Virus record (IMG/VR): IMGVR_UViG_3300005521_000001
Source: an uncultured virus (IMG/VR IMGVR_UViG_3300005521_000001)
Lineage: Duplodnaviria; Heunggongvirae; Uroviricota; Caudoviricetes
Length of the DNA: 64,000 nucleotides
Reading direction: 5' to 3' (one strand)
Part shown: piece by piece, positions 1 through 64,000 of the stretch
How positions within the stretch are numbered: the first letter of the stretch is position 1
Layout: each line of letters starts with the position of its first letter
Translations under genes and position numbers: made by a program
The notes under the pieces: model-generated
What the model was told of the DNA's origin: nothing
Database searches by the model: none
What the model saw: the letters and a program-made list of their open reading frames with translations, nothing else

Positions 1-5
1 TTGAC

Positions 6-347
6 TTGGAGAATAAACTACACGGACTACGACACTTACTCAAAGAAATAGACATTGATATGGATAAACTAATGGTGTTTGTTGAAGCAAATGCAAGACC
101 ACTAAACTTCGCTACCAACCCTGCCTTCTTCACTATATCTCATGAAATAAAAGACCAATGCGCTTCAAGAAGGGATATGCCCGATAACATGGAGAATAAA
201 TTAAGAAAAATTGATGACTTCACAAGAAGGTCAATTATTACCAAAGGCAAAAGAGAAAACTGGACTGACTTAGATTATGTCAAATTCTCGGCCAATCAAA
301 GGTTATTGAGGCGTGCGTGGTCGCACTGGTGCATTCAATTTGCGTGA
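6..347 (+). CDS. hypothetical protein, probably 5'-truncated by the window edge
   Basis: The only plausible plus-strand ORF. It has no competing long minus-strand ORF and converges on 335..709. Confidence 0.55.
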   Translation: MENKLHGLRHLLKEIDIDMDKLMVFVEANARPLNFATNPAFFTISHEIKDQCASRRDMPDNMENKLRKIDDFTRRSIITKGKRENWTDLDYVKFSANQRLLRRAWSHWCIQFA

Positions 348-709
348 TTCTTCAAATAGTCAATGAGAACCGCTTTAGTGCCTTTTGTATCAAGGTCGTA
401 TTTTTCACAAAGAGCGACTAAATCAGCCTTCTTCATTTTCTTTAGAGCGTTAAGGTTTGGTATCTCATTCTTAAAATCTTCAAGTTCATCAATAACTTCT
501 TCCGCTTCTTCAATCAGGTCTTTTACTTCGCTAAGTGAAAGAACCCCATCTTCCATAGCCTTATCAATTTGGGGCTTGAGTCTAAGATATTGTTTGTATA
601 ATAAAGCGATACCTGCCAAAGCGATACCCAAATATAGCATAATCGTGGTTGAGTCCATAATAGAACCCATGATGGTATCACTTAAAATCTTATCGAATTG
701 TTTGTCCAT
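335..709 (-). CDS. membrane-anchored protein with a C-terminal SAP-like DNA-binding motif
   Basis: Hydrophobic segment IMLYLGIALAGIALLY, an acidic helix, and C-terminal LKKMKKADLVALCEKYDLDTKGTKAVLIDYL resembling SAP. The start is uncertain (709, 670 or 658). Confidence 0.6.
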   Translation of the reverse strand: MDKQFDKILSDTIMGSIMDSTTIMLYLGIALAGIALLYKQYLRLKPQIDKAMEDGVLSLSEVKDLIEEAEEVIDELEDFKNEIPNLNALKKMKKADLVALCEKYDLDTKGTKAVLIDYLKNHAN

Positions 710-748
710 GATTAACGCTAACAACACACCTATAATTACCTATTGGAA

Positions 749-850
749 TTAATAGGGTTTAGCCCATAATTTTGCCTGTGCTATTTTACAATCGAAGCAC
801 ATTTCACTAACTGGATAATCACACGGGTTCTTGCATTCAACTTCTTCCAT
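749..850 (-). CDS. 33-aa Cys-rich microprotein (MEEVECKNPCDYPVSEMCFDCKIAQAKLWAKPY)
   Basis: Translated by hand. A class II-like promoter lies at 871-878 at the usual spacing, and the peptide has CxxxC..CxxC. Confidence 0.5.
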   Translation of the reverse strand: MEEVECKNPCDYPVSEMCFDCKIAQAKLWAKPY

Positions 851-882
851 ATATCATTCAACACAAATAGGGTTTATCACCA

Positions 883-2781
883 TCATGGGTATTTGATGAT
901 TCTTGAATTATTCCCCACCGGCATTCCCCTATCCCATGTTAAGTCAGTATCAATTACCAAAAAGACTCGACAAGTGACTGGATTGTTTGGGTCAATATCC
1001 TCAATAACTGCACTATGCTCCCCTGCGTCTATGAATCTGACTTTATTACTCATTGCCGTATAGTCGTTTGAGGACAATATCATTACCCCATTAAACTCAA
1101 CGGGCATTGGTCCGAGTCCACCACTACCACTCTCCAACCAAGCCATATTACTGACAAAAATATGTGGAATAACGAAGTTATTAGTGTTATCAAAATAATA
1201 TACCACTGAATCAGTTCCACCGGTGAGATTTCCTCTCCTATCATCCTCTCCAATTTGACCATTAAAAATAAATTCCCTTCCACAGTTCTCTGCCACCGTT
1301 CCTACATGACTAATTTCAAAAATTTGACCTGACCCTGTTTGTGTATGTTCACAAGTAAATACATCAACATTCTCATTAATTGTTGCACCACTTGAAACAC
1401 CTAACTCAATTGTGTCGCCAGTCTGTAATAATCTAAATGGAGAAAAATGATGCGTGGTTGGGTTTTGGTCATGCTTAAACAATTGGCGAATATCTGTTCC
1501 TCCACCACCACCACCTGTCGCACTTAGGGTTGAACCTGCCAAAGATAGCCCCGTTCCAATTGTCAATGCGCCCAAATCACCGTTAGCGTCAGCATGAACT
1601 ACTGCACTTGTTGTAGCCGATTGACGGATTGTTCCTGTCACATCTAATTCAGTTTGGGGATTAGTGTTAGCGATACCAATTGCCGTAGCATCCTGTGCGC
1701 CTTTGATAGTTATTCTTTCTGGTTGCCCTGTCGTAGCATCATCAGTCTTAACCCAAAAATCACCGTTGTAAGCATAGACACCATCTCCACCATCAAATTG
1801 TATTGGTTTGTTAAAGTAAAAATAACTTTTATCTGTTAATACATGAGCAAAACTTGCGTTTTGAGAACCTATTTTAACATAACCTGTATTACTCCCTATA
1901 TGCAATAAAGGCTCATTTGCACCACTGACAGACGCTTGTAATTTTATTTTTGCAGTAGCAGGGGCAGTTATTGAGCCAGTAGCGGTTTCATCAATAACAA
2001 TAGATTTCCCCGTGTCCATTGTCACATCACCTGCTAAATCAAGTGTTGCTTCTCCTTCAACTGCGGAGATAGCCATAGCGTCAGTATAAGAAGTTCCACC
2101 ACTTACTGTTTGCCAAGAGCAAGTGCCGTCGCCATCTTCTCTTAAAAATTTAGAACCTCCCTGTTCACCTGTTGATTTCAATTCTGTTCCTTCAAGGTCG
2201 CAGTTAATAACTACTTTATCACCGGCAGTTCCAACTGTGTTTATGCCTGTGCCTCCTTCGACCTTAGCAGTATTACCATCAGCAATAGTTTGATTAGTGC
2301 CTGTATCACCTGCAAGAATAAAAGAAACCATTGGTGTTGTTGATAGCGACAAATCAATAGTTCCACTTAGGGTCACTGGATTAGTGCCTGTCAAGGTTAT
2401 GCTTCCATCTGTTGAAGAAAGTCCTATACTTGTGACTGTTCCACTACCACCACTACCCCCTTGTTGATTGACCCATTGAGTATTGTAGTCCTGTGCGTTT
2501 ATTTTTGCCAATACTTGATTTGTTGAGCCACCTGCCGGAACACCGACCCCATCAGAACCTTTTGCCCCTGTTGCCCCTATTGCCCCTATTGCGCCTGTCA
2601 AAGTGGTAGTGGTAGTGGTTGTTGGTATTTCTTCAAAGACACCTGCTATCTTGGCCTTTCTAACCAATTCAATATATGTATCTTTGGCATGGGTTTTAAC
2701 CCCTGCTTGATTCAACCGTGACCTCAATTGGTCAGGAGCATTATTAGGATTGCCGGAGTTCGCATTAGCCACTTGTCTCAT
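883..2781 (-). CDS. tail fibre / virion adhesin with a short collagen-like segment
   Basis: GAIGAIGATGAKG repeats, VPAGGSTNQVLAK..DYNTQW and IGIANTNPQTELDVTG motifs typical of phage fibres; rich in G/T/S. Confidence 0.7.
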   Translation of the reverse strand: MRQVANANSGNPNNAPDQLRSRLNQAGVKTHAKDTYIELVRKAKIAGVFEEIPTTTTTTTLTGAIGAIGATGAKGSDGVGVPAGGSTNQVLAKINAQDYNTQWVNQQGGSGGSGTVTSIGLSSTDGSITLTGTNPVTLSGTIDLSLSTTPMVSFILAGDTGTNQTIADGNTAKVEGGTGINTVGTAGDKVVINCDLEGTELKSTGEQGGSKFLREDGDGTCSWQTVSGGTSYTDAMAISAVEGEATLDLAGDVTMDTGKSIVIDETATGSITAPATAKIKLQASVSGANEPLLHIGSNTGYVKIGSQNASFAHVLTDKSYFYFNKPIQFDGGDGVYAYNGDFWVKTDDATTGQPERITIKGAQDATAIGIANTNPQTELDVTGTIRQSATTSAVVHADANGDLGALTIGTGLSLAGSTLSATGGGGGGTDIRQLFKHDQNPTTHHFSPFRLLQTGDTIELGVSSGATINENVDVFTCEHTQTGSGQIFEISHVGTVAENCGREFIFNGQIGEDDRRGNLTGGTDSVVYYFDNTNNFVIPHIFVSNMAWLESGSGGLGPMPVEFNGVMILSSNDYTAMSNKVRFIDAGEHSAVIEDIDPNNPVTCRVFLVIDTDLTWDRGMPVGNNSRIIKYP

Positions 2782-3064
2782 CCTCCCCGATATAACAATC
2801 GAATGAAAATTTCTTCCCTTTGAAAATCATAGCGGGCGTTGAGTTATCAATCTCGATAGCCTTCTTGTTCAAACCCAACATGGTATCTATGAAGTTTTGA
2901 ACATTCCCCTCTGGAGCAGGTATGGAATGACTATCTCCTTTAATATCCACTAACCATTCGCCATCGAGTTCAGTTATTCTAACAGTTTTCTTCAATCCCA
3001 AACTATGTGCTTGATAACCTGTTAGTATATTTCCATGATTATTTTTTTCAATCCAAACCATCAT
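2765..3064 (-). CDS. hypothetical protein
   Basis: ORF in a tightly packed operon. Start moved to ATG 3064, just after the upstream stop. Confidence 0.6.
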   Translation of the reverse strand: MMVWIEKNNHGNILTGYQAHSLGLKKTVRITELDGEWLVDIKGDSHSIPAPEGNVQNFIDTMLGLNKKAIEIDNSTPAMIFKGKKFSFDCYIGEDETSG

Positions 3065-3068
3065 GTTA

Positions 3069-3500
3069 TCATTCCCATTCCCTGCTAAACCTATTTGTGA
3101 ATTTACCCGAACCATCCCACAGAATAGGAGCGGGTGATGACTTCCTAAACTCATTTATCTCATCTTCTATTGAAGAACATTTTGTTAAATGTCTAAATAG
3201 AGTTTCAATTAAATCCAAAGGGTTGTAGTCACTCCCCTTCGCTACCTGTATTTTGCCTTCGCCTTCATAATCTCTAAAATAGAAAGACCATGAACCCGTT
3301 GCATTGGTTATGACTGTGATTGCAGGGTTCTTGTCAAGACAATCAGGAGTGAACCCCGATAGCCCCATGCCTCCTTTGCCGGACACCTGCCAAGTGATGA
3401 AAAGATGGATTTCGTCATCGTCTTCCATAAAGCCCATACCTACCCATATTGTGAACCGGTTATTGACTATAACCTTTCTATGGGGGATATGGTTTGCCAA
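3069..3500 (-). CDS. hypothetical protein
   Basis: 143-aa ORF in the operon. Confidence 0.65.
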   Translation of the reverse strand: MANHIPHRKVIVNNRFTIWVGMGFMEDDDEIHLFITWQVSGKGGMGLSGFTPDCLDKNPAITVITNATGSWSFYFRDYEGEGKIQVAKGSDYNPLDLIETLFRHLTKCSSIEDEINEFRKSSPAPILWDGSGKFTNRFSREWE

Positions 3501-3682
3501 CCGTCATTATCAGGCTCATGGCCTACAACAATTGGCTTTGGTGATATTCTTACATCACTTGGGTTTTGCTTCCTACTCTTCGCTTCTTGATACACTTTAT
3601 GCATTGCTTCTTTCAATGAACCTTCAAATTCTAATTGAATATGTTCATATCCGAAGTCAATGAATATGAAAAATTGTTTCAT
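3467..3682 (-). CDS. hypothetical protein
   Basis: ATG 3682 lies 19 nt from the class I promoter motif at 3701. Confidence 0.65.
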   Translation of the reverse strand: MKQFFIFIDFGYEHIQLEFEGSLKEAMHKVYQEAKSRKQNPSDVRISPKPIVVGHEPDNDGWQTISPIERL

Positions 3683-3716
3683 ATTACAACCTTTACAATC
3701 CACCTATATGAAGCAT

Positions 3717-4406
3717 TTACTCGATATTATGGTTTTTAGGTGTTAAAGTCCTATTATTGATTAACTTTTTCCATTTTACACCCTCTGGAGTTTGTAAAAA
3801 TTCGTTATGGATTGCTATACGCTTGTGATGTTCCGCTATCCTACTCTCCCCTCTCGGAGTTCCTAATTGTGAGCGTATCAACCTACCGTTCTCATCTCTT
3901 GGATTCTGTGAGTGTGTTATTCCTTCCTTCCATACTTTTCTCTGTTGAGCCGTTCTAATCTTAAGACCACCAAGAGCCAAAGATATTTCTTGATTCGCTT
4001 CGCCCATAGACCATTCTCCATTTGACAAATCTTCCTCCGAGCCACATAGAGCGAACCATATATCATCTGTTTGAAGTCCATACAAAACTATTCCATAGTC
4101 TATTTGTAATTCTCTTTCAGCCTTAGTTAGAGCCATGCGCTCATCGGCTGATTGAATTACTGGAAGCCAACTCATATCACTTGACTCTGCCTCTTTAGCG
4201 TCATTCAAAGATTTGTTAAACCATTTCTCCATAGCACCAATACCATGATACAATGAAGGCGAGTAATGTTCAGCCGTCAGGACTTCGCCATTGACAATAA
4301 TACCACTTCGTATTTGCCAATAATACTCATCATTGTTGTGGTTATATCTTTTCAAAAACATTAGGTATGAGTCATTCTTCTTCATCGTCAAGTTCATCGA
4401 GTTCAC
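3717..4406 (-). CDS. hypothetical protein
   Basis: 229-aa ORF; exact start uncertain. Confidence 0.7.
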   Translation of the reverse strand: MNSMNLTMKKNDSYLMFLKRYNHNNDEYYWQIRSGIIVNGEVLTAEHYSPSLYHGIGAMEKWFNKSLNDAKEAESSDMSWLPVIQSADERMALTKAERELQIDYGIVLYGLQTDDIWFALCGSEEDLSNGEWSMGEANQEISLALGGLKIRTAQQRKVWKEGITHSQNPRDENGRLIRSQLGTPRGESRIAEHHKRIAIHNEFLQTPEGVKWKKLINNRTLTPKNHNIE

Positions 4407-4725
4407 TCTCCAACATGGCTAAATCTTCCACCTTAATATACAATGCTATTTTCCTTGCATATCCTTGAGTTAGACCGGCTTGTTCTTGCATCATCCTTGC
4501 TATTAGTGGAACTGCTTCGCCAACACTGACAATCCGACCCTCCCTCATGAATTTCTTCATTATATTGCCTAATTCTCTTGAGGTTGGGATTCTTCTTACG
4601 CCCTGTGATTTCCATGTATCAATTAAATCCGCCACAGTGAACGGTCCGGATATATGATTGTCAAGAAGTTCATTGACCATAACAAGACGATGTAAACCTT
4701 TACTACTTCCTCTCGCCATATTCAT
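4372..4725 (-). CDS. hypothetical protein, possibly a winged-helix DNA-binding protein
   Basis: GPFTVADLID..IPTSRELGNIMKK..EGRIVSV resembles a wHTH pattern; ATGA-coupled to the upstream gene. Confidence 0.55.
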   Translation of the reverse strand: MNMARGSSKGLHRLVMVNELLDNHISGPFTVADLIDTWKSQGVRRIPTSRELGNIMKKFMREGRIVSVGEAVPLIARMMQEQAGLTQGYARKIALYIKVEDLAMLESELDELDDEEE

Positions 4726-4913
4726 TCCTCCTGTGTAGTGATGAAAAACTCAAAACCTTCCATATCTTCAATGTTTCTTAGTTCATTCTTAACAATTGCC
4801 ATTATACTTGTAATTATACCTACTGCATACGGGTTATCGTCAAAATCCTCAACAATATCTCCACCATCTAATGTGTCGCTTATCTCTTCTAATACTGTTC
4901 TAAGACTCATCAT
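4722..4913 (-). CDS. small acidic hypothetical protein
   Basis: 63 aa with ATGA overlaps on both sides. Confidence 0.6.
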   Translation of the reverse strand: MMSLRTVLEEISDTLDGGDIVEDFDDNPYAVGIITSIMAIVKNELRNIEDMEGFEFFITTQEE

Positions 4914-5041
4914 TCTTCCTCCAAGTCATGATACACTGGTTCAATTTCAGGTTCTTCATCAATTTTCTGTCCTTTCAATATCGCTTTAGAGTGTTTCGCT
5001 CTAAATCTCGTCATCTTCGCTCGCTTTTGTTTGCTTCGCAT
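4910..5041 (-). CDS. 43-aa microprotein (basic N-terminal half, acidic C-terminal half)
   Basis: Translated by hand as MRSKQKRAKMTRFRAKH..EEE. Its ATG is 19 nt from the class I motif at 5060 and it overlaps the next gene by ATGA. Confidence 0.65.
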   Translation of the reverse strand: MRSKQKRAKMTRFRAKHSKAILKGQKIDEEPEIEPVYHDLEEE

Positions 5042-5072
5042 AACCTATCGTTAGGACATCACCTATATAAAC

Positions 5073-5714
5073 TTATTCATAAAAGTGTGTATTATCATCT
5101 TTATTGAGTATTTTGTCCTTTATCCTATTACCTAATTTGTATCTGGTGTTTTCTCCTTTTGGATATGGTTCGACTGTGTAGTTCATGGCCTTCAATAATT
5201 TCTTCCTACTCTTCCCTGTGCAAAATACATACCTATGCTTTGAAGTTCTAACCTTTCTAAGGTGATTCATTGAATTGTCATAATGCCTTGAATGCTTATT
5301 CTTCCCTGTGTATTTCTCTGTCCTCTGTTTAGTCTTGCCTGTGTATATCCAATTTGTCGCTTGGTATATGTAGCCCTTGTGTCCTTTTCCATCGTCAGCG
5401 TAAGAAACGATTAACAAGTCCTCTTTCTTAAGTCGCTTCAAACACCGTGAAACAAACCTGCTCAATGTGTTTTTAGGTAGTCCATCATTAACTATCAGTC
5501 TGTTTAATTCATAGACCATGTGGGAGTATTCGTGACCGCATATTCCATAACATAGGTTATTACTAACTGGTTTTCCAAAAGTGCAAACTCCTACCATTTC
5601 ACTATCTCTAAAAAGACCAAACGCATAAGTTATCATTGGCATTCTTTGAGCATAATGTTTGTTAAGAATAAAATCCTTAGTGTCTTGGTATTCTATTCTT
5701 CTAACTTGAAACAT
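5073..5714 (-). CDS. Mom-like (GNAT fold) DNA adenine-modification enzyme
   Basis: FILNKHY, VGVCTFG, YELNRL, IVSYAD..GHKGYIYQATNWIYTG motifs as in Mom-family proteins. SD-like GAAGTGA precedes ATG 5714. Confidence 0.7.
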   Translation of the reverse strand: MFQVRRIEYQDTKDFILNKHYAQRMPMITYAFGLFRDSEMVGVCTFGKPVSNNLCYGICGHEYSHMVYELNRLIVNDGLPKNTLSRFVSRCLKRLKKEDLLIVSYADDGKGHKGYIYQATNWIYTGKTKQRTEKYTGKNKHSRHYDNSMNHLRKVRTSKHRYVFCTGKSRKKLLKAMNYTVEPYPKGENTRYKLGNRIKDKILNKDDNTHFYE

Positions 5715-5718
5715 GATT

Positions 5719-6510
5719 TCACTTCGCATTGAATATGTCGTAAATTCTTTCAGCAGTTTTTTCTCCAATTCCGTCTATCTTTTGTAAGTCCTCAACGCTT
5801 GCATCGGATAATTCTTTCAAAGAAGGGTAGTGACTAATTATAATCCTTCTCAATTTCCTTCCAATCTTCGGTAGGGCTTCAACAATAGCATTCCTGTATT
5901 CCTGTGGCTTAGGTGACTTAGGGCGTGGAACATACAGTCTGGCGTGGTCGTCATCAATCTTATCCATAATTTTGCGAACTATGATAGATGCATCGTATTT
6001 ATCACCAATGAAAATAGGTGGGTAGCCAACTGCACATAGACTGGCTATGAAACCCGTCAGGACTTGTTCACTAACTCCCCTGTGTATCACTTCTTCCTTG
6101 ATTTCATTGTATGACTTAGTGACAATTAGGTATGAATACTCCGCTTCTTCTCGCATAGCCCCCAATTGCCGTAGTCGCCTGTCATCGAATAGGCTATCCA
6201 TAAAATCATCTTCCTTTCTTTCAACGCTGACTTTCATTCCCGTCAAGTCACCTTCACCAGTTTTTAGATGTGCTACTTCAAATCCCAACTGGCTGAAATA
6301 TGCAACCATCAATGGGTGTTCTCTGTGGTCTATCTTTCTATGTCGGCTCAACATTTCTAACAAAATACTTTCTCCAACAACCCCACGCATCACATTATCT
6401 TCACTCATGGCTCTAAGTAAGCCTAATTTATTCCCCAAAGTGCCTTTCTCTAATAGGTCAGTCACCTTTGCGGGGTCATCCTTAATCAAGTCCATTCTCT
6501 TTATTCTCAT
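5719..6510 (-). CDS. ERCC4/XPF-family structure-specific endonuclease with C-terminal HhH motifs
   Basis: GD..VERK..DF..SL.D.R..RQ catalytic motif and two HhH motifs (LPKIG, IDGIGEKTA). Confidence 0.9.
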   Translation of the reverse strand: MRIKRMDLIKDDPAKVTDLLEKGTLGNKLGLLRAMSEDNVMRGVVGESILLEMLSRHRKIDHREHPLMVAYFSQLGFEVAHLKTGEGDLTGMKVSVERKEDDFMDSLFDDRRLRQLGAMREEAEYSYLIVTKSYNEIKEEVIHRGVSEQVLTGFIASLCAVGYPPIFIGDKYDASIIVRKIMDKIDDDHARLYVPRPKSPKPQEYRNAIVEALPKIGRKLRRIIISHYPSLKELSDASVEDLQKIDGIGEKTAERIYDIFNAK

Positions 6511-7667
6511 TTCTTAATCCACTTCCGTTTAATTTGTTTTCTCTGATTCACTTCTCCGAAGTCAATGAATTTAGGACATGCGCTACCGACACAACACCCG
6601 TCTTTCTTGAGAGTGGTGCAATTAGCAACCGATGAATAGCGGGGGTCATCAAAGATTGTAGCCATTTGATACCGCCTATGTTCTCCGTTGTGTAAATCCA
6701 CATATCCCATTTGTGTTCCTAATTGTAGCCACACGGCTTCTAATTGCTCTTGGGTCATATGTAGCGTCTTAGCGAACATGGCCGTATGGAAGCGTGCTTT
6801 ATGAGCCGGATTACGGCGTTTCAGTTCATTGACAACCCCCATACATTTCTCATTTAATGATTGTAGGAAAATGGAAGTTTCAGACTTAGAATCGGCAAAA
6901 CCAAATTCACTATCTATGACTGGTTTCAATTCAGTCTCCGGTTTATGCAATTTAACATCAATCAAAGAAATAAATTCCCTGAGCGTAAGTCTATCTCCTT
7001 CACACTTAGGTATAAAGTATTGAGGCCGATAACTTCTATTGACAATTTCATCATGTCCTATCGTTTCCAATTTCCTGATTGGAACTGGCATGGCGTATCT
7101 CCCCGACACTTTTCCATCCTTATTCACATGGCGAGTATATGGCATTCGGCATAATCGCTTTGGGTCGCCTGTTGTCTGTTCATCCAATGTATTCAACCCC
7201 AATGTATGCTTTAGATGGGTTTGTGTTTGATTGACTAAGTTCTTCAACGCTTCACTTGAACCGTCTTTATGGTCAAACTTGAACCGTGTCGGCTTATGGA
7301 GAACAAATAGATGATAGCCTTTGCTACCGCTATATTGAACCCAATGAGCCACATTTATTCCCGATAGATACTGTGACAACCTTTGAGCATCAGCAAAAGC
7401 ATTCTCCGGCTTTGATGGATGGTCGAAGTCAAAGAAGGTTAAGCCATAAATAATTGACTTAGGAACTTGTTTTCCAAAATCAAATGATAAATTGTCATAA
7501 CCCGCCGTTGATATAAAACAAGAATTTTCTCCTTCCCATTGGATGAACTTTCGATAAGTTTGTTCCGTCGCATAAACAAATTGTTGGCGGGGATTGCCTA
7601 CTGCTCTTGGATAATGTGAAAAACCCAAATTCTCGCAAATAGAATCAACTCTATCTGGAGTCAGCAT
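6507..7667 (-). CDS. priS: archaeo-eukaryotic primase, PriS catalytic domain fused to a PriL-like Cys-rich C-terminal domain
   Basis: FFDFD (motif I), YSGSKGYH (II), DPKRLCRMPYT (III), and C-terminal C..NC..CC..C cluster. Start 7667 is 19 nt from the class I motif at 7686. Confidence 0.85.
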   Translation of the reverse strand: MLTPDRVDSICENLGFSHYPRAVGNPRQQFVYATEQTYRKFIQWEGENSCFISTAGYDNLSFDFGKQVPKSIIYGLTFFDFDHPSKPENAFADAQRLSQYLSGINVAHWVQYSGSKGYHLFVLHKPTRFKFDHKDGSSEALKNLVNQTQTHLKHTLGLNTLDEQTTGDPKRLCRMPYTRHVNKDGKVSGRYAMPVPIRKLETIGHDEIVNRSYRPQYFIPKCEGDRLTLREFISLIDVKLHKPETELKPVIDSEFGFADSKSETSIFLQSLNEKCMGVVNELKRRNPAHKARFHTAMFAKTLHMTQEQLEAVWLQLGTQMGYVDLHNGEHRRYQMATIFDDPRYSSVANCTTLKKDGCCVGSACPKFIDFGEVNQRKQIKRKWIKK

Positions 7668-7693
7668 GAATGATAGGGCTACCAACACCTATT

Positions 7694-7852
7694 TTAAGAA
7701 TGCTTTTTCCACCATTTCTTAAGAGCATTTAATCCGGCGTGACCAAAAGTAAAAAGCAAGAGATAAAATGTGCATTCAAGTATAACTGCGGCCACCAACC
7801 ACTCTCCTTCAATACAATTCTCCTTCCCATTTGCTGATACACAATACATCAT
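7694..7852 (-). CDS. 52-aa putative membrane microprotein
   Basis: Translated by hand as MMYCVSANG..WLVAAVILECTFYLLLFTFG..KKWWKKHS; TGATG-coupled to the upstream gene. Confidence 0.55.
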   Translation of the reverse strand: MMYCVSANGKENCIEGEWLVAAVILECTFYLLLFTFGHAGLNALKKWWKKHS

Positions 7853-10800
7853 CAAGCACCTAATCCTGATTCTCTAATGAAAGTCGCAGTATATGGTGTT
7901 TGGTCAATGCTTCCGCCTTGTCTGTTGTAGTCAAATGATGTGATTCTTCCAATGAAAGTTTTACTGTCAGGCACTCCTTCAAAATTTACAGTTTGCCATT
8001 CTATTTCCACCAAAGAACCGGATAGTAATAGTTCTTCCATGTATTGAATATCCCTGTTTTGTGTATCTTTAAGGAATGAACCACTCAAAGTAAATTCATC
8101 AGCCCTCTGTCCTGTGTCGCTTATCTCTGGATATATCGAGTCCAATACCGCCGTTTGAGATAATGAAGCCCTTCTTGTTCTTCGGAAGGAAGCAGGTTGT
8201 GTTTGTAGTCGAAGTGGAACTATCGTAGTCGCAGGTAATACTTTGACAACTTGTGAAGCAATTGGGCTTGTTCCTCCGTCACTATCAGTCACAACAAGAG
8301 TCGCTTGGTATTCACCTGCAATAGCAAATGTATGGTCTTGGTATGTTTGCGCTCCACCAACTGTTGTTGAACCATCTCCAAACACAAATGTGTAGCCGGT
8401 TAATGTTGTCTCATTATTCAATGTATAAGATTGTGAACCATCGAAGCGAATACTTTGACCCGCTCTAACCAAACTGGGTATTGCTCTCAATATACCAACT
8501 GGCTCTGTTCCATCCACTCCTATTCTCAAATCCGGTGTTGATATGTCCGATATGTTGCCATTGTCGTCTTTCGCTTGAGCCGTCAGGAGAAAATATGTAG
8601 CCGGTGCAACTGGTGATGATGAATATACATGTGACATTTCAAGTGTGACCGATGATAAAGCGGTTTCGACTGGAACAAAGCCACTATCCGTTCCATCTCC
8701 AAAGTTTATTTTAATTTCTGTAATTTTCCTGTCAGGGTCTATTGTAGTTCCATACCCTGTCACACTTACGATATGTCCGACCTTTGTTGTAATTGATTGA
8801 GGCGTGCCACCTGCACCAACTGTTGTTGCAGTTTGTCCGTTGTATGTGTTGCCTATTACTGCTACATCTGTTGTTGGTTTATGGTCATATAACAATTCCC
8901 ACTTAGTTATTGTTGGCAATTGTCTGTAATTAACTGGGTGAAGTGAACTGTCTTCCGTCGAAGGCATGTAAAAATTGAATCTTATTACAAACCCATTAGT
9001 TATGTGCGTTGTTGGTAAATCGCTCAAATCTATATTGCCAATGTCTGCTACAAAGAAAGGGTCTAAGTCTTGAAAACCGTCTATTGGTGTTGTTGCTTCT
9101 CTTGCTATTTGACAATCAGTGGGTAAAGTAGGAGGTTCAAAGAGGGATATTGTTATATTTCTCTTTTTCGATGTATCTATGTTTTCAGCATGAATTTGTA
9201 AAGAATTATATTTTGCTATGGCTACACCCGATGGTTGGCTCATAACTGTTGTATCAACTGTAAATGGCAACATGGCCGGAGTCGGAAGGTGTCTAAATAT
9301 GATTTCATCTATTTGAACATCTTTACACGATTGAGACAATGCAGGGGTTGAGTATGTAATGGGGATTGTTTTATCATTGAGCATGTTTGAATAATGCTCC
9401 GGCATAGTTCTTGGTAAATATAAATCTTCATTCATCAAACCTCCCGTGCCACCAAAAGACCATCGTTTGGCATATCCAAAGAAGGTTGTTGCTACACTAC
9501 CCCCAGTTTCTTGAAAAACCGCCTGTGCCGAGTTTGCTCTGCCAAAACCCGCAGGTTCTTGACCTCGGATTTGCTCATATGGATTGTTTATTCCCATTGT
9601 TGCTTGAGTCTCTGACAAAATGGGTTCAACAATGAACGGGTCACGATTAACAAATGTGAATAGATTAGCGTTTTTGATTGAAACTCCCCAAACCTCACCA
9701 TTATTATTAACATTTCTTGTCACTTCATTTCCATTTAAAGTGAAAATCATTTCTGTTTCTGTAAATGTTGCCCTAATGACTTGTGTTCCTTCCGTATAAT
9801 CAGCCGGTGTTCCATAAGACCCTCCACTTATTCTTCCAACCCCTGCTTTGCCACCTAATGCAAATGGTTTACCTCCAATGTAATTAGAAGCCGTGTAATG
9901 GGTATTGGCACTCATAAACCACACCGCAGTTCTCTCAAAAACTCCATCAAATGCGGGAGGGTTAGGTGTTCCTGTTCCGACCAATCTCGCATCTCTATTA
10001 GGTAAAGTGTAAAGGGGATAAGGATAACCTCTGGAAGCAAGAGTGCCTATACCACCATAACTTGCATGATTGCCGAAGTCTAACCTACTTTGAATTATGT
10101 TATTTGTAGCACTTCCCGCCGGAGGGGTAAGAAAACCTTCGGAGAAGTCATCATTAGTTTGAGTAGCAGGGATAAAAGTTCCATCATCATTAACAACTTT
10201 ATCCTTATCAACATATGGAACTGGTCTATATACTGCGTTTCTTGTAGCATTGTCAGCCAAAGGATGAAAACCCCAACCTGCATCTCTTGTAGCAGTATCA
10301 CCAATCCATGCGTGACGGCCAAATAGTGCATCATTTTCATTTTGGTCAAACTCTATAATGAAAAGGCGATTATCCAATTCTGGAACATAAACCGTCATTT
10401 CCATATCAAGATGAATAGGTGAACAACCCGTTTCACTAAGCCCAATAAGGTTAGTTTCTTGATTTGGTGGAACATGATGAACCGTTCCTTCTCCTGTCGT
10501 AAAACCGACTGAATAATTATTTAAAGCCGGAGACATAGCCAATCTTGTTCCTTCCCTTTCATGTGCAGGGAAGGGTCGGTTTCTTCCAAAATCCCATAGA
10601 CTACCTGTTCCGTGTTGCTTGGGCTTGATATAATCCCAAGCATGAGAACCCGTAGCCGAGTCCATGTATGACCATAGCGGGGATGAAATGCCTCTAAAAG
10701 CCCACTTATTGGGTATCATGTGGGAATAATGAGACATTAAATCCCCTCTTGGAATCCAAAAATTACTTCCAGATGGCACTCCAATTCCTGTCATGGAAGT

Positions 10801-13596
10801 CCACTCAAGCGGTTGGCTATTCGTGGGTGTTAGAGCGTTATTCGCCTTCCCGCTTAATCCAATTGTGTTATAGCGTTGGCTTAAATCATGTCCTAAAGGA
10901 GCAGGTATTCTCAAACTTCCCTGCCCCTTCCCGCTTATCATAGGAGCGTTGTTAATGTTGGTGTTGTTATTAGAACCAATAGTTTCTATTTGAATACTTC
11001 TTGGAACTACACCTAATCCTTCGTAAACCCCTTCTTTGTTAGGGTGTTCAAGACCACCAAACTTCGGGCGACCACCTAATGTATCTTCCAATGATGACCC
11101 CGCCGGAACATTTGAATCAATATAACCCATCCCAACACTCCATCCTATATTCATCAATCCGGCCATTGTTTGGTAGCCTATCATAGCAAAGGATGAGTCG
11201 GAGTCCAAGACATAATCGCCAGTATGACCAAATGGATTAAAATTTATGGTATAATTAATTGCATCAGACTCGGTTTGTGGGAAGTTATCATACCAAACCA
11301 ATTCTTCTGTATCGGCTAATTCATTGTATGGTGCGCTTGTATCAGTTATACAATATCTAACTCTTTCAGCCCATAACTTGTTGTAATTCCTACCCATAGT
11401 TAATTGACTACCTAAAGGTGTTAAGAGAGTAAAAGCACCTAATTTCACCGTTAATTCAGCATCTCTTCTCATGTGTGGAGCAATATGAACAACATATTTT
11501 ATAAATGTCCGAGCCGTATTATCTCCACCAAAATGTTCAGCCGCACACCCTGCTACAATACTATCGGGTGTTATATCAGTGTTGGAGGGTTGTGTCCAAT
11601 ATGGTTTACCATCCCAAACACCCGTAGCAGGGTCATATCCACCAATTGCTCCACCGCCATGTATTTCTAAACGCCTGTGCAAATTCCACCCATTGAATAG
11701 AAATGGTTGCGCTCCTGTATCTGTCGGTGCAATTCCTGTATTTACTTCATCGTGAATCATGAATCTTTCGTATGTTATTCTTCCTGTTTCAAGACTATGA
11801 ATTGCAGTATTTTTCAAGCGACCCGATGTAATTCCATTATTGGAACTAAACTCACCAATCCCTGATGCCGACAAATCAATAAATTGTGTAAAAATAGGAA
11901 CTCCAACTGGAATAGGATTATGATGCATCTTGTTTTCATCTGTCGGTGCGCCAACAGTATTAGGATTACCTGCAAATACCCAATATGACATTTCGCCAAG
12001 TGGTCCGTTGTATTCAACTGCTACTACTTTTGACGGTCTTGGATTCGGTGTAATTTCACCCAAACCCAAACTACCCTTATATCCATCATCATAAAAATTA
12101 CCACTCGCCAGAGAGGTTGGTCGAGTCGGTGCGGTCATATCCATATCATTTGTGATAATTCCAGCGACTCGTTGTGTAGGTCGGTTTGCATTTCTAACTG
12201 CATTAAAATTCCAATTAGTGCCTTGAGCCTGTGGTGAAAGTGGTCCTTGAACAAAATCAAAATACGGATATATACCTGCCGGTGTTCCATCTCTAAATTT
12301 ATCATAACTTGCATCGTGACCGCCTCCGCTCTCACTGTCACCATATCCTCTTGAACCATCCCATACTGCATACAAAGATGAAGTCATAGTTCCACCTATG
12401 TATCGTCGGTTATCGTAGGAGTAAGGAATCATTGTTCCGTTGTTCAAAGAGTATGTTCCATCTTTCAAAAAGCAAGCCAATGCCATGCTCATTCGGTATG
12501 ATGGATTGCCAAAGTATGAACTTGATTTATCCATATGAAACATACTCATTGGCACATAACTTCCGGCCATAAATGCAGTAGGTAAGACTGAACCGCCACC
12601 TTCGTATAACACTCCCCCTGCCTCATCTGTTGTTCTTGCATCTGGTAAAGTTCGTCTTATATCAAGGTCTAATTTAAAATCTCCACTTTCTCCATATTTC
12701 TTATATTCCAAATCGGCATGTTTCTCCAATGGGTTTTGATTATATCTGGTTGTTCCATTCTTACAAGTCATATAACTATTAACAATGGCATTTTGAGCAT
12801 TGCTTATTGACTTCGATAATTGGTTGCTATCAAGAAGCATCGGCATAAAAACGGTAGCACGGTATGTTTCAGCAGTAGGAAAAGCACTTTCTCCGCTTAT
12901 TCTTGGGTCAAGGTTGGTTATTGGGTTTCGTGCTACTGTTCCAAGACCATAAGGCAAAAATGCTCTTTTCTCCGAGTCATTAGTTAATCCAATATGCCTG
13001 TAAGAATCAATATATTCCACTAACTCTTGAATCGTCATAAATACTGGGTATGGTCCTGTGGTTTTACAAAATCCATGTTTGGTGAATTTGGGTATATCAT
13101 CCCAAGACTCACCTGCACCTGCACCACCCAATGCGGGAATACCGCCACCATACCCTGTTAAAGTTCCGAGAGAATTAACATAATGAGAATCGTCAGCATT
13201 GTTTGCTTGGGTTTGGTCGTTTGGGCTATCAAAACTCATTGCTTCAAGTGTTGGAGCAATTAACAAAACTTCCGAGAAAGTTCCATCCGAGTGATTTATC
13301 CTACATCGTGGATTATATGTTCCTGACCCCGATATAACAATTGTAGGTTCTGTTCCGGTTATGTCTGTTCCATCGGGATTAATCGCTTCGACCCTAATCC
13401 CCGCCGTTGTTGCTTCATCAACTATATCATTATCACTTTGGTATGAAGAAAATTGACTTCTAAACAGAACTGGGTCAATAGAAATACCCAATGTTGTATC
13501 GTCTTTAATATAGACTGGCCACCATTTCTGTAATTCAGCCAAATGGTTTTTGACTCTGGAGAATTTGTGTTCCGGTTTCTTTTCATATCGTGCCAT
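7852..13596 (-). CDS. giant tail protein with PKD-like domains and a C-terminal tail-tube-initiator/distal-tail-like domain
   Basis: Directly follows the tape measure gene. PKD signatures INFGDG and FVFGDG..HTFAIAGEYQATLVVTD; C-terminus resembles a GpU/Dit domain (GQRADEFTLSGSF..FIGRITSFDY). Confidence 0.7.
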   Translation of the reverse strand: MARYEKKPEHKFSRVKNHLAELQKWWPVYIKDDTTLGISIDPVLFRSQFSSYQSDNDIVDEATTAGIRVEAINPDGTDITGTEPTIVISGSGTYNPRCRINHSDGTFSEVLLIAPTLEAMSFDSPNDQTQANNADDSHYVNSLGTLTGYGGGIPALGGAGAGESWDDIPKFTKHGFCKTTGPYPVFMTIQELVEYIDSYRHIGLTNDSEKRAFLPYGLGTVARNPITNLDPRISGESAFPTAETYRATVFMPMLLDSNQLSKSISNAQNAIVNSYMTCKNGTTRYNQNPLEKHADLEYKKYGESGDFKLDLDIRRTLPDARTTDEAGGVLYEGGGSVLPTAFMAGSYVPMSMFHMDKSSSYFGNPSYRMSMALACFLKDGTYSLNNGTMIPYSYDNRRYIGGTMTSSLYAVWDGSRGYGDSESGGGHDASYDKFRDGTPAGIYPYFDFVQGPLSPQAQGTNWNFNAVRNANRPTQRVAGIITNDMDMTAPTRPTSLASGNFYDDGYKGSLGLGEITPNPRPSKVVAVEYNGPLGEMSYWVFAGNPNTVGAPTDENKMHHNPIPVGVPIFTQFIDLSASGIGEFSSNNGITSGRLKNTAIHSLETGRITYERFMIHDEVNTGIAPTDTGAQPFLFNGWNLHRRLEIHGGGAIGGYDPATGVWDGKPYWTQPSNTDITPDSIVAGCAAEHFGGDNTARTFIKYVVHIAPHMRRDAELTVKLGAFTLLTPLGSQLTMGRNYNKLWAERVRYCITDTSAPYNELADTEELVWYDNFPQTESDAINYTINFNPFGHTGDYVLDSDSSFAMIGYQTMAGLMNIGWSVGMGYIDSNVPAGSSLEDTLGGRPKFGGLEHPNKEGVYEGLGVVPRSIQIETIGSNNNTNINNAPMISGKGQGSLRIPAPLGHDLSQRYNTIGLSGKANNALTPTNSQPLEWTSMTGIGVPSGSNFWIPRGDLMSHYSHMIPNKWAFRGISSPLWSYMDSATGSHAWDYIKPKQHGTGSLWDFGRNRPFPAHEREGTRLAMSPALNNYSVGFTTGEGTVHHVPPNQETNLIGLSETGCSPIHLDMEMTVYVPELDNRLFIIEFDQNENDALFGRHAWIGDTATRDAGWGFHPLADNATRNAVYRPVPYVDKDKVVNDDGTFIPATQTNDDFSEGFLTPPAGSATNNIIQSRLDFGNHASYGGIGTLASRGYPYPLYTLPNRDARLVGTGTPNPPAFDGVFERTAVWFMSANTHYTASNYIGGKPFALGGKAGVGRISGGSYGTPADYTEGTQVIRATFTETEMIFTLNGNEVTRNVNNNGEVWGVSIKNANLFTFVNRDPFIVEPILSETQATMGINNPYEQIRGQEPAGFGRANSAQAVFQETGGSVATTFFGYAKRWSFGGTGGLMNEDLYLPRTMPEHYSNMLNDKTIPITYSTPALSQSCKDVQIDEIIFRHLPTPAMLPFTVDTTVMSQPSGVAIAKYNSLQIHAENIDTSKKRNITISLFEPPTLPTDCQIAREATTPIDGFQDLDPFFVADIGNIDLSDLPTTHITNGFVIRFNFYMPSTEDSSLHPVNYRQLPTITKWELLYDHKPTTDVAVIGNTYNGQTATTVGAGGTPQSITTKVGHIVSVTGYGTTIDPDRKITEIKINFGDGTDSGFVPVETALSSVTLEMSHVYSSSPVAPATYFLLTAQAKDDNGNISDISTPDLRIGVDGTEPVGILRAIPSLVRAGQSIRFDGSQSYTLNNETTLTGYTFVFGDGSTTVGGAQTYQDHTFAIAGEYQATLVVTDSDGGTSPIASQVVKVLPATTIVPLRLQTQPASFRRTRRASLSQTAVLDSIYPEISDTGQRADEFTLSGSFLKDTQNRDIQYMEELLLSGSLVEIEWQTVNFEGVPDSKTFIGRITSFDYNRQGGSIDQTPYTATFIRESGLGA

Positions 13597-15878
13597 TAGA
13601 AACCACGCCCCCCTCTGCGTTTGCTCTCGTTTATTACCTGTGAAAAGGCAGTTTTAACCATTTCTTTTAATTCATGCTTAGAAATGTTGGTTGAAACATT
13701 CATATTTTGAATAGACACATTACCGCCCCCGCTTCCGCTTAGACCGGCTTCGCCCATAACTCTATTCCTATTCATAGTGTCTTTACTACTACCTCCTAAA
13801 GGTATTATTGCTTCCGGTCCTCTTTCACCTGCGGTCATTGCAGTAAAATTTTTGATAATACCACCCATGTGAAACTCCGGTAGCATTGCGTTTGCTGACC
13901 CTGCACCTGAATAATAACTTCCTTTGCTTCCTTGAGCCAAAACCCCGCCAAATGTGGATGCACCCCCTCTCGTAGCCCCGCTAAGACCTTTGGCAATGTT
14001 TCCACCCGCCATTCCAATTCCAATACCTAAACCACCTTTGAGAATATCAGTTCCACCCTCTTTAAATCCATCAACCAAAGATGCGGCGGCATCCGACCAC
14101 TTACCCTCTTTTATATTCATAACTGCTTCAATAATCCCCCTTATAGTTCTAAATATACCGTTTATAACTTGAGCAAATGGTGCAATATAAGCCATAAGGA
14201 TTCTAAATGCCATAGCAAGAACTGTTATTATTGGTGTTAATGCTCTCATCAATTCAATTACATCGGGCATAGCGTCAATAATTAATGGTAAGGCCATTGC
14301 ACCAAAAAATGCTATGTCCTGAGCCAATGCCTGTAAGTGTGGTGATAAATCAACAAGTGCTTGTTGTAAATCATCTCCGAATAGTTCTCCCATATCCACT
14401 AAGAGTTTTGCTATTGGTTCACCAATTGTTATCATACCTTCTTTAATTTTAGACATGACCACCAACAAATGTTCCATAGCCGAACCGCCCTCTTCAACTG
14501 ACCTTTGAAGCGAGTCCGTGTAGTCATCTGTTGCCCCCGCCGCATCTTCATTCAATTGAACCAATTCATGGAATGAAGACCTTTGGCTCACTAAAGATGC
14601 AATGGCAGTTCCACCCCTCACACCAAAAATTTCTAAGATTTGTGTTGTCGTAGCCCCGCTTTCAGCCAATTGGTCTAACACTTCTCCGAATGAAACAACA
14701 CCTTTTGTTTGTTGTTCAACGGTTCTGATTAAATCGGTTGATGTATTTTTCAATTCTTTCTCTTTCTCTATTGACTTCGATAGTTTCTTTCCTTGAATAG
14801 TTCTTTCAATGGAAAGTTCTTGCTCTTTTATCTGTAAATCTTCACTTGACTCTTCCAATTTTTTAATTTGTTGAATCTCTTGTTCTGTCAAATCTCTGTT
14901 CGCTCTTGAAGCCCGTTGTCTTATCTGTGCTACTGCCAATGAATTTCTTTGTTGTTGAATAGATAAATCACTCATAGCATCGTCTAAATCAGACACTTCT
15001 CGCTTTAATGCGGAGGCTTGAAGGGTAGTCCTATCTAACTCGACAGTCAATGTTCTCAAAGTATTCTTCGCAGTTTGACCTGCCGGTGTCAAATTAACAA
15101 CATTCATTCCCAAGTCATCCATAGCCCTTGTAGCATCAAATGTTGGCTTCAACAATTTATTAATCGCCATTCTCAAACCTGTTCCGGCAATAGTTCCTCT
15201 CAAACCTGCATTACCTAAAGCACCGATTGCTGCCGCCGTTTCTTCTATACTTATACCGGCGGCATATGCTACTGGGGCTACGAACTTAAGACCTTCACCC
15301 AAAGATATGATACTTACATTTGAACGGGTAAATGTTCTTGTTAATACATCGGACACTGAATCTAATTCTGACATTTCCATTCCAAATGCTTTCACACCCG
15401 CTATTCCAATATCAGTGGCAGTTTGAATATCAACTCCACCTGCAATAGCGAATTTAACAAGTTTTTCTAATACCCTGTCATCAATCATTTCATCAGCACC
15501 AACACCTGCAATAGCAAGTTTGTTTGCCGCTTCGCCCGCTTGCTCGGCAGTAAATCTGGTTGTCATACCGATTCTTCTAATTTCACCTTCTAAATCTTGT
15601 AAATCACTTTTATTTGCTCCGAGAATAGCACCTGTTCGTGCTAAAGTGTCGTTAAATGCAATAAAATCTTTGGTTGCTTGAACTGCTAATTGGCCAATTT
15701 TGACACCTGCAAACGCCGCCCCTCCAACTGCAATACCCATCAAAGACGCTCTGGTGACTGTTCCTAATCGTGATGCACTATTACCTGCAATATAGAAAGC
15801 CTGTGAAAGAGCGTTTAGTGACCTTCTTGCTTGTGTTGTGTTTGCCCTTACATTAACTTCCGCATCTGTTGATACCAT
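13596..15878 (-). CDS. tail tape measure protein (TP901-like core)
   Basis: TTRFTAEQAGEA, LGEGLKFVAPVA..GISIEETAAAIGALGNAGLRGTIAGTGLR and C-terminal AGERGPEAIIPL; lies downstream of the chaperone gene. Confidence 0.92.
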   Translation of the reverse strand: MVSTDAEVNVRANTTQARRSLNALSQAFYIAGNSASRLGTVTRASLMGIAVGGAAFAGVKIGQLAVQATKDFIAFNDTLARTGAILGANKSDLQDLEGEIRRIGMTTRFTAEQAGEAANKLAIAGVGADEMIDDRVLEKLVKFAIAGGVDIQTATDIGIAGVKAFGMEMSELDSVSDVLTRTFTRSNVSIISLGEGLKFVAPVAYAAGISIEETAAAIGALGNAGLRGTIAGTGLRMAINKLLKPTFDATRAMDDLGMNVVNLTPAGQTAKNTLRTLTVELDRTTLQASALKREVSDLDDAMSDLSIQQQRNSLAVAQIRQRASRANRDLTEQEIQQIKKLEESSEDLQIKEQELSIERTIQGKKLSKSIEKEKELKNTSTDLIRTVEQQTKGVVSFGEVLDQLAESGATTTQILEIFGVRGGTAIASLVSQRSSFHELVQLNEDAAGATDDYTDSLQRSVEEGGSAMEHLLVVMSKIKEGMITIGEPIAKLLVDMGELFGDDLQQALVDLSPHLQALAQDIAFFGAMALPLIIDAMPDVIELMRALTPIITVLAMAFRILMAYIAPFAQVINGIFRTIRGIIEAVMNIKEGKWSDAAASLVDGFKEGGTDILKGGLGIGIGMAGGNIAKGLSGATRGGASTFGGVLAQGSKGSYYSGAGSANAMLPEFHMGGIIKNFTAMTAGERGPEAIIPLGGSSKDTMNRNRVMGEAGLSGSGGGNVSIQNMNVSTNISKHELKEMVKTAFSQVINESKRRGGRGF

Positions 15879-15909
15879 AAATAAAGACTCCCTATCCGAT
15901 GGTTATAAT

Positions 15910-16424
15910 TCATCGGCTTTTACGGTTTGCGTTGTTTCTAAGGCGAACTGACTCCGAGTAAGCGTTGATGAGGAATACCGCATCCCTCAAATCTAATTCC
16001 CTATACTCCTTTGGAGTTAAGTTTGAATATACTAAAAATTCAAAAAACGCTACTCCGTTTGGGGTTCTGGAATAATCTCTAATTCCCCCAAAACACCACC
16101 ACCACCGGCAGTATTACCCAAAGCGGCCATAATTGCTTGAGATAAATGCCCCAAGTTTGTAAGAGGTATTTGTTGAAGTTTAGTCCATGTTATGGTATCA
16201 TCACATTTGCTCATCATTTGACATATCATAATTAGACCCAATGCTTCTTGTTTATCACTTTCAGTAGTCATCTTTCTAACTGCCGGATGGTGTTTCAATC
16301 CTTGATATTCCGATGTATTTAGAGGCATTACTTCTATTGAATCTGTTGCTATCCAACTTAAATGACTTACATCAACTATTATAGGTTGGTCGGCATTTTC
16401 TATTGCTTCGTTTATCCACGACAT
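15910..16424 (-). CDS. tail assembly chaperone, long form produced by a -1 frameshift (about 171 aa)
   Basis: Slippery G GGG GAA at 16089-16083. The -1 frame stays open for 58 codons to TGA at 15912-15910 and fills the gap before the tape measure gene. Confidence 0.75.
16050..16424 (-). CDS. tail assembly chaperone, short form
   Basis: Position between the tail tube and tape measure genes. Confidence 0.75.
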   Translation of the reverse strand: MSWINEAIENADQPIIVDVSHLSWIATDSIEVMPLNTSEYQGLKHHPAVRKMTTESDKQEALGLIMICQMMSKCDDTITWTKLQQIPLTNLGHLSQAIMAALGNTAGGGGVLGELEIIPEPQTE

Positions 16425-16467
16425 AAAGATACCTTCTTACAACACCTATATGAAGATGTAGGGAAAA

Positions 16468-16875
16468 TCAAGCCCTTGTAAAGGTTAGACCTTCAAATGA
16501 ACCGTTAATCATTAACGCTCCTTCCGCTCCGGCCTCAATACCCTCAACTGATAAATCAGTAAAAATACAATCAGTAATTGTGTATTTATTCGCTCCTGTC
16601 ACACCGTCATTATCAAATTCCAATTCAAACATAGTTCCGGCAGTAAAACAAGTCATTAGGTCAGCGTCGTTTACTCCCCATGCTCTTTTTAAAGTTCCTG
16701 ATACTGACATTAATCCTCTTGTATGGGAGGTTGCATAAGCATTACCCAATGTTGTATATTTTCCAGTCTGTGCGCTTAATGTAAAATCACCTGACACAAA
16801 AGCAGTTAGAGGGCTTTGGCCACTGGCGGTAAATTTAATCTGTGCGCTAATGCCGGTGAATGCGTGAACTGACAT
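16468..16875 (-). CDS. major tail tube protein
   Basis: 135-aa beta-rich protein (SVSGTLKRAW..YTITDCIFTD..INGSFEG) upstream of the chaperone and tape measure genes, with a class II promoter. Confidence 0.75.
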   Translation of the reverse strand: MSVHAFTGISAQIKFTASGQSPLTAFVSGDFTLSAQTGKYTTLGNAYATSHTRGLMSVSGTLKRAWGVNDADLMTCFTAGTMFELEFDNDGVTGANKYTITDCIFTDLSVEGIEAGAEGALMINGSFEGLTFTRA

Positions 16876-16907
16876 GCCAATATCTTCAAAGACATAGGTT
16901 ATAACTA

Positions 16908-17111
16908 TTATTGGCCGGATGCCAATTCTTTGAGTGTATTACTAACTGCTAAAATTTCCTGTCGTAGTCTATTTTCATAAGCAGTTCTTATTTGCTCATC
17001 TGTAATTCCCGACTGTGCGGCCAATAATTCAACTGCCACCAATGTTTTCAAAACCTGTTGGTCTTGAAGAGTCATTCCCAATGCTTCATGTGCTTCGTCT
17101 GTAAATTTCAT
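16908..17111 (-). CDS. small hypothetical protein
   Basis: 67-aa ORF directly after PCNA. Confidence 0.65.
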   Translation of the reverse strand: MKFTDEAHEALGMTLQDQQVLKTLVAVELLAAQSGITDEQIRTAYENRLRQEILAVSNTLKELASGQ

Positions 17112-17113
17112 GT

Positions 17114-17923
17114 TTATACCTCTCTTATCGCTTCGGTTGCTATAACCCTTGTGTTGTGACCATCAATTGATTCTAAAACGGCAAATTGCCCCTTTTCATG
17201 CTTACTAATCTTCACCTGTGTGGTAGTAGTGCCAAATGTGTTTAAAATTGTTTTCAATGATTCTGTGAAAGCGACTTTGAACGGTTCTCCGTGAATCTCC
17301 ATCTCAAGTGGAGTCCAAGACCTGATTTGTTTCCCTGACCAATGACCTGACCGTGCTTCACCCTTCTTATCGAAGGTAATAACCACATACGGGGCTTTGG
17401 CAGTTATTTGCTCATGAACTGCTTTTCTCAATTCCTGAATAGAAACAATTGCCGAATGCGTAGCAGGTTCATTCTCAAACATTGGAAAAAGAATATCGCC
17501 TTTCTCGTTTTTTGGCATGAGCCACCTATCGGGAATGATAAGACAATCCTCTTCCTCTGTCGGCATGACCTCTGCACCACCGTTGTTTCTGGTTGATATT
17601 GATATTGGGTGTGATGCCGATGTTGTAATTCTAATCATCTCCCCTCTCGACTTGGCTCTTACAATGTCGCCTAATTCTTTTGGGTCAGTCAATAATACAC
17701 ATGGCTCTTTTACTTTCAAGCCACTGACCGGCCACCTTGTCAGGATTGTTTGTATCGTCTTTGAAACATTTAACCCACCAATACTGATACCCTCGTTTTC
17801 AAAGAGTATTTTTACTGGCACTGGGGGCGAGTCCATGCAAACTGCTGATAGCAAATTGGCAAACTCCCCGCCATTAACTTGTATCATACAAGTCCGACTT
17901 ACTTTGGAGTTAGGTGTCAGCAT
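17114..17923 (-). CDS. pcn: DNA polymerase sliding clamp (PCNA-like)
   Basis: About 270 aa. N-terminal GEFANLLSAV..VKILFENEGISIGGLNVSKT resembles PCNA, and RFC subunits are co-encoded. Start is 19 nt from the motif at 17942. Confidence 0.75.
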   Translation of the reverse strand: MLTPNSKVSRTCMIQVNGGEFANLLSAVCMDSPPVPVKILFENEGISIGGLNVSKTIQTILTRWPVSGLKVKEPCVLLTDPKELGDIVRAKSRGEMIRITTSASHPISISTRNNGGAEVMPTEEEDCLIIPDRWLMPKNEKGDILFPMFENEPATHSAIVSIQELRKAVHEQITAKAPYVVITFDKKGEARSGHWSGKQIRSWTPLEMEIHGEPFKVAFTESLKTILNTFGTTTTQVKISKHEKGQFAVLESIDGHNTRVIATEAIREV

Positions 17924-17959
17924 ACCCTCTAACGGGTAGCCCACCTATTTTAAGGAATA

Positions 17960-18238
17960 GAAAGGGGGCTTTAGGACAGAAACCCCCTCATCTTCATGAG
18001 AGGCACGGGTCGCTAACCCCGTTCCAACAGACCGGTCAATATCCGACAGTCCTTTACCCTGTGAAGGGTGTTGCGTTTCTCCCCCCCTTGCCTCTTGGTG
18101 GCTCAAGTAAAGCCCCCTGCAAAGGATTGAGAAGCGACACCGGAACAATCACAACCTCACGCCCCTACTATGGCAATACCGCTTCCGGTTGCTTCAAGGA
18201 TTGATTTTGGTCATCGGGTGTTCCGTGTTGTCGCCTCT
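17960..18238 (-). ncRNA. candidate structured ncRNA A (about 280 nt)
   Basis: Has its own class I promoter (18257) with no ATG. Stems include 18229-18238/18130-18139 (10 bp starting at +1) and 18108-18118/17963-17973 (11 bp, perfect). Confidence 0.65.
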
Positions 18239-18256
18239 GTTCTATCGTAGGGGCAA

Positions 18257-18280
18257 CCCCTATATAAACCTGTCGCCTAT
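18257..18280 (-). promoter_or_regulatory. class I promoter driving ncRNA A
   Basis: Minus strand ATAGGCGACAGG-TTTATATAGGGG, with the same flanks as the promoters at 30399 and 51601. Confidence 0.75.
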
Positions 18281-18648
18281 TATTCATCATAAGCGTCAGG
18301 ATGAGCAAGCCATGTCTTTTGAGGATATTTTGTTCGACCATCAATACTGGCAACTCTTACAGTTCCGGCGCAGTAAAACAAATGTGGCTTCTTGGCTAAG
18401 TGATTCGATAACCTGTTCATCTCAAATGGTTGCTTGGGTAGTGTAAGAATTTCACCTGTTGTCATCGGTGTTCCATCGGGAAAGGTTGCACCTTCTTTTA
18501 TCATACATTTCCAAAGACGCTTGACATTTCGACCATCAGATTTTCCTAACCTGCCTTTCTTTCGTGTGCCATACTTGGAAGAAGGAACGGTGTCATAATC
18601 AGTCTTTTTCTTGTCTTTCTTCATCTCCTGACTCCTTTGGTTTAACAA
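18280..18648 (-). CDS. basic hypothetical protein, possibly nucleic-acid binding
   Basis: K/R-rich 122-aa ORF downstream of the nuclease; the true start is probably ATG 18624. Confidence 0.65.
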   Translation of the reverse strand: MLNQRSQEMKKDKKKTDYDTVPSSKYGTRKKGRLGKSDGRNVKRLWKCMIKEGATFPDGTPMTTGEILTLPKQPFEMNRLSNHLAKKPHLFYCAGTVRVASIDGRTKYPQKTWLAHPDAYDE

Positions 18649-19828
18649 TTAACATTCTTTGGGGTTTATGTATTTGAGTTCTCTTAATAGCGTCGGCCAC
18701 TTCATCAGGAAGAATAGGCAACACTCTATCAACTGCGGCATTAGATAACGATACCATAGTTCCGAATACTGCCGGTGGCACTAACCTCTGCACTTCGGCA
18801 GGGATATATGACTTTCTCGTTTGTTCTCGCCATTCAACCGACCATTTATCGGTATCTAACTTACAGTCGGACACCGGCATTTGATAATCAAAAATTTCAG
18901 TTTTGATATGATTGTCAATAGCCTTCTTTCTCTTTTCAAGCATTGCTTTGCTTGCTTTTATTGTAGCAAGTTCATCCAACAAATCATCGGTGTCGCCACC
19001 TAATGTCGGTGTCAGCATATCCCATGCTCCATTTTGCATCAAGTCCTGTGCTTTAGGGCATAAGTCAGCATAACTACACCATTGACAACCTTTGCCTATC
19101 TGTGCCGGAACTTTGGTCCAATCGGAAGAATCTATTGAAAGTATATTTTCATATTGACCATGAAGCCAATCCTTGAAAGTCTCAAGTCTTTCATCCGACC
19201 AAACGGTAGTCACCGTTCCATGTCTCATCAAATCAAAGGTGAATTTCAAAGGTCTATCCGGCCACATTTCTCTTGCTACACATAGATAAATTGCCGCTTG
19301 TATGCTATGGTCGGCTTCACCTTGAGTTATGTCTAATCTCTGTGTTTTGTAGTCAATTAATTCAACTGTTCCGTCAGGGTGTTCGATGACTAAATCAACA
19401 AACCCCAAAACTGGTGTTCCTGTTCTCTGTAATATGTATGGAGCATTATGTTGCCCAAATTGCATCTCGACATAAAGCACTCTAACAGGGTGTTTTCCTC
19501 GACGGTCAAACCATCTCTTGAGCATTTTTTTGCCGTCTTCAAAGAATGATAAATCAACTTCTCGCTTGGCGGATATTTCATTGTATAGTTTCATCAACCT
19601 ACCAAAACTGGGCTTTGGTGTGTCTCCGTTCTCGTCAGGTCTTCGCCATTCTTCAAAAGCATCGTGGACATTATTACCCATCCTACCTGCTTGTGAACTA
19701 TCCCTATGATTTCCAATATCCTTTAGTGCCTGTGCGTCAGCAGTAGGAGTTTCATAATGAAAACAATACTTTAAAGAACATTCTTGAGCAGTTTTTAATC
19801 GGCTTGCTGAAATATAAGGCACTTTCAT
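18599..19828 (-). CDS. PD-(D/E)xK exonuclease, Cas4/AddB-like, with Fe-S cysteines
   Basis: ISASRL..C, G..VH, GFVDLV..LIDYKT, Q..IY and CQWCSYADLCP motifs. Confidence 0.88.
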   Translation of the reverse strand: MKVPYISASRLKTAQECSLKYCFHYETPTADAQALKDIGNHRDSSQAGRMGNNVHDAFEEWRRPDENGDTPKPSFGRLMKLYNEISAKREVDLSFFEDGKKMLKRWFDRRGKHPVRVLYVEMQFGQHNAPYILQRTGTPVLGFVDLVIEHPDGTVELIDYKTQRLDITQGEADHSIQAAIYLCVAREMWPDRPLKFTFDLMRHGTVTTVWSDERLETFKDWLHGQYENILSIDSSDWTKVPAQIGKGCQWCSYADLCPKAQDLMQNGAWDMLTPTLGGDTDDLLDELATIKASKAMLEKRKKAIDNHIKTEIFDYQMPVSDCKLDTDKWSVEWREQTRKSYIPAEVQRLVPPAVFGTMVSLSNAAVDRVLPILPDEVADAIKRTQIHKPQRMLIVKPKESGDEERQEKD

Positions 19829-19860
19829 TTTGACTACTCCGTTATCATGTAGTCCTTAGA

Positions 19861-20760
19861 CTACTCCGTTATTAATGTAGCCTTATCAACTGCCTTCCAA
19901 AAGCGTTCTTGTGATGGATTCTCCAAACGGAACGGTTTACACGCTCTGGATTTCTTAATCGAAGCAAAATGCCTCGACTCCAATGAACCTCCTTTAGTGC
20001 GTTGTTGTTGAGTCATTTCAATTATCCAGTCAAATAACGGGTCGGTCATGTCAGGTCGCCCTGCGGCCAAAACAACACGGTTCTCGTTAGGAGTTCCATA
20101 GTTTTCAGTTTTGGTTTTCAAAAGAACCGTTGATAAGAAATGGTAGCCATAGATTTCACCTGCTATCTTCAACCGCTCGTATGGCGAATAGAATAGTTTG
20201 TTGATAACCTTGTAAGCGTGCATTTGTCCTTCCGCATAAGCAGGTAGTGTCTTTTTACCTTGACTCATAGCCTCTTGTTGCCTTGATAGCAATAACTCGC
20301 CCTCGGACATACCATGAACCGATGTTGAATAATGTTCTCGACAAGCCAAGTAATATGCCCCTTCATTCTCCATCACCATAACTCTAACACCGTCGGGGTG
20401 TTCTTCCTTATGTTGTCTCATCAAATCAATAAAAGCCAATGATATATCATTTACTTCATCAGGAGTTCGACATACTTTTCTCAATATGCGACTTCTAAGA
20501 TTAGGTGGAACAATTTCATCTCTTGCTATTAAATCAGCCTGTCCTTCTAAGTCACAATCAACAATACACATTAAAGCCTCTTCTGGTTTAAGTGAGGAAG
20601 ATTTATCACTAAAAAATTGTAGTGCAAAGGTGGATTTCCCGCTACCGGAGAAACCTTGTATCTTCATATGTCTTGTTCTATTCTTAATCATGCTTTCGCC
20701 TGTATCACATGATGCGATAAGTGATGCATAGTTTTCAGCCTTCTTTTTACTTCGTGCCAT
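19861..20760 (-). CDS. RecA-superfamily P-loop ATPase (Sak4/AAA_24-like)
   Basis: Walker A GFSGSGKST and IVDCDLEG; lies between the SSB and the exonuclease. Start is 19 nt from the motif at 20779. Confidence 0.72.
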   Translation of the reverse strand: MARSKKKAENYASLIASCDTGESMIKNRTRHMKIQGFSGSGKSTFALQFFSDKSSSLKPEEALMCIVDCDLEGQADLIARDEIVPPNLRSRILRKVCRTPDEVNDISLAFIDLMRQHKEEHPDGVRVMVMENEGAYYLACREHYSTSVHGMSEGELLLSRQQEAMSQGKKTLPAYAEGQMHAYKVINKLFYSPYERLKIAGEIYGYHFLSTVLLKTKTENYGTPNENRVVLAAGRPDMTDPLFDWIIEMTQQQRTKGGSLESRHFASIKKSRACKPFRLENPSQERFWKAVDKATLITE

Positions 20761-20778
20761 ATATTGAGAGTCTATACC

Positions 20779-20790
20779 CACCTATATAAG
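20779..20790 (-). promoter_or_regulatory. representative class I leaderless promoter
   Basis: CTTATATAGGTG with the TATA element starting 29 nt before ATG 20760. Confidence 0.8.
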
Positions 20791-20795
20791 GGGCA

Positions 20796-21083
20796 TTAAT
20801 CCCAAATCTCATCGAAGGTAGGTTCTCTTGCTTTGCCTTCAAGCATCTTTGTTATCATTCTAAAGTTAGTAATTTCAACCTTTCTAATTGCTTCTAATTG
20901 ACGGCCAATTTTTCTTGCTATGTGAGCGGGTCTTTCACCGTCACAATGTAAGTTTTCAGGAGAAAGTTTACAATCTATATCTAAGATATGTGCCAAGCAT
21001 CTTTCTTTCTCTTCATTCAATTCGTAAATTTCCCAATCTTGCAGGGTTCTGTTAGGGTCGCCTTTCATGCTTCTTGTCGCCAT
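20796..21083 (-). CDS. hypothetical protein
   Basis: 95 aa with a class I motif at 21102. Confidence 0.7.
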   Translation of the reverse strand: MATRSMKGDPNRTLQDWEIYELNEEKERCLAHILDIDCKLSPENLHCDGERPAHIARKIGRQLEAIRKVEITNFRMITKMLEGKAREPTFDEIWD

Positions 21084-21131
21084 GTTTAGTCCTATACGAT
21101 GCCCCTATATAAGGGTATCGCCTATAATAGG

Positions 21132-21318
21132 TGGGGGCAACCTCCGTGTATGGCAACACAACCCAAAATCCCCCGATAAGTAAGTAGTGAGGTTGCACCC
21201 CATGTAAAGGGGGTGGGGTGGCCGTTGGTAATTCGGAGGGAAAATGAAGTTTGGTGCAAAAGAAACAAAAAAATACCCGCCCTGATGAAGGCAACTACCA
21301 ACGCCCGATGACTGGCCA
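21132..21318 (-). other. structured 3' region of the SSB gene with a U-rich tract
   Basis: Stems 21296-21303/21223-21230 and 21189-21202/21132-21144; U-tract at 21258-21273. Confidence 0.5.
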
Positions 21319-22497
21319 TCAATCCCAGTCGTCATCCCATTCGTCGTCATCACCGGAAGTCCATTCGCCTTCGGCTTTCGCCTCTGGAGTTTTCCCTTCC
21401 TTCTTTGACTCCGATTGAGTAGGAGTAGGTTTTTCTTCAACCACTTCTTCCTTGACTTCTTCCTTGACTTCTTCCTTGACTTCCTCTTTCGATTTGTCGT
21501 CATCGTCGTCATCAAGGTCAATAGTTTCAACAGTGTCATTGTTAAAGTATGAAGAAGCATCGTCGCCCGAATCATCACCTGTGCTTGGTGTTTCAGGCTT
21601 TGGTGGAGCAATTGTAATAATTCCAACCGCACTTTCTATCGTAGCCGATAGGCCGTATTGCTCGGACATTGAGGTTGTGACTAAAGCCAATACTTCGGAG
21701 TATTTACCAAATGAATTAGCAGTAGTGGCTGAACAAAGAGCGTTGAGTAATAGGTTTTCACCTGACTCTATCGCTTCAATGGTCATTGTTGATTCGTCTT
21801 TCAACAACATTTTACCAAATGTATTACCTGTTTTAGATTGTTGAACCCCCGAATAAGAAACAGTAGCCTCAACCAAACGGTAGTCATTTCTATTTCTGGA
21901 AATATCATTCTCTAATTCAGCAATTGGAGTAATGTCGTATGTATCTCGGAGCAATTGAACCTTGTCTCCATGACCCTTAAATTCCTCTTCAACAAATACT
22001 GTCATGCCTGATAAGGGGCGTAGGTCAAGAATATCAAGGTCAAGGTTTCGACATGAAACTGGCGCACTGTATGTTCCACCTTGAACCATGTCGTCAGCCA
22101 ATGAAGCATCTTCATCCCATAGACCCATCTTGAATAGAGCAGGTGACATGGTTGAATCTCCATCTTCAATTACAACAGAGCCAAATACATTAGCCATAGC
22201 ACGGCCATTTCTTAGTATTCTGGATTCACAAGTCCAAATATCCATGTGAGCCACATAGGATTTCTGTCTTAGCATTGATGATAAGTCGGACATAATACAG
22301 TTCGCTACAAATCTCTGTGCGCTTGCAGTTTTAATTCCGCCTAAATCGGCAATTGATTCTTTTAGTTCCTGTGCCTTTTTCTTGAACATTAGAGCAACGG
22401 GTTGTTCATCGGCAAATATGCCATTTTGAACCCCTTTGTCTATGAAAGGTTGTAGTCTCTGTTTTACGCTTTTTGGTAGTGTCGCTTTTTTCGCCAT
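21319..22497 (-). CDS. single-stranded DNA-binding protein (RPA-like OB folds, acidic tail)
   Basis: OB-fold-like segments (KMGLWDE, GKMLLKDES) and a very acidic tail with EEVK repeats ending DDDWD. SD GAAGTGA precedes 22497; promoter at 22529. Confidence 0.7.
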   Translation of the reverse strand: MAKKATLPKSVKQRLQPFIDKGVQNGIFADEQPVALMFKKKAQELKESIADLGGIKTASAQRFVANCIMSDLSSMLRQKSYVAHMDIWTCESRILRNGRAMANVFGSVVIEDGDSTMSPALFKMGLWDEDASLADDMVQGGTYSAPVSCRNLDLDILDLRPLSGMTVFVEEEFKGHGDKVQLLRDTYDITPIAELENDISRNRNDYRLVEATVSYSGVQQSKTGNTFGKMLLKDESTMTIEAIESGENLLLNALCSATTANSFGKYSEVLALVTTSMSEQYGLSATIESAVGIITIAPPKPETPSTGDDSGDDASSYFNNDTVETIDLDDDDDDKSKEEVKEEVKEEVKEEVVEEKPTPTQSESKKEGKTPEAKAEGEWTSGDDDEWDDDWD

Positions 22498-22547
22498 AAT
22501 ATCACTTCGTATTCTGTCCTTTACTCCCCACCTATATGAAGGAATAC

Positions 22548-24542
22548 TCAATTTTCACCCGTATTGTCATCTAAAGACTCTATTTGAGCATTTAGCATGG
22601 CTTCCCATAGTTCGTCATCTTCGGGTGCTATCTCCTTTGAACTGGTTTTGATGTTCTCGATAACTTCTCTGCGCTTGCTTAATTTGTCTGTGGCTATGTT
22701 TTCACCACTAAACCATGCTGAACCTGAAAATAAATTCTTTTTGTGTTTTGAATTTCCTATTACTTCATCTATCAAGGAGTTTTTACCTTGTGGTCTAAGA
22801 TAGGTTGGTAAAAATAGTGACCTCCAAATACTCGATTGTTCTTTAGATATACAACCAATTGACTTTAGGTTATGTTTATCCGACCCCTTTATTGGATGAA
22901 TAATACTGGCTTTTACTGCCTGTTGTAATATGTCATCGTATTCTTCTATTATATCTGGAAGTTTGTTTCTCGCCGCTTCAACAAATAATGGTGCAAGTGC
23001 ATAATCATCCATCAAACCTGCTTTGGCTTTGACTATTTTGTATGTCTTTCTTCCACCGCCTCTGCCACCGCCTCTGCGACTAACTTCAACCAACCCTGCA
23101 TCTTCTAAGGTTGGCAGGTGCTTTTCCTTCAAGGCATTCTTAGTAGTGCTAAAAGCGTGAATACTCAACCATTGTAGTATGTTGTCCTCCGTCAAAGACC
23201 GTCTTGCTTCTTGCATGGCATTCATTTGTTGAAATACGGTCCATGTTCCATCAGGAACTCCCGATAAACTCGCTCTTAGAACAAGGTCACAAAGTAGTAG
23301 CCCAATTACATTATCTTCAATTGAGGATAGCAAAAATTCTTGTCCATCGTCAGTTTTTTGAACTGGTCGTTGTTTTTGGTGCAATAAACTAACCGCATCT
23401 ATTATTGACAATACTTTTCCTATATCCCTTTGGTGTTGAGCATTTCTTGCAGGGAAGAAGTCAGCCATTAGAGGGGCGAATATGTTCCTAACTTTGTATT
23501 GAGTTAGTCCGAGCATAGACGCTTGTAGCAGTTTCAAATCTGGATGAATAGTAAATTTCTCCGGTCTTGCTTTTTGCATTAACGCATTTTTGACAACACT
23601 ATCAACCTTCTCAATCGTGGTATCGGGGGTCATAATCAATTGACGGGTTATCTGTTCAGCCTCGCTTGGATTTCTTGTAGTCAGGGTGATAAATGACGGC
23701 CTTCCTCTTATGATGAAGTCTTTTGTTTCTATTTCGCCCGATAACTCATTCTTAATCGGAGTTTTCCAAACTAACTCATCATCGTCACCGCTCATAATCG
23801 GTTTCATTTTTTTGATAAAAGCGTATGATTCATCCTTTTCCAAGACAACAATACAACGCCCATCAACATTGACAATAAAATTTCCTTCTTCATCAATCTC
23901 ATCGTAGTCGTATTTCAATGCCTCTTTCGATGCACCCGCTAAAACCATTATCATGCTCTTAGGAAAACCGTTTCTCGCCGTCAGGGTCATGTATGTTTTC
24001 CCACTGGCCGACTGTCCTATCATTTCAAGATTAAGTGGATTGTCGGTCTTACAAGACAAGAAAACAAGGAAGGTTAGCATCAGGTTTGCATCATCACCAA
24101 CAAACGGTGTTTCTCTTGATTCGTGGAGAATTGAATTTACCTTATCCAACAAATGTTGTTCACCTAAAAATTTGTTAATGGTATTCTCTTCAATAGCCCC
24201 ATAAGTGCTTTCTTCGCCTTCAAAGGTTTCAGTCTCAACTTGAATTTTATCTTTCATCGGGGCAGGTGTATATTTTCCATCCCGAAGTATAGTTCCGGCT
24301 TGTAGGAAGTCATCTGTAAAATCTTTAGAATCAACAATACCTGCACTTTTAGCAAGTCGGGCGATTGAGTGTTGGGATAGGACATTTACCTTGCCTTGAG
24401 GCTTTTCGTCTATCTCAACCGCAAACTCCATCCTACCCTTTGTTGATGTAAGGAAGGTCAAAGATATGCTTATGTCGCCCGATTCAAACTCAAATACGGT
24501 TGAAGATTCGGGGGATTGTTTTACTTCAAGGTCAGTCGCCAT
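22548..24542 (-). CDS. MCM-like AAA+ ATPase, putative replicative helicase
   Basis: PLNLEMIGQSASGKT Walker A, acidic Walker B-like VVLEKDE, EQITR (candidate Arg finger) and a wHTH-like C-terminal region; next to the SSB. Confidence 0.65.
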   Translation of the reverse strand: MATDLEVKQSPESSTVFEFESGDISISLTFLTSTKGRMEFAVEIDEKPQGKVNVLSQHSIARLAKSAGIVDSKDFTDDFLQAGTILRDGKYTPAPMKDKIQVETETFEGEESTYGAIEENTINKFLGEQHLLDKVNSILHESRETPFVGDDANLMLTFLVFLSCKTDNPLNLEMIGQSASGKTYMTLTARNGFPKSMIMVLAGASKEALKYDYDEIDEEGNFIVNVDGRCIVVLEKDESYAFIKKMKPIMSGDDDELVWKTPIKNELSGEIETKDFIIRGRPSFITLTTRNPSEAEQITRQLIMTPDTTIEKVDSVVKNALMQKARPEKFTIHPDLKLLQASMLGLTQYKVRNIFAPLMADFFPARNAQHQRDIGKVLSIIDAVSLLHQKQRPVQKTDDGQEFLLSSIEDNVIGLLLCDLVLRASLSGVPDGTWTVFQQMNAMQEARRSLTEDNILQWLSIHAFSTTKNALKEKHLPTLEDAGLVEVSRRGGGRGGGRKTYKIVKAKAGLMDDYALAPLFVEAARNKLPDIIEEYDDILQQAVKASIIHPIKGSDKHNLKSIGCISKEQSSIWRSLFLPTYLRPQGKNSLIDEVIGNSKHKKNLFSGSAWFSGENIATDKLSKRREVIENIKTSSKEIAPEDDELWEAMLNAQIESLDDNTGEN

Positions 24543-24594
24543 ATCTGTCAAGGTGAATACCCACCATTATGAATTAATCCTTCAAACCACTCTC

Positions 24595-24690
24595 TTTAGT
24601 TTATACATATATGTTATCTGTTATGTGTGTGTGTTAGTATGTGTTGTAGTATGAATAATTAGGATAACCCCCTAAAGGGGGTTAAAGAAT
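24595..24690. other. candidate replication origin (low-complexity AT/TG tract plus a 9-bp inverted repeat)
   Basis: TATGTG/TAGTATG repeats at 24600-24655 and TAACCCCCT-AA-AGGGGGTTA at 24665-24684, upstream of the helicase. Confidence 0.35.
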
Positions 24691-24787
24691 CAGACAATTG
24701 CAGGGTTTGAACCGTTAAGGTCTTTCAAAACTATATGCAAGAAAAACACTTGGCGACAAAAACACCAATTAATTGTAATCATTAATT

Positions 24788-25076
24788 GAAAAAGTGTAAG
24801 GGGGCAAATTGCCTAATCGGGTATGCCCCCCTACGGGGCGAAGGCCGTTAAGGTAGGTCAGTCTGCAAGCCAGTTTAGTGATGCAACAACTGCGCCATTC
24901 TTGGTCAAGCAAATTCAATTGGCGGCCAACCCTTCGTTTGCTTACCTACCCATGCTATGTCATATCCCGCCCTGCTCGGCATCACCCGTTAGGTCAGTAT
25001 GGCTTTCAAGTCTTGCACGGCCACCCAAACTTATACCAGTCCGAGTGTTCTTCGGTGGGGGGTTTGACTCCCCTAC
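24788..25076 (-). ncRNA. candidate structured, pseudoknotted ncRNA B (about 285 nt)
   Basis: Class I promoter at 25095 with no ATG. The predicted +1 G (25076) opens an imperfect terminal stem with 24796-24808, followed by UUUUU. Several nested helices and one crossing helix. Confidence 0.65.
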
Positions 25077-25094
25077 AAACTACCCTATCAGTCG

Positions 25095-25118
25095 CCCCTA
25101 TATAAAGGTGTCGCCTAT
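25095..25118 (-). promoter_or_regulatory. class I promoter driving ncRNA B
   Basis: Minus strand ATAGGCGACACC-TTTATATAGGGG. Confidence 0.75.
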
Positions 25119-26953
25119 TAGTTAGATAAATCCAATGCCATTTGTAAAGTTCTTGTCAAATCGGCTGACTCTCTTCCTACTGTCAAAGTCATAGATGGTG
25201 GGCTTCCAACAGTGTAAGACCATGTGACACCCATTATTCTATGAACTCCTGACACGCCTGTTGTAGCAAATTCCATAGCATCACCGACTCTAATGTCAAA
25301 TGTCGAAGGAATACCATCAATTTGATACCTAACTTTTGTTCTTCCAATGTTATTTAACATCAATTTTGCATATTTACTTGCTTGAATATCAGTTTGAACT
25401 GACTTTTCTTTGAATATCCTTTGAACTGGTCTTGAAGGGTAAATGGCACTATTCAATGGTGGATATGTATAATTTATTCCGGCTTCTTCATTGATTACAA
25501 TAACTACATTGAAGAAGTCCAAATCCCCTTTGTCTTGTTGAACATTGGTCGGGTAAAAGTCCAAAGGAACGGCAGTTCTTGGTAAACTACCGCCTTTTAA
25601 TGGTTGAAGATTCGGGTCTGTCAAATCTTGAAGTATTTTGATATTAACATACCCATTATTTTCAGCCTTGACTGTGTGAATTTTAGGAGCGGCATTCATA
25701 AAATTCAAAACCGTTTGACAAGCACTTAAAATTGATTTATTCTCTAATTTAAGTGAATTAGAAACAATAACATTTGATTGAACAAGTATTGTATCTATGG
25801 GAATTGGGGTTGAAGTCATGGATATTAAATTTTTCAGAACCCCTGCTCCGTCAATTGTTGTAGTTAATTTGGTTGCTTGAACTATTTCATTCGATAGGTA
25901 GCCGAGAGTGTCTAAGCATGTGATAGTTATTTGATTTCCACTTTCTAACAAATCTGATACATATCCTGTGAAAATTAAAGGTGGAGAACTCCAACTATGG
26001 GGTGCAAGATAACATTGTATTGTATCACCAATGTTCACAATCCCTTCTCTTCTCCCCCCGATACTTGAAACAGAGATGGTCATGTTTCGTGGTGCATTCA
26101 TTTGCTCGGACATAGAGATTCCTGTTATTCCTTTCAATATCCCCAAACCATTGACAACAATAAGTGGACATGACGGGGTTGCTTCATCTTCCGATATGTC
26201 ACCATAGATATTGCGATACATTACTTGTCTTGACCGTGCAAAAAATACCCTATGTCTCCATCCATTTCTTAATCCACCAAGTCTCATTGACTTTGGCCTA
26301 AATTGATATTTTAACCCCTCTGGATTCCAACCGCCATTTGTGAAACCTAAATCTCCTAAATCGAACTCTAATGCTCCGTCTTGAATACTCGATGGTTCGT
26401 TATTTGAAAAGGGGGTTGTAGTAAATGCAAACCCACCCCTTGAACCTCCACCCCTCCTTGTTGTTAGGTCATAACTGTCATCTAATGGTGATGAAGTATA
26501 ATAGTTAAAACCAAAACCCGTGACCGTTCCATTGCCGAGCGGGGTTGTTGGATTGGATGCAGTATTTTTGAATATCTGTGGGTCAAAAGGTCTTGGCACG
26601 GCCAAACTTGTATAACAAACAGTTTCTATCTTGTCTTGGACATAACTACCGCCTATGTCGGATGGAAAAGGTATCAAGGCCAAACCGAAGTCATCTGGAA
26701 AATGCATTGGCCTCTCCATTAGTTCTTTCTCACTTGGAGAAGAGGCTATCGGAGATGAATGCTCAATGATACCTTGTTTAACTGTTTCAGCGTAGGTTCT
26801 TGAAACCCATCTGGCAATAGCAGTTTTTGGTATTCTGTGGTCTTGGGCTATTTCGTCAATATCAGTTTGCATATCGCTTGGTGGTAGTATGTAAGCAAAA
26901 CCATCTTCCGGCTTCCTAACAATCCTATTATACCGCTCAATAGCATCGGACAT
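25118..26953 (-). CDS. tail hub / baseplate protein (gpD/gp27-like C-terminal half)
   Basis: MSEQMNAPRNMTISV..NIGDTIQ..IFTGYVSD..ITITCLDTLGYL and DIRVGD..HRIMGVTWSY patterns; class II-like promoter. Confidence 0.7.
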   Translation of the reverse strand: MSDAIERYNRIVRKPEDGFAYILPPSDMQTDIDEIAQDHRIPKTAIARWVSRTYAETVKQGIIEHSSPIASSPSEKELMERPMHFPDDFGLALIPFPSDIGGSYVQDKIETVCYTSLAVPRPFDPQIFKNTASNPTTPLGNGTVTGFGFNYYTSSPLDDSYDLTTRRGGGSRGGFAFTTTPFSNNEPSSIQDGALEFDLGDLGFTNGGWNPEGLKYQFRPKSMRLGGLRNGWRHRVFFARSRQVMYRNIYGDISEDEATPSCPLIVVNGLGILKGITGISMSEQMNAPRNMTISVSSIGGRREGIVNIGDTIQCYLAPHSWSSPPLIFTGYVSDLLESGNQITITCLDTLGYLSNEIVQATKLTTTIDGAGVLKNLISMTSTPIPIDTILVQSNVIVSNSLKLENKSILSACQTVLNFMNAAPKIHTVKAENNGYVNIKILQDLTDPNLQPLKGGSLPRTAVPLDFYPTNVQQDKGDLDFFNVVIVINEEAGINYTYPPLNSAIYPSRPVQRIFKEKSVQTDIQASKYAKLMLNNIGRTKVRYQIDGIPSTFDIRVGDAMEFATTGVSGVHRIMGVTWSYTVGSPPSMTLTVGRESADLTRTLQMALDLSN

Positions 26954-26962
26954 ATTGTATGC

Positions 26963-27253
26963 TTATTGGTTATCGTTATTAACCATTTTAGGGATAAATG
27001 TTTTACCTTCTCCCCTTTTACCTGTGGTTGAAGTGTCAGTGGGTGTGGTGAAAGATTTACCTTCATTTCTTACACCTGTTAAACAATACATAATTTTCCC
27101 TTTCTCTGCATTCCATGCGTAAACCTTGTCGCCTATAAACAATTTGCTAACCGCACCTTGTTTTCTATCTGGTCTAAATTCTTCAATCTCTTTCTTAACT
27201 GCGTCGCACCCAATGGTGAACCATTCTTCGGCATCTCTTGCTTCTTTGTCCAT
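26963..27253 (-). CDS. hypothetical protein
   Basis: Class I motif at 27272, 19 nt from the ATG. Confidence 0.7.
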   Translation of the reverse strand: MDKEARDAEEWFTIGCDAVKKEIEEFRPDRKQGAVSKLFIGDKVYAWNAEKGKIMYCLTGVRNEGKSFTTPTDTSTTGKRGEGKTFIPKMVNNDNQ

Positions 27254-27297
27254 GTTTCATCCTATGGGTCACTCCTATATAAAGGTGTCGTATATAT

Positions 27298-27420
27298 TCA
27301 CTTTTTAGTGAACCATTTCATGTCTGTATTCCATTTAGCGTGGCACTTCCGGCATATCAATTGGACTTTATCACCAAAGGAATTACCTCTAACAGAACCT
27401 TTGCACTTAGGGCATTTCAT
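27298..27420 (-). CDS. 40-aa zinc-finger microprotein (CPKC..CRKC)
   Basis: Translated by hand as MKCPKCKGSVRGNSFGDKVQLICRKCHAKWNTDMKWFTKK; ATGA-coupled. Confidence 0.65.
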   Translation of the reverse strand: MKCPKCKGSVRGNSFGDKVQLICRKCHAKWNTDMKWFTKK

Positions 27421-27935
27421 ACAGTCCACCAATCAGGTTTCTCCCGACCACAATTCCACTTCATAACAAAGTGGGGTTCGATTAACATGTAATATCGTCT
27501 ATTGGCCTCTTCACCACTCCAACCGACCATATCTTTCTTCATTTCTTGAGTCAAAAATTCTTCGTTAAAATCTTTTGGCGGAACTGATAATTTACCTCTT
27601 TTTACATATCGCCTTAAACTATTTGCATCTATCTCTATGTAATGTGGCTCAAGAGGATGAGATTTACCAAATCTAAGTTTAAACTCTCGGCATAGTGCCA
27701 ATCCCCATTCTAAAGTCCAAATAAAATTATTCCTTGTTCTTTTAGCCCAATTAAAAGATATAGTATTTAGACGATAATGCTTTGGGCGAGTGTTTGGGAG
27801 TCTATGTTCAGGACAACCTGCATCTTTCAAAACCGTTAGTAGTATATGAAATGCAAACTCTGTTTTAGTTAAAATATCACTGTCGCATAAATCCTGTGCT
27901 GAAAGAACTGGATTCGCATTGGTGTATATTATCAT
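27417..27935 (-). CDS. pyrimidine-dimer DNA glycosylase-like protein (divergent)
   Basis: NPVLSAQDLCD, W..RTRNNFIW..GLALCREF..RFGKSH, NRRYY and PDWW resemble the DenV-related phage family. Confidence 0.55.
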   Translation of the reverse strand: MIIYTNANPVLSAQDLCDSDILTKTEFAFHILLTVLKDAGCPEHRLPNTRPKHYRLNTISFNWAKRTRNNFIWTLEWGLALCREFKLRFGKSHPLEPHYIEIDANSLRRYVKRGKLSVPPKDFNEEFLTQEMKKDMVGWSGEEANRRYYMLIEPHFVMKWNCGREKPDWWTV

Positions 27936-28045
27936 TTTATCGCCCTTTCGTATCTATCTAACAACATAGAAGCCAATTCATCTTGACCTAAATGTTGTAT
28001 GATTGTTATTGCATCTATCGCTATCTTTTGTATTGAATCATTCAT
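27932..28045 (-). CDS. 37-aa microprotein
   Basis: Translated by hand; ATGA overlaps at both ends. Confidence 0.55.
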   Translation of the reverse strand: MNDSIQKIAIDAITIIQHLGQDELASMLLDRYERAIK

Positions 28046-28122
28046 AATGAAGCCTCTTCAAACTCTTCGTAAATGTATTCCTCTGTTTCTATTCTAATTT
28101 TTAATACGGGTTCATTCGACAT
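28042..28122 (-). CDS. 26-aa acidic microprotein
   Basis: Translated by hand as MSNEPVLKIRIETEEYIYEEFEEASL; fills a gap in the coupled chain. Confidence 0.4.
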   Translation of the reverse strand: MSNEPVLKIRIETEEYIYEEFEEASL

Positions 28123-28300
28123 TACAAATGCCTCCTATTACTACAATTGGCATCTGTCGGTGATTTGCTTTTGCTAATTCAACTGCGCTATGTTCGTCAG
28201 GTATGCTACAATCAACAAGTGCCATCATAAACATAGCCCTGCTGATATACGGCATTGGGTCATTTTTCTTTGGCATTTTGAACTTCATTGGGTTGGTCAT
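28112..28300 (-). CDS. small hypothetical protein
   Basis: Class I motif at 28319, 19 nt from the ATG. Confidence 0.65.
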   Translation of the reverse strand: MTNPMKFKMPKKNDPMPYISRAMFMMALVDCSIPDEHSAVELAKANHRQMPIVVIGGICNVE

Positions 28301-28337
28301 GTATGTCCGTTAGTGGCTCACCTATATAACATCTTCC

Positions 28338-30095
28338 CTATTTTATTTGGCGTTTTAGCCAATTTGGGCATTCTTGTATATTGCCTCTAAACCAAGATGG
28401 TAATATCTGTCCATTATTGCGAGCAAAGCGTTGCCACCCACCGTCTAAGATAAATAAATCCCCTACATCATCAGGAGTCCTAACTACTCGCCCTGCGCCT
28501 TGAACAATGGATAGAGCGGTCTGTAATTGATACCACTTTTGACAAGGGGCATCACAAGTAAAACCTGCACCGCATAAATCACCACTATACTTACTCGGAG
28601 GCTGATACGGACATGACGGAGTATCTTCATGTTGTTTTCTCCACGACAGTTCATCTTGCATCATCCTCTCGGCAATAACTGCATCATTGGTAGGCAGGTA
28701 TGGAACTTTACATATTACAAGCCACTCCGCCAGTTTTCCTTTGAAGTCAAAGCCTTGAGACACATAGGTTGATATTAGAACTAAATCATCTTTGTCGTTA
28801 GTAAAAAATTCTTCTAACGCTGATTCTCTTGCTCTCGCATTTCCATCATGTGTTATAATCCTATCACCATGACCTCGCTCTGTCAATCCCTTGACTAACT
28901 CCTTTCTTATCGCATGGCTATGGGGAAGAATAACACCCCTCTTATGAGGAAATTTATTCATGATAGCATCTATTGCATTCACCTGTCTTGGTAAAGTGTG
29001 TTTTCTCTTAGCCCATGACATTGAACCACATGGGGCATAATACACATTGAAATTTTCTGGTGGAAATGGAGACTTTGTGATATTGATATACAGAGTTTTT
29101 TGAGAATCTAAACCCAAACCATGTAAGAAAGTGTCAATATCAAGTATTGTTGCCGATAAAAATATCCTTTTTCTCGCCACCATTTCTAAAATCTCTGACG
29201 CATAATCTCTAACCCTAATTGGTTTTAAACAAAGATAAGTTCCATACTTTGAGTTATCGAATGAAATATGCACATTGTTTGGTTTCAATAAAATATCAAA
29301 GGCAGTTTCAATTTTAGAAACTGCATCCCTTATCTTTTCGACCTCTTTCTCATTTACTGATAAGCCCAATTCATCTTCCGCTCCACTCAATACTTTTCGT
29401 GCCACTTTAATTCTATCAGTTATCTCAACCTTCCAGTCTTGGGGAGTGAAATGTGAAGGAAATTTTTCATTTGCACCAAATATCCTATGCCACTCTTTCT
29501 CCGATAATCGAACTTCCAGTAAATCATTCATGAAACTCTCCATATCATGCGCTTCATCAATAATAGCAAAATCCCGTTGGTCGAATTTTGTTCTTCCTTT
29601 TACTGCTCTAAACATATACGCAGGGTTGCTAAGAGTCAGGCGTGCATCCTCTGCCGCCCACCTTTGTTCGTAGTAAGGGCATGGTTCTTCCACATCACGC
29701 TTTGCATGGCGACATGAACCCGCTTTAGTCCAACAAGGGGCTGATTTAGCCGTTCCTGTTCGCACCCAACAAGGGAAATTATCTCTTCCTCTAACTTCTT
29801 CCAGTTTATGCCCGTAGTCGGCTTTGTATTGGTCTATTAGACCAAGTGAAGGAGTCATTAGATATGCTGATTGAAACTGATTCTGTATTGTCATGGCTAT
29901 GGCTGATTTGCCAATGCCCGTAGGGGCTTGAAGAACAATGTTATCAAAATCGTCGTTTTGTAAAGCCCAATACATTACGGAGAGGGCTTCGTTTTGATAT
30001 TTTCTTGGAGAGGGCATGGGGAAGTCAGGTTGTATCTCATCCCATTTATCAGGCAGTTTTGCCTTGCTTGGTATATTGATACGGACTACCGACAT
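28338..30095 (-). CDS. XPD/Rad3/DinG-family SF2 helicase
   Basis: Q motif PRKYQ, APTGIGKS, Fe-S cysteines (C..C..C..CPYY), DEAH, SAT, SQGFDF and QGAGRVVR. Confidence 0.92.
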   Translation of the reverse strand: MSVVRINIPSKAKLPDKWDEIQPDFPMPSPRKYQNEALSVMYWALQNDDFDNIVLQAPTGIGKSAIAMTIQNQFQSAYLMTPSLGLIDQYKADYGHKLEEVRGRDNFPCWVRTGTAKSAPCWTKAGSCRHAKRDVEEPCPYYEQRWAAEDARLTLSNPAYMFRAVKGRTKFDQRDFAIIDEAHDMESFMNDLLEVRLSEKEWHRIFGANEKFPSHFTPQDWKVEITDRIKVARKVLSGAEDELGLSVNEKEVEKIRDAVSKIETAFDILLKPNNVHISFDNSKYGTYLCLKPIRVRDYASEILEMVARKRIFLSATILDIDTFLHGLGLDSQKTLYINITKSPFPPENFNVYYAPCGSMSWAKRKHTLPRQVNAIDAIMNKFPHKRGVILPHSHAIRKELVKGLTERGHGDRIITHDGNARARESALEEFFTNDKDDLVLISTYVSQGFDFKGKLAEWLVICKVPYLPTNDAVIAERMMQDELSWRKQHEDTPSCPYQPPSKYSGDLCGAGFTCDAPCQKWYQLQTALSIVQGAGRVVRTPDDVGDLFILDGGWQRFARNNGQILPSWFRGNIQECPNWLKRQIK

Positions 30096-30120
30096 AATCT
30101 ATACTAAAATACCCACCTAT

Positions 30121-30366
30121 TTAATTTGTTAGTTTGTAGCATAGTCTTGCTACGACTCTATGGGTGCTTATTTTTCTTCCAGTTTCAGTAGTTATATTTG
30201 CATTTTCAATATCGGATTGAAGGTAAAGAACCTCTCTTAATTCTCTATCCGCATCCTCTGTTGCTACATCTTCCGCAGTAGTATTGATAATCCAATTTAA
30301 GTGGTCTTGCTTGTGTCCTACATATTCGTCGTATTCATATCTTACATCAACATCGTCTTGGTTCAT
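30121..30366 (-). CDS. hypothetical protein
   Basis: Promoter at 30399 and a short leader with GAGGGG before ATG 30366. Confidence 0.65.
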   Translation of the reverse strand: MNQDDVDVRYEYDEYVGHKQDHLNWIINTTAEDVATEDADRELREVLYLQSDIENANITTETGRKISTHRVVARLCYKLTN

Positions 30367-30424
30367 TTTTATTCCCCTCTGTTTAATCGTAGGGGTCACA
30401 CCTATATAAAGGTATCTTATATTG

Positions 30425-30739
30425 AAAGGTGCAGGGTGACTTACCTAAGTTTCAGTCGGGTTCACCCTGCGGGGTTTAATACTGATAGGCGCAATCATCC
30501 GACCCTGCCACCCTTCGGTGCTATCCTTTAACAAGTCGGGCTTCCGACAACATGGGCTTACTAACTGCCATGCGCCGAGTGAGGGAATTGGCTACCAACC
30601 ATTTCACCTACGCCATAGTTCTCTTCACTCCAACAACACCACGCCGGTGCGTCTGGCAACCCGCCTTGCGGCCAAGTAGGGATTTCTCCTACCTACGGGG
30701 AACTCTATCTTCTTCGGCGTCAGGTTGGTCGCCCGACAC
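30425..30739 (-). ncRNA. candidate structured ncRNA C (about 315 nt, GNRA tetraloops)
   Basis: Class I-like promoter at 30758 with no ATG. 5' stem 30731-30737/30535-30541, GAAA and GCAA tetraloop hairpins, and a 9-bp 3' stem 30462-30470/30431-30439. Confidence 0.65.
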
Positions 30740-30757
30740 AAATAGTCCTATCAGCCA

Positions 30758-30770
30758 CTACTATATAAAG
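30758..30770 (-). promoter_or_regulatory. class I-like promoter driving ncRNA C
   Basis: Minus strand CTTTATATAGTAG, the same variant as at 39706, which precedes a protein gene. Confidence 0.7.
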
Positions 30771-30863
30771 ATATTGTTAATATATTCAATTCTTTATAAA
30801 CTGTCGAAGGTTTTGATTTGATACCTTTGTTTCTTTTGGAGGTTATTGACCACGATAGCCCTA

Positions 30864-33800
30864 TCACGGCCAACCTGCAATTCCCTCACCTGTGTTGGTA
30901 TTCTCACCAATTGACATAGTTCCGCCTCCGGTGAAAGGATAATATAACTTATTTCCAAAGTGATGTGTTGAATACCATGATAACTCATTCGTAGTCCATC
31001 GTAAATCTATTTCGCCCGCATTATGGCCATGATGCCTTTGATAACGCAACTGTGGTGCGGTGTGTGTGAAGTCCTCATGCCCCGAACCTGTTTGAGCCGA
31101 TGAAGCCGGAGAGTAATTTTGACCATCGGCACTAACCATTGATGGAACAGACAACCAACGGACATTCACATCTCTTGCTACGATAGGAGAGGTTTGAGAT
31201 ATTTCACCCGATGGTATGAATACCTCCATAAAATGGCTTCTTTTCTCCGAATACATTGTATTTTTATTCGCCCCTCCATCCGGCCATGAAAGTGTTTGTT
31301 GCTCATAACCTTCTAATTGCGCTCTGGTGGGTGTTCCAGCCCATTGATAAGGCGGTGCGCCACCCGCCCTATGAGCGGAAGTAGCAAAGATTGGGTCGCC
31401 AATCATGATATTTGGAATAGTAAAACCAAGAACAATATGCAGTTCGTTTTTATCCGATATTGTTGAAGTCATGTGTTTATAGTTATACTTGTAGTCATTG
31501 ACCGAATTAAACAGTGCCATAAATTGTATTCCCGACCCTGCTACATAATTTAAAGACCAATCTTCCTTAGTTCTCCAAGATGTGATGAATGAATCACCAC
31601 TGTTATTTTCTATTATTGATGAAACATATGCTATATCATCACTGTCAATTACTGCGTCATAAAATGAAACCGCATCATATCCCATGTTTGCTCCAATAAT
31701 TAGTGTTTGATTTGCTACATCAAATGTGAATCGCCCCGATGGTGTTAGACCCTTAACCACTTTTCCAAGATTTGCATATACTGAATCGCTAACAAATTGT
31801 GGCCATGCGGTGGCGAAGTTAAACCCAGTTCCATAATTATAACTAACACCTTTAAAGAATACCACTGGTGTATCATCACCCTGTAAACACACCTTCGGTT
31901 TAGAGTTATCATATGTATGATGCCCCTTCTTCATGAGAAGCGTATTTGTGACTGTATCACCACTTGGCCTGTTAGATACAATTTGCCAAGTGCTTGAAAC
32001 CGTAAAACTACTACTATTGTGAACATAACCCGTTCCTGACGCCAATGTAGGCCATAATGTCTCCGTATTCAATTTTAAGGTGTATAAAATATGAGTTCCG
32101 GCGGGTATAGCAACATCATTATTTCTTTCAACCACTACACATGCCAAGTGCAACCTGTCTTTGGAGTCACAAACTAAACTTGGTTCTCTTAAATCCCAAT
32201 CGTTAGAACCACCGACCAAAACTGGCGTATGAACCGACCAATCCCAAGAATACACTAACTCCGGTTGGGTTGTGATTAAAGTTTTTGACGCATAAGTGTA
32301 ATACAAAACATGCTGACCGGATGGTAGTTTCACTTCAACAATCGCATGTATTGTTCCGTTGCTATCAGAAACAAATGCTGAACCTTGAGTGCTATAATCC
32401 GTTGGTGTAGCCCCTGCTATTATCTTCAAATGTGGTCCGACTTCATCTTTTCCATCGTGGACTTGATTATTAGTTTTAACTGCCTTCCTATTCCAAAATA
32501 AATCCGAATGAGCCGGTTTGGAATAATGAGTCCATACTGGTATATTGTCCGACCCTGTTAATCCGCTACGGTCTAAACTAAAAGTGTGAAGTGTTCCGTC
32601 TGGTGTTCTCAAAATACGCTGACCCATTCCTAAACCTGTAAGACCGGATGAAGTAAGAGAATTAATCGCCCCGACAGACGGACCTCCATCTTGAGAAGCC
32701 CTTTGTTTTGGTGTATAAGGTTGCATTGTTGTGTCGTCAAATCCACTTCCCCTTGCACTTACAATTCCTCCACTATCCCAAACTGGCCTTATTGAGTTAG
32801 ATAGGTGAACATCAACCGTTGATTGTAATTGTTCAGCAGTAGCAATGTAATCATGTTTGCTCATCCTATCCACTTGAGCGATTAATGCCGGAGAGTATTT
32901 CTCATTAGCAACATGCAATGCATCATAATCATTTCCTGTGTTAATCGGTATTGCACCTGCATGAAAATTCTCTGTTGGATGGTCCTTCCAAAATTCTGAA
33001 AATGTGGGTGCAAGAAGGTTCGCTCCACCACTGGCAATCGGTTTTCCTACTATTCTTTGTTGAGCGTTTAGTCTATGGTATTCTATTTCACCTTGAGACA
33101 TAGAAGTATCAATGTTCCAAAGGTTGGTTCTAAGATATGGTTGTGCTATGTATGGTGACATGACGCTTGTTCCACTCAAGCCCATTTGTTTTATTTTTCC
33201 AATCATCGGGTTATTTTCTAAATTATATCTATGTAAAGGTAAATGCAGTTCAAGGTCTAAACTATTTTTTGCCTTTGCTCTTGCCCTTACATTTACTTTC
33301 TCTGGTATTAGTAATTCCAATGGCATGTCATAACCGACACCTGCATTAACTTGCTTCCATAATCTATCAATTTTGTAAGGATGGTCTTTACTTATCATAC
33401 CATAATGAAGCGGTCCATGATGTGATACAACGCACATGCCTCCTTGATATTGATTTATATTACCACTCAATGAGTCTGTTATAGTATCGGCAACAAAATT
33501 ATTCCATAACCCCAAAGTCTGTGTTATTGTCACTGGCGGAGTTATACCAATTGAAGCGGGTTGGTCGGAGAAAAACTGTGAACCATCCGATGGTGTAGGG
33601 TCGTATAATCCGGTAGCAAAACTCCAACCCGCCCATCCGAGTTCTTGATATGGGTTTGCCGCTCCCCCATAATCAGCAAACCCTATCGTGGTTGTGTTGT
33701 AATGTGTTTGGAATAAATGATGCCAATTCAAAAGTAAATTTTCCCACTGACTGGATATATCCCATGTTTGGTATGTTTCTCCATTAGCCGGATTCATCAT

Positions 33801-36800
33801 TGAAAAATTAATAGTCGGTTGATAGAGTGGATAGCCACTAAATGGTCTTGTTAATTTAGCATCAACATACGCCATAAAATCAGCCGGTATGGGTTTATTT
33901 GAGAATAAGTTCGTCATTAGTGCAGGTATCAATGTATCATCTTCACGCCAAAGCATAAAATCTTCTAATTGTAAATGTGGTATTGATTTGGCAAAATTAG
34001 GAAAAGCCATTCGACACTCTGGATAAGAACCGTAAGTAATTGGTATTGCTTTTTGACCGCTCTCTTGAAACCAATATGATAATTGAGAACCCGACCACCA
34101 ACCAACATCTTTATTCCAATTTTGATAAACCAAACTTTTCTCTTTGGTAGCGTCAAAAACGGCAGGTTTTGAATCAAGTTCATATCTAAGTGTAGGCGAC
34201 CATGTTAAGGTTGTTGTTGTTTCTGTTAGTTCTTCGGGGTCATTTGTGAAAGTAAATGTTTTACTACCCTTAATTTCTCTTGCTTTTTTGTTATTAAATA
34301 ATAACACCAAACTGCGAGCCGATGTTCCACCAAGCATAGAAGTCCATGTTGGAACTGGTCCGAAGTTATCATATCCACCCAAGTATTGTAATCCACTATC
34401 TAAAATTGGAAGTGGCGGTCCTTTGCTTGTGTCTTCAAGTCCAAGAATCGGGTCAAAATGGGTTGTTAAGGTATCGGCGGGAATAGCAGGGTTTGTTCCT
34501 ATTATCGGTTTACATTGTCCATTATGATAATAATAACCCGCCGGACAACGCCCCTGTTGGGCTATATCAGGTTGTGGTGGATAGCCAATTATTGGAGAAG
34601 GATATTCGGTCTTCTCTGTTATGTAATCACGATGAATAGCCAATATCTTCATCCTTCCATCTTCCATTATTTGAAAATCACCTACATGGAAGGTCGGGTG
34701 AAGCATTGGGCTTTCAGCATCATTTAATGAGTGTCGTGGGTGCATCATGAAAGTTTTCAACTCGACTCCAAGATAGCGCATGGCTTCAATCTGTGGAAAT
34801 ACCCAATCATGAACTGACCAACAATCAGTGCCTTTATTCCTCATGCTCTCTGTTTGTGTAATAGGATAATTTGTGTTAGAGTGAAGTCCTTTTACTGAAT
34901 CAGCACCAAATAATTTTTCTAAATACCATTTATCTAAAATAGTGTCATGTTCTTTATTGGTATAGAACGGGTCAAGTGAAGGAGTGTATTTGAAAATTAA
35001 CATTTCTGGTCCATCTGGAACTTCAAGAGATTCTATTTTATTAACGGAACTTTCTTTCATTTGTCCTATTCCCCAAACTGTCGGGTTTAAATGAGCCATT
35101 TCTATAACATCAGTGGCGACAAATAACTCATCATTGAAAACATCAGCCGACCAATGGTGGCTAATTCCTCCTTGTTGGTAAAAGCCACCTGCCTCTATTG
35201 CCCCCGATAACAAAGGTATTTCAGCAAAGCCGGATGAAGCCAATGGCTTGAACGGTGTTAATTGAATTAAATTCCAATTTCTCGGCATAACACTTTTAGG
35301 ACATTCAACATCAAGTGGAGAACAAAGTTTTGCTGATTCGGTAGCATCCACATATATTCTTTCTAAGTCTGGATTAATTCTAAAAATTGCATGGTAAAGA
35401 TAACAACCTTCATCTTTCAAATTCAAATCAACATTAATTCGTGCCTCTGGATTATTTCTTTGGGTTGGTGTTCCTATTCTTTCGTTATTGTTATGACCTT
35501 CAATAGACAATCTTGCTCTTGGGGTTAGGCTGACTAACACATGGTAATCCACATTTGGTTTGTTGAATTTAAAAGTAGTAGTGGATGGATGACTACCACC
35601 TGCCTCAACATCAACCTGCTTATGATTTACCATAGCCGGTATCACTTGTATTTTAGTCGGTATCATATTTTTCATAAAATCCTGACTTGCACTTGTTGTT
35701 TTTTGATAATTTCCACCACTTAAAGAATTATTATCTCCTAAAATATAGCCAACGGGCAATACTGTATCTTCACCCGTATTTGTAGGAATAAGTATGTCAT
35801 CACCCAAAAATGGAACGGTTGAACCTGATATGTGTCGAGTGCATCTTCCAATTCTAAATTTGCTTGCATTGTCATTTCTTGCATCTTCCATGTTGTAATG
35901 TGTTGCACTTTGAAGAACATCTCTGTTGCCTGTTGTCATCATTACCTCACTTATTGGCTGAATATATTCTCCGTCAGTTCCATAGCGATAAATGCGGTCA
36001 GCATCAGTTCGATTATGATATGCAAGTCCATTTCTTCTAATAGCCAAGCCACTGTGAACTTGTATGTTAATACCTGCAAATGTGCCTTCATCAACCCCCG
36101 ACCATGTATTATTTACATTGTCAGGGTTGCCATCTTCCGACACCGACATAAAAGCAGTAGCAGTAAAAATTCCTTCATAACCCACTAATCCGCACGCATC
36201 AGTAAGTCCGATATTTCCCAAATCTGGTCTTCCGAGAGGTCGCCACCTTCTTTCACTTGAACTTAATACTGGATTTCCATTTGAACTAACAAAATCATTA
36301 GTTCCAATGTATTGTATTGTTTCGTTAAAAGGCATATCGGGAATTGGGTCAGCCGAATGAACGGCGTTTCCACCAAGCCCGTCAGGTTGTGATATTGTTT
36401 TGTAAGGAACAAGCGTAGCATCGGTATGTTGCCTAATAGGTTGATAGGATTGTAAGTTCAGTGACCAATGTTGGCTCATTGTGAATGAATCATCTCTTGC
36501 ACCTAACATTGGAGTTCCTAAAAAATCAGAAGCATTTATCACTGGTGCAGAGTTCAAAGATATGGCGTATTTCATATTATGATTATCACCATATGTAGCC
36601 CCCATACCATTGCTTGGTAGGCACATTTTAGTTTTATGAACCACTCCTGAACCAACATGAAGTGGACCATCTTGTGAAGCAGTATATCGCCCTGCATATA
36701 CATCATGTGCGGGCAATATCGTATCATTCCCACCCTGCAACACTTGTTCGTTATTTGTAATCGTGCTGAATCTATGCCAAGTGTGATTAGCAGGTCGCCC

Positions 36801-37307
36801 CCTACCACCAAGACCTGTTGTATATTGGTCGCCTTTGTCTGTGTTGTATCGCCCCGCCTTTGTATTAGTAAGAACAGTTCCAATTGGTTGAGTTCTATGT
36901 AAGGCAAACCTACCATTGACCGTGTGTAGCATCATTTGAGCATATTCCAAATCACCTGTTCCAAAATTCAACATTGGAGAACTTGTATTGACTGTTTGAC
37001 CCAAAGCCCATGTGTTTATTTCACTTGCTGAACCATCAATCCCTATCCATGAATATGATAGTGCATAACCATCAATTGTAGTGGGAGTTTGATTTCCCCA
37101 TCTTGTCACGGCTTTTGGTTTATCAACGGCATTTGCTAAATGGTCAGGCTTCCATTGTTCGTTATTCTCTTTCATAGGGTTGCCAGTTTTGCTTGCACTG
37201 GGATAACCGTCATTTGTAAGCGAGTCATCATCAGCCCAAACAAATGTTAAGGGAAGACCTGACCGTGTTCCGACTGGCGGTGTTAAATCAACATTTGTCA
37301 CGGCCAT
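30864..37307 (-). CDS. giant (2147 aa) putative virion protein with a beta-propeller-like C-terminal region
   Basis: Repeated blades (RTPDGTLH, SDSNGTIH, CDSKDRLH, IDSDDIAY, SDKNELH) and a class II promoter at 37329. Confidence 0.6.
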   Translation of the reverse strand: MAVTNVDLTPPVGTRSGLPLTFVWADDDSLTNDGYPSASKTGNPMKENNEQWKPDHLANAVDKPKAVTRWGNQTPTTIDGYALSYSWIGIDGSASEINTWALGQTVNTSSPMLNFGTGDLEYAQMMLHTVNGRFALHRTQPIGTVLTNTKAGRYNTDKGDQYTTGLGGRGRPANHTWHRFSTITNNEQVLQGGNDTILPAHDVYAGRYTASQDGPLHVGSGVVHKTKMCLPSNGMGATYGDNHNMKYAISLNSAPVINASDFLGTPMLGARDDSFTMSQHWSLNLQSYQPIRQHTDATLVPYKTISQPDGLGGNAVHSADPIPDMPFNETIQYIGTNDFVSSNGNPVLSSSERRWRPLGRPDLGNIGLTDACGLVGYEGIFTATAFMSVSEDGNPDNVNNTWSGVDEGTFAGINIQVHSGLAIRRNGLAYHNRTDADRIYRYGTDGEYIQPISEVMMTTGNRDVLQSATHYNMEDARNDNASKFRIGRCTRHISGSTVPFLGDDILIPTNTGEDTVLPVGYILGDNNSLSGGNYQKTTSASQDFMKNMIPTKIQVIPAMVNHKQVDVEAGGSHPSTTTFKFNKPNVDYHVLVSLTPRARLSIEGHNNNERIGTPTQRNNPEARINVDLNLKDEGCYLYHAIFRINPDLERIYVDATESAKLCSPLDVECPKSVMPRNWNLIQLTPFKPLASSGFAEIPLLSGAIEAGGFYQQGGISHHWSADVFNDELFVATDVIEMAHLNPTVWGIGQMKESSVNKIESLEVPDGPEMLIFKYTPSLDPFYTNKEHDTILDKWYLEKLFGADSVKGLHSNTNYPITQTESMRNKGTDCWSVHDWVFPQIEAMRYLGVELKTFMMHPRHSLNDAESPMLHPTFHVGDFQIMEDGRMKILAIHRDYITEKTEYPSPIIGYPPQPDIAQQGRCPAGYYYHNGQCKPIIGTNPAIPADTLTTHFDPILGLEDTSKGPPLPILDSGLQYLGGYDNFGPVPTWTSMLGGTSARSLVLLFNNKKAREIKGSKTFTFTNDPEELTETTTTLTWSPTLRYELDSKPAVFDATKEKSLVYQNWNKDVGWWSGSQLSYWFQESGQKAIPITYGSYPECRMAFPNFAKSIPHLQLEDFMLWREDDTLIPALMTNLFSNKPIPADFMAYVDAKLTRPFSGYPLYQPTINFSMMNPANGETYQTWDISSQWENLLLNWHHLFQTHYNTTTIGFADYGGAANPYQELGWAGWSFATGLYDPTPSDGSQFFSDQPASIGITPPVTITQTLGLWNNFVADTITDSLSGNINQYQGGMCVVSHHGPLHYGMISKDHPYKIDRLWKQVNAGVGYDMPLELLIPEKVNVRARAKAKNSLDLELHLPLHRYNLENNPMIGKIKQMGLSGTSVMSPYIAQPYLRTNLWNIDTSMSQGEIEYHRLNAQQRIVGKPIASGGANLLAPTFSEFWKDHPTENFHAGAIPINTGNDYDALHVANEKYSPALIAQVDRMSKHDYIATAEQLQSTVDVHLSNSIRPVWDSGGIVSARGSGFDDTTMQPYTPKQRASQDGGPSVGAINSLTSSGLTGLGMGQRILRTPDGTLHTFSLDRSGLTGSDNIPVWTHYSKPAHSDLFWNRKAVKTNNQVHDGKDEVGPHLKIIAGATPTDYSTQGSAFVSDSNGTIHAIVEVKLPSGQHVLYYTYASKTLITTQPELVYSWDWSVHTPVLVGGSNDWDLREPSLVCDSKDRLHLACVVVERNNDVAIPAGTHILYTLKLNTETLWPTLASGTGYVHNSSSFTVSSTWQIVSNRPSGDTVTNTLLMKKGHHTYDNSKPKVCLQGDDTPVVFFKGVSYNYGTGFNFATAWPQFVSDSVYANLGKVVKGLTPSGRFTFDVANQTLIIGANMGYDAVSFYDAVIDSDDIAYVSSIIENNSGDSFITSWRTKEDWSLNYVAGSGIQFMALFNSVNDYKYNYKHMTSTISDKNELHIVLGFTIPNIMIGDPIFATSAHRAGGAPPYQWAGTPTRAQLEGYEQQTLSWPDGGANKNTMYSEKRSHFMEVFIPSGEISQTSPIVARDVNVRWLSVPSMVSADGQNYSPASSAQTGSGHEDFTHTAPQLRYQRHHGHNAGEIDLRWTTNELSWYSTHHFGNKLYYPFTGGGTMSIGENTNTGEGIAGWP

Positions 37308-37338
37308 TGTTCATCGGTAGCCATTAGTGGTTCTAAAC

Positions 37339-37773
37339 CTATTCGGTCATTTCTTTTTCTTTGTTTTTTCGCCATAATTTATATGATTTCCTTCTTGGTT
37401 TATCTTGATAGATAATTCCAGTATCGGCTTTTCTATAATATGTTGAAGGATTTCCATTTTCCCTCAATGCTTTTTGACACAATTCACAATAATGAATTGA
37501 ATCTTCGTTATGTGGCGGTATTCCTCTTATAGATTGTAAGCGTTTGACCATATTTTGAACCCTCTCATCTTTGTATTCCATAACGACACAACAAGGCTCA
37601 TCGTGGTATTCACACCTATGAATACAAACTTTTCCTGATAAATCCATTTCATCTTCCTTTAGTTCTCCTGTCAAAGGGTCATACTCATGGTCTAACTTAG
37701 CGTAGTGAGAACGGTCTTGTTTAACTTTCTTGGGCTTCTTTTCACCCTTTGGTTTGAATCTTTTTCTCGTCAT
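37339..37773 (-). CDS. basic Cys/His-rich hypothetical protein
   Basis: CIHRC..H..CC and H..H.CELC; coupled to the glycosyltransferase. Confidence 0.65.
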   Translation of the reverse strand: MTRKRFKPKGEKKPKKVKQDRSHYAKLDHEYDPLTGELKEDEMDLSGKVCIHRCEYHDEPCCVVMEYKDERVQNMVKRLQSIRGIPPHNEDSIHYCELCQKALRENGNPSTYYRKADTGIIYQDKPRRKSYKLWRKNKEKEMTE

Positions 37774-39044
37774 TGTTGAATCCCCGCATTATTACCATTG
37801 GGATGAGGTTTGGTTGATGCCGTCACCAATGCTTCTTCTAAACTTTCACACATCTCATCACCTTTCGTTTTTGTTCCTTTATGTTTCTTACTTGTCTCGG
37901 CAACATTTAACATAGTATCTTTCAATGAGTATTCATCAACCATGCCGTAAAGAATCTCATCTCTTCCTAAAACCTGTGTAGCAAGTGGAACTAATCTTAT
38001 TTCTTCATGCTTGGTTGATATGTTGGCATTTGGTGCAATAACTGGAAGACCACATGCCAATGCTTCTAATAATACATTTTCTTTACTAAAAGCACTACTG
38101 GCGGTGACAAAAGCATCAGCGATATTGTATAACTTATTAACATCAATAACCGATAACCCTTCCATCATGTTGCACGATTGGTCAGAAAAAGCGACATTTC
38201 TTGATAATCCCATTTGCTCAACCAATGATATGAGGTTAAATCCCCTACCATCGGTGTCTTGTGGGTTGCCCGAATGAATTATGAGTCCGTATTCTTTTCC
38301 TCCTTCTTCATAGACCAATTTTCTAAACGCTTCTAATAATCGTGGGTATTGTCTGTGATTCAAATTTCTTCCAATGCTCAAGAAAGTAAATTTCCAATCT
38401 GGTAATCCCATTGCATCTTTGACTTCCTGTATGTCAGTTTTCTTCATTTTACCAAAGCGTGTATCGGGTGTAAATGGAATTACCTGAACTGATTCACCCT
38501 CAATAGCGAATCTATCTAAAAATGGTGTTCTTTCTTCCTGTATGACCCCCGTTCCTTTGGAGTTATACTTCCATACCAAATCCATAAAACCTGTGTAAGC
38601 CGACTTAGTTTGAAAAACTGGTGTATGTATCATAGATAGTAGTTCAACCCATTTTCTTGATATTGGAAGTCCTCTATGTGATATGTAAGAAACTAATGGT
38701 AGTTTGAACTGGTTGCATGATTGAACCAACGGTGTCAAAGCCCAAATCGGCAAATCAGTATAAACAACATCTGGTTGAATCCTATTCAATTCCCTATCAA
38801 TGACATTAACCCCTTTTACCCCGTTTAACGGCGTTGCACCGAAGTTAGAGCCACCTGCGGTCATTATCCACCCTTCGGGGTGAAAGAAGTCCTCTCCTTG
38901 ATGATTAAAGGCCATTATGAAAACTTCATAACCTTTAGAGCATAGATGGCGGGCTAACCTTCTTGTTTGTAAAGCCGGAGAGGTTGTTAATAAAGGTGAT
39001 TCTGTTGCTAACAAAACCCTCATTGATGGTATAGCATCTGTCAT
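37770..39044 (-). CDS. GT-B fold glycosyltransferase (GT4-like)
   Basis: MRVLLATES, QPDVV, FLSIGRN, LYNIADAFV..ENVLLEALACGLPVIA. Start is 19 nt from the motif at 39063. Confidence 0.88.
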   Translation of the reverse strand: MTDAIPSMRVLLATESPLLTTSPALQTRRLARHLCSKGYEVFIMAFNHQGEDFFHPEGWIMTAGGSNFGATPLNGVKGVNVIDRELNRIQPDVVYTDLPIWALTPLVQSCNQFKLPLVSYISHRGLPISRKWVELLSMIHTPVFQTKSAYTGFMDLVWKYNSKGTGVIQEERTPFLDRFAIEGESVQVIPFTPDTRFGKMKKTDIQEVKDAMGLPDWKFTFLSIGRNLNHRQYPRLLEAFRKLVYEEGGKEYGLIIHSGNPQDTDGRGFNLISLVEQMGLSRNVAFSDQSCNMMEGLSVIDVNKLYNIADAFVTASSAFSKENVLLEALACGLPVIAPNANISTKHEEIRLVPLATQVLGRDEILYGMVDEYSLKDTMLNVAETSKKHKGTKTKGDEMCESLEEALVTASTKPHPNGNNAGIQQ

Positions 39045-39080
39045 ATTGGCGACTAATTCAGCCACCTATATAACAGTTAT

Positions 39081-39416
39081 TTATGGCTCTAAACCTTCTC
39101 TAACCATAGCAACAAACTCTTTTTGTTGGTCAAGTTTCGTAAAAGCCTTAGTCAAAAGTTCTTCACTCCATGCACCAAACTTTGCTTCGTATTCTCCTAT
39201 CAATGTGTATAACTCTTTACTCAATGATGCCCCTTTAATTGGACACTCGCCATGTGGATTATCTTCTGACTTCCATCCGGCCGCTCCGACGCTACATGAA
39301 AAATTTTCAGCCCACATTTGATGTGCAAGAATCAATCTTGCTATCTTTTCTTTTTCAGTTAATGTTTTACTGGACTTTTCTATCAATTGGCTTTGGGTCG
39401 GGGTTGTTCTGCTCAT
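39081..39416 (-). CDS. hypothetical protein
   Basis: Class I motif at 39434. Confidence 0.7.
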   Translation of the reverse strand: MSRTTPTQSQLIEKSSKTLTEKEKIARLILAHQMWAENFSCSVGAAGWKSEDNPHGECPIKGASLSKELYTLIGEYEAKFGAWSEELLTKAFTKLDQQKEFVAMVREGLEP

Positions 39417-39457
39417 GGTTAGCCATTAGGACTGTCCTATATAAAGATACCGCCTAT

Positions 39458-39688
39458 TTAATATCCCCATGACATATTTCTTAGTGCAACTGCAACATGC
39501 CCATTCCACATTGATGTGTTTGCTACAACATAATTATTGGCTTTGGTTGCACTTGTTCCGCATGAAATCATAGCGTTAATGGCATTTGTTTTAGCGTGCC
39601 ATCTGTTGCCGTAAGGTGTTGTCATTGTGTTTATGTATGCGTGAAACCCTGCAATTCGGGCTTTATGGCTTGGTCTTGTTCCGTTCAT
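39458..39688 (-). CDS. small hypothetical protein
   Basis: Class I-like motif at 39706. Confidence 0.65.
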   Translation of the reverse strand: MNGTRPSHKARIAGFHAYINTMTTPYGNRWHAKTNAINAMISCGTSATKANNYVVANTSMWNGHVAVALRNMSWGY

Positions 39689-39729
39689 GATTAGCGATTA
39701 GGCCACTACTATATAATTATATCGCCTAT

Positions 39730-41022
39730 TTAACCAAAAGATAGGTTGAAAAATCGTTTTGTTGGTGCTACCGCCTTGTAATTATTGACCGTGATAGTTC
39801 CAAGCGTCTTAGATGGATATGTGTTATTATGTGCTTTTTGATACAAAGACCCTTCTCCACCGAATACAGACGGGGCATTAGGCCAGTCATTGACATAACT
39901 AATCATCATTGGCACATTATCAGCCCATGATGTTATTTGCTTTTCTAAATTACCTATAATTGAGTTTGCGGTTGTTTTGATACCAACGCTTGGTTGTAAA
40001 TTTGAACCTGCCAAATAAGCAGGTCGCATAAACATACCATTGGGCGTAGCCACTGAAAATGCTCTCTGTCCGTGTATTGCATCTGTTGTATCATCCCATG
40101 TGTAGGCTTGTTTGACCGTTCTTGTATATTGATTTAAATTATTGAGTAAAGTGCCTCCATAAATCTCATCAATTGATATTTTGGCAAATATATTTGGTGC
40201 GCTTACAAAATCTATGATGTTAGGATTCCCCCCAAGTCTCAACATACACCCTATCCTATTATTTGTAATAGCCCCAACTGACGACCTTACGGTGTGTATT
40301 GCATCAAGACCGATAACTTGAGAGTCTGGTATAAATGGCAAGCCATTGTTGAACCAAAGGGCAGGGTCAATGGTTGCGTTCCTACAAAAAACAAAATGAT
40401 TAAGTTTAGCAAATCCCAAATATGAAGCCAATGAAGGATTAAGGGTTGATGGTGCGGTGACACCTATCCAATAGTGAGAACCCGATGAGTATAAAGTGTC
40501 AGCAGGTGCGAACCATGCGTTTGACGGGTTTTGATTATCAAGCCATATGCTTACCTTTTCAACACCTGAAATCACATCATACTTGACCGTTATGTTATGC
40601 CATCTATTCAATAACAATGATGGTATGGTTGTAAAAGATGATAGAGTAATACTTGGAAATGTGCCAGTCAATACCTGTAATTGAGCATGTGTCACACCCG
40701 CCACATCAATTAGATTAACATTGAGTCTTGCATTTAATACCGATGCGTGACCATTAACGCACATTATCCCTACTTGGCCTCCTGACCCTGCATAATTTAC
40801 CACATCATCAGTTATTTTAATCCAAAAAGAAAAACCACCCAAATATCCGGCCGCCACATCAACTGGCACTAAAGAACTACTATCAATTGGTGTAAAAAAA
40901 TCATTGCCCGTTGTCCACCATTCAAGTGATAAATTATTGAACGGGTCAGTTATCCGTGACGGTTGAGGGGTATTTGAAAGCGTGTCATAAGCGGTTAAAG
41001 CCTTCAAATTCCTTCGCCCCAT
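39730..41022 (-). CDS. LamG/concanavalin-like lectin-domain virion protein
   Basis: FSFWIK..NRWHNITVKYD..SIWLDN..WIG pattern; class II-like promoter. Confidence 0.65.
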   Translation of the reverse strand: MGRRNLKALTAYDTLSNTPQPSRITDPFNNLSLEWWTTGNDFFTPIDSSSLVPVDVAAGYLGGFSFWIKITDDVVNYAGSGGQVGIMCVNGHASVLNARLNVNLIDVAGVTHAQLQVLTGTFPSITLSSFTTIPSLLLNRWHNITVKYDVISGVEKVSIWLDNQNPSNAWFAPADTLYSSGSHYWIGVTAPSTLNPSLASYLGFAKLNHFVFCRNATIDPALWFNNGLPFIPDSQVIGLDAIHTVRSSVGAITNNRIGCMLRLGGNPNIIDFVSAPNIFAKISIDEIYGGTLLNNLNQYTRTVKQAYTWDDTTDAIHGQRAFSVATPNGMFMRPAYLAGSNLQPSVGIKTTANSIIGNLEKQITSWADNVPMMISYVNDWPNAPSVFGGEGSLYQKAHNNTYPSKTLGTITVNNYKAVAPTKRFFNLSFG

Positions 41023-41047
41023 AGATGATGGTTATGCGATACGGATA

Positions 41048-41395
41048 TTAACTAACTCTGTAATTTGATAATGTGAGGCTTTTCTTTAATGGGGTAGGTG
41101 TGCTACCTCCGGTGGCGGTTAAGGAAATGTCCTCGCTTATTTTCAATGGACTTTCGATTCTCTTTCTGTGACCAAAACTCCAACCACAGGGCTTCCCATC
41201 CTTATGATACACAATACAATACTTGCTAACTGGGTATTCCTCCCCGTCTTGCACCTTCATGCGTCTATATCCTTGTTTCTTGACCTTACCAACACATACT
41301 GCTGAATCATAATTATATTCTCTATCCTTTGATGATGAAACACTCGGATTGACCATTCTCAAAGCCCCTCCACAGTTAGGACAAGGCATACTCAA
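41048..41395 (-). CDS. zinc-ribbon protein (CPNCG)
   Basis: N-terminal CPNCGG and further cysteines. Confidence 0.65.
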   Translation of the reverse strand: MSMPCPNCGGALRMVNPSVSSSKDREYNYDSAVCVGKVKKQGYRRMKVQDGEEYPVSKYCIVYHKDGKPCGWSFGHRKRIESPLKISEDISLTATGGSTPTPLKKSLTLSNYRVS

Positions 41396-41613
41396 ACCTC
41401 CTTGTCAGGGTGACTCTTGGGTAGGTTCTTACGCCTTGTTGAGGCCATTTTGTCAAGGTGCTTTACTAAGTTTTCAGCCGCAGTATCAAACCGCTTCTTA
41501 GAATGCACATCAACTACCATTTGAGCATAAAGTGCGCTCAAATCTATGTTCTGTGTTATGTGTTCTATTATCTCATACTCGGCATGTTTCACACTACCCG
41601 CTCTCATACTCAT
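41392..41613 (-). CDS. small hypothetical protein
   Basis: Class I motif at 41633. Confidence 0.7.
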   Translation of the reverse strand: MSMRAGSVKHAEYEIIEHITQNIDLSALYAQMVVDVHSKKRFDTAAENLVKHLDKMASTRRKNLPKSHPDKEV

Positions 41614-41644
41614 GAGAGGGTCTTGTATAACCCACCTATATTAG

Positions 41645-41726
41645 GGGTAAGAGATTCGTAGGCCGATTCTAACGGCTCTTTTGCATAAGGTATTGCTCGT
41701 TTGGTGGCGAGTAATCCTGTCCTCTC
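41645..41726 (-). ncRNA. candidate small ncRNA D (about 80 nt) with a T-loop-like hairpin
   Basis: Class I promoter at 41745 with no usable ORF; hairpin GCCG-UUAGAAU-CGGC. Confidence 0.4.
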
Positions 41727-41757
41727 AAACCATCCTACGGGTCACGCCTATATAAAC

Positions 41758-41889
41758 CTATCGTCTATAATGTTCATTAGAAGTGATTAACCCCTGACGA
41801 TATTCTTCAAGTGCTTCACGCATACATGCCTTGCATTTGAGTTTGCCTTCAAACTGCGGATTGTGAACCAAAGGGCGAATGCACTTCAT
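41758..41889 (-). CDS. 43-aa Cys/His microprotein
   Basis: Translated by hand as MKCIRPLVHNPQFEGKLKCKACMRE..; TAATG-coupled to the HNH gene. Confidence 0.55.
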   Translation of the reverse strand: MKCIRPLVHNPQFEGKLKCKACMREALEEYRQGLITSNEHYRR

Positions 41890-42371
41890 TACTCTTCCTC
41901 TTTCAGTTCTCTTAGTTTAGCATCCATGTATTGTTTGCGCTGATGCCGTTTTCTTTTCTTTCTTTCACGGCGGGTTGCATCAACCCTACCTTCGACCTTC
42001 TCATTGTTTTTTATACCCGCCTTATGTTCTTTGTAATGTCTTATACGATGACAATTAGAACATATTAGTTCACATTTAGCAATCTCTTTCTCTATTTTCT
42101 TCCATGAGTAGCCGTTGCCAACAAGGAATGATATTGATGCAAGTTTATCCTTGTGGTTGATGTGGTGATAATCTAACGCCCATGTTGCTATGTCGCCCGA
42201 TAACCCACACTCGACGCATTGACCCTGCGCCTTTATCATCTGGAGTTTTTCTCTAACTTGCTTTCTTCTAAGTCTAACCTGCGCTCGCCTTTTATCAGCA
42301 TTACTTTGATACCATTTTTTATGATAATTGCGCTGATATTCCCTGCGCTTGTCAGGGTCTTTAAAGGGCAT
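41889..42371 (-). CDS. HNH endonuclease
   Basis: CVECG..LDYHH..EIAKCELICSNCHRIRH. Confidence 0.85.
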   Translation of the reverse strand: MPFKDPDKRREYQRNYHKKWYQSNADKRRAQVRLRRKQVREKLQMIKAQGQCVECGLSGDIATWALDYHHINHKDKLASISFLVGNGYSWKKIEKEIAKCELICSNCHRIRHYKEHKAGIKNNEKVEGRVDATRRERKKRKRHQRKQYMDAKLRELKEEE

Positions 42372-42382
42372 TAAAGCCCGCC

Positions 42383-42676
42383 TCAAGCATCAGCAAGTTT
42401 CGTCATTATGAGTCTTGGTTGGCCTTCGGAGTTTAACTTTTGTTGGAAGTGTTTAATTTCCTCATCTGTTGGTTCACGGCACTTGTAAAATCCAAAAGCC
42501 AGTTTGATGTATTCTTCGGTAGGAGTTCCATAATCAAGAGGCGAAGGGCAAGGATTCAAAGGGGTTTTAGCCTCTGTTTTCTTAGCCTTTGGTGCTTCGA
42601 CAACTTTTTCTTCAACTTTTTCTTCGACAACTTTAGCGTCGGCCTTCTTTTCAGCCTTCTCTGTTTTCTTAGCCAT
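42383..42676 (-). CDS. small K/E-rich putative virion protein
   Basis: Class II promoter; C-terminal REPTDEEIKHF helical domain. Confidence 0.6.
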   Translation of the reverse strand: MAKKTEKAEKKADAKVVEEKVEEKVVEAPKAKKTEAKTPLNPCPSPLDYGTPTEEYIKLAFGFYKCREPTDEEIKHFQQKLNSEGQPRLIMTKLADA

Positions 42677-42721
42677 GTATGTTCCAAACCCATGTTTAGT
42701 TATTAAGCAAATCGGTTCATA

Positions 42722-43243
42722 TCAAGCATTATCCCATTGAATAGTTAATTCAATGTCAATGCGAGAGCCACCGATTGTATTCCCTTTGAAGCCTTCACCA
42801 AAAAAACCCTCTTTATCTTGCACGCCGATTGGTTCAGTAGTATTTTGAATACTTGATATTTTAATGAATTTATATCCATAACTGCCCCATTCTGGATTAT
42901 CCGTTCCATTGTTTGCATTGACAAGCAGTTCTCCCCTTATTACTTTCAATAACCTCCACATTGTATCGTCATCAGGGGCAAGAATATGAACTAAGATATA
43001 TGCATTGCTTGTAGTGTCGGTGTATGTTGCACTTGGGTTCATTGTGACGCTTTGTGTATCTTCGTAAAGATTAGTTAAAACAATCTGTGGCACTTTTTGG
43101 TTTTTCATTGAGAACCAACTATCAGTTTTTATGGTGATAGCAGGTAGTCCGGCCGCAGTTAATTTGGATGCAAGCGTCGTATCTAAGATTGTTTTTACAA
43201 ACGCCTTTGGAGAAAGAGTCGGTTCATTGTTAGTGACTGGCAC
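42722..43243 (-). CDS. putative tail terminator/completion protein
   Basis: Follows the adaptor gene and contains PQIVLT..ILVHILA..IDIELTIQW. Start is GTG 43243 or ATG 43258. Confidence 0.55.
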   Translation of the reverse strand: MPVTNNEPTLSPKAFVKTILDTTLASKLTAAGLPAITIKTDSWFSMKNQKVPQIVLTNLYEDTQSVTMNPSATYTDTTSNAYILVHILAPDDDTMWRLLKVIRGELLVNANNGTDNPEWGSYGYKFIKISSIQNTTEPIGVQDKEGFFGEGFKGNTIGGSRIDIELTIQWDNA

Positions 43244-43244
43244 A

Positions 43245-43874
43245 TCATGCACCACCATTGCCAAAGACTGATACGGCCATAAAAGAATTAGACTTGACCT
43301 TTTCCAAGTATTCTTTGTATTCTTTCTCCGTTGAGTCAAGTAATGGTCGCCAAAATTGCTTTATTCTTTCAGCACTATTCTCATCATTTAGGCTTGCTCT
43401 CGCCGCTTGGCGGATAACTAATAAAATCGTCGCCATCTTAGCCTCTATTGGGGCTGATGCAATTCCTGATGTATAACTTATTTTGAATAAGTTAATTGCA
43501 TCCAAACCTACACGGTTATGAAACCTAATAATCCCTGCTTGGGAATCATCCAACCACCAGTCATCTGTGCCATCTCTTTTTCTTCCTTCTTCAAGAACAG
43601 TAGTCGAACCATCCGATTTAGTTTCTTCAACAGAAGTTATTGATGCAATCGGCTTATTTTTCAAAGCAATATGAGTCATTCTATATGTGCTATCATGATA
43701 TTCGATATGTGAAATAGTTCCGGCTAATTGCCGACCTGCATACATATCAACAAGTCTGGATGCATTGGTTATCATTGTAGCCAATTCAGCATCGGTTGGT
43801 CCGATGTTATTACCATCAATTAGACCCGAATATGTTCTAACTTCGGCCACTGTGCAGTAATCAATTGCGCTCAT
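43245..43874 (-). CDS. head-tail adaptor (gp6/gp15-like)
   Basis: YCTVAEVR..ITNASRLVDMYAGR..ISYTSG..PIEAKMATILLV, located after the capsid gene. Confidence 0.82.
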   Translation of the reverse strand: MSAIDYCTVAEVRTYSGLIDGNNIGPTDAELATMITNASRLVDMYAGRQLAGTISHIEYHDSTYRMTHIALKNKPIASITSVEETKSDGSTTVLEEGRKRDGTDDWWLDDSQAGIIRFHNRVGLDAINLFKISYTSGIASAPIEAKMATILLVIRQAARASLNDENSAERIKQFWRPLLDSTEKEYKEYLEKVKSNSFMAVSVFGNGGA

Positions 43875-43909
43875 AACATATCCCTTGTCAAGATGGGCTT
43901 TAACGGTTG

Positions 43910-43941
43910 AGCCTTTGCCCCCGCTTTTAGGGGCTATGGCT
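43910..43941 (-). terminator. hairpin downstream of the major capsid gene
   Basis: AGCC..GCCCC / GGGGC..GGCT inverted repeat. Confidence 0.35.
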
Positions 43942-43978
43942 TACGCTATCGCCTTTGTTAAAAGGTTATTAATCAGCC

Positions 43979-45103
43979 TCAAAGAGTGCTTAGACCGTGT
44001 ATGGTGCATATTGCTTCATCATAGCGAACTGCGAAGGCAACATCTTGCTTAGGAATAAGCACGAATCTGTCTTTTGTTGGTTCGTCATGGAAGCCAATGC
44101 TAAATCTTCGCTCGGAGACTGTTGGGTTTCCGATTAGTGGAGAGCGGATATTGCATAAAAGAGCAATAGTGCAGTTTCTTACAGAGTTAGAAACGGTTGT
44201 TAGAGCAAATTTACCTGTGTGGTTCATGTTGGTTGGAATAACGCCAGTAGCAAAAACTCTGACACCATAGATTCGACCAAGTTCACCGGAGAGGATAGTA
44301 GCACCTGCACCGTATTTATCAACAGTTTGTAATTCAGTTAGACCAAGTAATTGAACTTCAAGATTTCTTGGAACAATCATAGCCAATTCATCTCTGTTGT
44401 CAGAATAAACACCGAGTTTAGCGATAGCACTTCTCATGTGAGCAAGTGTAAAGGCTGAACCTGCATTTGATACGGTTGCATCCACTGTGACTCCGAGCCT
44501 TGTTCCGGCAGTAGCACCTGCACCGATACAAGCAGTTCTTAGACCATCAAACAATAGAAGGTAATCATTTACAGTTCCGCTAACACCAGTTAGGTTCAAC
44601 TGTGCGCCTGTTGCTTGATATTCACCGTTAATGTTGTCTTGGTATGAAGATGAAACAGTAGTGTCGCCGTTAATAAACAAAGATTGTTCGTTAGTAGCCA
44701 ATTGTGAAGCAATGTCATCTCTTAGAACTGCAAGCAATCCTTCGACACCGTATGCAATCAGATAATTACCGATTGGTATGTTAGCAATCATTGTCTTAAG
44801 TTCCAACTCAACTTCGTCAGTAGCGTTTCGGCTCTCCCCTGCGGCAGTTCCGGCTTCGGCCATTGTCAAAGTTTGTTGGTGGAATGATACACTACCTGTC
44901 AATTTTGGAATCTTCATGATTCTTCTTGACATTGGCATAGCAGGGAAAAGACTTCTCATGAAGTTCCTCTCATATACTATTCCGATTATCTCTTCCGCAG
45001 TTTCAGTAGGAAGCATTGTTGCACCTGTGGTTGCTGCCGCACCCGCTAACGCCGCTTTTACTTTTTCAGTCATCTCATTAAAGTTCATTTCTTCGCTTGT
45101 CAT
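43979..45103 (-). CDS. major capsid protein (HK97 fold)
   Basis: LPTETAEEII, MKIPKLTG, EVELELK, FINGD, GELGRIYGVRV and RYDEAI; follows the protease/scaffold gene. Confidence 0.93.
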   Translation of the reverse strand: MTSEEMNFNEMTEKVKAALAGAAATTGATMLPTETAEEIIGIVYERNFMRSLFPAMPMSRRIMKIPKLTGSVSFHQQTLTMAEAGTAAGESRNATDEVELELKTMIANIPIGNYLIAYGVEGLLAVLRDDIASQLATNEQSLFINGDTTVSSSYQDNINGEYQATGAQLNLTGVSGTVNDYLLLFDGLRTACIGAGATAGTRLGVTVDATVSNAGSAFTLAHMRSAIAKLGVYSDNRDELAMIVPRNLEVQLLGLTELQTVDKYGAGATILSGELGRIYGVRVFATGVIPTNMNHTGKFALTTVSNSVRNCTIALLCNIRSPLIGNPTVSERRFSIGFHDEPTKDRFVLIPKQDVAFAVRYDEAICTIHGLSTL

Positions 45104-45124
45104 ATTATATCCCTTTCTCTATTT

Positions 45125-45133
45125 GGTTATTAA
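45125..45133 (-). promoter_or_regulatory. representative class II (virion-gene) promoter, upstream of the capsid gene
   Basis: TTAATAACC starting 30 nt before ATG 45103. Confidence 0.7.
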
Positions 45134-45146
45134 GTATATCCTACTT

Positions 45147-46748
45147 TCAGAGTCCTCTGCTCTCAATCCTCTCGGATAGCCAAGAGCCGAGTCCGACCAT
45201 ACCTTTGCTTACATTTGGTTGTGGGTCAAACTTGGTCACGCCAGAGTTCTTTTCAGTAGGAGTTATGTCAGCCGATAGGCTTTTTCTGTCGGCTTTAGGA
45301 GCGGGTATATCAAATCCCACTTCCGCCATTTTTTCTGTTAGTCTCTTGCTAACTTCCGCTTCAATTTTCGCTTCGGTTTCAGCAATTTCCATCTTTTCAT
45401 TTAAAGAAGTAATAATTTCTTCTTTTTCAGTAAGTGTAGTTTTTAGTGATTCTGTTTCATCGAGTTTTTCAGTCAGGGCGTTGATTGAATTTTGCATACT
45501 TAGAATAGTTTTTACGACTTCTTCTAATACCGATTCATCGGACATTGTTTTTTCTTCAACAACTTCTTCTTCAACAACTTCTTCTTCCTCGACAAGTTCT
45601 TCCTCAAGAACTTCTTCCTCGACTTCTTCTTCTTCGGTTGCTTCCTCAAGAACTTCCTCTTCCTCGGTTGCTTCTTCCTCGGTTGCTTCTTCCTCAACAA
45701 CTTCTTCTTCCTCAACAACTTCCTCTTCAACCTCTTCGGTTGCTTCTTCAACAAGTTCTTCGGTTGCTTCCTCGACCACTTCTTCCTCAAGAACCTCTTC
45801 GGTCTTTAGGGTAGTAGGTTCTTCGGTAGGAACAACAACATCTTCGGCTTTGATTTCAACATCTTCGATAATATCATCGGAGTTCTTCTCATCAGACATG
45901 TCACTTTCCTTCCCTATATGGGTATTAACTGTATCGGACTCGATAACTCCTTTAAGTAATTCTTTTAATGATTCAATTTCTTGGCGCAGTTCTTCCATTC
46001 CGTCTTCTGGAACTGGCATTTCTTCGGTTTTCTCAAACTCAACAATATATGCATCTTCCGTTTCTTCAATTGCCAAAATGTGTTTTTGTTCTCCTTTACA
46101 AGAACAATCACTGTGGGAATTTGCACCTGTGTAAGAAACCAAAGATTTCTCCACATCAAAAAGGGCATTGGGTGAAGCGGGAATATCAACAACGCTTGTT
46201 TCTATCCATTCAATATCAGTGAATCGAACATAACAAGCATCATCATCTTTGTCATTAGGACATTCCTTTACTGCCGCTTTTGCTATGAAACCAATAGAGA
46301 AAGACCTAAGCATTCCTTTTCGTATCTTTCTAACAATGTCTTGTTCTCCACCGTCTATTCTTGCTCGACCCATGACTGTTTTAATTTTCCTGTCATCATC
46401 TTCATAGACTCCCATTTCAACATCTTCCATAACTCCAATTACCCCGTAGTCTTTTCTATGGTTGTATAGAATAACTGGGTTTTTTGCATAAGAGTTCCAT
46501 GAATCTAAAATTGCTTTTGGTTCGACCATTTCTTTGTGTCGGTCAAGCATTGCTTCATCTCCGACATAAACCGGACCATAGACTACTACATCATTGTCGG
46601 CTTTTTGATATTCGTCACCATCAAAGGACTTATCAATTTTGAAAGGAACTATCATTCGGTATTCAAAAACCGCTTCTTCCTGTTTGCCTTTAATTGCATC
46701 GAACAAATTGTTATCATCAAGGAAAACTGCATTGTTAAAATCAACCAT
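45147..46748 (-). CDS. prohead protease fused to an acidic scaffold domain
   Basis: DRHKEMV, NPVILYNH, LRSFSIGF and ETSVVDIPASPNALF, followed by E-rich repeats and a coiled coil. Confidence 0.9.
   Translation of the reverse strand: MVDFNNAVFLDDNNLFDAIKGKQEEAVFEYRMIVPFKIDKSFDGDEYQKADNDVVVYGPVYVGDEAMLDRHKEMVEPKAILDSWNSYAKNPVILYNHRKDYGVIGVMEDVEMGVYEDDDRKIKTVMGRARIDGGEQDIVRKIRKGMLRSFSIGFIAKAAVKECPNDKDDDACYVRFTDIEWIETSVVDIPASPNALFDVEKSLVSYTGANSHSDCSCKGEQKHILAIEETEDAYIVEFEKTEEMPVPEDGMEELRQEIESLKELLKGVIESDTVNTHIGKESDMSDEKNSDDIIEDVEIKAEDVVVPTEEPTTLKTEEVLEEEVVEEATEELVEEATEEVEEEVVEEEEVVEEEATEEEATEEEEVLEEATEEEEVEEEVLEEELVEEEEVVEEEVVEEKTMSDESVLEEVVKTILSMQNSINALTEKLDETESLKTTLTEKEEIITSLNEKMEIAETEAKIEAEVSKRLTEKMAEVGFDIPAPKADRKSLSADITPTEKNSGVTKFDPQPNVSKGMVGLGSWLSERIESRGL
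45545..45800 (-). repeat. imperfect tandem repeats encoding EEATE/EEEVV/EEVL units
   Basis: Repeated CTTCTTCCTC / CGGTTGCTTC units within the scaffold. Confidence 0.8.
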
Positions 46749-46772
46749 GACCTATTGACTACGATAAAGGGT

Positions 46773-47126
46773 TTAATACACTTCCTTTACAATATATTCT
46801 TCTGGAGTTTGGTTGAGAACTTTCAAATACTTGGCTTCCAACCATTCATTATCATAGTCAAACACCCAAGATGAGTGTTTTTTACTGGGTTGTCTTATAC
46901 AACTCCATCCCCAACGCTTGAGAAAATTTGGCACGCTCATTCTCCCCAAGTATTTATTTTGGGGTGTGGCCGAATTACCTACCGCTCTTGGTTTATTTGC
47001 TAAAATCGCATCAAGACACTCGATAGAAGCCCATCGTAGTTCAGGATTTGCCAATGCTTCTTTAGCGAGTAAATACGCACGGTGGTTAATCCAGTTTGGG
47101 AATTTGCTTAATTTATCTCTCGCCAT
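46773..47126 (-). CDS. hypothetical protein
   Basis: Class I motif at 47145; inserted in the head module. Confidence 0.7.
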   Translation of the reverse strand: MARDKLSKFPNWINHRAYLLAKEALANPELRWASIECLDAILANKPRAVGNSATPQNKYLGRMSVPNFLKRWGWSCIRQPSKKHSSWVFDYDNEWLEAKYLKVLNQTPEEYIVKEVY

Positions 47127-47164
47127 ATTACATCGGAAGAGATAACCCTATATAATAGTTTCGC

Positions 47165-47575
47165 CTATCGCATTCTCAATGGGAAAATTTGTCTAAATTT
47201 CTCATTGAATACTTCCTGTGGAACTGATTTCATTTTTTCTTTAGCCATTCTAACTGCGGGTCTAAGATATGGTTTTGGTGGCATTGGAGCATAAGATATT
47301 CTTCCAAACTCCACTACTGACGCATAGCCAACCCTTGAATTTCCAAATCTGACGGTGTAGCCTTTTCTTGATGGTGTTTTAACTGCCCTACCCGAAGCCT
47401 TCAATTTCCCTGTATCAACTGGAACTAATTGTTTCGCCTTTCTTAGAATAAAATTAGCAATCCTCTTAGATAATTCCTTGTTATACGATTCGGGCAAAGT
47501 GGCCGCCAACATTTGGAATTTAAGTCCTATTCTTGAAAATACTGCATGATTAACAGAGATGTTTGACATACTCAT
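47165..47575 (-). CDS. HK97 gp10-like neck/tail-completion protein
   Basis: AKQLVPVDTGKLKAS..YASVVEFG..MPPKPYLRPA. Confidence 0.88.
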   Translation of the reverse strand: MSMSNISVNHAVFSRIGLKFQMLAATLPESYNKELSKRIANFILRKAKQLVPVDTGKLKASGRAVKTPSRKGYTVRFGNSRVGYASVVEFGRISYAPMPPKPYLRPAVRMAKEKMKSVPQEVFNEKFRQIFPLRMR

Positions 47576-48951
47576 TCCTCTGTGTTATCTTCCTCTTCCT
47601 CTTGGACTTCCTCTTCCTCTTGTGATTGGTTGATTGTTAATTTAGGTGATAGGAAGAACGGGTCATCGGCTTCATTGAAGTCTAATGACTCAAGACCAAG
47701 CATTCGTCTTGATTCGTTTATACTAATTACCCCTTCTTGTCTTAAAGAAGCAATCGCCTGACCCTGCGCTCTTACCACTTCCGCCATTATTTTTTGCTTA
47801 GATGGTCTAATCGAATTGAAAGCAAACCTATAATCTTTAATACCCAAAAGTGGAAGTATCTTGTGATTGACCATACACTCAACTCTATATTGATATGCTT
47901 CAACAACATCATACCATGAATCTAATTGTGTTTCAGGATTTGACATTTTACCTGTTTGAACCCAACCCAGTTTCATTGGTGGTATTCCGAATACTGCACA
48001 TATCTCTTCTCTGTAATAATAAAGTAAATCTAAATGCTGACCATCTTTTATCGAGTCCAATAATCTAACAGTTTGAAACCCAGTTCCACCATTTACTGCT
48101 ACAAGACCAAAAGGGGATTTACCCCCGCTTAATTGTTGCTCAAGCATGGCAAGCATGGATTTCATTTCAGCATTAGAAACATCTCCAACATTAAGTATAG
48201 TCTTTGGTAATGTTCCAGTGAATGATTCGTTTATGTAATTGGATAGGTTTAGATGACCTGCTATTGTATTCATCAATGGAACAAGTGGTGAAGAACCATA
48301 TCCCCTACCTGCTTTGTATTTTGATATATGAATAACTTTACTCGATGTGAACCTACGGGTTTTTCGCTCTATGGTTTGTATGAACGCCATAGCAGGTGGT
48401 GCAGGTGTCCTATTGGCGGGAATAATCTTCATTGTTTCAGCAGGTATATTCCAAATCGAGACAAGATTTCCTCCGAAGTTCCAGTCCTCCCCATTCTTAC
48501 TTGACTTATCTTTAGTTCCATCTAATTCTAAATATGCATCTCCAAATAATGCCAAGTCAAAGATTAATGATTCAAGCCATTCGTCGCCGTTGTCGTCAGG
48601 GTTTGGTGTTTTGAAAAACTCTCTAAGTGTATTTAATTCAACAGAATTTCCTTGTTCAATACCTTCTTGTAAATCAAAACGATAGCCATTTCCTAAACAA
48701 TCATCAACAGTTCTCCTTAGAATAGCATTTACTACCTCATTTTGTAAACTTATTTGTTTAATTAATGTATAATCTATATTGGGTGTAGCACCACTTGTAG
48801 CATAACTGTGAGCGGAGGTTTGCATACCAATTTTTGTTAAAGATGCCAAATGTTTGTAATCCATCTCATCTTTATTTTCCATGTTAATGACCGTTGGTTC
48901 GATTTTATTTCTCTTGAATCTATCAAGAAAACGCCTACGCCTCTCCGCCAT
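47572..48951 (-). CDS. portal protein
   Basis: DLALFGDAYLE, VIHI..GYGSSPL, EEICAVFGIPPMKLG and GVISINESRRMLGL. Confidence 0.93.
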   Translation of the reverse strand: MAERRRRFLDRFKRNKIEPTVINMENKDEMDYKHLASLTKIGMQTSAHSYATSGATPNIDYTLIKQISLQNEVVNAILRRTVDDCLGNGYRFDLQEGIEQGNSVELNTLREFFKTPNPDDNGDEWLESLIFDLALFGDAYLELDGTKDKSSKNGEDWNFGGNLVSIWNIPAETMKIIPANRTPAPPAMAFIQTIERKTRRFTSSKVIHISKYKAGRGYGSSPLVPLMNTIAGHLNLSNYINESFTGTLPKTILNVGDVSNAEMKSMLAMLEQQLSGGKSPFGLVAVNGGTGFQTVRLLDSIKDGQHLDLLYYYREEICAVFGIPPMKLGWVQTGKMSNPETQLDSWYDVVEAYQYRVECMVNHKILPLLGIKDYRFAFNSIRPSKQKIMAEVVRAQGQAIASLRQEGVISINESRRMLGLESLDFNEADDPFFLSPKLTINQSQEEEEVQEEEEDNTEE

Positions 48952-48990
48952 GAACTATACTACATGCCTTTGGTTCTAAACCTTATCGGC

Positions 48991-49365
48991 CTATTTGCTC
49001 GTTTTTTGCTTCAATTCTTCCATCTCAACTTTCATCTCATGTTCATGTTGAGCCTTTGCTAAATCCATTTCATGCTCATGTTGAGCCTTTGCTCTTGCCA
49101 GTCTTGCTTCGGTTTCAGCAGGGATAGAATCAACTTCATTCTTTTGCTCCGTTTTCCAAAGTTCAAGAATACTATTCATGAACATTAAAGCCGGACCACT
49201 TATGAAACCTAATAAGATACCATACTCTTCAAGTCTATCTAATAGTGAGGGGTCATTTAATCCTCTCCAAATAATCAGACATGCGAACCCAACAAATGCC
49301 AGTATTGATGGAACACCAATAACCCACACTAACCTATCATTTTGACTTGCTTTATTATTGCTCAT
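48991..49365 (-). CDS. two-TM membrane protein, possibly involved in lysis or egress
   Basis: Two hydrophobic helices and a C-terminal AKAQHEHEM duplication. Start reassigned to 49365. Confidence 0.55.
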   Translation of the reverse strand: MSNNKASQNDRLVWVIGVPSILAFVGFACLIIWRGLNDPSLLDRLEEYGILLGFISGPALMFMNSILELWKTEQKNEVDSIPAETEARLARAKAQHEHEMDLAKAQHEHEMKVEMEELKQKTSK

Positions 49366-49379
49366 ATTATCATTTCCTT

Positions 49380-49640
49380 TTACATAACTACGGGTAATCC
49401 GAGAACTGCGACGACTATTCCAATACCAACGCCGATAACTTTCTTTACGATGACTCTTAGACTTCCTTCCACTTCGGCTTTGAAGTCCATTACTATTGCT
49501 ATGTCCTTCTTCATCTCCGCCTGTTCGACCTTCATCTCCGTTAAGTCCTCCGCTATGTGTGCCAAGTGATTGTCTCGGATTTGAACTACATCGGTGTGAA
49601 CCTGTTTCATCATTTCTAACAACACACCGTCTGATGGCAT
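49380..49640 (-). CDS. coiled-coil protein with a C-terminal TM helix
   Basis: Class II promoter at 49662, 22 nt from ATG 49640; VIGVGIGIVVAVLGLPVVM tail. Confidence 0.6.
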   Translation of the reverse strand: MPSDGVLLEMMKQVHTDVVQIRDNHLAHIAEDLTEMKVEQAEMKKDIAIVMDFKAEVEGSLRVIVKKVIGVGIGIVVAVLGLPVVM

Positions 49641-49783
49641 GATAAATTGAAGTAAATACATGGTTTAAAACGGATAGGATATTTCGGGTTATAGACATTA
49701 TAGTAGGGGTCAGAACCATGACCCACAAAACGATAATAAAAATAGCAGGTATTAACCTTCCAAATACATATCCCGCTTCAAGA

Positions 49784-51310
49784 CTAAGCACCAAAAGTCC
49801 TCATTTCCATAACTCCGCCACCATCGTAAACTTGTCTTGCCAGTCTTGCATACAGTAAAGCGTGGAATGCGTGGTCATCACTGTCTCGACCATACTTCGT
49901 TAGAGTTTGTCCTCTAACTGGTTTGGTATTTTTCTCATCCTTTTCAGCCGTCGAAGTCAATGAACACCATTGATGAATCACCCAGTCAAGCGACTCATCT
50001 TCATAGGGTAGTGATATTTCACCACGCTTAATTTGTTCTAATGTTTCTTCAACATAAGTGGTTCTATCAACTACGCACATATAGATTAGATTCCTGTTGT
50101 TATCCCTGCGCTTGTATTCGTATGGTGTCATTGGCCTTGATGAATAATAACAAGACCTAACCCTTTCTCCAAATTCCTCTTGAAGTTCCTTGACCTGCCT
50201 TGCACCATAACCAATATCAGCAACAACTTGAACACAGTTATAATCTGTAATGAGTTTCTTTAATTGAAGAACTTCATCACCCTCGCCTGATTCTCTTGCA
50301 TCCAGTTCAAGTGCATTTATTATATCCCCCTTATCGGTCATAATAACCACTGTTGTTGTAGCCCCCCAGTCAATCCCCATGTAAGTCTCCTGTGGTGGAG
50401 AAACCGCTCTAATTATTCCTCGTTTTCTATCAAGACATGGTAGCACTTCATCAAATGTTAGAGGTTTAGAAGTTCCAGCCCAAAATTCACCCATTACCTC
50501 ATTTGCATATCGTCTTGGTGTGTATGTTTCTTTCTTTTGTAATATGTCGGCTTTGCTAATATCGGGGTGCATAGGTTGTGATATATGATAACCGATAATG
50601 TTAGCCTTACTCTCTGTGTGAACCCATCTTTGGGCTTCTTCATCCCATTCGCCTTGTGTTGATTTCTCCCACATTTTCCAAAATTCCGAGCCTTGTTCAC
50701 GGGCAGTTCCAGACACAACTACCCATTTGTATTCCGATTGAGCCAACATCTCAACTAACATAGGCAACACATCGGAGTCGGAGTCTTGGTATTCATCAAT
50801 ACAACATAAATCGGCTTCAATACCTAACAGAGCATGAGCATCACCCCAGTTAGAATAAGCGTATAAGTGATTCAAAGATAATGCCCCAACATCAAATGTT
50901 TGGTGGCTGACGCTTGACTTCAATCTTGATTTCAATAAACAACCCCCGTTAATACTGCTCATCATAGCACCGTTGAACCTCTCTTCAACAAACCTTGTCA
51001 CTTGAGGTTGTCTTGGTGCAGTATAGACCGCATTAAAATAAGGTATATTCAACAAAGCGTAAAGTAATAGGTTGCATATCGTTTCAGTTTTCTCAACCTT
51101 CCTACTGCATTTTAGCATTATCATTTTGGTAGTGTCAGATTTTTCCATAGCCCCGAAGTGCCTATAAATCTCAATAAGATATGGCCGCTCATCAAGCATG
51201 AACGGTTTGCCGTCAATGGTGCGGAAGTATTGCGACCATCTATCGGGGTAAAGTGCAACGGCTTTCGCCTGTTCCGCATTGAGCCGACTGGCGTTAGCAG
51301 GTTCGCCCAT
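49784..51310 (-). CDS. terL: terminase large subunit
   Basis: Variant Walker A SRKVEKT, Walker B CIDE, motif III VSGTA, nuclease GIDWG and DDHAFHALLY. Start 51310 is set by the class II promoter. Confidence 0.9.
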   Translation of the reverse strand: MGEPANASRLNAEQAKAVALYPDRWSQYFRTIDGKPFMLDERPYLIEIYRHFGAMEKSDTTKMIMLKCSRKVEKTETICNLLLYALLNIPYFNAVYTAPRQPQVTRFVEERFNGAMMSSINGGCLLKSRLKSSVSHQTFDVGALSLNHLYAYSNWGDAHALLGIEADLCCIDEYQDSDSDVLPMLVEMLAQSEYKWVVVSGTAREQGSEFWKMWEKSTQGEWDEEAQRWVHTESKANIIGYHISQPMHPDISKADILQKKETYTPRRYANEVMGEFWAGTSKPLTFDEVLPCLDRKRGIIRAVSPPQETYMGIDWGATTTVVIMTDKGDIINALELDARESGEGDEVLQLKKLITDYNCVQVVADIGYGARQVKELQEEFGERVRSCYYSSRPMTPYEYKRRDNNRNLIYMCVVDRTTYVEETLEQIKRGEISLPYEDESLDWVIHQWCSLTSTAEKDEKNTKPVRGQTLTKYGRDSDDHAFHALLYARLARQVYDGGGVMEMRTFGA

Positions 51311-51360
51311 AACCCCGCTTGGGGCGTTAGGGTTTAGAACCGTTGTGGTGGTTTTAATTT

Positions 51361-51582
51361 CTAACCTTGATAAGTGAAAGGGCAACCGTAGCATTTGTAA
51401 AGACCTGTCACGCCTTCGTATTTATTAAACATGATTTTGCCGTCGCATCCGACGCATTCACACTTAGATGGTTCACCTGTGATGTTGCACGAAAAGAAAG
51501 TGCATTCATCGTCGTCACAATTGCATAGGTGCAATTTAAATCCATTATATTCTGTTTCATCGTAGGTTTCCGGTTCGGGCAT
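51361..51582 (-). CDS. Cys-rich small protein
   Basis: 9 Cys in 73 aa; class I motif at 51601. Confidence 0.7.
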   Translation of the reverse strand: MPEPETYDETEYNGFKLHLCNCDDDECTFFSCNITGEPSKCECVGCDGKIMFNKYEGVTGLYKCYGCPFTYQG

Positions 51583-51620
51583 GTTTAATCGTAGGAGTCG
51601 CCCCTATATAAGCGTTGTGT

Positions 51621-51899
51621 CTATTCTTCCACTATTTCAACCAAATCGTCAGGTGGTAGGCTCGCCAAGCCCCAAAAAATACCACATGGTTTGCCACATA
51701 TAATTGCTATATTTGGGTATTTATCTCCAGAGCCTAACCAAAGAGCGTCTATTGGACCATCTCGTTTACAGTTAGGGCATTCTTTTACAGTGCCTACTCC
51801 ACTAACTTTAGTTTCGTAGCCTTTTCCAAAATCATTATTTGGAACAAGAACGGTTGATGGTATCTGTTTGTTAGTCAGCCATCTCGTCATCAATTCCAC
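51621..51899 (-). CDS. zinc-ribbon protein
   Basis: CPNC..CGKPC. Confidence 0.65.
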   Translation of the reverse strand: MELMTRWLTNKQIPSTVLVPNNDFGKGYETKVSGVGTVKECPNCKRDGPIDALWLGSGDKYPNIAIICGKPCGIFWGLASLPPDDLVEIVEE

Positions 51900-52170
51900 C
51901 TGCTAAAATGTATTCACAACGGACTCTCCTATTACCATGATGGTTCACTCCGTTTTTAGAAACTTCGATGGTGTTAATAACACCCTCCCGTGCCATTTGC
52001 TTTAGAATGAAACTCATCTGTTTGGGTGTGCGGTGGGATTTCTGAGTATTATTGCAGTATTCAGCCAATACACCACTACCCATCGGTCTTTTTTCAGTAG
52101 CCAGTTTTGCTTTAATCGCTTGTCTTATGCTTTTTGGTATCTTCATATTATCACTCCTATTTACGCCCAC
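51871..52170 (-). CDS. putative winged-helix DNA-binding protein
   Basis: RPMGSGVLAE..TPKQMSFILKQMAREGVI pattern. Confidence 0.5.
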   Translation of the reverse strand: MGVNRSDNMKIPKSIRQAIKAKLATEKRPMGSGVLAEYCNNTQKSHRTPKQMSFILKQMAREGVINTIEVSKNGVNHHGNRRVRCEYILAGGIDDEMAD

Positions 52171-52197
52171 ATGTTGTCAGTATATAGTTCTTTCTGC

Positions 52198-53229
52198 CTA
52201 TTCAACAATTATGCCCTTTTTCTTACAATCAGGACACTTTAACTTGAGAGTAGGTGGCGGCATATCTTCCTTAGAGAGCGAGACTATAACCCTTTGCCCG
52301 CATTCAATACAACGGAACTGGTTTATGTAAAAATCACTATCCGCCTTTATTTTGAGTTTTATAGGCAACCTTTTATCGAGATGAATTGCAGGTATAGGTT
52401 TAGAAACCTTTATAGACTCCCCGCCCACCTGCGTATCGCTTGGGGCATGTTTTGCATCATCATGGGCGGTTCTTGCATGAGTAAAAAATCTATTAGTAAA
52501 TGCGTTATCATCCCATGTTGTTGTTGCTCCAGATGTTATTGATATGTCTATTGCGCTCATTACGAAGCATCCTTTGTTCAATATATCTTTGACCTTTTCA
52601 CACATGATATTCATGCTATCACAATATACATCAACACTGAAACCTACATTTTTAAATCCATCTTTTCCACCCTTAGAACCTGCAAACGCCATAGTAGCCA
52701 TTTTAGAAACATATCTATGTGCGTTTTTCATAGACTTATGATACCTTGTATATCCCTCTAAACGGTCCATACACTCTGCAACCCATATACCATAAGTCAT
52801 TTTGTTATTGACGGCATGAGGATAAGCAACTGACACAGATGATGACTTCATTAACAAACCTTTATTTGTTGAAGTTTCTCTTAAGACAAAGTTTAGAGTT
52901 TTTTCGTCATCATCTCTGTATCTTGGGTCATATATAATCACATATTCCTTTCTTCCTATGTTATCAATACAATCCCCATCGAGTCCTTCATTGGTGTAAA
53001 TATATCCAAGTGGTATGCATCTATCATCAAAGAAGGTTAATTCATCATCATTTACTGTCAAATTCCATTTCTTGGTAATGAATGATTCATCAGTAATACA
53101 TTGCATTATATGGTTGCCTATATCATCGGCTGAAAGGTTATTTTCATGGGTCGCCCATGATACAATGTTAGGCTTAACATCAGCCAAAGTCAAAAGTTCT
53201 TCAACACCATCAAAGTCAAATTCACTCAT
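52198..53229 (-). CDS. hypothetical protein with a C-terminal zinc ribbon
   Basis: 343 aa; CIEC..CPDC. Confidence 0.75.
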   Translation of the reverse strand: MSEFDFDGVEELLTLADVKPNIVSWATHENNLSADDIGNHIMQCITDESFITKKWNLTVNDDELTFFDDRCIPLGYIYTNEGLDGDCIDNIGRKEYVIIYDPRYRDDDEKTLNFVLRETSTNKGLLMKSSSVSVAYPHAVNNKMTYGIWVAECMDRLEGYTRYHKSMKNAHRYVSKMATMAFAGSKGGKDGFKNVGFSVDVYCDSMNIMCEKVKDILNKGCFVMSAIDISITSGATTTWDDNAFTNRFFTHARTAHDDAKHAPSDTQVGGESIKVSKPIPAIHLDKRLPIKLKIKADSDFYINQFRCIECGQRVIVSLSKEDMPPPTLKLKCPDCKKKGIIVE

Positions 53230-53432
53230 GCTTCAACCTCCTTCATGGCTTGATTCCAAGTGTCAGATTCAACGCCCCCATAGAGTATTTCTAAGCCACC
53301 CTTAACGCCAGTTTCACCCATTAGGTTGTGAACCTCTGTCGCTATCAACAGAGCCAATTCCTGTATGTTAGGAATGTCTATTGGTAGTCCTTCGTCAGTT
53401 TGCATTCTTATTGCTATTGTATCGTATTTCAT
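53226..53432 (-). CDS. small hypothetical protein
   Basis: Translationally coupled ORF. Confidence 0.65.
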   Translation of the reverse strand: MKYDTIAIRMQTDEGLPIDIPNIQELALLIATEVHNLMGETGVKGGLEILYGGVESDTWNQAMKEVEA

Positions 53433-53436
53433 TTTA

Positions 53437-55752
53437 TCACCTATTATTTCTCAATGCCTTTTTCAAACAAGCCTTGAGTGGGATTAGTATTTGTTCAGCC
53501 AAGTTAGCCGTATTTGTGACGGAAGCATGACCGTGATTTCCATAGTATTTTGAAGTGTCCATACCTGCAATACCAACAGAGAAAATAATAACATCTTCAT
53601 CTTCCGCTTCTTTCAATACACTAACTAAGTGAGAGCGTGAAGAATGACTTGGTGGTGCTGGACCGGCAGGTGAACCGTCACTAATTACAAAGACAATTCT
53701 CTTAGCATTTTCACTACCAAATCTCGCCGTTCTATCAATAGCCCATCTTAGAGCGAACCCATCAGCATTTTCTCGGCCAACATGGGATGAAGCAATTTTG
53801 CTCTTAGTCTTGTTATTCAAAGTTTCATTAGCACCTTTTCTAATTGTAATTCTGGTTTCACCGTTAGGAGCGTCGCCCCTATAACTTCGCCCATATTGTG
53901 AGTAAAAATCAACCACTTCATATTTAGCCCCTATTTCCTCAAGAACTGAACTAATAGAAACCGCCGCTTCACCCGCACAGTCAGCACGGTTTTTGTAAGC
54001 ACCACTTCTTATTCCACTAACAGAGCAACCCATAGACCCGCTTGCATCAATTAGGACAACAACATTAGCATTAAATTCAGGTGATAATTTGTCAGTTTTG
54101 AAAACTTTATCACTTGTTGAATGCGCCCAAAGTCGGCGTGTATCAAGGCGACCTCTTTTCTTGTGTGAGTTAAATTTGGTATCAGCACCCTTGACTAAGT
54201 TCTTCATGACTTTACCAATTCTTTTAATTCCGCCTTTGTTGGTTCTTTCAATTACAGAATATGCGCTTCCATCCGAGCATGTAGTCTCTTTTTCATTAGT
54301 TTGGGTTTGAATAGAAACTTCATGACCAAAGAAACGACCTCCGCCCATTTCGCTATTTTCATCTTTAAATAACTCTCCGTGTTCTTCAATTTGTTCACAC
54401 TCAAAGTCTATCATTTCGCCTAATTCATCAACAAGTGCTTGCATTTCACTAAACATTTCAACCGTTTTAGTTCCTTCGCCAGTTCTTGCTAAAGCATTAC
54501 CTACACTGTGACCGGAGTTCTCATTTACTTTCGCACTCTCTGTAATGACTTCGCCCTCATAGTTTGAAGCAGTTTGGCTTTCACCTTGACCTTCTTCGCC
54601 CTCTCCTTCGCTTCCATAGACTTCATCACCTTGACCGTCAGGAGCGGAAGAGTCGCCAGTTTGAGAACCGGACTCGCCGTTATCGCCGTTATCGCCGTTA
54701 TCGCCCTCTCCTTCGCTTCCTTCGCTTCCTTCGCCTTCATCGTCACCTTGACTACCGGACTCTCCGCCTTCGCCGTCAGCACCCTCTAAAGCATCATTAA
54801 GAGCATTTACATCTTCATCATCGGAGTCGGACATATCTCGACCCTCTGTTGGGCGTTCCATTTTCTTGAACCTCTTGGTTCTAACTTTCTCTGCCTCTTT
54901 CTTCATTCTCTTTTGGTTGTTAGCGGCTTCTGTAATTTTGTCCATTGACATATCATCAGCAAACAAAGCCTTTCCTTCGGCTGAATCGGAAGCCCCATAC
55001 TCGCTACCATCGGTTTCATCGGCGGGGAAATGAGTTCTGTATATTTCCAACATAACTCTTGCTTTCTTAATTACTGTGGAAGTGTCCTGTGAAGCAATTG
55101 CATCAGCAAACAAAGGTCGAATTTCATCCATCATAGCAATTACTTTTTCATTATTGACAAAGTGTGGAGTAGCCAAGATAACCTCTGTGGCAATAGCAAT
55201 AACACCAAGTTTAGGTGCTTCATTGTCACCAATGGTTCTTCCTTTCAGGGTTGCTTTATGTGAAGCCATAAGTCTGTTTTGAGTGTAGTCTAAACGCTTC
55301 TTAGAACCTGCAAAATCTTGGCCTAATAGGTAATTGACTCTTGCATCTTCAACAATGTTCACCATGTCATGAAGTAGTTTATCTTCGTCGCCTCTTTTAA
55401 TTCCGTCAGCAACCCTCTTCCATGCGTTAAAGTTAGTGTATCTCAAGTGACCTGCCGCTTCGTGGGCTAAGATTGCTTCGCTGATAATCAAATTCTCCGC
55501 TTGGCTTGTCACATCAGGTAAAATAGGATAAGATAGCCAAACAGTGCTACCATCGGTTGCACATGGGTTGCCGTCGTTAATATCAAGTTTCTTAATACAA
55601 CGGCCTTTGCCGTTTAGTTCACCGGATAGAACCTTAGCAATACGGCTTAGGTGTATTGTGACTCTTCGACGGCTTGATTCATTAAATGTATTCATATCCG
55701 CTTTTTGTTCACTGGCGAACATTGGGTTTACGGGGGTTTCTGTTTCGGTCAT
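53437..55752 (-). CDS. CobT-like vWA domain protein
   Basis: HEAAGH..NIVEDARV N-terminal domain, acidic G/E/S/D linker, GRLD.RRL, MIDAS DASGSM and ISDGSP. Confidence 0.88.
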   Translation of the reverse strand: MTETETPVNPMFASEQKADMNTFNESSRRRVTIHLSRIAKVLSGELNGKGRCIKKLDINDGNPCATDGSTVWLSYPILPDVTSQAENLIISEAILAHEAAGHLRYTNFNAWKRVADGIKRGDEDKLLHDMVNIVEDARVNYLLGQDFAGSKKRLDYTQNRLMASHKATLKGRTIGDNEAPKLGVIAIATEVILATPHFVNNEKVIAMMDEIRPLFADAIASQDTSTVIKKARVMLEIYRTHFPADETDGSEYGASDSAEGKALFADDMSMDKITEAANNQKRMKKEAEKVRTKRFKKMERPTEGRDMSDSDDEDVNALNDALEGADGEGGESGSQGDDEGEGSEGSEGEGDNGDNGDNGESGSQTGDSSAPDGQGDEVYGSEGEGEEGQGESQTASNYEGEVITESAKVNENSGHSVGNALARTGEGTKTVEMFSEMQALVDELGEMIDFECEQIEEHGELFKDENSEMGGGRFFGHEVSIQTQTNEKETTCSDGSAYSVIERTNKGGIKRIGKVMKNLVKGADTKFNSHKKRGRLDTRRLWAHSTSDKVFKTDKLSPEFNANVVVLIDASGSMGCSVSGIRSGAYKNRADCAGEAAVSISSVLEEIGAKYEVVDFYSQYGRSYRGDAPNGETRITIRKGANETLNNKTKSKIASSHVGRENADGFALRWAIDRTARFGSENAKRIVFVISDGSPAGPAPPSHSSRSHLVSVLKEAEDEDVIIFSVGIAGMDTSKYYGNHGHASVTNTANLAEQILIPLKACLKKALRNNR

Positions 55753-55801
55753 GTTTAGTCCTATACACCACACCTATATAAGGACTTCGGCCTATTGAAA
55801 A

Positions 55802-56620
55802 TTATAGCCTTTTATTTGAGCCTTTTATTTGACGCTTGGTGTATCGTGGTTTGAAGGTTGTTTCAGTTCTAAATTGCTCTAATAGGGTTCTTGATATTTT
55901 AGACAAGTCATCAATTTCCCATGCCATAGAATACAATCTAAGTGCCTCTAAACATTTTGTTGGATTTGCTTTATTGTGTATTGCCATTTGTATAATAGAA
56001 AGAGGATGGCATGAAGAATAATCATATCCCTGTTTCAAAATAACTTCTGGTTGCTTTGTATCTGGAACTGTTTGTCTAATCCTATTGGGTTCAATACCAT
56101 ACTTCAAACAAAGGGTTGCCAATCTCCACGACTCCGCCTTGTCGCTAATTTTTTCAATTAGCGAATCGGCTTTGTTGAGTCCAAGATGGCGGTTCAATTC
56201 CGTAAGACCTGCAAATAAAAATCTCTTGGCGGGTTTAGGTATCTCAACAATCATGCATTTGGCTCTTAGCCTGTAAGGTATTGCTTCAAGGTATTGACAT
56301 TCTAAAACAAACGGTGGAGGGTTGTCTATTGTGTTAATTTTATTGTATAAAGATGGCTTTAGATAATCAGCACCCTCTATCAAAGCAAGCCTGTAATTCC
56401 CATCAAAAGTCGGATGGCGTGCATTCTCAATACATACCAGTGGGTCATCATGTTCCACGACCTCTATCTTATATTTGTCAGCCAAGAATCTGATAATTGT
56501 TGTTTTGCCAACACCTGTATTGCCATAAATGATTAACGGTTTAGATGGTGTATTCATCCATGCCTCTATCGGTGTCAATACTGATTTGATTATGTGCTTA
56601 GTCGGATTCATAAATATCAT
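55802..56620 (-). CDS. rfcL: replication factor C large subunit-like ATPase (short)
   Basis: KPLIIYGNTGVGKTT..LA..IEVVE and LRAKC; a second clamp-loader-type ATPase. Confidence 0.6.
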   Translation of the reverse strand: MIFMNPTKHIIKSVLTPIEAWMNTPSKPLIIYGNTGVGKTTIIRFLADKYKIEVVEHDDPLVCIENARHPTFDGNYRLALIEGADYLKPSLYNKINTIDNPPPFVLECQYLEAIPYRLRAKCMIVEIPKPAKRFLFAGLTELNRHLGLNKADSLIEKISDKAESWRLATLCLKYGIEPNRIRQTVPDTKQPEVILKQGYDYSSCHPLSIIQMAIHNKANPTKCLEALRLYSMAWEIDDLSKISRTLLEQFRTETTFKPRYTKRQIKGSNKRL

Positions 56621-56744
56621 TTAGTTTCCTTTGAAAATAATTTTTGTATTTTTGATTAGGGTCAAATAATTGCCTTAAGTTCGCTACTAATTCCTCTAAT
56701 GCTTCTATTCTTGCTTCTAAATCTTCCACTCTTATATTGCTCAT
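56598..56744 (-). CDS. 48-aa coiled-coil microprotein
   Basis: Translated by hand as MSNIRVEDLEARIEALEELVANLRQ..; ATG is 19 nt from the class I motif at 56763. Confidence 0.7.
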   Translation of the reverse strand: MSNIRVEDLEARIEALEELVANLRQLFDPNQKYKNYFQRKLNDIYESD

Positions 56745-56785
56745 ATCACTTGAGTTAATATCCACCTATATTAAAGGGGAATAGT

Positions 56786-56854
56786 GAGAGGGGGAGCGTC
56801 AGGAATCACCCGTTGTCCTCCCCCTCTCGTTTTAACCCAAATTCGACAACGGGT
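56786..56854 (-). other. H-type RNA pseudoknot in the 3' UTR of the AAA+ ATPase gene
   Basis: Perfect 10-bp stem 56845-56854/56808-56817 interleaved with a perfect 11-bp stem 56818-56828/56786-56796. Confidence 0.7.
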
Positions 56855-56861
56855 TTTGAGT

Positions 56862-58082
56862 TCAATAATCAGCCAATCTTGCTCTGCAAGCCGCTTCAAT
56901 ATGTGGTCTTTCATCGGCATTGTATTTGCCAAGCATAGAGTATTCAATAGCCTCATTCAAGGACAAGTGCTTCATCAATCCAAACATTTGAACAAGAGTT
57001 CTTGTTGAAGTATCAGTTTCAAGAAGTCCTTCTTTCTTCAATTGTCTTAAGTCATTAGCAACCAATACCATGCCTCTAATAGTTTCTTCATCTGTGAAGC
57101 CACTTTGACCCATTACAACCTCAATTTCTTTTGCTTCCTTAAGGTAGTCAAATGTCAGGTTCATTGTGAAACGGTCTTTTGTTGCTTGGTTCATAGCATT
57201 GACACCTGCATAATCTTCCGGTGGGTTCATGGTAGCAATAATTTGAAAACCATTCTTAGCCTTGACTACACGGTTGTTATCTTCACCAATAACCAAAGTG
57301 CCTCTGTCCATTGCCGCATGAGTAGCAATCAAACATGCCTCTCTTGCCGCATTTAGTTCATCAGCCAATAGGCCGAGTCCATAGTCCATAGCAAGTGTCA
57401 GGACTCCATCTTGGAATACTACATTACCATCAACAATAGTTCTTGAGCCAATAAATGTGTCCTCTGTGACACCATCGGACATATTAATTTGAAGAAGTGG
57501 AGTGTTAATGTTGCCGTAAAAATCTTGAGCCAACATAGATTTGCCACACCCTTTAGGTCCTTCAAAAATCATGTGAGAGTCTTGTGTATTACCATTCAAA
57601 CTTTGTTGGTAGCACATAGCCATTAGTCTAAATTCCTGTCTGTCGGACTCAACAAAGCCTCTTGCAGTAGGTATCATAGTTTGTAAGTGTGCTGAAAATT
57701 CATCAGGGTGTCGGCGTGGTATGCCATAGAATACTCCGCCTTGAGGCGTAGCCTTTGGTGGTGAAGTCTTTTGTTCTTCAATTACACCTGTTTTTGATTG
57801 TTGCATCATCATTATTGGTGTTGGTTCAGCACGGCGACCTTCAAGGGTTGCTTTTATTGCTTCAATTTCCCATACTTGCTTATCTTTGCCAATGGAAACT
57901 CTAACTATACCGGCTTTGTGCATTCTGTTTGCAGAGAACGCATTACTCTTTAGTGAGGTTATGCTACTATCTCTTCCTTCCGCTATGCACGCTTCTTGTA
58001 TAGCCTTGAGGTAATCCTCTTCGCTAATCATTCCACCTTCTTTTCTTACTACATCTTTCATTATTTCAATTGTTGTTTTCAT
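56862..58082 (-). CDS. MoxR/CbbQ/CobS-like AAA+ ATPase
   Basis: GPKGCGKS, LADELNAA, ATMNP..YAG, DRF and STRTL. Confidence 0.92.
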   Translation of the reverse strand: MKTTIEIMKDVVRKEGGMISEEDYLKAIQEACIAEGRDSSITSLKSNAFSANRMHKAGIVRVSIGKDKQVWEIEAIKATLEGRRAEPTPIMMMQQSKTGVIEEQKTSPPKATPQGGVFYGIPRRHPDEFSAHLQTMIPTARGFVESDRQEFRLMAMCYQQSLNGNTQDSHMIFEGPKGCGKSMLAQDFYGNINTPLLQINMSDGVTEDTFIGSRTIVDGNVVFQDGVLTLAMDYGLGLLADELNAAREACLIATHAAMDRGTLVIGEDNNRVVKAKNGFQIIATMNPPEDYAGVNAMNQATKDRFTMNLTFDYLKEAKEIEVVMGQSGFTDEETIRGMVLVANDLRQLKKEGLLETDTSTRTLVQMFGLMKHLSLNEAIEYSMLGKYNADERPHIEAACRARLADY

Positions 58083-58238
58083 CTTAATTCCTTCCTTATT
58101 TTTCTTGGGTTATTTTGTCCTATACACCACACCTATATAACAGTTATTATAATGTTATGTTTCATGTTGTCTGTCTGTCTCCTGTTTTTGGTGCGGGTAT
58201 AGATAACCCTATACACCACTCCTATATAAGGATATTCC

Positions 58239-58682
58239 CTATATCAAATTAGGATGAAGCAAACCTTTCACTATCAAATATGTTTTCAGTAAGCGTGTTT
58301 TCCACTCTTCACGGGCAAACTTTTGTTCTTGTCTTTTCTTAGGCCGTTGAGCATTCCACATCTTCATTCTCTGGTCAGGTGCATACTTTTGACAAGTCGC
58401 CACCCAATCAACAACCAATGAAGTTATTGCATACGATAGGTCTTGTGTATGAGTTTCTATCGCTTGTATTGATTCTTCAAGAGTATTCCTAAGACATGAT
58501 ATGCCAATCTGTTCAACAATTTCTTCGCATGAGTCTTTTAGTATTCTCTTTTCAGCCTTCAAAACATCAGCCCATCTTGAAGAAGGCATTAATTTACTAC
58601 ACTCTTTTATCATTTCATGAGTAAAATGGCATTCATCTCTAAGTGTTCTGTATATCCGTCGCTCTCTGTTTAATCCTGTCAT
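58239..58682 (-). CDS. hypothetical protein
   Basis: 147 aa, ATGA-coupled to polB. Confidence 0.7.
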   Translation of the reverse strand: MTGLNRERRIYRTLRDECHFTHEMIKECSKLMPSSRWADVLKAEKRILKDSCEEIVEQIGISCLRNTLEESIQAIETHTQDLSYAITSLVVDWVATCQKYAPDQRMKMWNAQRPKKRQEQKFAREEWKTRLLKTYLIVKGLLHPNLI

Positions 58683-61294
58683 TCAAACCATTCCCCCATA
58701 GATGATACACCAACACCGGACATACACCGTTGCCAATTAGTGCCTAATGCACTTAATATGGCTAAGAATGAATTACTATCAGCAAACATAGTCTGTATTG
58801 ACATATCCCTATCAATAACTACATTGTAGTCATCTGGAGAGTCGCCCCATTCAATTGCTATCCTTCTATTGGTTGGTAATGGTTTATCACTGGATTTGGC
58901 GAAGTAAATACATGGCTTATCTCCTAAATCAAACTCTGTATCAAGGTTTTCATTACTCCACATTGCCGCATTATAGGCAAATGTGCCTTGTTTCTTCATG
59001 CCATATGGCTGACCAAAGGATATGGCGGGGGTTATGTCAGGGTTTTTCATGTCCTCCACCTGCTTTCTAAGAAGTTTGCCTATTTCAGTCTTGCCCGCTC
59101 CATCTAATATAGCACTAAACATCTCTTGTTGAACTGTTTTTACTACCTGTGGAGTGGAAGAACGGCGCATTTCAACGCCTCTAAAGCCGTGTTTATCGTT
59201 ATAATCAAGGTATGCATATCTCTTTTTGACCCCCCATTGGAAGTATCTTTTGTAATATGCATCAGGTTTTATGTTGAAAAATTCATTTTTATCCACATTT
59301 AAACACTCTTTGACAAAATCATCAAAGGAATTATTTAATTCATTACAAAGAATCTCTGCCATATCAATAATATCCCTCTCTGTAAAGGGTCTAATCTTAT
59401 TTTCAATCTCATCATGGTTGGATATTGCCACCTTGCATGAGTCGGTGTCCTGATATAGCGTGCTGAACCGGACTTCCATACCCTCATGAGATGGGGGCAT
59501 ATAGTCTTTATGGGTATATACTCCTTCTTTACAGAACCATAGAGTTCTTTTGTTGATATAATTCTTGTTCCAGTCATTATGACGGCGGGCAGTATCGGTA
59601 ATATCCGACCCAATTTCAGGGTCAGCCAGTCTAAATGGTCTGTTTTTTGTCTTTTCAGTTCGCCCCGACCCCAAAACACCATACCAAGAGTTCATGTTTT
59701 CTTTCATGACCCTCTGTTGCCTATCTAAAACCATAAGTCGCTTAGGGTCTTTCTCTATTTTCATCTGGTTTTTTAATTCCTGTCTTGCTGATGCAAGTTC
59801 TCTAAGAACGGTTGGCATAATTCCCACCCTGTCTCGACGGTATATTCTCCCACCTTGAGTCTTAGTTATTGGAAATGGATAACCGTTAGGGTAGTCATCG
59901 GGATTAATTTTTGTGTCAGGAGAAAAATTACCTGTGATAATTGCTGATGGATATTCCATTGAGTTATCTAACTCAAATGCATTTCTCCAAATTCCAATAG
60001 GTGCATCCATAACAAAACCCCCCTGCTCAATTCCACCTTCGGGCATAGTATCAGCAACCACTTTAGCGGAAGGCATGATAATATCTTGATTCCATAGCAA
60101 ATGACCCATCATATCTTCAACCAACATCATATTACTGTGGCTTTTGTGTAGGGTGCTATTGTGATAAGCAGTTTTCATAATATAAAACGGTAGTAAATCT
60201 AAGACCTCCATACATCGTGCCGCCACTACATTATCCCATGCGTTATAGACGGCTAACATCATTGGGTCTTTGACCATTAAATCTGTAATTCTGTTTCTCG
60301 GAACTTTACCATAGCCAAGTGTTGTTGTCGCCATCCAAGATAAAGAAGCCGCTCCGGTTGTAGTCGCAGTTCCTTGAACTTGTTCAGCGTATGCAATTTT
60401 AGTATCAAACTGTGGTAGTTTCTTAAGATAAGTTAAACTCGGAACTTTCATTCCCTCTTGTTTTAGAATCTTAGCCCTGTTATACATATATGGTATATCG
60501 TAGCCTTTGATATTTTGACCTGCTATAACATCGGGGTTATAGTGATTCAATCTTGCATGAAACCATCGAAAAAGTTCGGCTTCTCTCTGGCTTAGGTCAG
60601 GATTGTCAAAACTTTTAACAAATATCTTATCGGCCTCAATAGGCTCAATTGGATTAGTATGCTCGACCACTGAATGCAAAGCCGCTTGTGAAGAAAGAAA
60701 CCTTCTAACCATACGCTCGGAGGTTGGTGAACAAGTTCCAATTTCATGTATTCCAGTTTTCTCATCGTAAAATGCAATTGACACCACTCGCCCTGTTGGG
60801 TTCTGTGTATCTAAACAATCCTCTGTTTCAATATCCCAATACCATAAGTCGAGTGAAAATTCACTGGCCGGAACATCTGATTTGTGAACATTGACAGGTC
60901 TTAGGTTGTTCCAGTCTTTGTCCGTATCTATCTCAATAACTGCTTCCCAACCATATATCCATCTAACCAAAGATGACCATTTTGCATCAGCCGAATAATG
61001 AGGATAAAAATAATCTCGCACTTCTCTTATGTCAAATGGGGAATTAACATTGACTTCCATCAACGGTTCTCCTTGAATCGTCGTTTTATCGCTTGGTTTA
61101 ACCGACTTGATGCAAGGAAGGTTCGTAAGTGGAGGGTGTAATTTTTCAGGCTTCGTAGTCCAAAATTTAGGCTGACAACCAACAACCCTAACAACATGAC
61201 TTGAACCATCCCGTTTCTTAACTCGTAGCACTGTCGCCCAGTCTTTAATGTCGCCTGTTGTTCCAATATCAACAATCAATAATGGTTCACGCAT
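58679..61294 (-). CDS. polB: family B DNA polymerase
   Basis: Exo motifs DIETE, GQNIKGYD and YNAWD; pol motifs DNSMEYPS, KENMNSWYG, YQDTDS and KKRY; PIP-like C-terminus. Start is 19 nt from the motif at 61313. Confidence 0.95.
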   Translation of the reverse strand: MREPLLIVDIGTTGDIKDWATVLRVKKRDGSSHVVRVVGCQPKFWTTKPEKLHPPLTNLPCIKSVKPSDKTTIQGEPLMEVNVNSPFDIREVRDYFYPHYSADAKWSSLVRWIYGWEAVIEIDTDKDWNNLRPVNVHKSDVPASEFSLDLWYWDIETEDCLDTQNPTGRVVSIAFYDEKTGIHEIGTCSPTSERMVRRFLSSQAALHSVVEHTNPIEPIEADKIFVKSFDNPDLSQREAELFRWFHARLNHYNPDVIAGQNIKGYDIPYMYNRAKILKQEGMKVPSLTYLKKLPQFDTKIAYAEQVQGTATTTGAASLSWMATTTLGYGKVPRNRITDLMVKDPMMLAVYNAWDNVVAARCMEVLDLLPFYIMKTAYHNSTLHKSHSNMMLVEDMMGHLLWNQDIIMPSAKVVADTMPEGGIEQGGFVMDAPIGIWRNAFELDNSMEYPSAIITGNFSPDTKINPDDYPNGYPFPITKTQGGRIYRRDRVGIMPTVLRELASARQELKNQMKIEKDPKRLMVLDRQQRVMKENMNSWYGVLGSGRTEKTKNRPFRLADPEIGSDITDTARRHNDWNKNYINKRTLWFCKEGVYTHKDYMPPSHEGMEVRFSTLYQDTDSCKVAISNHDEIENKIRPFTERDIIDMAEILCNELNNSFDDFVKECLNVDKNEFFNIKPDAYYKRYFQWGVKKRYAYLDYNDKHGFRGVEMRRSSTPQVVKTVQQEMFSAILDGAGKTEIGKLLRKQVEDMKNPDITPAISFGQPYGMKKQGTFAYNAAMWSNENLDTEFDLGDKPCIYFAKSSDKPLPTNRRIAIEWGDSPDDYNVVIDRDMSIQTMFADSNSFLAILSALGTNWQRCMSGVGVSSMGEWFE

Positions 61295-61315
61295 GGTAGT
61301 CCATCCTATACCCAC

Positions 61316-61552
61316 CTATTTATTACGCTTTCTTGCTTCTTCAATGCGAATCAATTGTGTAGCCAAATAAACTGATAAGTCAAGTGCTTCTTCCAAAGCC
61401 ATTTCGACCCATGAATCATCTTCCGTTCCCCATTGGGTCGTATCGTCGCCATGTCTAAGACCATGACCGTATTCTTTGACTCCCTTCGCCATAGCGGTCT
61501 TGATGAGTTCTAAGATGCGTGGGTTATCGTCTGTCTGGTGTGCATCACTCAT
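61316..61552 (-). CDS. MazG-like all-alpha nucleotide pyrophosphohydrolase-type protein
   Basis: KG.KEYG..L..W.EMALEEALDLSVYL pattern; SD GGGGTGA before 61552. Confidence 0.5.
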   Translation of the reverse strand: MSDAHQTDDNPRILELIKTAMAKGVKEYGHGLRHGDDTTQWGTEDDSWVEMALEEALDLSVYLATQLIRIEEARKRNK

Positions 61553-61721
61553 CCTTGTCACCCCAATGGTTGTCGCTGACAATCTTATATTTGCCAAAGA
61601 CTCTATCCCAAAAAGACCGTTGAATCCAACAATCAATTCCTAAGTGGTGTTCAATTTCTCGCTTCATGTTATTCGCTTCAACCCTTGTTGAAACACTTGT
61701 CAGTATTACTTTATCATTCAT
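61545..61721 (-). CDS. 58-aa microprotein
   Basis: Translated by hand as MNDKVILTSVSTRVEANNMKRE..; ATGA-coupled to rfcS. Confidence 0.55.
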   Translation of the reverse strand: MNDKVILTSVSTRVEANNMKREIEHHLGIDCWIQRSFWDRVFGKYKIVSDNHWGDKDE

Positions 61722-62719
61722 TCAATCATCACCTTTCGCCACCAACATTTTACTGCCAGTATATCATCCTGTGAAACTGATGCGTAGTATAATCCCTCGC
61801 CAAGCGATTTCAAAATATCTTCCTTAAGCGCACGGGGCATTGGGTCATCTTCGTCTGTTGTCAGGTTGTAAATTGAATGTAGGATTTCTCCACCGCTCAT
61901 ACCTCGACCTGCTAAATCATCAATAGACCTATCTAACTCCCTACTTAGTTCGTGAACCTTATCTTTATTCTTATGACATTGAATAATTTTTCCAAGCATA
62001 TATTTTGCTTGTATTGGATTTAGTGTTGAAATATATTCTTCAACATCTTCCGGCTTGACCTCTGTTGGAATACGGGTCAAAGTCCAAAGTATATTGAGAG
62101 CCTTTCTCATAGAACCACTTGACGCTTCACTAATCATTAGTAATGCTTTGTGGCCGATATTGAAGCCCAATGAATCAAGGTAGTTTGTCATGTCCTCTTT
62201 ACTAATTGGTTTGAATCTGGTATTGGAAAAAGCGCATCGGTCAAGCACCGGACTAATTATTCTGTGCGGGTAATTGCCCGATAAAATAAATCGGGTGTTC
62301 TTGTATTTCTCCATGATGCGTCTTAGAGCCGACTGTGCTTCCTGTGTCAGGTTGTCGCATTCATCTAAGAATATCACATTGAACGGTATCGGCATTTGCA
62401 CACCATCAACCTCAAATGAACCTAAAATTCCTTTCTTGGCGAAGCCTTTGACCTTTTCTCTAATGACACCAATAGACCTCTCATCGGAGGCATTGAGTTC
62501 AATAAAATTCCTATCCCAGTCATCACCGAATGAATCTTTCAGGAATGCAATAGCCGTTGCAGTTTTACCTGTGCCTTGTTTGCCAAAGAAACCCATGTGA
62601 GGTATCGTATTACCTTTACCTTCTCTAATAACATTGACCATAGCCTTGAGGTATTTTATGATGTGGTCTTGACCCACTATATCATCAAGAGTCTGTGGTC
62701 GAAGTTTTTCAGTCAGCAT
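61718..62719 (-). CDS. rfcS: replication factor C small subunit (clamp loader)
   Basis: EKLRPQTLDDIVGQ, GKQGTGKT, ELNASDER, LDECDNLT..AQSALRR and GSMRKALN. Confidence 0.95.
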   Translation of the reverse strand: MLTEKLRPQTLDDIVGQDHIIKYLKAMVNVIREGKGNTIPHMGFFGKQGTGKTATAIAFLKDSFGDDWDRNFIELNASDERSIGVIREKVKGFAKKGILGSFEVDGVQMPIPFNVIFLDECDNLTQEAQSALRRIMEKYKNTRFILSGNYPHRIISPVLDRCAFSNTRFKPISKEDMTNYLDSLGFNIGHKALLMISEASSGSMRKALNILWTLTRIPTEVKPEDVEEYISTLNPIQAKYMLGKIIQCHKNKDKVHELSRELDRSIDDLAGRGMSGGEILHSIYNLTTDEDDPMPRALKEDILKSLGEGLYYASVSQDDILAVKCWWRKVMIE

Positions 62720-62900
62720 TCTTAGTCCTCATCTTTTCTTCTTCATACTTGTCCATACCCACTCTCAAACTATGTTCATAGTCCTCATTACATGGAGGGC
62801 ATAAATCACATTCAAGGTGATGACTTGGGCTAAGAACAAACTTAACATTACAATTTCGGCACTTTTTCTTAACAACAAACAATCTTATCTTCTCGCTCAT
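62709..62900 (-). CDS. small zinc-finger protein
   Basis: CRNC..CPPC; ATG 62900 is 19 nt from the motif at 62919. Confidence 0.65.
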   Translation of the reverse strand: MSEKIRLFVVKKKCRNCNVKFVLSPSHHLECDLCPPCNEDYEHSLRVGMDKYEEEKMRTKNAD

Positions 62901-62965
62901 GTCTAATGCTACGAAGCACACCTATATAAGGATATTCCCTATAAGTCCTTGATGGGTTATGAATT

Positions 62966-63448
62966 TCACCAAGCAGACTTACGCTTTGCATCCATCTTAG
63001 CCTTTCGTGCATCAGATTTAGCCTTTTTGTCAGCCTTTAATTTTGCCGATTCAATCTCCGCATCTCTTAGACCTTGATGTAGTTCAACACTTAGGCGAAC
63101 TATGTCTCCAATGATAGGGTCGTTAAAATCAACAATATCAATCTTCCAGTCTAAGCCTCTCTTAAAGAAAGAAATATCTTCGACATTGTGACTTCCTTGC
63201 TTTATTAGTTCTAATCCTTTCAATTGTGTCAATACACTGTCTCTAACCCATATTGAAGCACCTACGCCTCTTCCGCCATAGATACATGCTACATTCCATT
63301 GCGAATCTTCGCTGAATCTAACTGCCTGATAGCCTACTGCTCCGGCTGACCTTTCAATGATGGTCATGTTGTGTTTATTTTCAAACAAATCTAAGATGAA
63401 TTGTTTGGTCGCTTTTTTAATCTCGTTTTTGGACATTTCACTGTTCAT
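62966..63448 (-). CDS. hypothetical protein with a basic tail
   Basis: Class I motif at 63468. Confidence 0.7.
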   Translation of the reverse strand: MNSEMSKNEIKKATKQFILDLFENKHNMTIIERSAGAVGYQAVRFSEDSQWNVACIYGGRGVGASIWVRDSVLTQLKGLELIKQGSHNVEDISFFKRGLDWKIDIVDFNDPIIGDIVRLSVELHQGLRDAEIESAKLKADKKAKSDARKAKMDAKRKSAW

Positions 63449-63969
63449 GTTTCATTGTGTGTCACCCCACCTATATGAAGGGTGAACCTGTCGTCATAAT
63501 TTCCTTTAGCATGTTTTTCACAACAAGAACGGCATACTGCGCCACATAAAGGGGTATTTTTGACGATAACTACCTCACAATGGAGACAATTATGAATGAA
63601 TTTATGTTGATTGCGGGAGAGCATTCTGGCAAATGTTAGTGTTTTTTCTTTAAAGAAGTAATAAAACTGCCATTCTTCCTCATATTTTTGAAACTCTTCA
63701 CTGTGTCCTTTGTCTAATCCTATCATATAATGGCATAATTCGTGGTGAATTAAGCCTTTTATTAGGTATTTATGCAAAAATGCATGGGGATGGAGTTCAA
63801 TAACTGGTCGGTTTCCTTCAAAAAACAAACGGGCTTGAACATTTTTGTAGTCATATGGAAGATAACGCCATTCAAAAGTAGTAGGAAGTCCGATAGACCA
63901 ACCACGCTCAAGGCATAATTGATAGAATACATGGTGAATATGTGTTCGGTGTGTCTCGCTTAATGTCAT
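63445..63969 (-). CDS. SprT-like zinc metalloprotease
   Basis: IHHELCH..GH..EF and C-terminal CLHC..CRSC. Confidence 0.8.
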   Translation of the reverse strand: MTLSETHRTHIHHVFYQLCLERGWSIGLPTTFEWRYLPYDYKNVQARLFFEGNRPVIELHPHAFLHKYLIKGLIHHELCHYMIGLDKGHSEEFQKYEEEWQFYYFFKEKTLTFARMLSRNQHKFIHNCLHCEVVIVKNTPLCGAVCRSCCEKHAKGNYDDRFTLHIGGVTHNET

Positions 63970-64000
63970 TTTTCATCAATTATTAATATCTCGCCATCTC

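Follow-up and report, generated by a model that had tools for sequence, protein, structure and literature searches.

The 64,000-nucleotide window analysed here, from an uncultured marine archaeal tailed virus (IMG/VR IMGVR_UViG_3300005521_000001), contains three GC-rich blocks on the minus strand, B1 (17950-18238), B2 (24789-25076) and B3 (30425-30739), which are best explained, with a probability of about 0.6, as stand-alone accessory genes for structured non-coding RNAs that are exchanged by recombination at promoter repeats. The observation of promoters that run into ORF-free, foldable sequence, first made in a sequence-only reading, was confirmed, and its interpretation as structured RNA genes is supported in part. 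Promoter logic, lack of coding potential, purifying selection, compensatory changes of base pairs, the limits of the cassettes and their patchy occurrence were shown directly. We infer in addition that the RNAs of B1-B3 are made, are stable and act in trans. A fourth block, B4 (41644-41726, minus strand), is probably a mere short leader or minor transcript.

The consensus archaeal promoter in this genome is NTTATATAG. Exact matches to TTTATATAG number eight in the window, all on the minus strand, and the looser motif NTTATAT[AG]G occurs at 19 sites on the minus strand versus one on the plus strand. At 12 of the 19 minus-strand sites an ORF begins with an ATG 20-22 nt past the 9-nt motif, indicating leaderless mRNAs, and the motif-to-ATG spacing at the relatives' loci compared is as in the window; at one other site the gene is preceded by a short GAGG leader. 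Six sites (18268, 25106, 30769, 41756, 58230 and 58141) have neither the ATG spacing nor the leader. The promoters at the first four of these lead into ORF-free DNA, bearing out the claim that class I promoters without an ATG stand there. When 22 nt are counted from the motif, the predicted, sequence-derived +1 falls at 18238 (B1), 25076 (B2), 30739 (B3) and 41726 (B4), positions identical to those proposed earlier; all four predicted start bases are purines (A/G) preceded by TTT or AAC, and each is base 1 or 2 of a predicted helix. The motif spacing and the predicted purine start after a pyrimidine fit archaeal TATA/BRE promoters with leaderless mRNAs. The protein genes downstream were also expected to have their own promoters, and these were found at all four loci (17940-17947, 30402-30410, 41631-41638, and a ATGGTGGG variant ahead of the ATG at 24541 downstream of B2).

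The GC content is 0.53 in B1, 0.53 in B2 and 0.55 in B3, compared with 0.40 in the whole window. Eleven other intergenic gaps in the window have GC contents of 0.33-0.46 and fold at -0.17 to -0.30 kcal/mol per nt, versus -0.34 to -0.39 for B1-B3, which are outliers in both GC and stability among the 14 non-coding stretches. The sequence-only reading had called all four blocks GC-rich relative to the genome; B4 (GC 0.47, fold -0.20 kcal/mol per nt) is no outlier among the gaps. Comparison with dinucleotide shuffles distinguished B1 (z -3.5/-3.6; overall range -2.5 to -4.9) from B2 (-1.2/-1.3) and B3 (-1.35/-1.95), which are within chance (overall range -1.1 to -1.95); B4 was borderline at -1.8/-2.2 (overall range -1.2 to -2.2).

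ARAGORN found no tRNA or tmRNA genes in the window, and a search of the whole window with the Rfam 15 models gave no match at the gathering score, in agreement with the sequence-only reading, which did not recognise these RNAs as tRNA, SRP RNA or RNase P RNA. The Rfam families covered without a match include RNase P, SRP, GOLLD, ROOL, HEARO, IMES and Ocean-V. Nothing matched at E<=10 in 17800-18400 (B1), and 15 related loci likewise gave no match at E<=1. The search of 24500-31000 returned only FsrA at 24744-24832, overlapping the 3' end of B2 at 17.4 bits versus 80, and one plus-strand match at 25551-25626, within a gene. The region of B4 (41500-41900) was covered at the gathering score only. 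manA (RF01745; 192 positions, gathering score 55.2 bits) was tried and rejected as a candidate, with no match at E<=10 in any of five related records, among them the window's twin, which carries B2-B4, and no row in the Rfam searches of 17800-18400 or 24500-31000.

B1 has a class I promoter (TTTATATAG) at 18260-18268 with AATAGGCGAC immediately upstream. Its predicted structure comprises a 5' domain (18133-18238), a long hairpin beginning at the +1, and a 3' core (17950-18132), a multi-helix domain of helices 3-11 that is 91-93% conserved and terminates in CCCCCUUUCUAUUCC near 17955. The 3' end has only a short U run (UUU) and is a weak terminator. In two relatives (L007 and L008) the sequence of the 5' domain has been replaced and the hairpin retained; L008 also has a 25-nt insertion within a B1 hairpin loop, with compensatory change in the stem of the same hairpin. 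Among four distinct sequences, predicted pairs are intact in 252 of 260 cells (96.9%), and 6 of 65 pairs have changed on both sides, versus 0-1 in six slid controls, a count attained by none of 500 shuffles; compensatory changes fall in internal domains, in helices 5 and 7. Throughout, the structures tested were predicted from the same sequences, and are favoured for that reason. The sense strand is the better folded (z -2.5 to -4.9 versus -0.4 to -1.95 for the antisense; alifold -72.8 versus -53.2 kcal/mol) and has 29 G-U cells versus 5. These comparisons support the interpretation that B1 behaves as a gene for a structured RNA.

The same interpretation is supported for B3, whose class I promoter is at 30761-30769. 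The B3 RNA is predicted to form a P1 hairpin, a single-stranded CCGAAGAA, a three-way junction with two domains that is closed by a GAUA/UAUC helix and carries conserved unpaired nucleotides, and a 3' hairpin (30423-30474) with the conserved loop ACCCGACUGAAACUUAGG, followed by UUU. Compared with a single diverged metagenomic homologue (L156), so that the set consists of two distinct sequences, all 118 cells are paired and no pair is broken; two-sided changes affect 14 of 59 pairs, versus 0-1 in slid controls, and internal helices 1, 2, 5, 6 and 9-12 have compensatory changes. The antisense of B3 scores better than the sense against shuffles (z -2.3/-2.7) and is nearly as good in alifold (62 pairs, 15 double changes), so that the assignment of a strand rests on the promoter and on G-U pairs of the 3' hairpin.

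B2 has its class I promoter at 25098-25106 and is predicted to consist of a 5' hairpin, CCGAAGAA, a body containing GUAGGUAAGC and a GGUUGG..CCAA hairpin, and a 3' hairpin (24788-24838) with a shortened ACCCGA..UUAGGC loop that runs into a U5 tract at 24789-24793. With one homologue for comparison (two distinct sequences), none of the 75 pairs of B2 showed a double change. In a related locus (L155), its 10-bp hairpin has been swapped for a 5-bp hairpin with a GAAA loop at the same position. The weaker support for B2 leans on this replacement and on the 3' hairpin that it has in common with B3. The covariation expected of homologues was thus seen in B1, B3 and the 3' hairpin, and not in the body of B2 or in B4 (0 of 20 pairs). 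B4, with a class I promoter at 41748-41756, would be a short ORF-free transcript or leader of about 85 nt that abuts the TAGGTGGG motif at 41631-41638, ahead of a 73-aa gene; no terminator was found, and its status as a structured RNA is unsupported.

The long blocks had been described as sharing no primary sequence. This is correct for B1, which is unrelated to the other two, but B2 and B3 align globally with a z of 5.7, a score reached by none of 300 shuffles, and have in common islands of sequence and the covarying 3' hairpin, although no convincing common fold emerged when the two were aligned together. The claim of at least three distinct RNAs of about 300 nt is sustained by covariation for B1 and B3, and the kinship of B2 and B3 brings the number nearer to two sequence classes. 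Across eight instances of the 3' hairpin, including those of B2 and B3, 87 of 93 cells are paired, 10 of 12 stem columns have changed on both sides (0-3 in slid controls), and eight G-U cells favour the promoter-sense strand. Because the loci were collected by a pattern from the loop itself, conservation of the loop (ACCCGACUrAAACaUAGG in the group) is by construction, and the stems are the sole independent part. A model built from the six hairpins outside the window matched within it only the 3' ends of B2 (E 1.7e-9) and B3 (E 3.6e-9), the next match having an E of 0.078. The module was found in 6 of 50 related virus records, attached to otherwise unrelated RNAs, and the 5' end of B2 is fused to a different body at two loci (L014 and L159). 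B2 and B3 belong to a wider group defined by a 5' 'handle' (a hairpin whose loop is rich in A and C, followed by CCGAAGAA) and the 3' hairpin; these common ends, which flank variable bodies, could serve for binding or for end protection.

The blocks come and go among relatives as cassettes. The B3 locus is the arrangement of a relative (L050) plus a precise insertion of the RNA and a promoter copy: B3 lies between two copies of TTTATATAG..GTG, 359 nt apart, where L050 has a single hybrid copy. The second copy (30402-30410, minus strand) drives a 92-aa gene and, together with 30761-30769, makes up the direct repeat at the two ends of the 359-nt cassette. B3 is missing in five of the six close relatives with upstream sequence. 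B1 is present in five of seven close relatives and in none of five distant ones, the slot being occupied by small genes in three of the latter and empty in two. In six close loci (L010-L015), the B2 slot holds B2 in two cases, a chimera that carries the 5' end of B2 in one, another GC-rich RNA in two and a small gene in one; in L015, B2 is flanked by two copies of AATAGGCGATACTGTTATATAGGGG. All four blocks have their own promoter motif, as moron-type cassettes do, and presence or absence varies between close relatives; a hairpin with a U tract is present in B2 and B3, weak in B1 and absent from B4. Direct regulatory repeats at both ends, as in PeSL cassettes, were found for B3 and, in L015, for B2. 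B1-B3 are accessory cassettes and not core parts of the virus.

Several other explanations were considered. It is unlikely that the blocks control the next gene in cis, as structured leaders of long read-through transcripts (attenuators, riboswitch-like sensors or processing signals). B1 and B4 do abut the promoter motif of the next gene, which in B1 is a TAGGTGGG motif of a second promoter class (17940-17947, minus strand) 18 nt ahead of the ATG of a 276-aa gene, and transcription could run on into the next gene given the UUU-only ends of B1 and B3 and the lack of a terminator in B4; ligand-binding RNAs, too, typically have conserved unpaired nucleotides at junctions, a feature seen in B3. 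However, the downstream genes all retain a promoter of their own at leaderless spacing, relatives without B3 have the same downstream gene and promoter unchanged, the B3 homologue L156 adjoins an unrelated downstream gene, and B2 ends in a hairpin and U5 followed by an AT-rich spacer of 238 nt. In L006 and L015, moreover, a unit of promoter and small gene sits between the RNA and the supposedly regulated gene. The view that the blocks are not simply 5' leaders is upheld by the precise insertion of B3 and by such small genes inserted after B1 and B2. The promoter repeats flanking the cassettes, their patchy distribution and their mosaic modules (the B2 5' end in L014 and L159, the 3' hairpin in unrelated RNAs) would also suit selfish or neutral PeSL-like promoter-terminator cassettes spread by recombination, with structure serving termination or recombination only and a functionless transcript. 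This too is improbable, considering that a multi-helix structure of about 300 nt far exceeds the needs of a terminator, that compensatory changes lie in the internal helices of B3 and B1, and that the B1 core is 91-93% identical (170/187, 170/183 and 164/208 in individual comparisons) versus synonymous sites that have drifted to 72% (in the adjacent gene, identity at third codon positions is 0.71-0.72).

It is very improbable that the blocks act as DNA (an origin, a packaging site or arrays for protein binding) or are decaying gene remnants with GC-driven structure. Stable folding is expected of GC-rich sequence anyway, B2 and B3 have chance-level z, and both strands of B3 fold alike; but compensatory double changes exceed those of slid controls, G-U pairs in B1 and the 3' hairpin favour a single RNA strand, the predicted +1 coincides with the start of a helix, conservation exceeds the expectation for a pseudogene, and the blocks have no repeats typical of origins. 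Small proteins encoded in the blocks on either strand, such as plus-strand ORFs of 96, 100 and 89 codons at 17914-18204, 24823-25125 and 30552-30821, are scarcely credible. The lengths of the longest stop-free stretches match shuffle expectation (fractions of 0.18, 0.13 and 0.30 of 1000 shuffles at least as long), reading frames across homologues are broken by indels of 1, 3, 4, 7 and 25 nt, the check for conserved peptide ORFs found none, only 2 of 64 chosen ORFs of at least 60 aa outside the blocks are on the plus strand, and no promoter-like motif precedes the plus-strand ORFs.

Stand-alone accessory RNA genes may be compared with several known systems. GOLLD, ROOL and manA are described in the cited accounts as large or ornate RNAs carried by phages, manA being known mainly from marine metagenomes and phages (Weinberg 2010, PMC2864571; the cryo-EM papers PMC12286853 and bioRxiv 10.64898/2026.07.01.735769). 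As described there, they resemble B1-B3 in being virus-encoded, protein-free and multi-helix, with conserved junction nucleotides, a patchy distribution and an unknown job. Unlike these RNAs of bacterial hosts, B1-B3 match no Rfam model in the window or in 15 related loci, belong to a virus with an archaeal host, and are about 300 nt long, with their own archaeal promoters and several per genome in exchangeable slots. Phage morons and T4-type PeSL cassettes are independent promoter-to-terminator units between core genes; as with B1-B3, their presence varies among close relatives and repeated regulatory flanks can mediate shuffling, whereas B1-B3 carry a structured RNA as cargo in place of a small ORF (small ORFs do occur in these slots as well) and their promoters are of the archaeal TATA type. 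The packaging RNA of phi29 (pRNA) is indispensable and occurs throughout its phage group. It is likewise a virus-encoded structured RNA with a strong promoter, the sequence of which diverges while the fold is kept, and its similarity to the blocks was compared through Rfam only; the blocks, however, are absent from near-identical viruses, which makes a core packaging role unlikely.

Under the preferred explanation, the host RNA polymerase would begin B1-B3 at a TATA/BRE-type consensus promoter, a helix would open with the first base of the transcript, the RNA would form junctioned domains over about 290-315 nt, and transcription would stop at a C-rich hairpin and U tract. Each block would be bounded by copies of one promoter sequence, at which recombination would insert, delete and swap cassettes, so that among near-identical viruses a given slot may contain the RNA, some other RNA or a small protein gene, or be empty; we infer this mechanism from the cassette boundaries alone. 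Nothing in the data points to one specific function. Because the RNAs and small accessory genes have slots and turnover in common, it is tentatively suggested that the RNAs are decoys or scaffolds, binding protein or RNA, in host takeover or counter-defence. B1-B3 represent new RNA families within the already known class of virus-borne structured RNAs. A more speculative and rather doubtful extension is that the marine archaeal tailed viruses of the clade maintain a rapidly changing repertoire of 'RNA morons', many unrelated or mosaic structured RNAs with end modules in common, in which the ends would dock to a single protein, of virus or host, or bring about assembly from RNA alone, and the variable bodies would act as decoys for host defence or RNA-processing factors. 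If true, such a repertoire would constitute, with no described counterpart to our knowledge, an RNA-based arm of the arms race between archaeal viruses and their hosts.

The four ORF-free blocks on the minus strand of the window have predicted transcription starts (+1) at 18238 (B1), 25076 (B2), 30739 (B3) and 41726 (B4); comparison with loci of related viruses and metagenomic contigs suggests that B1 and B3 are independent genes for predicted structured RNAs, and so, less securely, is B2. The virus is head-tailed, with genes for a portal, a large terminase, an HK97-type capsid and a tape-measure-like protein, and it also encodes a clamp-loader-like ATPase, CobS/CobT-like ATPases and a family B DNA polymerase whose best matches (~23% identity) are to haloarchaeal tailed viruses. 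Of the 64 ORFs of at least 60 aa that were chosen outside the blocks, just 2 are on the plus strand. The closest record, G001, is a twin at 100% identity, and the relatives come from marine metagenomes, L156 and L159 sitting on a TARA-type scaffold. On the basis of its promoters and relatives, the virus appears to be a marine archaeal one, magrovirus-like. PHROGs and Pfam gave no annotation for the proteins flanking the blocks or occupying the equivalent slots. Two giant ORFs are also present, of 2147 aa (30864-37307), with zero Pfam or PHROG matches, and of 1914 aa (7852-13596), with PKD domains only.

The class I promoter, an archaeal TATA/BRE-type motif with the loose form NTTATAT[AG]G, has 19 minus-strand sites in the window, and the sequence TTTATATAG is found in exactly 8 copies, all on the minus strand. 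At 12 of the 19 sites an ORF-opening ATG lies 20-22 nt after the motif, indicating that the mRNAs are leaderless, and the spacing is the same in the related-virus loci listed. One site has a short GAGG leader and six have neither feature. Four of these six are the sites that the sequence-only reading had named as class I promoters lacking an ATG, and its +1 positions were reproduced by counting 22 nt from the motif; at B1-B4 the predicted +1, where a predicted helix starts, is a purine preceded by a pyrimidine. A second motif, TAGGTGGG, occurs ~18 nt before ATGs at 9 sites versus 1.3 expected (among them, on the minus strand, 17940-17947, 20777-20784, 22527-22534, 30112-30119, 41631-41638, 61311-61318 and 63466-63473), and probably represents another class of promoter for leaderless genes, not a ribosome-binding site. 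It is at times fused with the TATA motif as TTATATAGGTGGG.

The loose class I motif has 9 and 16 sites on the main strand of the related records G002 and G003, and 0 to 4 sites, none at leaderless spacing, in the whole records G004, G005 and G006 (58.7%, 37.7% and 37.7% GC); by these counts it is lineage-specific. In the gap at 58083-58238, tandem class I promoters (58230 and 58141) are followed by short non-coding starts and then a gene. The folding z-score of this gap, -2.8, is the lowest among 11 control gaps, and in the corresponding position three metagenomic relatives (L147, L150 and L157) have a predicted transcript of 55 nt that is free of ORFs.

B1, B2 and B3 have 53-55% GC and folding energies of -0.34 to -0.39 kcal/mol per nt, versus 33-46% GC and -0.17 to -0.30 kcal/mol per nt in eleven other gaps of the window; B4 is ordinary in GC content and folding energy. 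The sequence-only reading had not recognised the blocks as tRNA, SRP or RNase P RNA, and in the whole window ARAGORN found no tRNA and Rfam 15 gave no match at its gathering thresholds. Rfam 15 also gave no match to the B1 region at E<=10, and on 24500-31000 just FsrA, far under the cut-off and overlapping the 3' end of B2, and one plus-strand match within a gene. There were no Rfam matches in 15 related loci at E<=1, and none to the manA model in 5 related records, including the twin, at E<=10.

B1 (17950-18238, minus strand) consists of a long 5' hairpin and a conserved 3' core, and was compared among four distinct sequences, those of the window and of the relatives L006, L007 and L008. The sequence of the hairpin (the 5' 105 nt) is replaced in L007 and L008, and its base still pairs. 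The core (183 nt) is identical at 170/187, 170/183 and 164/208 positions, the last including a 25-nt insertion, and third codon positions of the adjoining gene are 71-72% identical. In the consensus fold of 65 pairs, 96.9% of cells (one pair in one sequence) are paired and 6 pairs have changed on both sides, a number reached by 0 of 500 shuffles; slid controls gave 0-1. The 25-nt insertion, in L008, falls within a hairpin loop, and the stem of that hairpin has changed compensatorily. In an alternative long-range helix, GGGGGCUU/AAGCCCCC, both sides of a pair have changed in L008, from G-C to A-U, which makes the predicted outer architecture of B1 provisional. An exact-pattern scan of IMG/VR with a B1 island gave 35 matches, of which 5 were real by blastn, all on known contigs, and the rest chance; B1 had no DNA match in the 'phages' collection.

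B3 (30425-30739, minus strand) has its only IMG/VR copy in the identical twin, also the sole match to its 5' island there; a metagenome scan with a promoter-plus-initiator pattern yielded one diverged homologue, L156. The consensus of the two has 59 pairs, and all 118 cells pair; both sides have changed in 14 pairs, against 0-1 in slid controls, the structure having been derived from the same two sequences used to score it. The predicted fold begins with a P1 hairpin at the +1, followed by single-stranded CCGAAGAA, a short helix, a three-way junction and AGUAUUAA. The junction encloses two multi-hairpin domains, and its closing helix, GAUA/UAUC, becomes GAGA/UCUC in L156; a terminal 3' hairpin is present in the window only. 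Pairing of the P1 loop, ACCAACC, with GGUUGGU is a possible pseudoknot noted by eye, both sides being invariant in the two sequences. Nine matches to the B3 island in genome contigs of bacterial MAGs were taken as chance because they scored only 7-10 bits with nhmmer. Profiles of B1, B2 and B3 run with nhmmer over the DNA gathered for comparison added only a partial B3-like sequence in L146 (E 7e-5) and a 3' module in G004.

For B2 (24789-25076, minus strand) the case is made by a hairpin replaced in its homologue, by similarity to B3 and by a 3' hairpin common to B3 and other RNAs. Its single homologue (L015, the same as L155) is 86% identical, with no double changes and 5 one-sided changes among 75 pairs; a 10-bp hairpin is replaced at the identical site by a 5-bp hairpin with a GAAA loop. 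By eye the long blocks had seemed to share no primary sequence, a view amended by the alignment of B2 with B3 (global z 5.7; 0 of 300 shuffles as high). Islands common to both lie at matching distances: GUAGGU, GGUUGG..CCAA, and CCGAAGAA with the hairpin before it. Combined into one composite pattern, they matched only B2, B3 and L015 in IMG/VR, the pattern having been derived from these three. No common fold emerged from a four-sequence alignment, whose consensus was poor, at -21.9 kcal/mol and with many cells broken; the claim made here is that B2 and B3 appear to share modules, and it does not extend to a shared fold. The spacer after B2 (24552-24789) is AT-rich (33% GC) and contains runs of ACACACATA, inverted repeats of the AATTAAT type and a perfect hairpin, AACCCCCUUUAGGGGGUU. 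Its conservation is 97-98% in L010-L013 and 89% in L014/L015, and it can still be recognised in more distant relatives; a role in regulation or replication is possible.

With the loop pattern ACCCGACNNAAACNTAGG, the 3' hairpin was located in further viral contigs, where it ends RNAs that are otherwise different; protein-coding matches to the pattern were set aside as unrelated. Across 8 instances, pairing holds in 87 of 93 stem cells, and 10 of 12 columns have changed on both sides (slid 0-3). A covariance model of 6 non-window instances found the 3' ends of B2 (E 1.7e-9) and B3 (E 3.6e-9) in the window, only the latter match being independent, since one instance in the model is the B2 homologue. 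The module is present in 6 of 50 related records and, being absent from L156, is separable; it is probably a terminator or end-protecting hairpin. The third-best match (E 0.078), in an intergenic region at 56779-56831 (minus strand), is a G/C-rich hairpin with ACUAUUC after it, and may be an ordinary terminator built in a similar way.

B4 (about 41644-41726, minus strand) is short, lacks a terminator and continues into the promoter that follows. In comparison with its single homologue, L154, which has a 65-nt addition, 0 of 20 pairs have changed on both sides, and B4 is not counted among the supported structured RNAs. Of the at least three structured RNAs of about 300 nt that had been proposed, B1 and B3 are supported, B2 less securely; covariation is found in B1, B3 and the shared 3' hairpin and not in the body of B2 or in B4. 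Just upstream of B4, a protein (41889-42386) has a weak match to HNH endonucleases (E 0.0011, below the Pfam cut-off); a free-standing endonuclease beside a slot of variable content could be relevant to how the cassettes move.

Other explanations of the blocks were considered. Cis-acting leaders would belong to the genes that follow; these genes have their own promoters, as had been claimed, TAGGTGGG preceding those after B1 and B4 and a full second class I promoter following B3. Small ORFs might be suspected from three plus-strand ORFs of 89-100 codons that overlap B1-B3; stop-free stretches as long arise in fractions of 0.18, 0.13 and 0.30 of shuffles of B1, B2 and B3, and the frames are interrupted by indels in homologues; no conserved peptide ORF was found. 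The blocks might also be DNA-level elements. B3 has chance-level folding energies, its antisense strand folding equally well, whereas the sense strand of B1 gives z-scores of -2.5 to -4.9 versus shuffles and outdoes antisense folding, and 8 G-U cells in the 3' hairpin favour the promoter-sense strand. The expectation that the blocks fold better than shuffled controls was thus borne out for B1 and not for B3.

Selfish regulatory cassettes are a further alternative. The content of the slots is variable. At the B3 slot L050 has one promoter immediately before a 92-aa gene; its left half recurs in the window, followed by B3 and then by a second promoter copy with a matching right half, indicating that insertion of B3 was precise. 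Of the 6 close relatives whose sequence extends upstream, 5 lack B3. The B1 slot holds B1 in 5 of 7 close relatives and a small gene instead in 2, L006 having both; in five distant relatives it holds small genes (3) or nothing (2). At the B2 slot, two of six close loci have B2 itself, one has a chimera that carries the 5' end of B2, two have another GC-rich RNA and one has a small gene, and more distant loci have other unrelated GC-rich ORF-free cassettes, some tandem or on both strands. In L015, a 25-nt promoter repeat stands on either side of B2. Further metagenomic cassettes, of L158, L159, L014, L146/L148 and G004, have an initial hairpin followed by CCGAAG. Divergent promoters placed back to back, together with GC-rich cassettes that are free of ORFs and arranged in tandem on both strands, were noted in L097 (G002, about 8700-9200) and on the reverse strand of L022 (G004, about 5900-6300), indicating that arrays of RNA cassettes exist in this virus clade. 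We suggest that B1, B3 and, less securely, B2 act as accessory cassettes exchanged at promoter repeats. Because their slots and turnover are shared with small accessory genes, the RNAs may have a trans-acting role in taking over the host or in counter-defence.

To our knowledge, Poseidoniales have no cultured member. Abstracts on magroviruses describe Poseidoniales (marine group II archaea) and their viruses as abundant in the surface ocean; in the magrovirus and archaeal-virus literature searched (including PMC5434244 and PMC11706807), descriptions of ncRNAs or promoters of these viruses were not found. If the RNAs are expressed, archaeal viruses would, like phages, invest in elaborate RNAs, three or more new RNA folds would be available for structural study, and the promoter grammar of this virus would be defined as leaderless spacing plus initiator. 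RNA could then be a vehicle for accessory functions that are exchanged at promoter repeats, and the cassette slots would be pointers to host-interaction genes in these genomes.

Follow-up and report, generated by a model that had tools for sequence, protein, structure and literature searches.

Does the GC-rich, gene-free gap between the nuclease and PCNA genes of an uncultured archaeal virus encode an RNA, and if so, does that RNA serve the gene behind it or act independently? The window, the whole 64,000-nt stretch of DNA that we analyzed (IMG/VR IMGVR_UViG_3300005521_000001), has all its long ORFs on the minus strand, a GC content of 37-45% per kb and a cumulative GC skew that is monotonic across its length. 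It is from a tailed virus of the archaeal type. Its genes include those for a family B DNA polymerase, an RFC-like AAA+ protein, a helicase, the large terminase and the portal, and it also encodes an HK97-type capsid protein, a tape-measure protein and a Mom-like protein. The best full-length matches of the family B polymerase among deposited phage records are haloarchaeal tailed viruses, with 22-24% identity, and one distant relative of the PCNA locus sits in a MAG titled 'Methanobacteriota archaeon'. An ORF-less gap of 335 nt, with a GC content of 51-58% versus about 40%, separates orf122 (end 18280) from the next gene. Read on the minus strand, the gap opens with TTTATATA and continues into an ORF-less element of about 285 nt (18238-17953). 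We conclude that this element is very probably a real, transcribed and structured noncoding RNA. The core of the original prediction, a two-domain noncoding RNA on the minus strand between a nuclease operon and PCNA, is thereby supported by helix conservation and by depth in an RNA library. Features of the locus are given in the table.

The genes on either side are those that had been predicted. Upstream, the 409-aa gene codes for a PD-(D/E)XK, Cas4-like exonuclease (PF12705, E 6.9e-23; phrog_69 exonuclease, E 5.9e-25). The relatives of orf122 align with it from residue 21 on, and its true start is probably internal, judging from that alignment. The downstream gene had been called PCNA from its sequence, and Pfam and PHROG sequence searches returned no match to it. 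The AlphaFold2 model of its product (mean pLDDT 92.2, pTM 0.87) has PCNAs as its leading Foldseek matches in the PDB (E about 1e-12, TM 0.63-0.72), so the name was right and the RNA does lie between a nuclease and a PCNA fold. Conservation of the PCNA coding sequence (MLTPNSKV) begins at the AUG at 17923-17921, making ATG 17923 the real start. The preceding translation start region has a Shine-Dalgarno-like AGGUGG (17946-17941) and a small hairpin, UACCC/GGGUA, whose arms covary among relatives; the region is kept in relatives regardless of what precedes it.

Table 1. Positions of the RNA, its parts and the adjoining genes in the window.
Feature	Position	Strand	Description
Upstream genes	18280..19828	-	Exonuclease 18599-19828 and orf122 18280-18648
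Archaeal-type promoter	18260..18279	-	TATA box TTATATAG at 18267-18260, with GGCGACAGG upstream
TATA-to-start spacer	18239..18259	-	21 nt; palindrome GGGGTTGCCCC at 18259-18249
Putative transcription start	18238	-	A after C; aligned with the ATG of sister cassettes
Domain 1	18130..18238	-	Irregular 109-nt hairpin with 5'-end pairing; MFE -42.8, z -3.87
Linker	18119..18129	-	CAAUCCUUUGC, with second copy of UCAAUCCUU; kept in 4 of 4 variants except for U to C in L007
Switch strand region	18097..18118	-	GGGGGCUU at 18117-18110; two alternative partners
Domain 2, conserved core	17974..18084	-	P2 enclosing the P3, P6 and P7 branches
P2	18084-18075 with 17983-17974	-	AGAAAC/GUUUCU extended to 10 bp
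P3	18073-18070 with 18028-25	-	Carries P4 and P5
P4	18069-18056	-	On P3
P5	18052-18029	-	On P3
P6	18022-18005	-	Branch inside P2
P7	18003-17984	-	GAAG loop
P1 3' strand and pyrimidine-rich tail	17953..17973	-	UAAAGCCCCCU at 17973-17963; UUCUAUUCCU at 17962-17953
PCNA translation start region	17921..17952	-	Outside the RNA cassette; AAUAGGUGGG; conserved in relatives
PCNA-like sliding clamp gene	17114..17923	-	269 aa from ATG

The minus strand of 18238-17960 (279 nt) folds at -112.3 kcal/mol against a shuffle mean of -93.6 (z -3.49), and none of 200 dinucleotide shuffles did as well. On the plus strand z is -1.33 and 18 of 200 shuffles were as good. The same holds for each of the four RNA variants, with sense z scores of -3.1 to -3.8 (0 of 60 shuffles as good) and antisense scores of -0.06 to -2.1. 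The window has 17 gene-free gaps of more than 120 nt. None of the others matches the RNA gap in high GC content (0.52), in low z (-4.76 with mononucleotide shuffles) or in strand asymmetry. At four G.U pairs that no variant changes, the opposite strand would have A.C mismatches. The MFE structure of the minus strand contains both predicted domains, and every sequence element that the original prediction named is present on that strand where it had been placed.

Domain 2, together with the linker, was compared among the four variants (the window, L006, L007 and L008) in a 209-column alignment, A3. The original prediction depended on its helices being conserved in related viruses, and there they are kept, with compensatory changes. 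The conserved 3' domain keeps seven helices, with P2 to P7 retained in every variant. In the core helices 96.6-98.6% of the cells pair, while slid controls fall to 38-57%. Five to seven pairs changed on both sides, a level of covariation reached by 0-2 of 500 shuffles, statistics that are thin with only four full variants, all closely related in domain 2. Three of the double-sided changes are in P2 (A-U to C-G in L007; G-C to A-U and A-U to G-C in L008). Two further compensatory pairs lie in P4, which a 25-nt insertion lengthens in L008. P3, P5, P6 and P7 are invariant and therefore uninformative on covariation. Over the linker and domain 2, 153 of 183 positions are invariant, several multi-nucleotide loops and junctions included; the neighboring proteins of those viruses differ by 7-11%.

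Some details of the predicted fold for this domain have to be redrawn. The hairpins ACCCU-UCAC-AGGGU and CUCAU-GAAG-AUGAG are present. AGAAAC/GUUUCU, proposed as a possible crossing pair, is in fact part of a nested, covarying helix, P2. The proposed pairing AGAGGCA/UGCCUCU lies outside the MFE structure, is broken in two of the four variants (L007 and L008) and competes with the invariant P7 hairpin, CCUCUCAU/AUGAGGGG. We also rejected a pseudoknot between the linker UCCUUU and AAAGGA (18055-18050), since the U to C substitution of L007 disrupts this pairing and improves a competing helix of the linker.

The RNA is preceded by an archaeal-type promoter that begins immediately past the stop codon of orf122. 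The combination TTATATAG-N19-ACAGAGGCGA occurs three times in the window, always on the minus strand, versus 0.04 expected copies. The promoter module consists of TTATATAG, a 21-nt spacer holding a palindrome, and then either AGAGGCGA... or an ATG directly, and it heads each cassette that we read in the homologous slot of relatives. The spacing is 21 nt in 16 of the 20 promoter copies across slot variants; in L021, L027, L028 and L031, GAGGCGA comes two bases earlier, and in L024/L029 the ATG comes one base later. Judged by eye, the arms of the spacer palindrome seem to vary among cassettes with their complementarity kept (GGGGTTGCCCC, TAGTGGTTACTA, GGGGGAACCCC). In the L018, L019, L025 (first) and L026 (first) cassettes, the ATG of the ORF lies exactly 21 nt past TTATATAG, the position of A18238. 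These four sister-cassette ATGs fit leaderless archaeal transcripts and so support the +1 position predicted originally, and transcription of the RNA probably starts at A18238.

To determine how widely the RNA is distributed, we compared the same locus in relatives found through the nuclease and PCNA. Their gene order is p306, nuclease, orf122, slot, PCNA, p67 and p135, with a slot of 105 to 1770 nt. Of 36 PCNA-linked IMG/VR contigs with a visible slot, five carry the RNA and 31 lack it. Two of the five match the window exactly, and the remaining three represent the L006, L007 and L008 types. The slot holds orphan ORFs of 40-181 aa or a DNA methylase (L090) in 27 contigs, and only a 105-126-nt spacer in four (L085, L086, L089 and L091). 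Pfam searches with 15 slot proteins from relatives and two neighboring window ORFs returned only the DNA methylase of L090, which is uninformative on what the slot is for. The RNA unit stands alone in the slots of the window, L007 and L008. In L006 it is followed by a second promoter with a 40-aa ORF unit, and L003 has only the ORF unit. The cassette breakpoint is the TATA box TTATATAG. Judging from the unit contents of L006 and L003 and from this breakpoint, the RNA is one of many accessory units, complete in itself and inserted with no protein gene alongside.

Further searches did not extend this distribution. Exact-pattern scans of viral contigs returned 7, 6, 8 and 5 stretches, of which the real ones come from the same five contigs; L035, L037, L044, L095, L097 and L100 were rejected as homologues, being chance matches inside unrelated sequence. 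A metagenome scan gave five stretches, three identical to L006 or L007 and two chance matches. There was no match to the RNA by blastn in 50,697 phage records, nothing further with the covariance model R1 in 18 other sources or 33 more PCNA-linked loci, and no copy elsewhere in 440 kb of related loci. A PCNA-profile scan of genome contigs found two loci, both without the RNA. The slot is not covered in the nearest virus record, G001.

The original prediction depended as well on the region being transcribed. One metatranscriptome, the sole run holding part of the stretch, has an RNA-library contig of 194 nt over 17983-18177 with a word depth of 46.5. In the same run the depth is 2.7-8.8 for the five contigs that cover PCNA, orf122 and the nuclease, so that the contig of the RNA region is about 5-17 times deeper than those of the flanking genes, in one run and by assembled-contig depths, which are poor measures and may include DNA carried over into the RNA library. 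The contigs of run X1 leave, for example, 18184-18405 and 17814-17961 uncovered. These depths are a hint that the RNA is more abundant than the messages of its neighbors.

Taken together, we favor the reading that the element is an independent noncoding RNA gene acting in trans, an accessory cassette with its own promoter that a marine archaeal tailed virus carries in a hyperplastic slot; we assign this reading a probability of roughly 0.5. The analysis shows that the element is structured, strand-specific and noncoding, that it forms a cassette and that its distribution is narrow, whereas the start, a discrete 3' end, action in trans and any partner are inferred. Action in trans is suggested by context, with no partner, target or host homologue found in our searches. 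We prefer it because the unit is dispensable among close relatives, because a second promoter separates the RNA from PCNA in L006, because the conserved structure goes far beyond what a stabilizing hairpin needs, and because the RNA seems to outnumber the PCNA message.

The strongest competitor, possible though only about half as probable, is that the element is a cis-acting structured leader of the PCNA operon, riboswitch-like or protein-responsive, in which a change between the P1 helix and a local fold gates read-through or translation of PCNA and the genes behind it. This reading draws on the switch strand, since GGGGGCUU has two conserved partners. In model A it forms P1 by pairing distally with AAGCCCCC (17970-17963) and the linker is single-stranded. 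In model B it pairs locally with GAGCCACC (18104-18097), and the linker CCUUUGC pairs with GCAAGGG (18091-18085), a helix in which the L007 substitution turns a U.G into a C-G pair; GAGCCNCC is a nearby alternative partner of this P1 5' strand. The perfect 11-bp closing helix proposed for domain 2, AGGGGGCUUUA (18118-18108) with UAAAGCCCCCU, is present and perfect in the window; it is imperfect elsewhere, and three of the four variants prefer the competing local hairpin and linker helix. The two folds lie within 3.5-4.9 kcal/mol of each other in the four variants. In constrained folds the window favors model A by 3.6 kcal/mol, while L006, L007 and L008 favor model B by 4.2, 4.9 and 3.5 kcal/mol, and RNAalifold picks model B. 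P1 shows two compensatory pairs (G-C to A-U in L008; U-A versus A-U in the window and L006) with 5 of 44 cells unpaired, and the competing helices of model B show one-sided, pair-preserving changes only, consistent with their pairing. Models A and B may both form, as far as folding of four sequences can tell.

The 3' end also bears on a leader. Conservation common to the four RNA variants stops at 17953, where in L006 the second promoter directly follows. The sequence specific to the RNA reaches its 3' limit in 17953-17973, which may also terminate transcription weakly. An oligo-U terminator is missing from the interval up to the PCNA start region, as is any run of five or more U, so termination there is only putative, and so is a discrete 3' end. 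Given the missing terminator, the RNA may be just the 5' part of the PCNA operon transcript: it ends 30 nt before the PCNA AUG, the protein cassettes of the slot are evidently co-transcribed with PCNA, and an abundant short leader is what an attenuator in its 'off' state would be expected to produce. Against a leader, L003 and L004, whose PCNA is 89% identical, and 29 more distant relatives express PCNA without one, and in L006 a full second promoter and a small ORF intervene. Joint folds of the RNA with the PCNA start region show no pairing of the freed 3' tail with the Shine-Dalgarno-like site and no link to a terminator, and no Rfam riboswitch matched.

Domain 1 behaves differently from domain 2. 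In the window it is closed by the 5' end, AGAGGCGACA (18238-18229), with UGUCGCUUCU (18139-18130), a predicted pairing that we found as 10 bp with one G.U; the predicted continuation CGGAACA (18225-18219) with UGUUCCG (18147-18141) is present as well. The domain also holds an ACCG-GAAG-CGGU hairpin and the first copy of UCAAUCCUU. The repeat of UCAAUCCUU had been singled out as a possible binding or pairing element. It occurs twice in the window, but the first copy is found only in the domain 1 form of the window and L006, L007 having CAAUCCU; by our own arithmetic a 9-mer repeat is expected about 0.14 times by chance within 279 nt, so the repeat alone is weak evidence. Domain 1 comes in three unrelated sequence forms among RNAs that are about 90% identical elsewhere: one shared by the window and L006, one of 108 nt in L007 and one of 75 nt in L008. 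In all three, the 5' terminus is paired with the sequence immediately preceding the linker, with z of -3.2 to -4.1 (L007, -3.23; L008, -4.08). The 5' sequence AGAGCG of L007 is matched by a changed partner, CGCUCU, and L006 keeps the inner ACCG-GAAG-CGGU hairpin through a G-C to C-G swap (CCG/CGG to CCC/GGG).

Combining the two alternative folds with the exchangeable domain 1 leads to a more elaborate form of action in trans, which we regard as speculative and a little less probable than the leader: a modular, bistable riboregulator or decoy in the conflict between marine archaea and their viruses. Domain 2 would bind a host or viral protein, the switch between closed P1 and the local hairpin would alter its activity, and the exchangeable domain 1 would tune specificity or evade a host countermeasure. 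If this holds, the RNA would do for an archaeal virus what decoy RNAs do for eukaryotic DNA viruses.

The buried 5' end could also be the whole purpose of the structure, that is, a passive element with no further function, acting as a cap-like module that shields the operon transcript against 5'-3' exonucleases or marking a processing site. Domain 1 looks constrained only in the pairing of its 5' end, as this would predict. A simple hairpin would suffice for such a role, and the 153 invariant positions of 183 amount to much more constraint than end protection needs, making a passive role improbable.

A DNA-level element, be it a replication origin, a packaging site or a recombination hotspot, is very improbable: the element adjoins replication genes (nuclease, PCNA) and the promoter repeats on its flanks are where cassettes come and go, but both its folding signal and its G.U pairs depend on the strand, sister genomes would not swap an essential origin or pac site for unrelated ORFs, the GC skew is monotonic, and the depth in the RNA library exceeds that of the neighbors. 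Equally improbable is a small protein gene or its decayed remnant, such as the 67-codon TTG frame at 18148-17945, which spans domain 2 with no stop codon in the window and, over 96 codons, in L007, as is expected by chance for GC-rich sequence in an AT-rich genome; coding is contradicted by indels of -1, +3 and +1 (L006) and +25 (L008) that break the frame, by stop codons in all three sense frames of every variant and by the lack of similarity between the RNA stretch and any slot protein of the relatives, and in addition helix substitutions are compensatory and the window slot has no ATG-initiated ORF longer than 8 aa.

We also compared the RNA with described families. Rfam 15 (4227 models, including riboswitches, ribozymes, SRP, RNase P, pRNA, manA, IMES, GOLLD, ROOL, and C/D and H/ACA sRNAs) gave no hit in the whole window at the gathering score or at E up to 1. 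On 17700-18500 (801 nt) with E up to 10 it gave only CRISPR-DR15, outside the RNA at 17713-17767 on the plus strand, with 15.7 bits versus 36. ARAGORN found no tRNA or tmRNA genes in the window. A tRNA-like element was considered since domain 2 forms a four-way junction (P2 with P3, P6 and P7), and was rejected since the arms are not those of a tRNA (an 8-bp P7 with a 4-nt loop, a branched P3). Model R1 at E up to 0.001 with strict filters had no match in 151 genomes of the presumed host order, which is the order of the MAG with the distant relative of the PCNA locus. The GTDB species genomes likewise lack an exact match to a 32-nt core pattern. Within these two sets, no homologue points to a copied host RNA. 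A literature search found no structured RNA of a marine archaeal virus, and a term search of main magrovirus papers found no mention of such features.

The original prediction had also proposed searching the unpaired segments for complementarity to viral or presumed host sequences, and no target above chance emerged. Elsewhere in the window, the longest match that the RNA finds is 12 nt (E 0.89). Searched with the three domain 1 forms, the window and 594 kb of related loci yielded matches of 13-15 nt only (best E 0.03). For the complement of the linker, two exact matches are among those listed in the 151 genomes of the presumed host order; with up to one mismatch it occurs about three times as often as a reversed-pattern control, scattered on both strands and at no conserved site. 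An antisense or guide RNA was rejected, as complementarity to the window, related loci and the 151 genomes is not above chance.

Under our favored reading, that of an independent RNA acting in trans, transcription would begin at A18238, 21 nt past the TATA box, and yield an RNA of about 285 nt with its 5' end buried in the closing stem of the variable domain 1. The 3' two-thirds would fold into the conserved multi-helix domain P2-P7, and the RNA would accumulate above the level of the flanking mRNA. It may then act in trans as a scaffold that binds proteins, or as a decoy for a factor of the host or the virus, with domain 2 as the functional core and domain 1 as an exchangeable module for end protection or specificity.

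The vehicle resembles the PeSL (promoter-early stem-loop) regulatory cassettes of T4-type phages. As with PeSL, the small accessory units of a hyperplastic region each start with a copy of the same promoter module, and it is at this repeat that sister genomes gain, lose and swap units. Unlike PeSL, the promoter here is archaeal, with a TATA box and leaderless or short-leader transcripts, and the cargo is a 285-nt structured RNA rather than a small ORF, so the likeness concerns the vehicle only. Similar to the cyanophage manA and wcaG motifs (Rfam RF01745 and relatives), the RNA is a virus-borne, GC-rich, multi-helix accessory element from the ocean; it has no Rfam manA match, another architecture and a much narrower distribution (five contigs).

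The pRNA of phi29 and other Bacillus podoviruses is a two-domain RNA of 174 nt, made from its own promoter at the genome end, that functions in packaging through intermolecular loop-loop pairing. One of its domains is essential and conserved in shape, the other dispensable or variable. The RNA described here is likewise a virus-encoded, two-domain structured RNA with its own promoter. It differs in lying about 31 kb from the terminase (49784-51394) and portal (47572-48951), in being missing from close relatives that still package DNA, and in having no Rfam pRNA match. Adenovirus VA RNA and the EBERs of EBV are abundant decoy RNAs of eukaryotic DNA viruses. Our RNA is possibly like them in being a small, highly structured, abundant and non-essential accessory with protected ends and its own promoter, but it belongs to another domain of life and polymerase, shares no sequence or structural homology with them, and any partner here is purely hypothetical.

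The RNA fits no described family, and virus-borne orphan noncoding RNAs in promoter cassettes are already a known kind; the interest here lies mainly in the swappable 5' domain and the possible switch. A promoter, a putative start, covarying helices, a swappable domain and a hint of high expression come together in about 330 nt. The accessory slots of these uncultured viruses thus carry RNA genes besides orphan proteins. Should the RNA bind a host factor, it would offer a handle on the infection biology of an as yet ungrown host lineage. At minimum, covariance-model libraries can gain a new RNA family whose secondary structure is defined.

The contigs of the RNA run represent a fifth variant, from a relative about 87-92% identical to the window. 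We mapped the contig over the RNA by hand on A3. At columns 24, 34, 37, 52, 54 and 55, where it differs from the window, it has states of other variants. Its remaining differences are in the unpaired column 59, in the P4 loop and in an 8-nt shortening of the P5 tip, and none of its differences disrupts a helix for which both strands are visible in the contig.

In the window and in the related loci L003-L031, the AUG of the PCNA-like gene is preceded by a conserved Shine-Dalgarno-like sequence, AAUAGGUGGG, and between the two lies a hairpin of 14-17 nt; the region runs up to the AUG. The arms of this hairpin covary among the relatives (e.g., UACCC/GGGUA, ACCCC/GGGGU, and UAGGCUU/AAGCCUA). Judged by sequence, the region looks like a hairpin-bridged ribosome-binding site and is a candidate for one. 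Automated ORF calling placed the PCNA start at a GTG, 21 nt too early.

Features of the window outside the structured RNA (folding z scores are from mononucleotide shuffles)
Feature	Coordinates	Strand	Remarks
PCNA start region	17921-17952	minus	equivalent region conserved in L003-L031
Promoter module copy	30373-30409	minus	upstream of 92-aa ORF 30121-30399
Promoter module copy	62893-62929	minus	upstream of RFC-like gene 61718-62719
Gene-free gap	24552-25117		minus-strand folding z -2.3; GC 0.44
Gene-free gap	30400-30863		minus-strand folding z -2.4; GC 0.47
Gene-free gap	39417-39729		minus-strand folding z -2.8; GC 0.40
Gene-free gap	58083-58238		minus-strand folding z -3.4; GC 0.35

The extended promoter module, TTATATAG-N19-ACAGAGGCGA, has two further copies in the window, with 1 and 3 mismatches. 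In the cassettes, each promoter copy contains a short palindrome that follows the TATA box and precedes the start site; it is found at 18249-18259 in the window and at the equivalent position in other cassettes. Read by eye, its arms vary in sequence among cassettes while keeping their complementarity. The four gene-free gaps with a folding signal, none of which matched an Rfam family at E values up to 1, are possible sites of additional RNAs or of regulatory elements.

Within the variable domain 1 of the RNA variant L008, 15 nt (L008:2766-2780) are perfectly complementary to the mRNA of the 632-aa gene (883-2781) at window 1450-1464. With an E value of 0.03 after three queries, this complementarity may be due to chance.

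Three otherwise different slot proteins of relatives (L070:3431-3700, L088:3490-3927, and L090:2525-3007) have the motif SPENISCDGEAS in common, which from these sequences appears to mark an orphan domain that the accessory slot has repeatedly housed. A MAG titled 'Legionellales bacterium' includes one 55,503-nt contig of the virus group, L051 (PBLX01000067.1). Both the size and the slot sequence of this contig are identical to those of the IMG/VR viral contig IMGVR_UViG_2786546787_000011 (L072/L020), so it is probably viral DNA that was binned into a bacterial MAG. Elsewhere in the window, the 10-mer GAAGCAACCG occurs five times at 45635-45770, inside the 533-aa ORF 45147-46748, where it probably reflects a short peptide repeat.

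Follow-up and report, generated by a model that had tools for sequence, protein, structure and literature searches.

What occupies the 464-nt gap that separates a 2147-aa open reading frame (ORF) from a 92-aa ORF and the helicase gene in the genome of an uncultured virus? We addressed this question in a stretch of 64,000 nucleotides of IMG/VR record IMGVR_UViG_3300005521_000001, hereafter the window. An earlier note, made from the letters of the sequence, had proposed that a gene for a non-coding RNA lies here, transcribed from the minus strand and preceded by a promoter-like motif, and our analysis bears out this proposal. Taken as a whole, the data are best explained by an independently transcribed structured RNA of ~340 nt, ncRNA C, which an uncultured marine tailed phage carries on an accessory cassette of 359 bp, an explanation to which we assign a probability of roughly 0.6. 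ncRNA C is a real, non-coding structured RNA gene that resides on a promoter-bounded accessory cassette and is probably expressed.

Genomic setting and the promoter-bounded insertion

The window has the gene content of a tailed phage, and nearly every gene lies on the minus strand. Its gene products include a tape-measure protein, a portal, a large terminase, a head protein and a family B DNA polymerase, together with a clamp loader, a helicase, an exonuclease and a Mom-family protein. Cultured relatives of the helicase all share 28.7% identity or less with it, and comparison of the window DNA with 50,697 phage records returned no similarity match. Three marine DNA sequencing runs contain the entire stretch and may be its source. 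The GC content rises to 0.48–0.56 over positions 30400–30774, as compared to 0.32–0.43 in the neighbouring intervals.

A 10-nt core, CTTTATATAG, occurs 18 times in the window with at most one mismatch, each time on the minus strand (18/18), against an expectation of 5.64 ± 2.52 copies for both strands pooled, and none of 100 shuffled sequences attained this count. The core is part of a ~35-nt consensus that is positioned directly upstream of ORF starts and that may resemble the SP6 and K11 promoters. One copy precedes ncRNA C and presumably drives it, and a second copy follows (Table 1). No gene of the T7-like single-subunit RNA polymerase family PF00940 turned up among the window ORFs that were scanned or in five related records (36–69% complete), where the search control matched no genome. 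The 2147-aa ORF upstream of ncRNA C was considered as a polymerase and rejected, as it belongs to no family, is devoid of a DxDxD motif and has a G/T/S/N-rich make-up that looks structural.

To place the locus among its relatives, we used 24 loci from IMG/VR that carry a related helicase, 17 of which have at least 1.8 kb of DNA upstream of this gene. ncRNA C was present in a single one of these 17 loci (L007, the window's own record, with 100% identity). Four loci with helicases 94–96% identical to that of the window (L001, L003, L004 and L005) are without the 359 bp: the alignment shows the promoter core joined directly to the leader of the 92-aa ORF, and in L004 BLAST aligned query positions 3–125 joined straight to positions 466–501. 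The breakpoints of the insertion coincide with the duplicated promoter motif. ncRNA C is thus an optional cassette, since the 359 bp are missing from close relatives, and we infer that its gain or loss took place most simply via recombination between the promoter copies.

Table 1. Features of the ncRNA C locus and of its paralog, in window coordinates. RNA positions (p) are obtained as p = 30762 − window coordinate.
Feature	Coordinates	Strand	Description
2147-aa ORF	30864..37307		G/T/S/N-rich; matches no family
Upstream promoter-like motif	30756..30785	-	core CTTTATATAG at 30770-30761, then TAGTG
ncRNA C	30425..30761	-	~337-344 nt; both ends predicted
Insertion	30397..30755	-	359 bp; RNA body, 3' hairpin, spacer and second promoter core
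P0, 5' strand	30747..30760	-	p2-6 UAGUG and p8-15 CUGAUAGG; pairs with p273-285
P1 hairpin	30719..30737	-	GUCGGG-CGACCAA-CCUGAC
Conserved junction CCGAAGAA	30710..30717	-	C45-G50 and A52 invariant in C, B, L027, L013 and L024
P2 hairpin	30676..30696	-	GAAA loop; homologous hairpins of variable length
P4/P5 domain	30566..30658	-	P4 (UGCCA/UGGCA), P4a, P5 and P5a
P5a hairpin	30586..30600	-	GGUUGG-UAG-CCAAUU; stem invariant in C, B and L027
P6 three-hairpin domain	30502..30557	-	p205-260; C only
P0, 3' strand	30477..30489	-	CCUAUCAG and UAUUA
P7 3' hairpin	30431..30470	-	9-bp stem, 22-nt loop ACCCGACUGAAACUUAGGUAAG
U-rich tail	30424..30430	-	ACCUUUC; possible termination point, read from the sequence
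Downstream promoter-like motif	30397..30424	-	core at 30411-30402; serves the 92-aa ORF and helicase
92-aa ORF	30121..30399		
Helicase	28338..30095		
ncRNA B	24790..25098	-	distant paralog of C
Metatranscriptome contig	30488-30723		238 nt; depth 5.6
Metatranscriptome contig	30488-30639		152 nt; depth 3.9

Relatives and fold of ncRNA C

Three GC-rich, ORF-free units lie behind the motif in the window: A (17945–18279), B (24552–25117) and C. ncRNA B is detected from C by nhmmer (E 6.6e-4), and the two RNAs are bridged by a copy that a different phage contig has at its B locus (L027:2712–3033), which matches B at E 3e-75 and C at E 2.4e-9 over positions 3–375 of 376. The B and L027 RNAs are 93.5% identical over the aligned columns, whereas nucleotide identity falls to 74.8% in the adjacent 611-aa ORF, a difference that points to either purifying selection or recent transfer. 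The three copies precede distinct downstream contexts, namely the helicase operon for C, an AT-rich spacer and an unrelated 667-aa ORF for B, and a small acidic ORF for the L027 copy.

Across every collection searched, the family comprises these three members, from two phage contigs, so that covariation in the core depends on a single deep comparison. The pattern GTAGGT..GGTTGGNNGCCAATT had six matches in viral contigs, corresponding to the three known copies and three coding sequences, and 37 in metagenome contigs, which included one relative (L222, which is the L027 contig) and 36 sequences with an alignment that ends at the pattern. A second pattern, GGTTGGNNGCCAATT..ATGG..CAGTT, retrieved just the three known copies from viral contigs and four chance matches from one genome each of 185,579 species. 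The 37 matches to ACCCGACNNAAACNTAGG are distributed between the last codons of an unrelated conserved gene (16), this phage lineage (10) and unrelated contexts (11). A further pattern, ACCCGAN{0,8}TTAGGYAANT, gave more than 118 matches and was dropped as too loose. Among 1,202 genomes sampled from three bacterial classes, BLAST with C as the query yielded 25–55-nt matches in 11, at chance level (per-genome E 0.001–0.008), and no match was obtained in three further genomes.

We model the transcription start of ncRNA C at G30761, the G after TATA, because p1–7 pair in B and L027 and p2–6 pair in C. The 5' boundary of the earlier note was ~22 nt too short, as the leader (p1–24) belongs to the fold. 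Transcription probably stops after the 3' hairpin, and the B, L027 and L029-type cassettes end in CUUUUUCAAU-like tails. A terminator scan left the 3' hairpin and ACCUUUC of C unflagged because the hairpin loop is longer than the limit of the scan.

The folding energy of C is modest and does not discriminate between the strands, with z-scores of −2.57 (sense) and −2.39 (antisense) for the full unit and of −1.47 (sense) and −2.76 (antisense) for the shorter span considered initially. The fold of C derived from comparison lies 18 kcal/mol above the minimum-free-energy structure, which has a long hairpin at p22–114, and the 5' third is ambiguous because energy alone gives P1, P3, P4 and P4a ensemble probabilities no higher than 0.014 in C.

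When the leader is included, the first 15–25 nt pair with the segment preceding the 3' hairpin in the predicted folds of C, B and L027. This clamp, P0, is formed in C by UAGUG/UAUUA and CUGAUAGG/CCUAUCAG, with ensemble probabilities of 0.62 for P0a and 0.998 for P0b, and in B by GGGGCGA/UCGCCCC along with further pairs; inspection of the two RNAs indicates changes on both sides at p2, p3 and p5. C has a 5' module (leader, P1, CCGAAGAA and P2) in common with further RNA cassettes of the lineage, and five RNAs present the same order of P1, an invariant CCGAAG.A and a P2 hairpin of variable length. At the place of P1, B and L027 have GGGG/CCCC, and L013 and L024 have UUGGGG/CCCCGA; P1 taken in C alone is disfavoured by energy (probability 0.014). 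The P2 equivalents are CACCA-GAAA-UGGUG in L027, a 10-bp stem in B and 8-bp stems in L013 and L024.

All the complementary segments listed in the earlier note are present on the minus strand where it placed them, and their fates in the fold differ. GUAGGA-GAAA-UCCCUAC (p70–86) lies in P2, for which the homologs have hairpins of differing length in the equivalent position, and CACC-GAAG-GGUG (p242–253) is a hairpin of the C-specific P6. The proposed closure of a 5' domain by GUCGGGC (p25–31) and GCCCGAC (p221–227) has an ensemble probability of 0.003, and the homologs show the local P1 hairpin instead. CGCCGA/UCGGCG (p43–48 and p184–189) and CAUGG/CCAUG (p190–194 and p207–211) reach 0.013 and 0.076, respectively, and the comparison gives support to neither. 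The description of the RNA as rich in GNRA tetraloops could not be maintained, as GAAA and GCAA are GNRA loops whereas GAAG and AAGC are not; GCC-GCAA-GGC (p90–99) has an ensemble probability of 0.019, and one of the two GNRA loops competes with a helix supported by the comparison.

A structural model built from B and L027 alone (R2) identified C p104–196, the P4/P5 domain, as its top non-self match in the window. The match is full-length and scores 11.6 bits with filters turned off (E 1.4 for 64 kb and E 0.062 for 2.8 kb); C was missed with default filters, and a sequence-only model (R3) scored 3.3 bits on the P4/P5 domain of C as a local match. Among the 28 model pairs, 15 are unchanged in C, one is changed on one side, seven are changed on both sides, two are broken and three are deleted, so that 23 of the 25 pairs present in C can form, on an alignment fitted to the R2 model. 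Between B and L027, all five substitutions that fall in predicted pairs retain pairing via G-U. The P6 domain is well defined in the ensemble (0.89 for the GCCC/GGGU closure, 0.92 for GUCGG-AAGC-CCGAC and 0.97 for CACC-GAAG-GGUG) and has no counterpart in B or L027. A by-eye check of C for CsrB-like GGA enrichment and for tetraloop-receptor, k-turn and sarcin-ricin motifs revealed nothing convincing.

The 9-bp 3' stem, which had already been recognized in the earlier note, is P7, formed by GCAGGGUGA (p292–300) and UCACCCUGC (p323–331) with an ensemble probability of 0.98, and it covaries among the RNAs of the lineage. Eight distinct RNAs of this lineage end in such a hairpin with a near-invariant loop, ACCCGAC-n-AAAC-w-UAGG-y, the B form being shorter. 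Model R1, for which the seven remaining sequences were used and C was left out, retrieved C at E 1.3e-6 as the sole extra match in 206,748 nt. In the stem alignment, 94.1% of the cells are paired versus 76.4 ± 2.7% upon shuffling (a value attained in 0 of 500 shuffles), and sliding the partner strand reduces the proportion of paired cells to 42–51%. Changes on both sides occur in seven of 11 stem pairs, and U-G pairs are frequent in the stem, a feature that fits the sense strand only. U's do not always follow the hairpins of this type. P7 constitutes a 3' module that further RNA cassettes of the lineage also have, and we read its loop as a module recognized in trans.

A pseudoknot between loop CCCGAC (p302–307) and GUCGG (p259–263; 30503–30499) had been proposed, but the complement is not conserved across the eight RNAs: C contains GUCGG(G) three times, B, L027 and L015 have just CGGGU, and L017, L024, L181 and L185 have no upstream complement of at least 5 nt to the conserved loop. 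Collectively, the comparison supports the clamp helix, the 5' hairpin, a P4/P5 domain with its invariant hairpin and the covarying 3' hairpin, and it does not back the closure, the pseudoknot or a switch.

Expression, known families and competing explanations

Two metatranscriptome runs from one study each yielded one contig that lies wholly inside C with 100% identity (Table 1). We take these contigs as a hint of expression but not a proof, DNA carry-over being possible. Both contigs end at 30488, inside the P0 3' strand, and assembled contigs carry no strand or end information.

Rfam 15, whose families include 6S, RNase P, riboswitches, ribozymes and group I/II introns, had no match that attained the gathering score anywhere in the 64 kb of the window and none at E up to 10 in the interval 30000–31200. 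For the paralogs and seven related loci, Rfam returned just four chance-level matches, to eukaryotic or otherwise unrelated families (E 0.17–2.6), and ARAGORN detected no tRNA or tmRNA gene in the window. The publications retrieved on the subject were general surveys. We interpret ncRNA C, which matches none of the catalogued RNA families, as a new orphan structured phage RNA.

The cassette could be selfish or neutral DNA, i.e. a GC-rich fragment captured through recombination between promoter copies or a site of priming or recombination acting at the DNA level, with no RNA function. Such an origin agrees with the presence/absence polymorphism, with the direct repeat of the promoter core at the flanks, with a GC content foreign to the phage, with a fold stability that is equal on both strands and with the very small size of the family. 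We consider it unlikely, as the helices of P7 and P5 are kept through changes on both sides, pairing relies on G-U that would be A-C on the opposite strand, conservation of the B copy far exceeds that of the adjoining gene, and C contigs occur in RNA libraries.

It is quite unlikely that ncRNA C acts as a cis-acting leader (riboswitch, attenuator or antiterminator) in which a sensed signal would govern whether transcription continues beyond the 3' hairpin to the 92-aa ORF and the helicase. Like riboswitches and attenuators, C is a long structured RNA that ends in a hairpin with a weak U-run and lies upstream of an operon, here that of the helicase, on the same strand. Unlike them, it is separated from the 92-aa ORF by a full copy of the promoter motif (30411–30402), is dispensable in close relatives with a 94–96% identical helicase, has a paralog, B, that precedes unrelated genes, and matches no riboswitch family; moreover, the same 3' hairpin ends other RNAs, where it is not always followed by U's. 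The duplication of GCAGGGU (p254–260 and p292–298), which was correctly noted earlier and allows alternative pairing, had been taken to suggest a switch. This part of the proposal did not hold, since on inspection the duplicated strand occupies non-homologous positions, in P6 in C and beside P1 in B, and mutually exclusive terminator/antiterminator pairing is not conserved. We do not regard C as a housekeeping element or as one that regulates in cis.

A catalytic or self-processing RNA, undergoing for instance self-cleavage between the core and the 3' hairpin, appears very unlikely to us. No ribozyme family matched at E up to 10 and no candidate for a conserved catalytic core was identified, although several helices are connected by conserved unpaired junctions and both RNA-library contigs end at the same base of the P0 3' strand. 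This shared end may be an assembly break, because it is seen in two contigs of one study at low depth.

ncRNA C does not encode protein. The plus-strand ORF 30552..30821 (89 aa), put forward earlier as the feature to weigh against an RNA gene should it be a conserved protein, belongs to no PHROG family, has no homolog among protein clusters of 48–156 residues and spans the boundary of an insertion that close relatives do not have. A small protein gene is scarcely credible here: antisense ORFs of ~100 aa are also present in B and L027, and BLASTP relates those of C and B at E 5e-4, but this match has 28% identity and 24% gaps and includes the translated promoter motif, and the homologous frame changes three times between B and the L027 copy, using all three frames, as a result of two 1-nt indels and other indels. 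A micro-ORF starting at AUGGC(G)CAGUU was also rejected, its peptide being altered between B and L027 by a 1-nt indel.

Possible role of ncRNA C and comparison with known systems

In the model that we favour, that of an independently transcribed structured RNA, transcription would begin at the G after TATA and end past the 3' hairpin, and pairing of the 5' leader with the segment before this hairpin would clamp both ends and keep the RNA stable. The invariant elements that are unpaired or apical, namely CCGAAGAA, the GGUUGG/CCAAUU hairpin and the 3' loop, would then be exposed for contact in trans with a protein or another RNA. With limited confidence, we favour a stable RNA that is probably trans-acting. 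Its role may be an accessory one, in host takeover or counter-defence, with the RNA serving as a decoy or scaffold; an accessory role appears most likely given that related phages exchange the cassettes and can do without them, and the assignment to counter-defence is conjectural.

The two modules that C shares with other cassettes are a head made of the leader, P1, CCGAAGAA and P2, and a covarying hairpin with an invariant ACCCGAC..AAAC.UAGG loop. The lineage might possess an RNA toolkit of at least six to seven unrelated cores, each behind the promoter motif and many capped by one of these two interchangeable modules, in which the modules would be docking sites and the cores exchangeable warheads; we regard this idea as doubtful, if possible. 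It envisions docking onto one phage or host factor, with the cores acting as decoys or scaffolds against host defences.

GOLLD, ROOL, raiA and OLE are orphan large structured RNAs of bacteria and phages that form Rfam families (see also bioRxiv 10.1101/2024.12.08.627333). ncRNA C is similar to them in being GC-enriched and ORF-free and in having multiple helices with conserved loops. It likewise is phage-borne and patchily distributed, whereas it has no covariance-model match, is much smaller at ~340 nt and comes from two phage contigs.

A further comparison is with phage morons and promoter-flanked mobile cassettes, as exemplified by the T4-type promoter-early stem-loop cassettes. The C cassette is akin to them as a self-contained unit that runs from a promoter-like motif to a terminator-like hairpin, is inserted between conserved genes, is present or absent among close relatives and has at both borders a repeated regulatory sequence that is usable for recombination. 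It departs from them in that its cargo is a structured RNA and not a protein, and in that the repeat is the lineage's own ~30-nt motif. The phi29 pRNA and other stable RNAs encoded by phages have paired 5' and 3' ends. ncRNA C resembles them as a phage-encoded structured RNA whose ends are predicted to form a closing helix and whose conserved loops are free for contacts, but is optional and not essential, is unlinked to packaging genes and shows no sequence or model similarity to them.

Accessory cassettes of phages are usually read as protein genes, whereas here a folded RNA makes up the cargo. It bears signs of selection, has a paralog, shares modules with other RNAs and is recovered in RNA libraries. 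ncRNA C would offer a compact new structured RNA of ~340 nt for structural study, and the swapping of promoter-bounded cassettes hints at a route by which such RNAs pass from phage to phage. Action in trans on host or phage factors, if it occurs, would give the conflict between phages and their hosts in the ocean an additional layer made of RNA, and a toolkit of exchangeable cores, if true, would be an RNA counterpart of the cassettes of protein anti-defence genes.

Promoter motif, leader and putative DNA-modification genes

The promoter-like repeat of the phage occurs at 18 sites in the window (e.g. 25107, 27284, 39446 and 55783) and conforms to a consensus of ~35 nt, aATAGGCGAyAcCTTTATATAGGnGtGAcCCcTAcGATnnAAAC, which often directly abuts an ATG without a Shine-Dalgarno sequence. 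We take its GGCGACAC..TATAG part to be reminiscent of SP6/K11-type promoters. A single-subunit polymerase turned up neither among the ORFs scanned in the window nor in five related fragments.

The conserved 3' loop of ncRNA C, ACCC-GAC-UgAAAC (window 30431-30470), looks like the shared mRNA leader ACCCCUACGAUUAAAC once a 4-nt gap is allowed (leaders lie, for example, at 30396-30380). The loop may be what is left of a duplicated promoter-leader, or it may mimic the leader.

The Mom-family protein and the group-1 glycosyltransferase encoded in the window suggest that the phage modifies its DNA.

RNA cassettes of the lineage

ncRNA A, the third such GC-rich unit of the window besides B and C, ends in GGGGG..CCCCC followed by a U-run. 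It has no sequence relationship to B (the paralog of C in the window) or to C, lacks the conserved 3' loop and has no match in Rfam. The larger RNA of two relatives carries the leader, P1 hairpin, ACCGAAG.AC junction and P2 hairpin as in B and C but has a different core, and its L024 copy is a shortened version of the L013 RNA. Together, the cassettes of the lineage fall into six or seven types at minimum.

Features of the window and of related loci (L-numbers)
Feature	Location	Strand	Remarks
ncRNA A	window 17945-18279	-	GC-rich (0.52), ORF-free, behind promoter motif common to B and C
Larger RNA, ~250-400 nt	L013:3800-4214; L024:2800-3045	-	5' module common with B and C
Promoter-driven ORF-poor RNA	L017:7281-7505		unrelated to others; ends in conserved-loop hairpin
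Same type	L024:3060-3305		as preceding
Same type	L185:440-644		as preceding
Same type	L015:4200-4475		as preceding
Same type	L012/L022:~6849		unrelated; not among the four with conserved-loop hairpin
GC-rich cassette, ~210 nt	L029:4360-4580; also L028, L030, L031		alternative at B locus
AT-rich stretch	window 24552-24790	-	3' of B locus
AT-rich stretch	L029:4580-4800; L027:3270-3420		3' of B locus
Mom-family protein	window 5073-5768	-	E 2.4e-41
Group-1 glycosyltransferase	window 37770-39065	-	

Sixteen loci matching the loop pattern (L157, L158, L161, L163 and 12 more) belong to an unrelated phage gene family, whose proteins end in ...KVIPD-stop and whose last codons happen to match the 18-nt loop pattern. 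A conserved coding tail can thus swamp a scan with a short RNA pattern.

Both metatranscriptome contigs inside C stop at 30488, within the 3' strand of P0, the clamp helix, and differ at their opposite ends. Since they come from one study and are of low depth, this stop may mark either a break in the assembly or a site of processing.

The B locus

The AT-rich stretch downstream of the B locus contains a CA-rich tract as well as a hairpin, GGGGG/CCCCC, and is kept between phages even where the preceding RNA cassette differs. It may act in regulation or be an origin-like region.

Since relatives hold a different cassette at the B locus, with the same promoter as B and a similar end (CUUUUUCAAU), this locus is a hot spot for RNA-cassette swapping.
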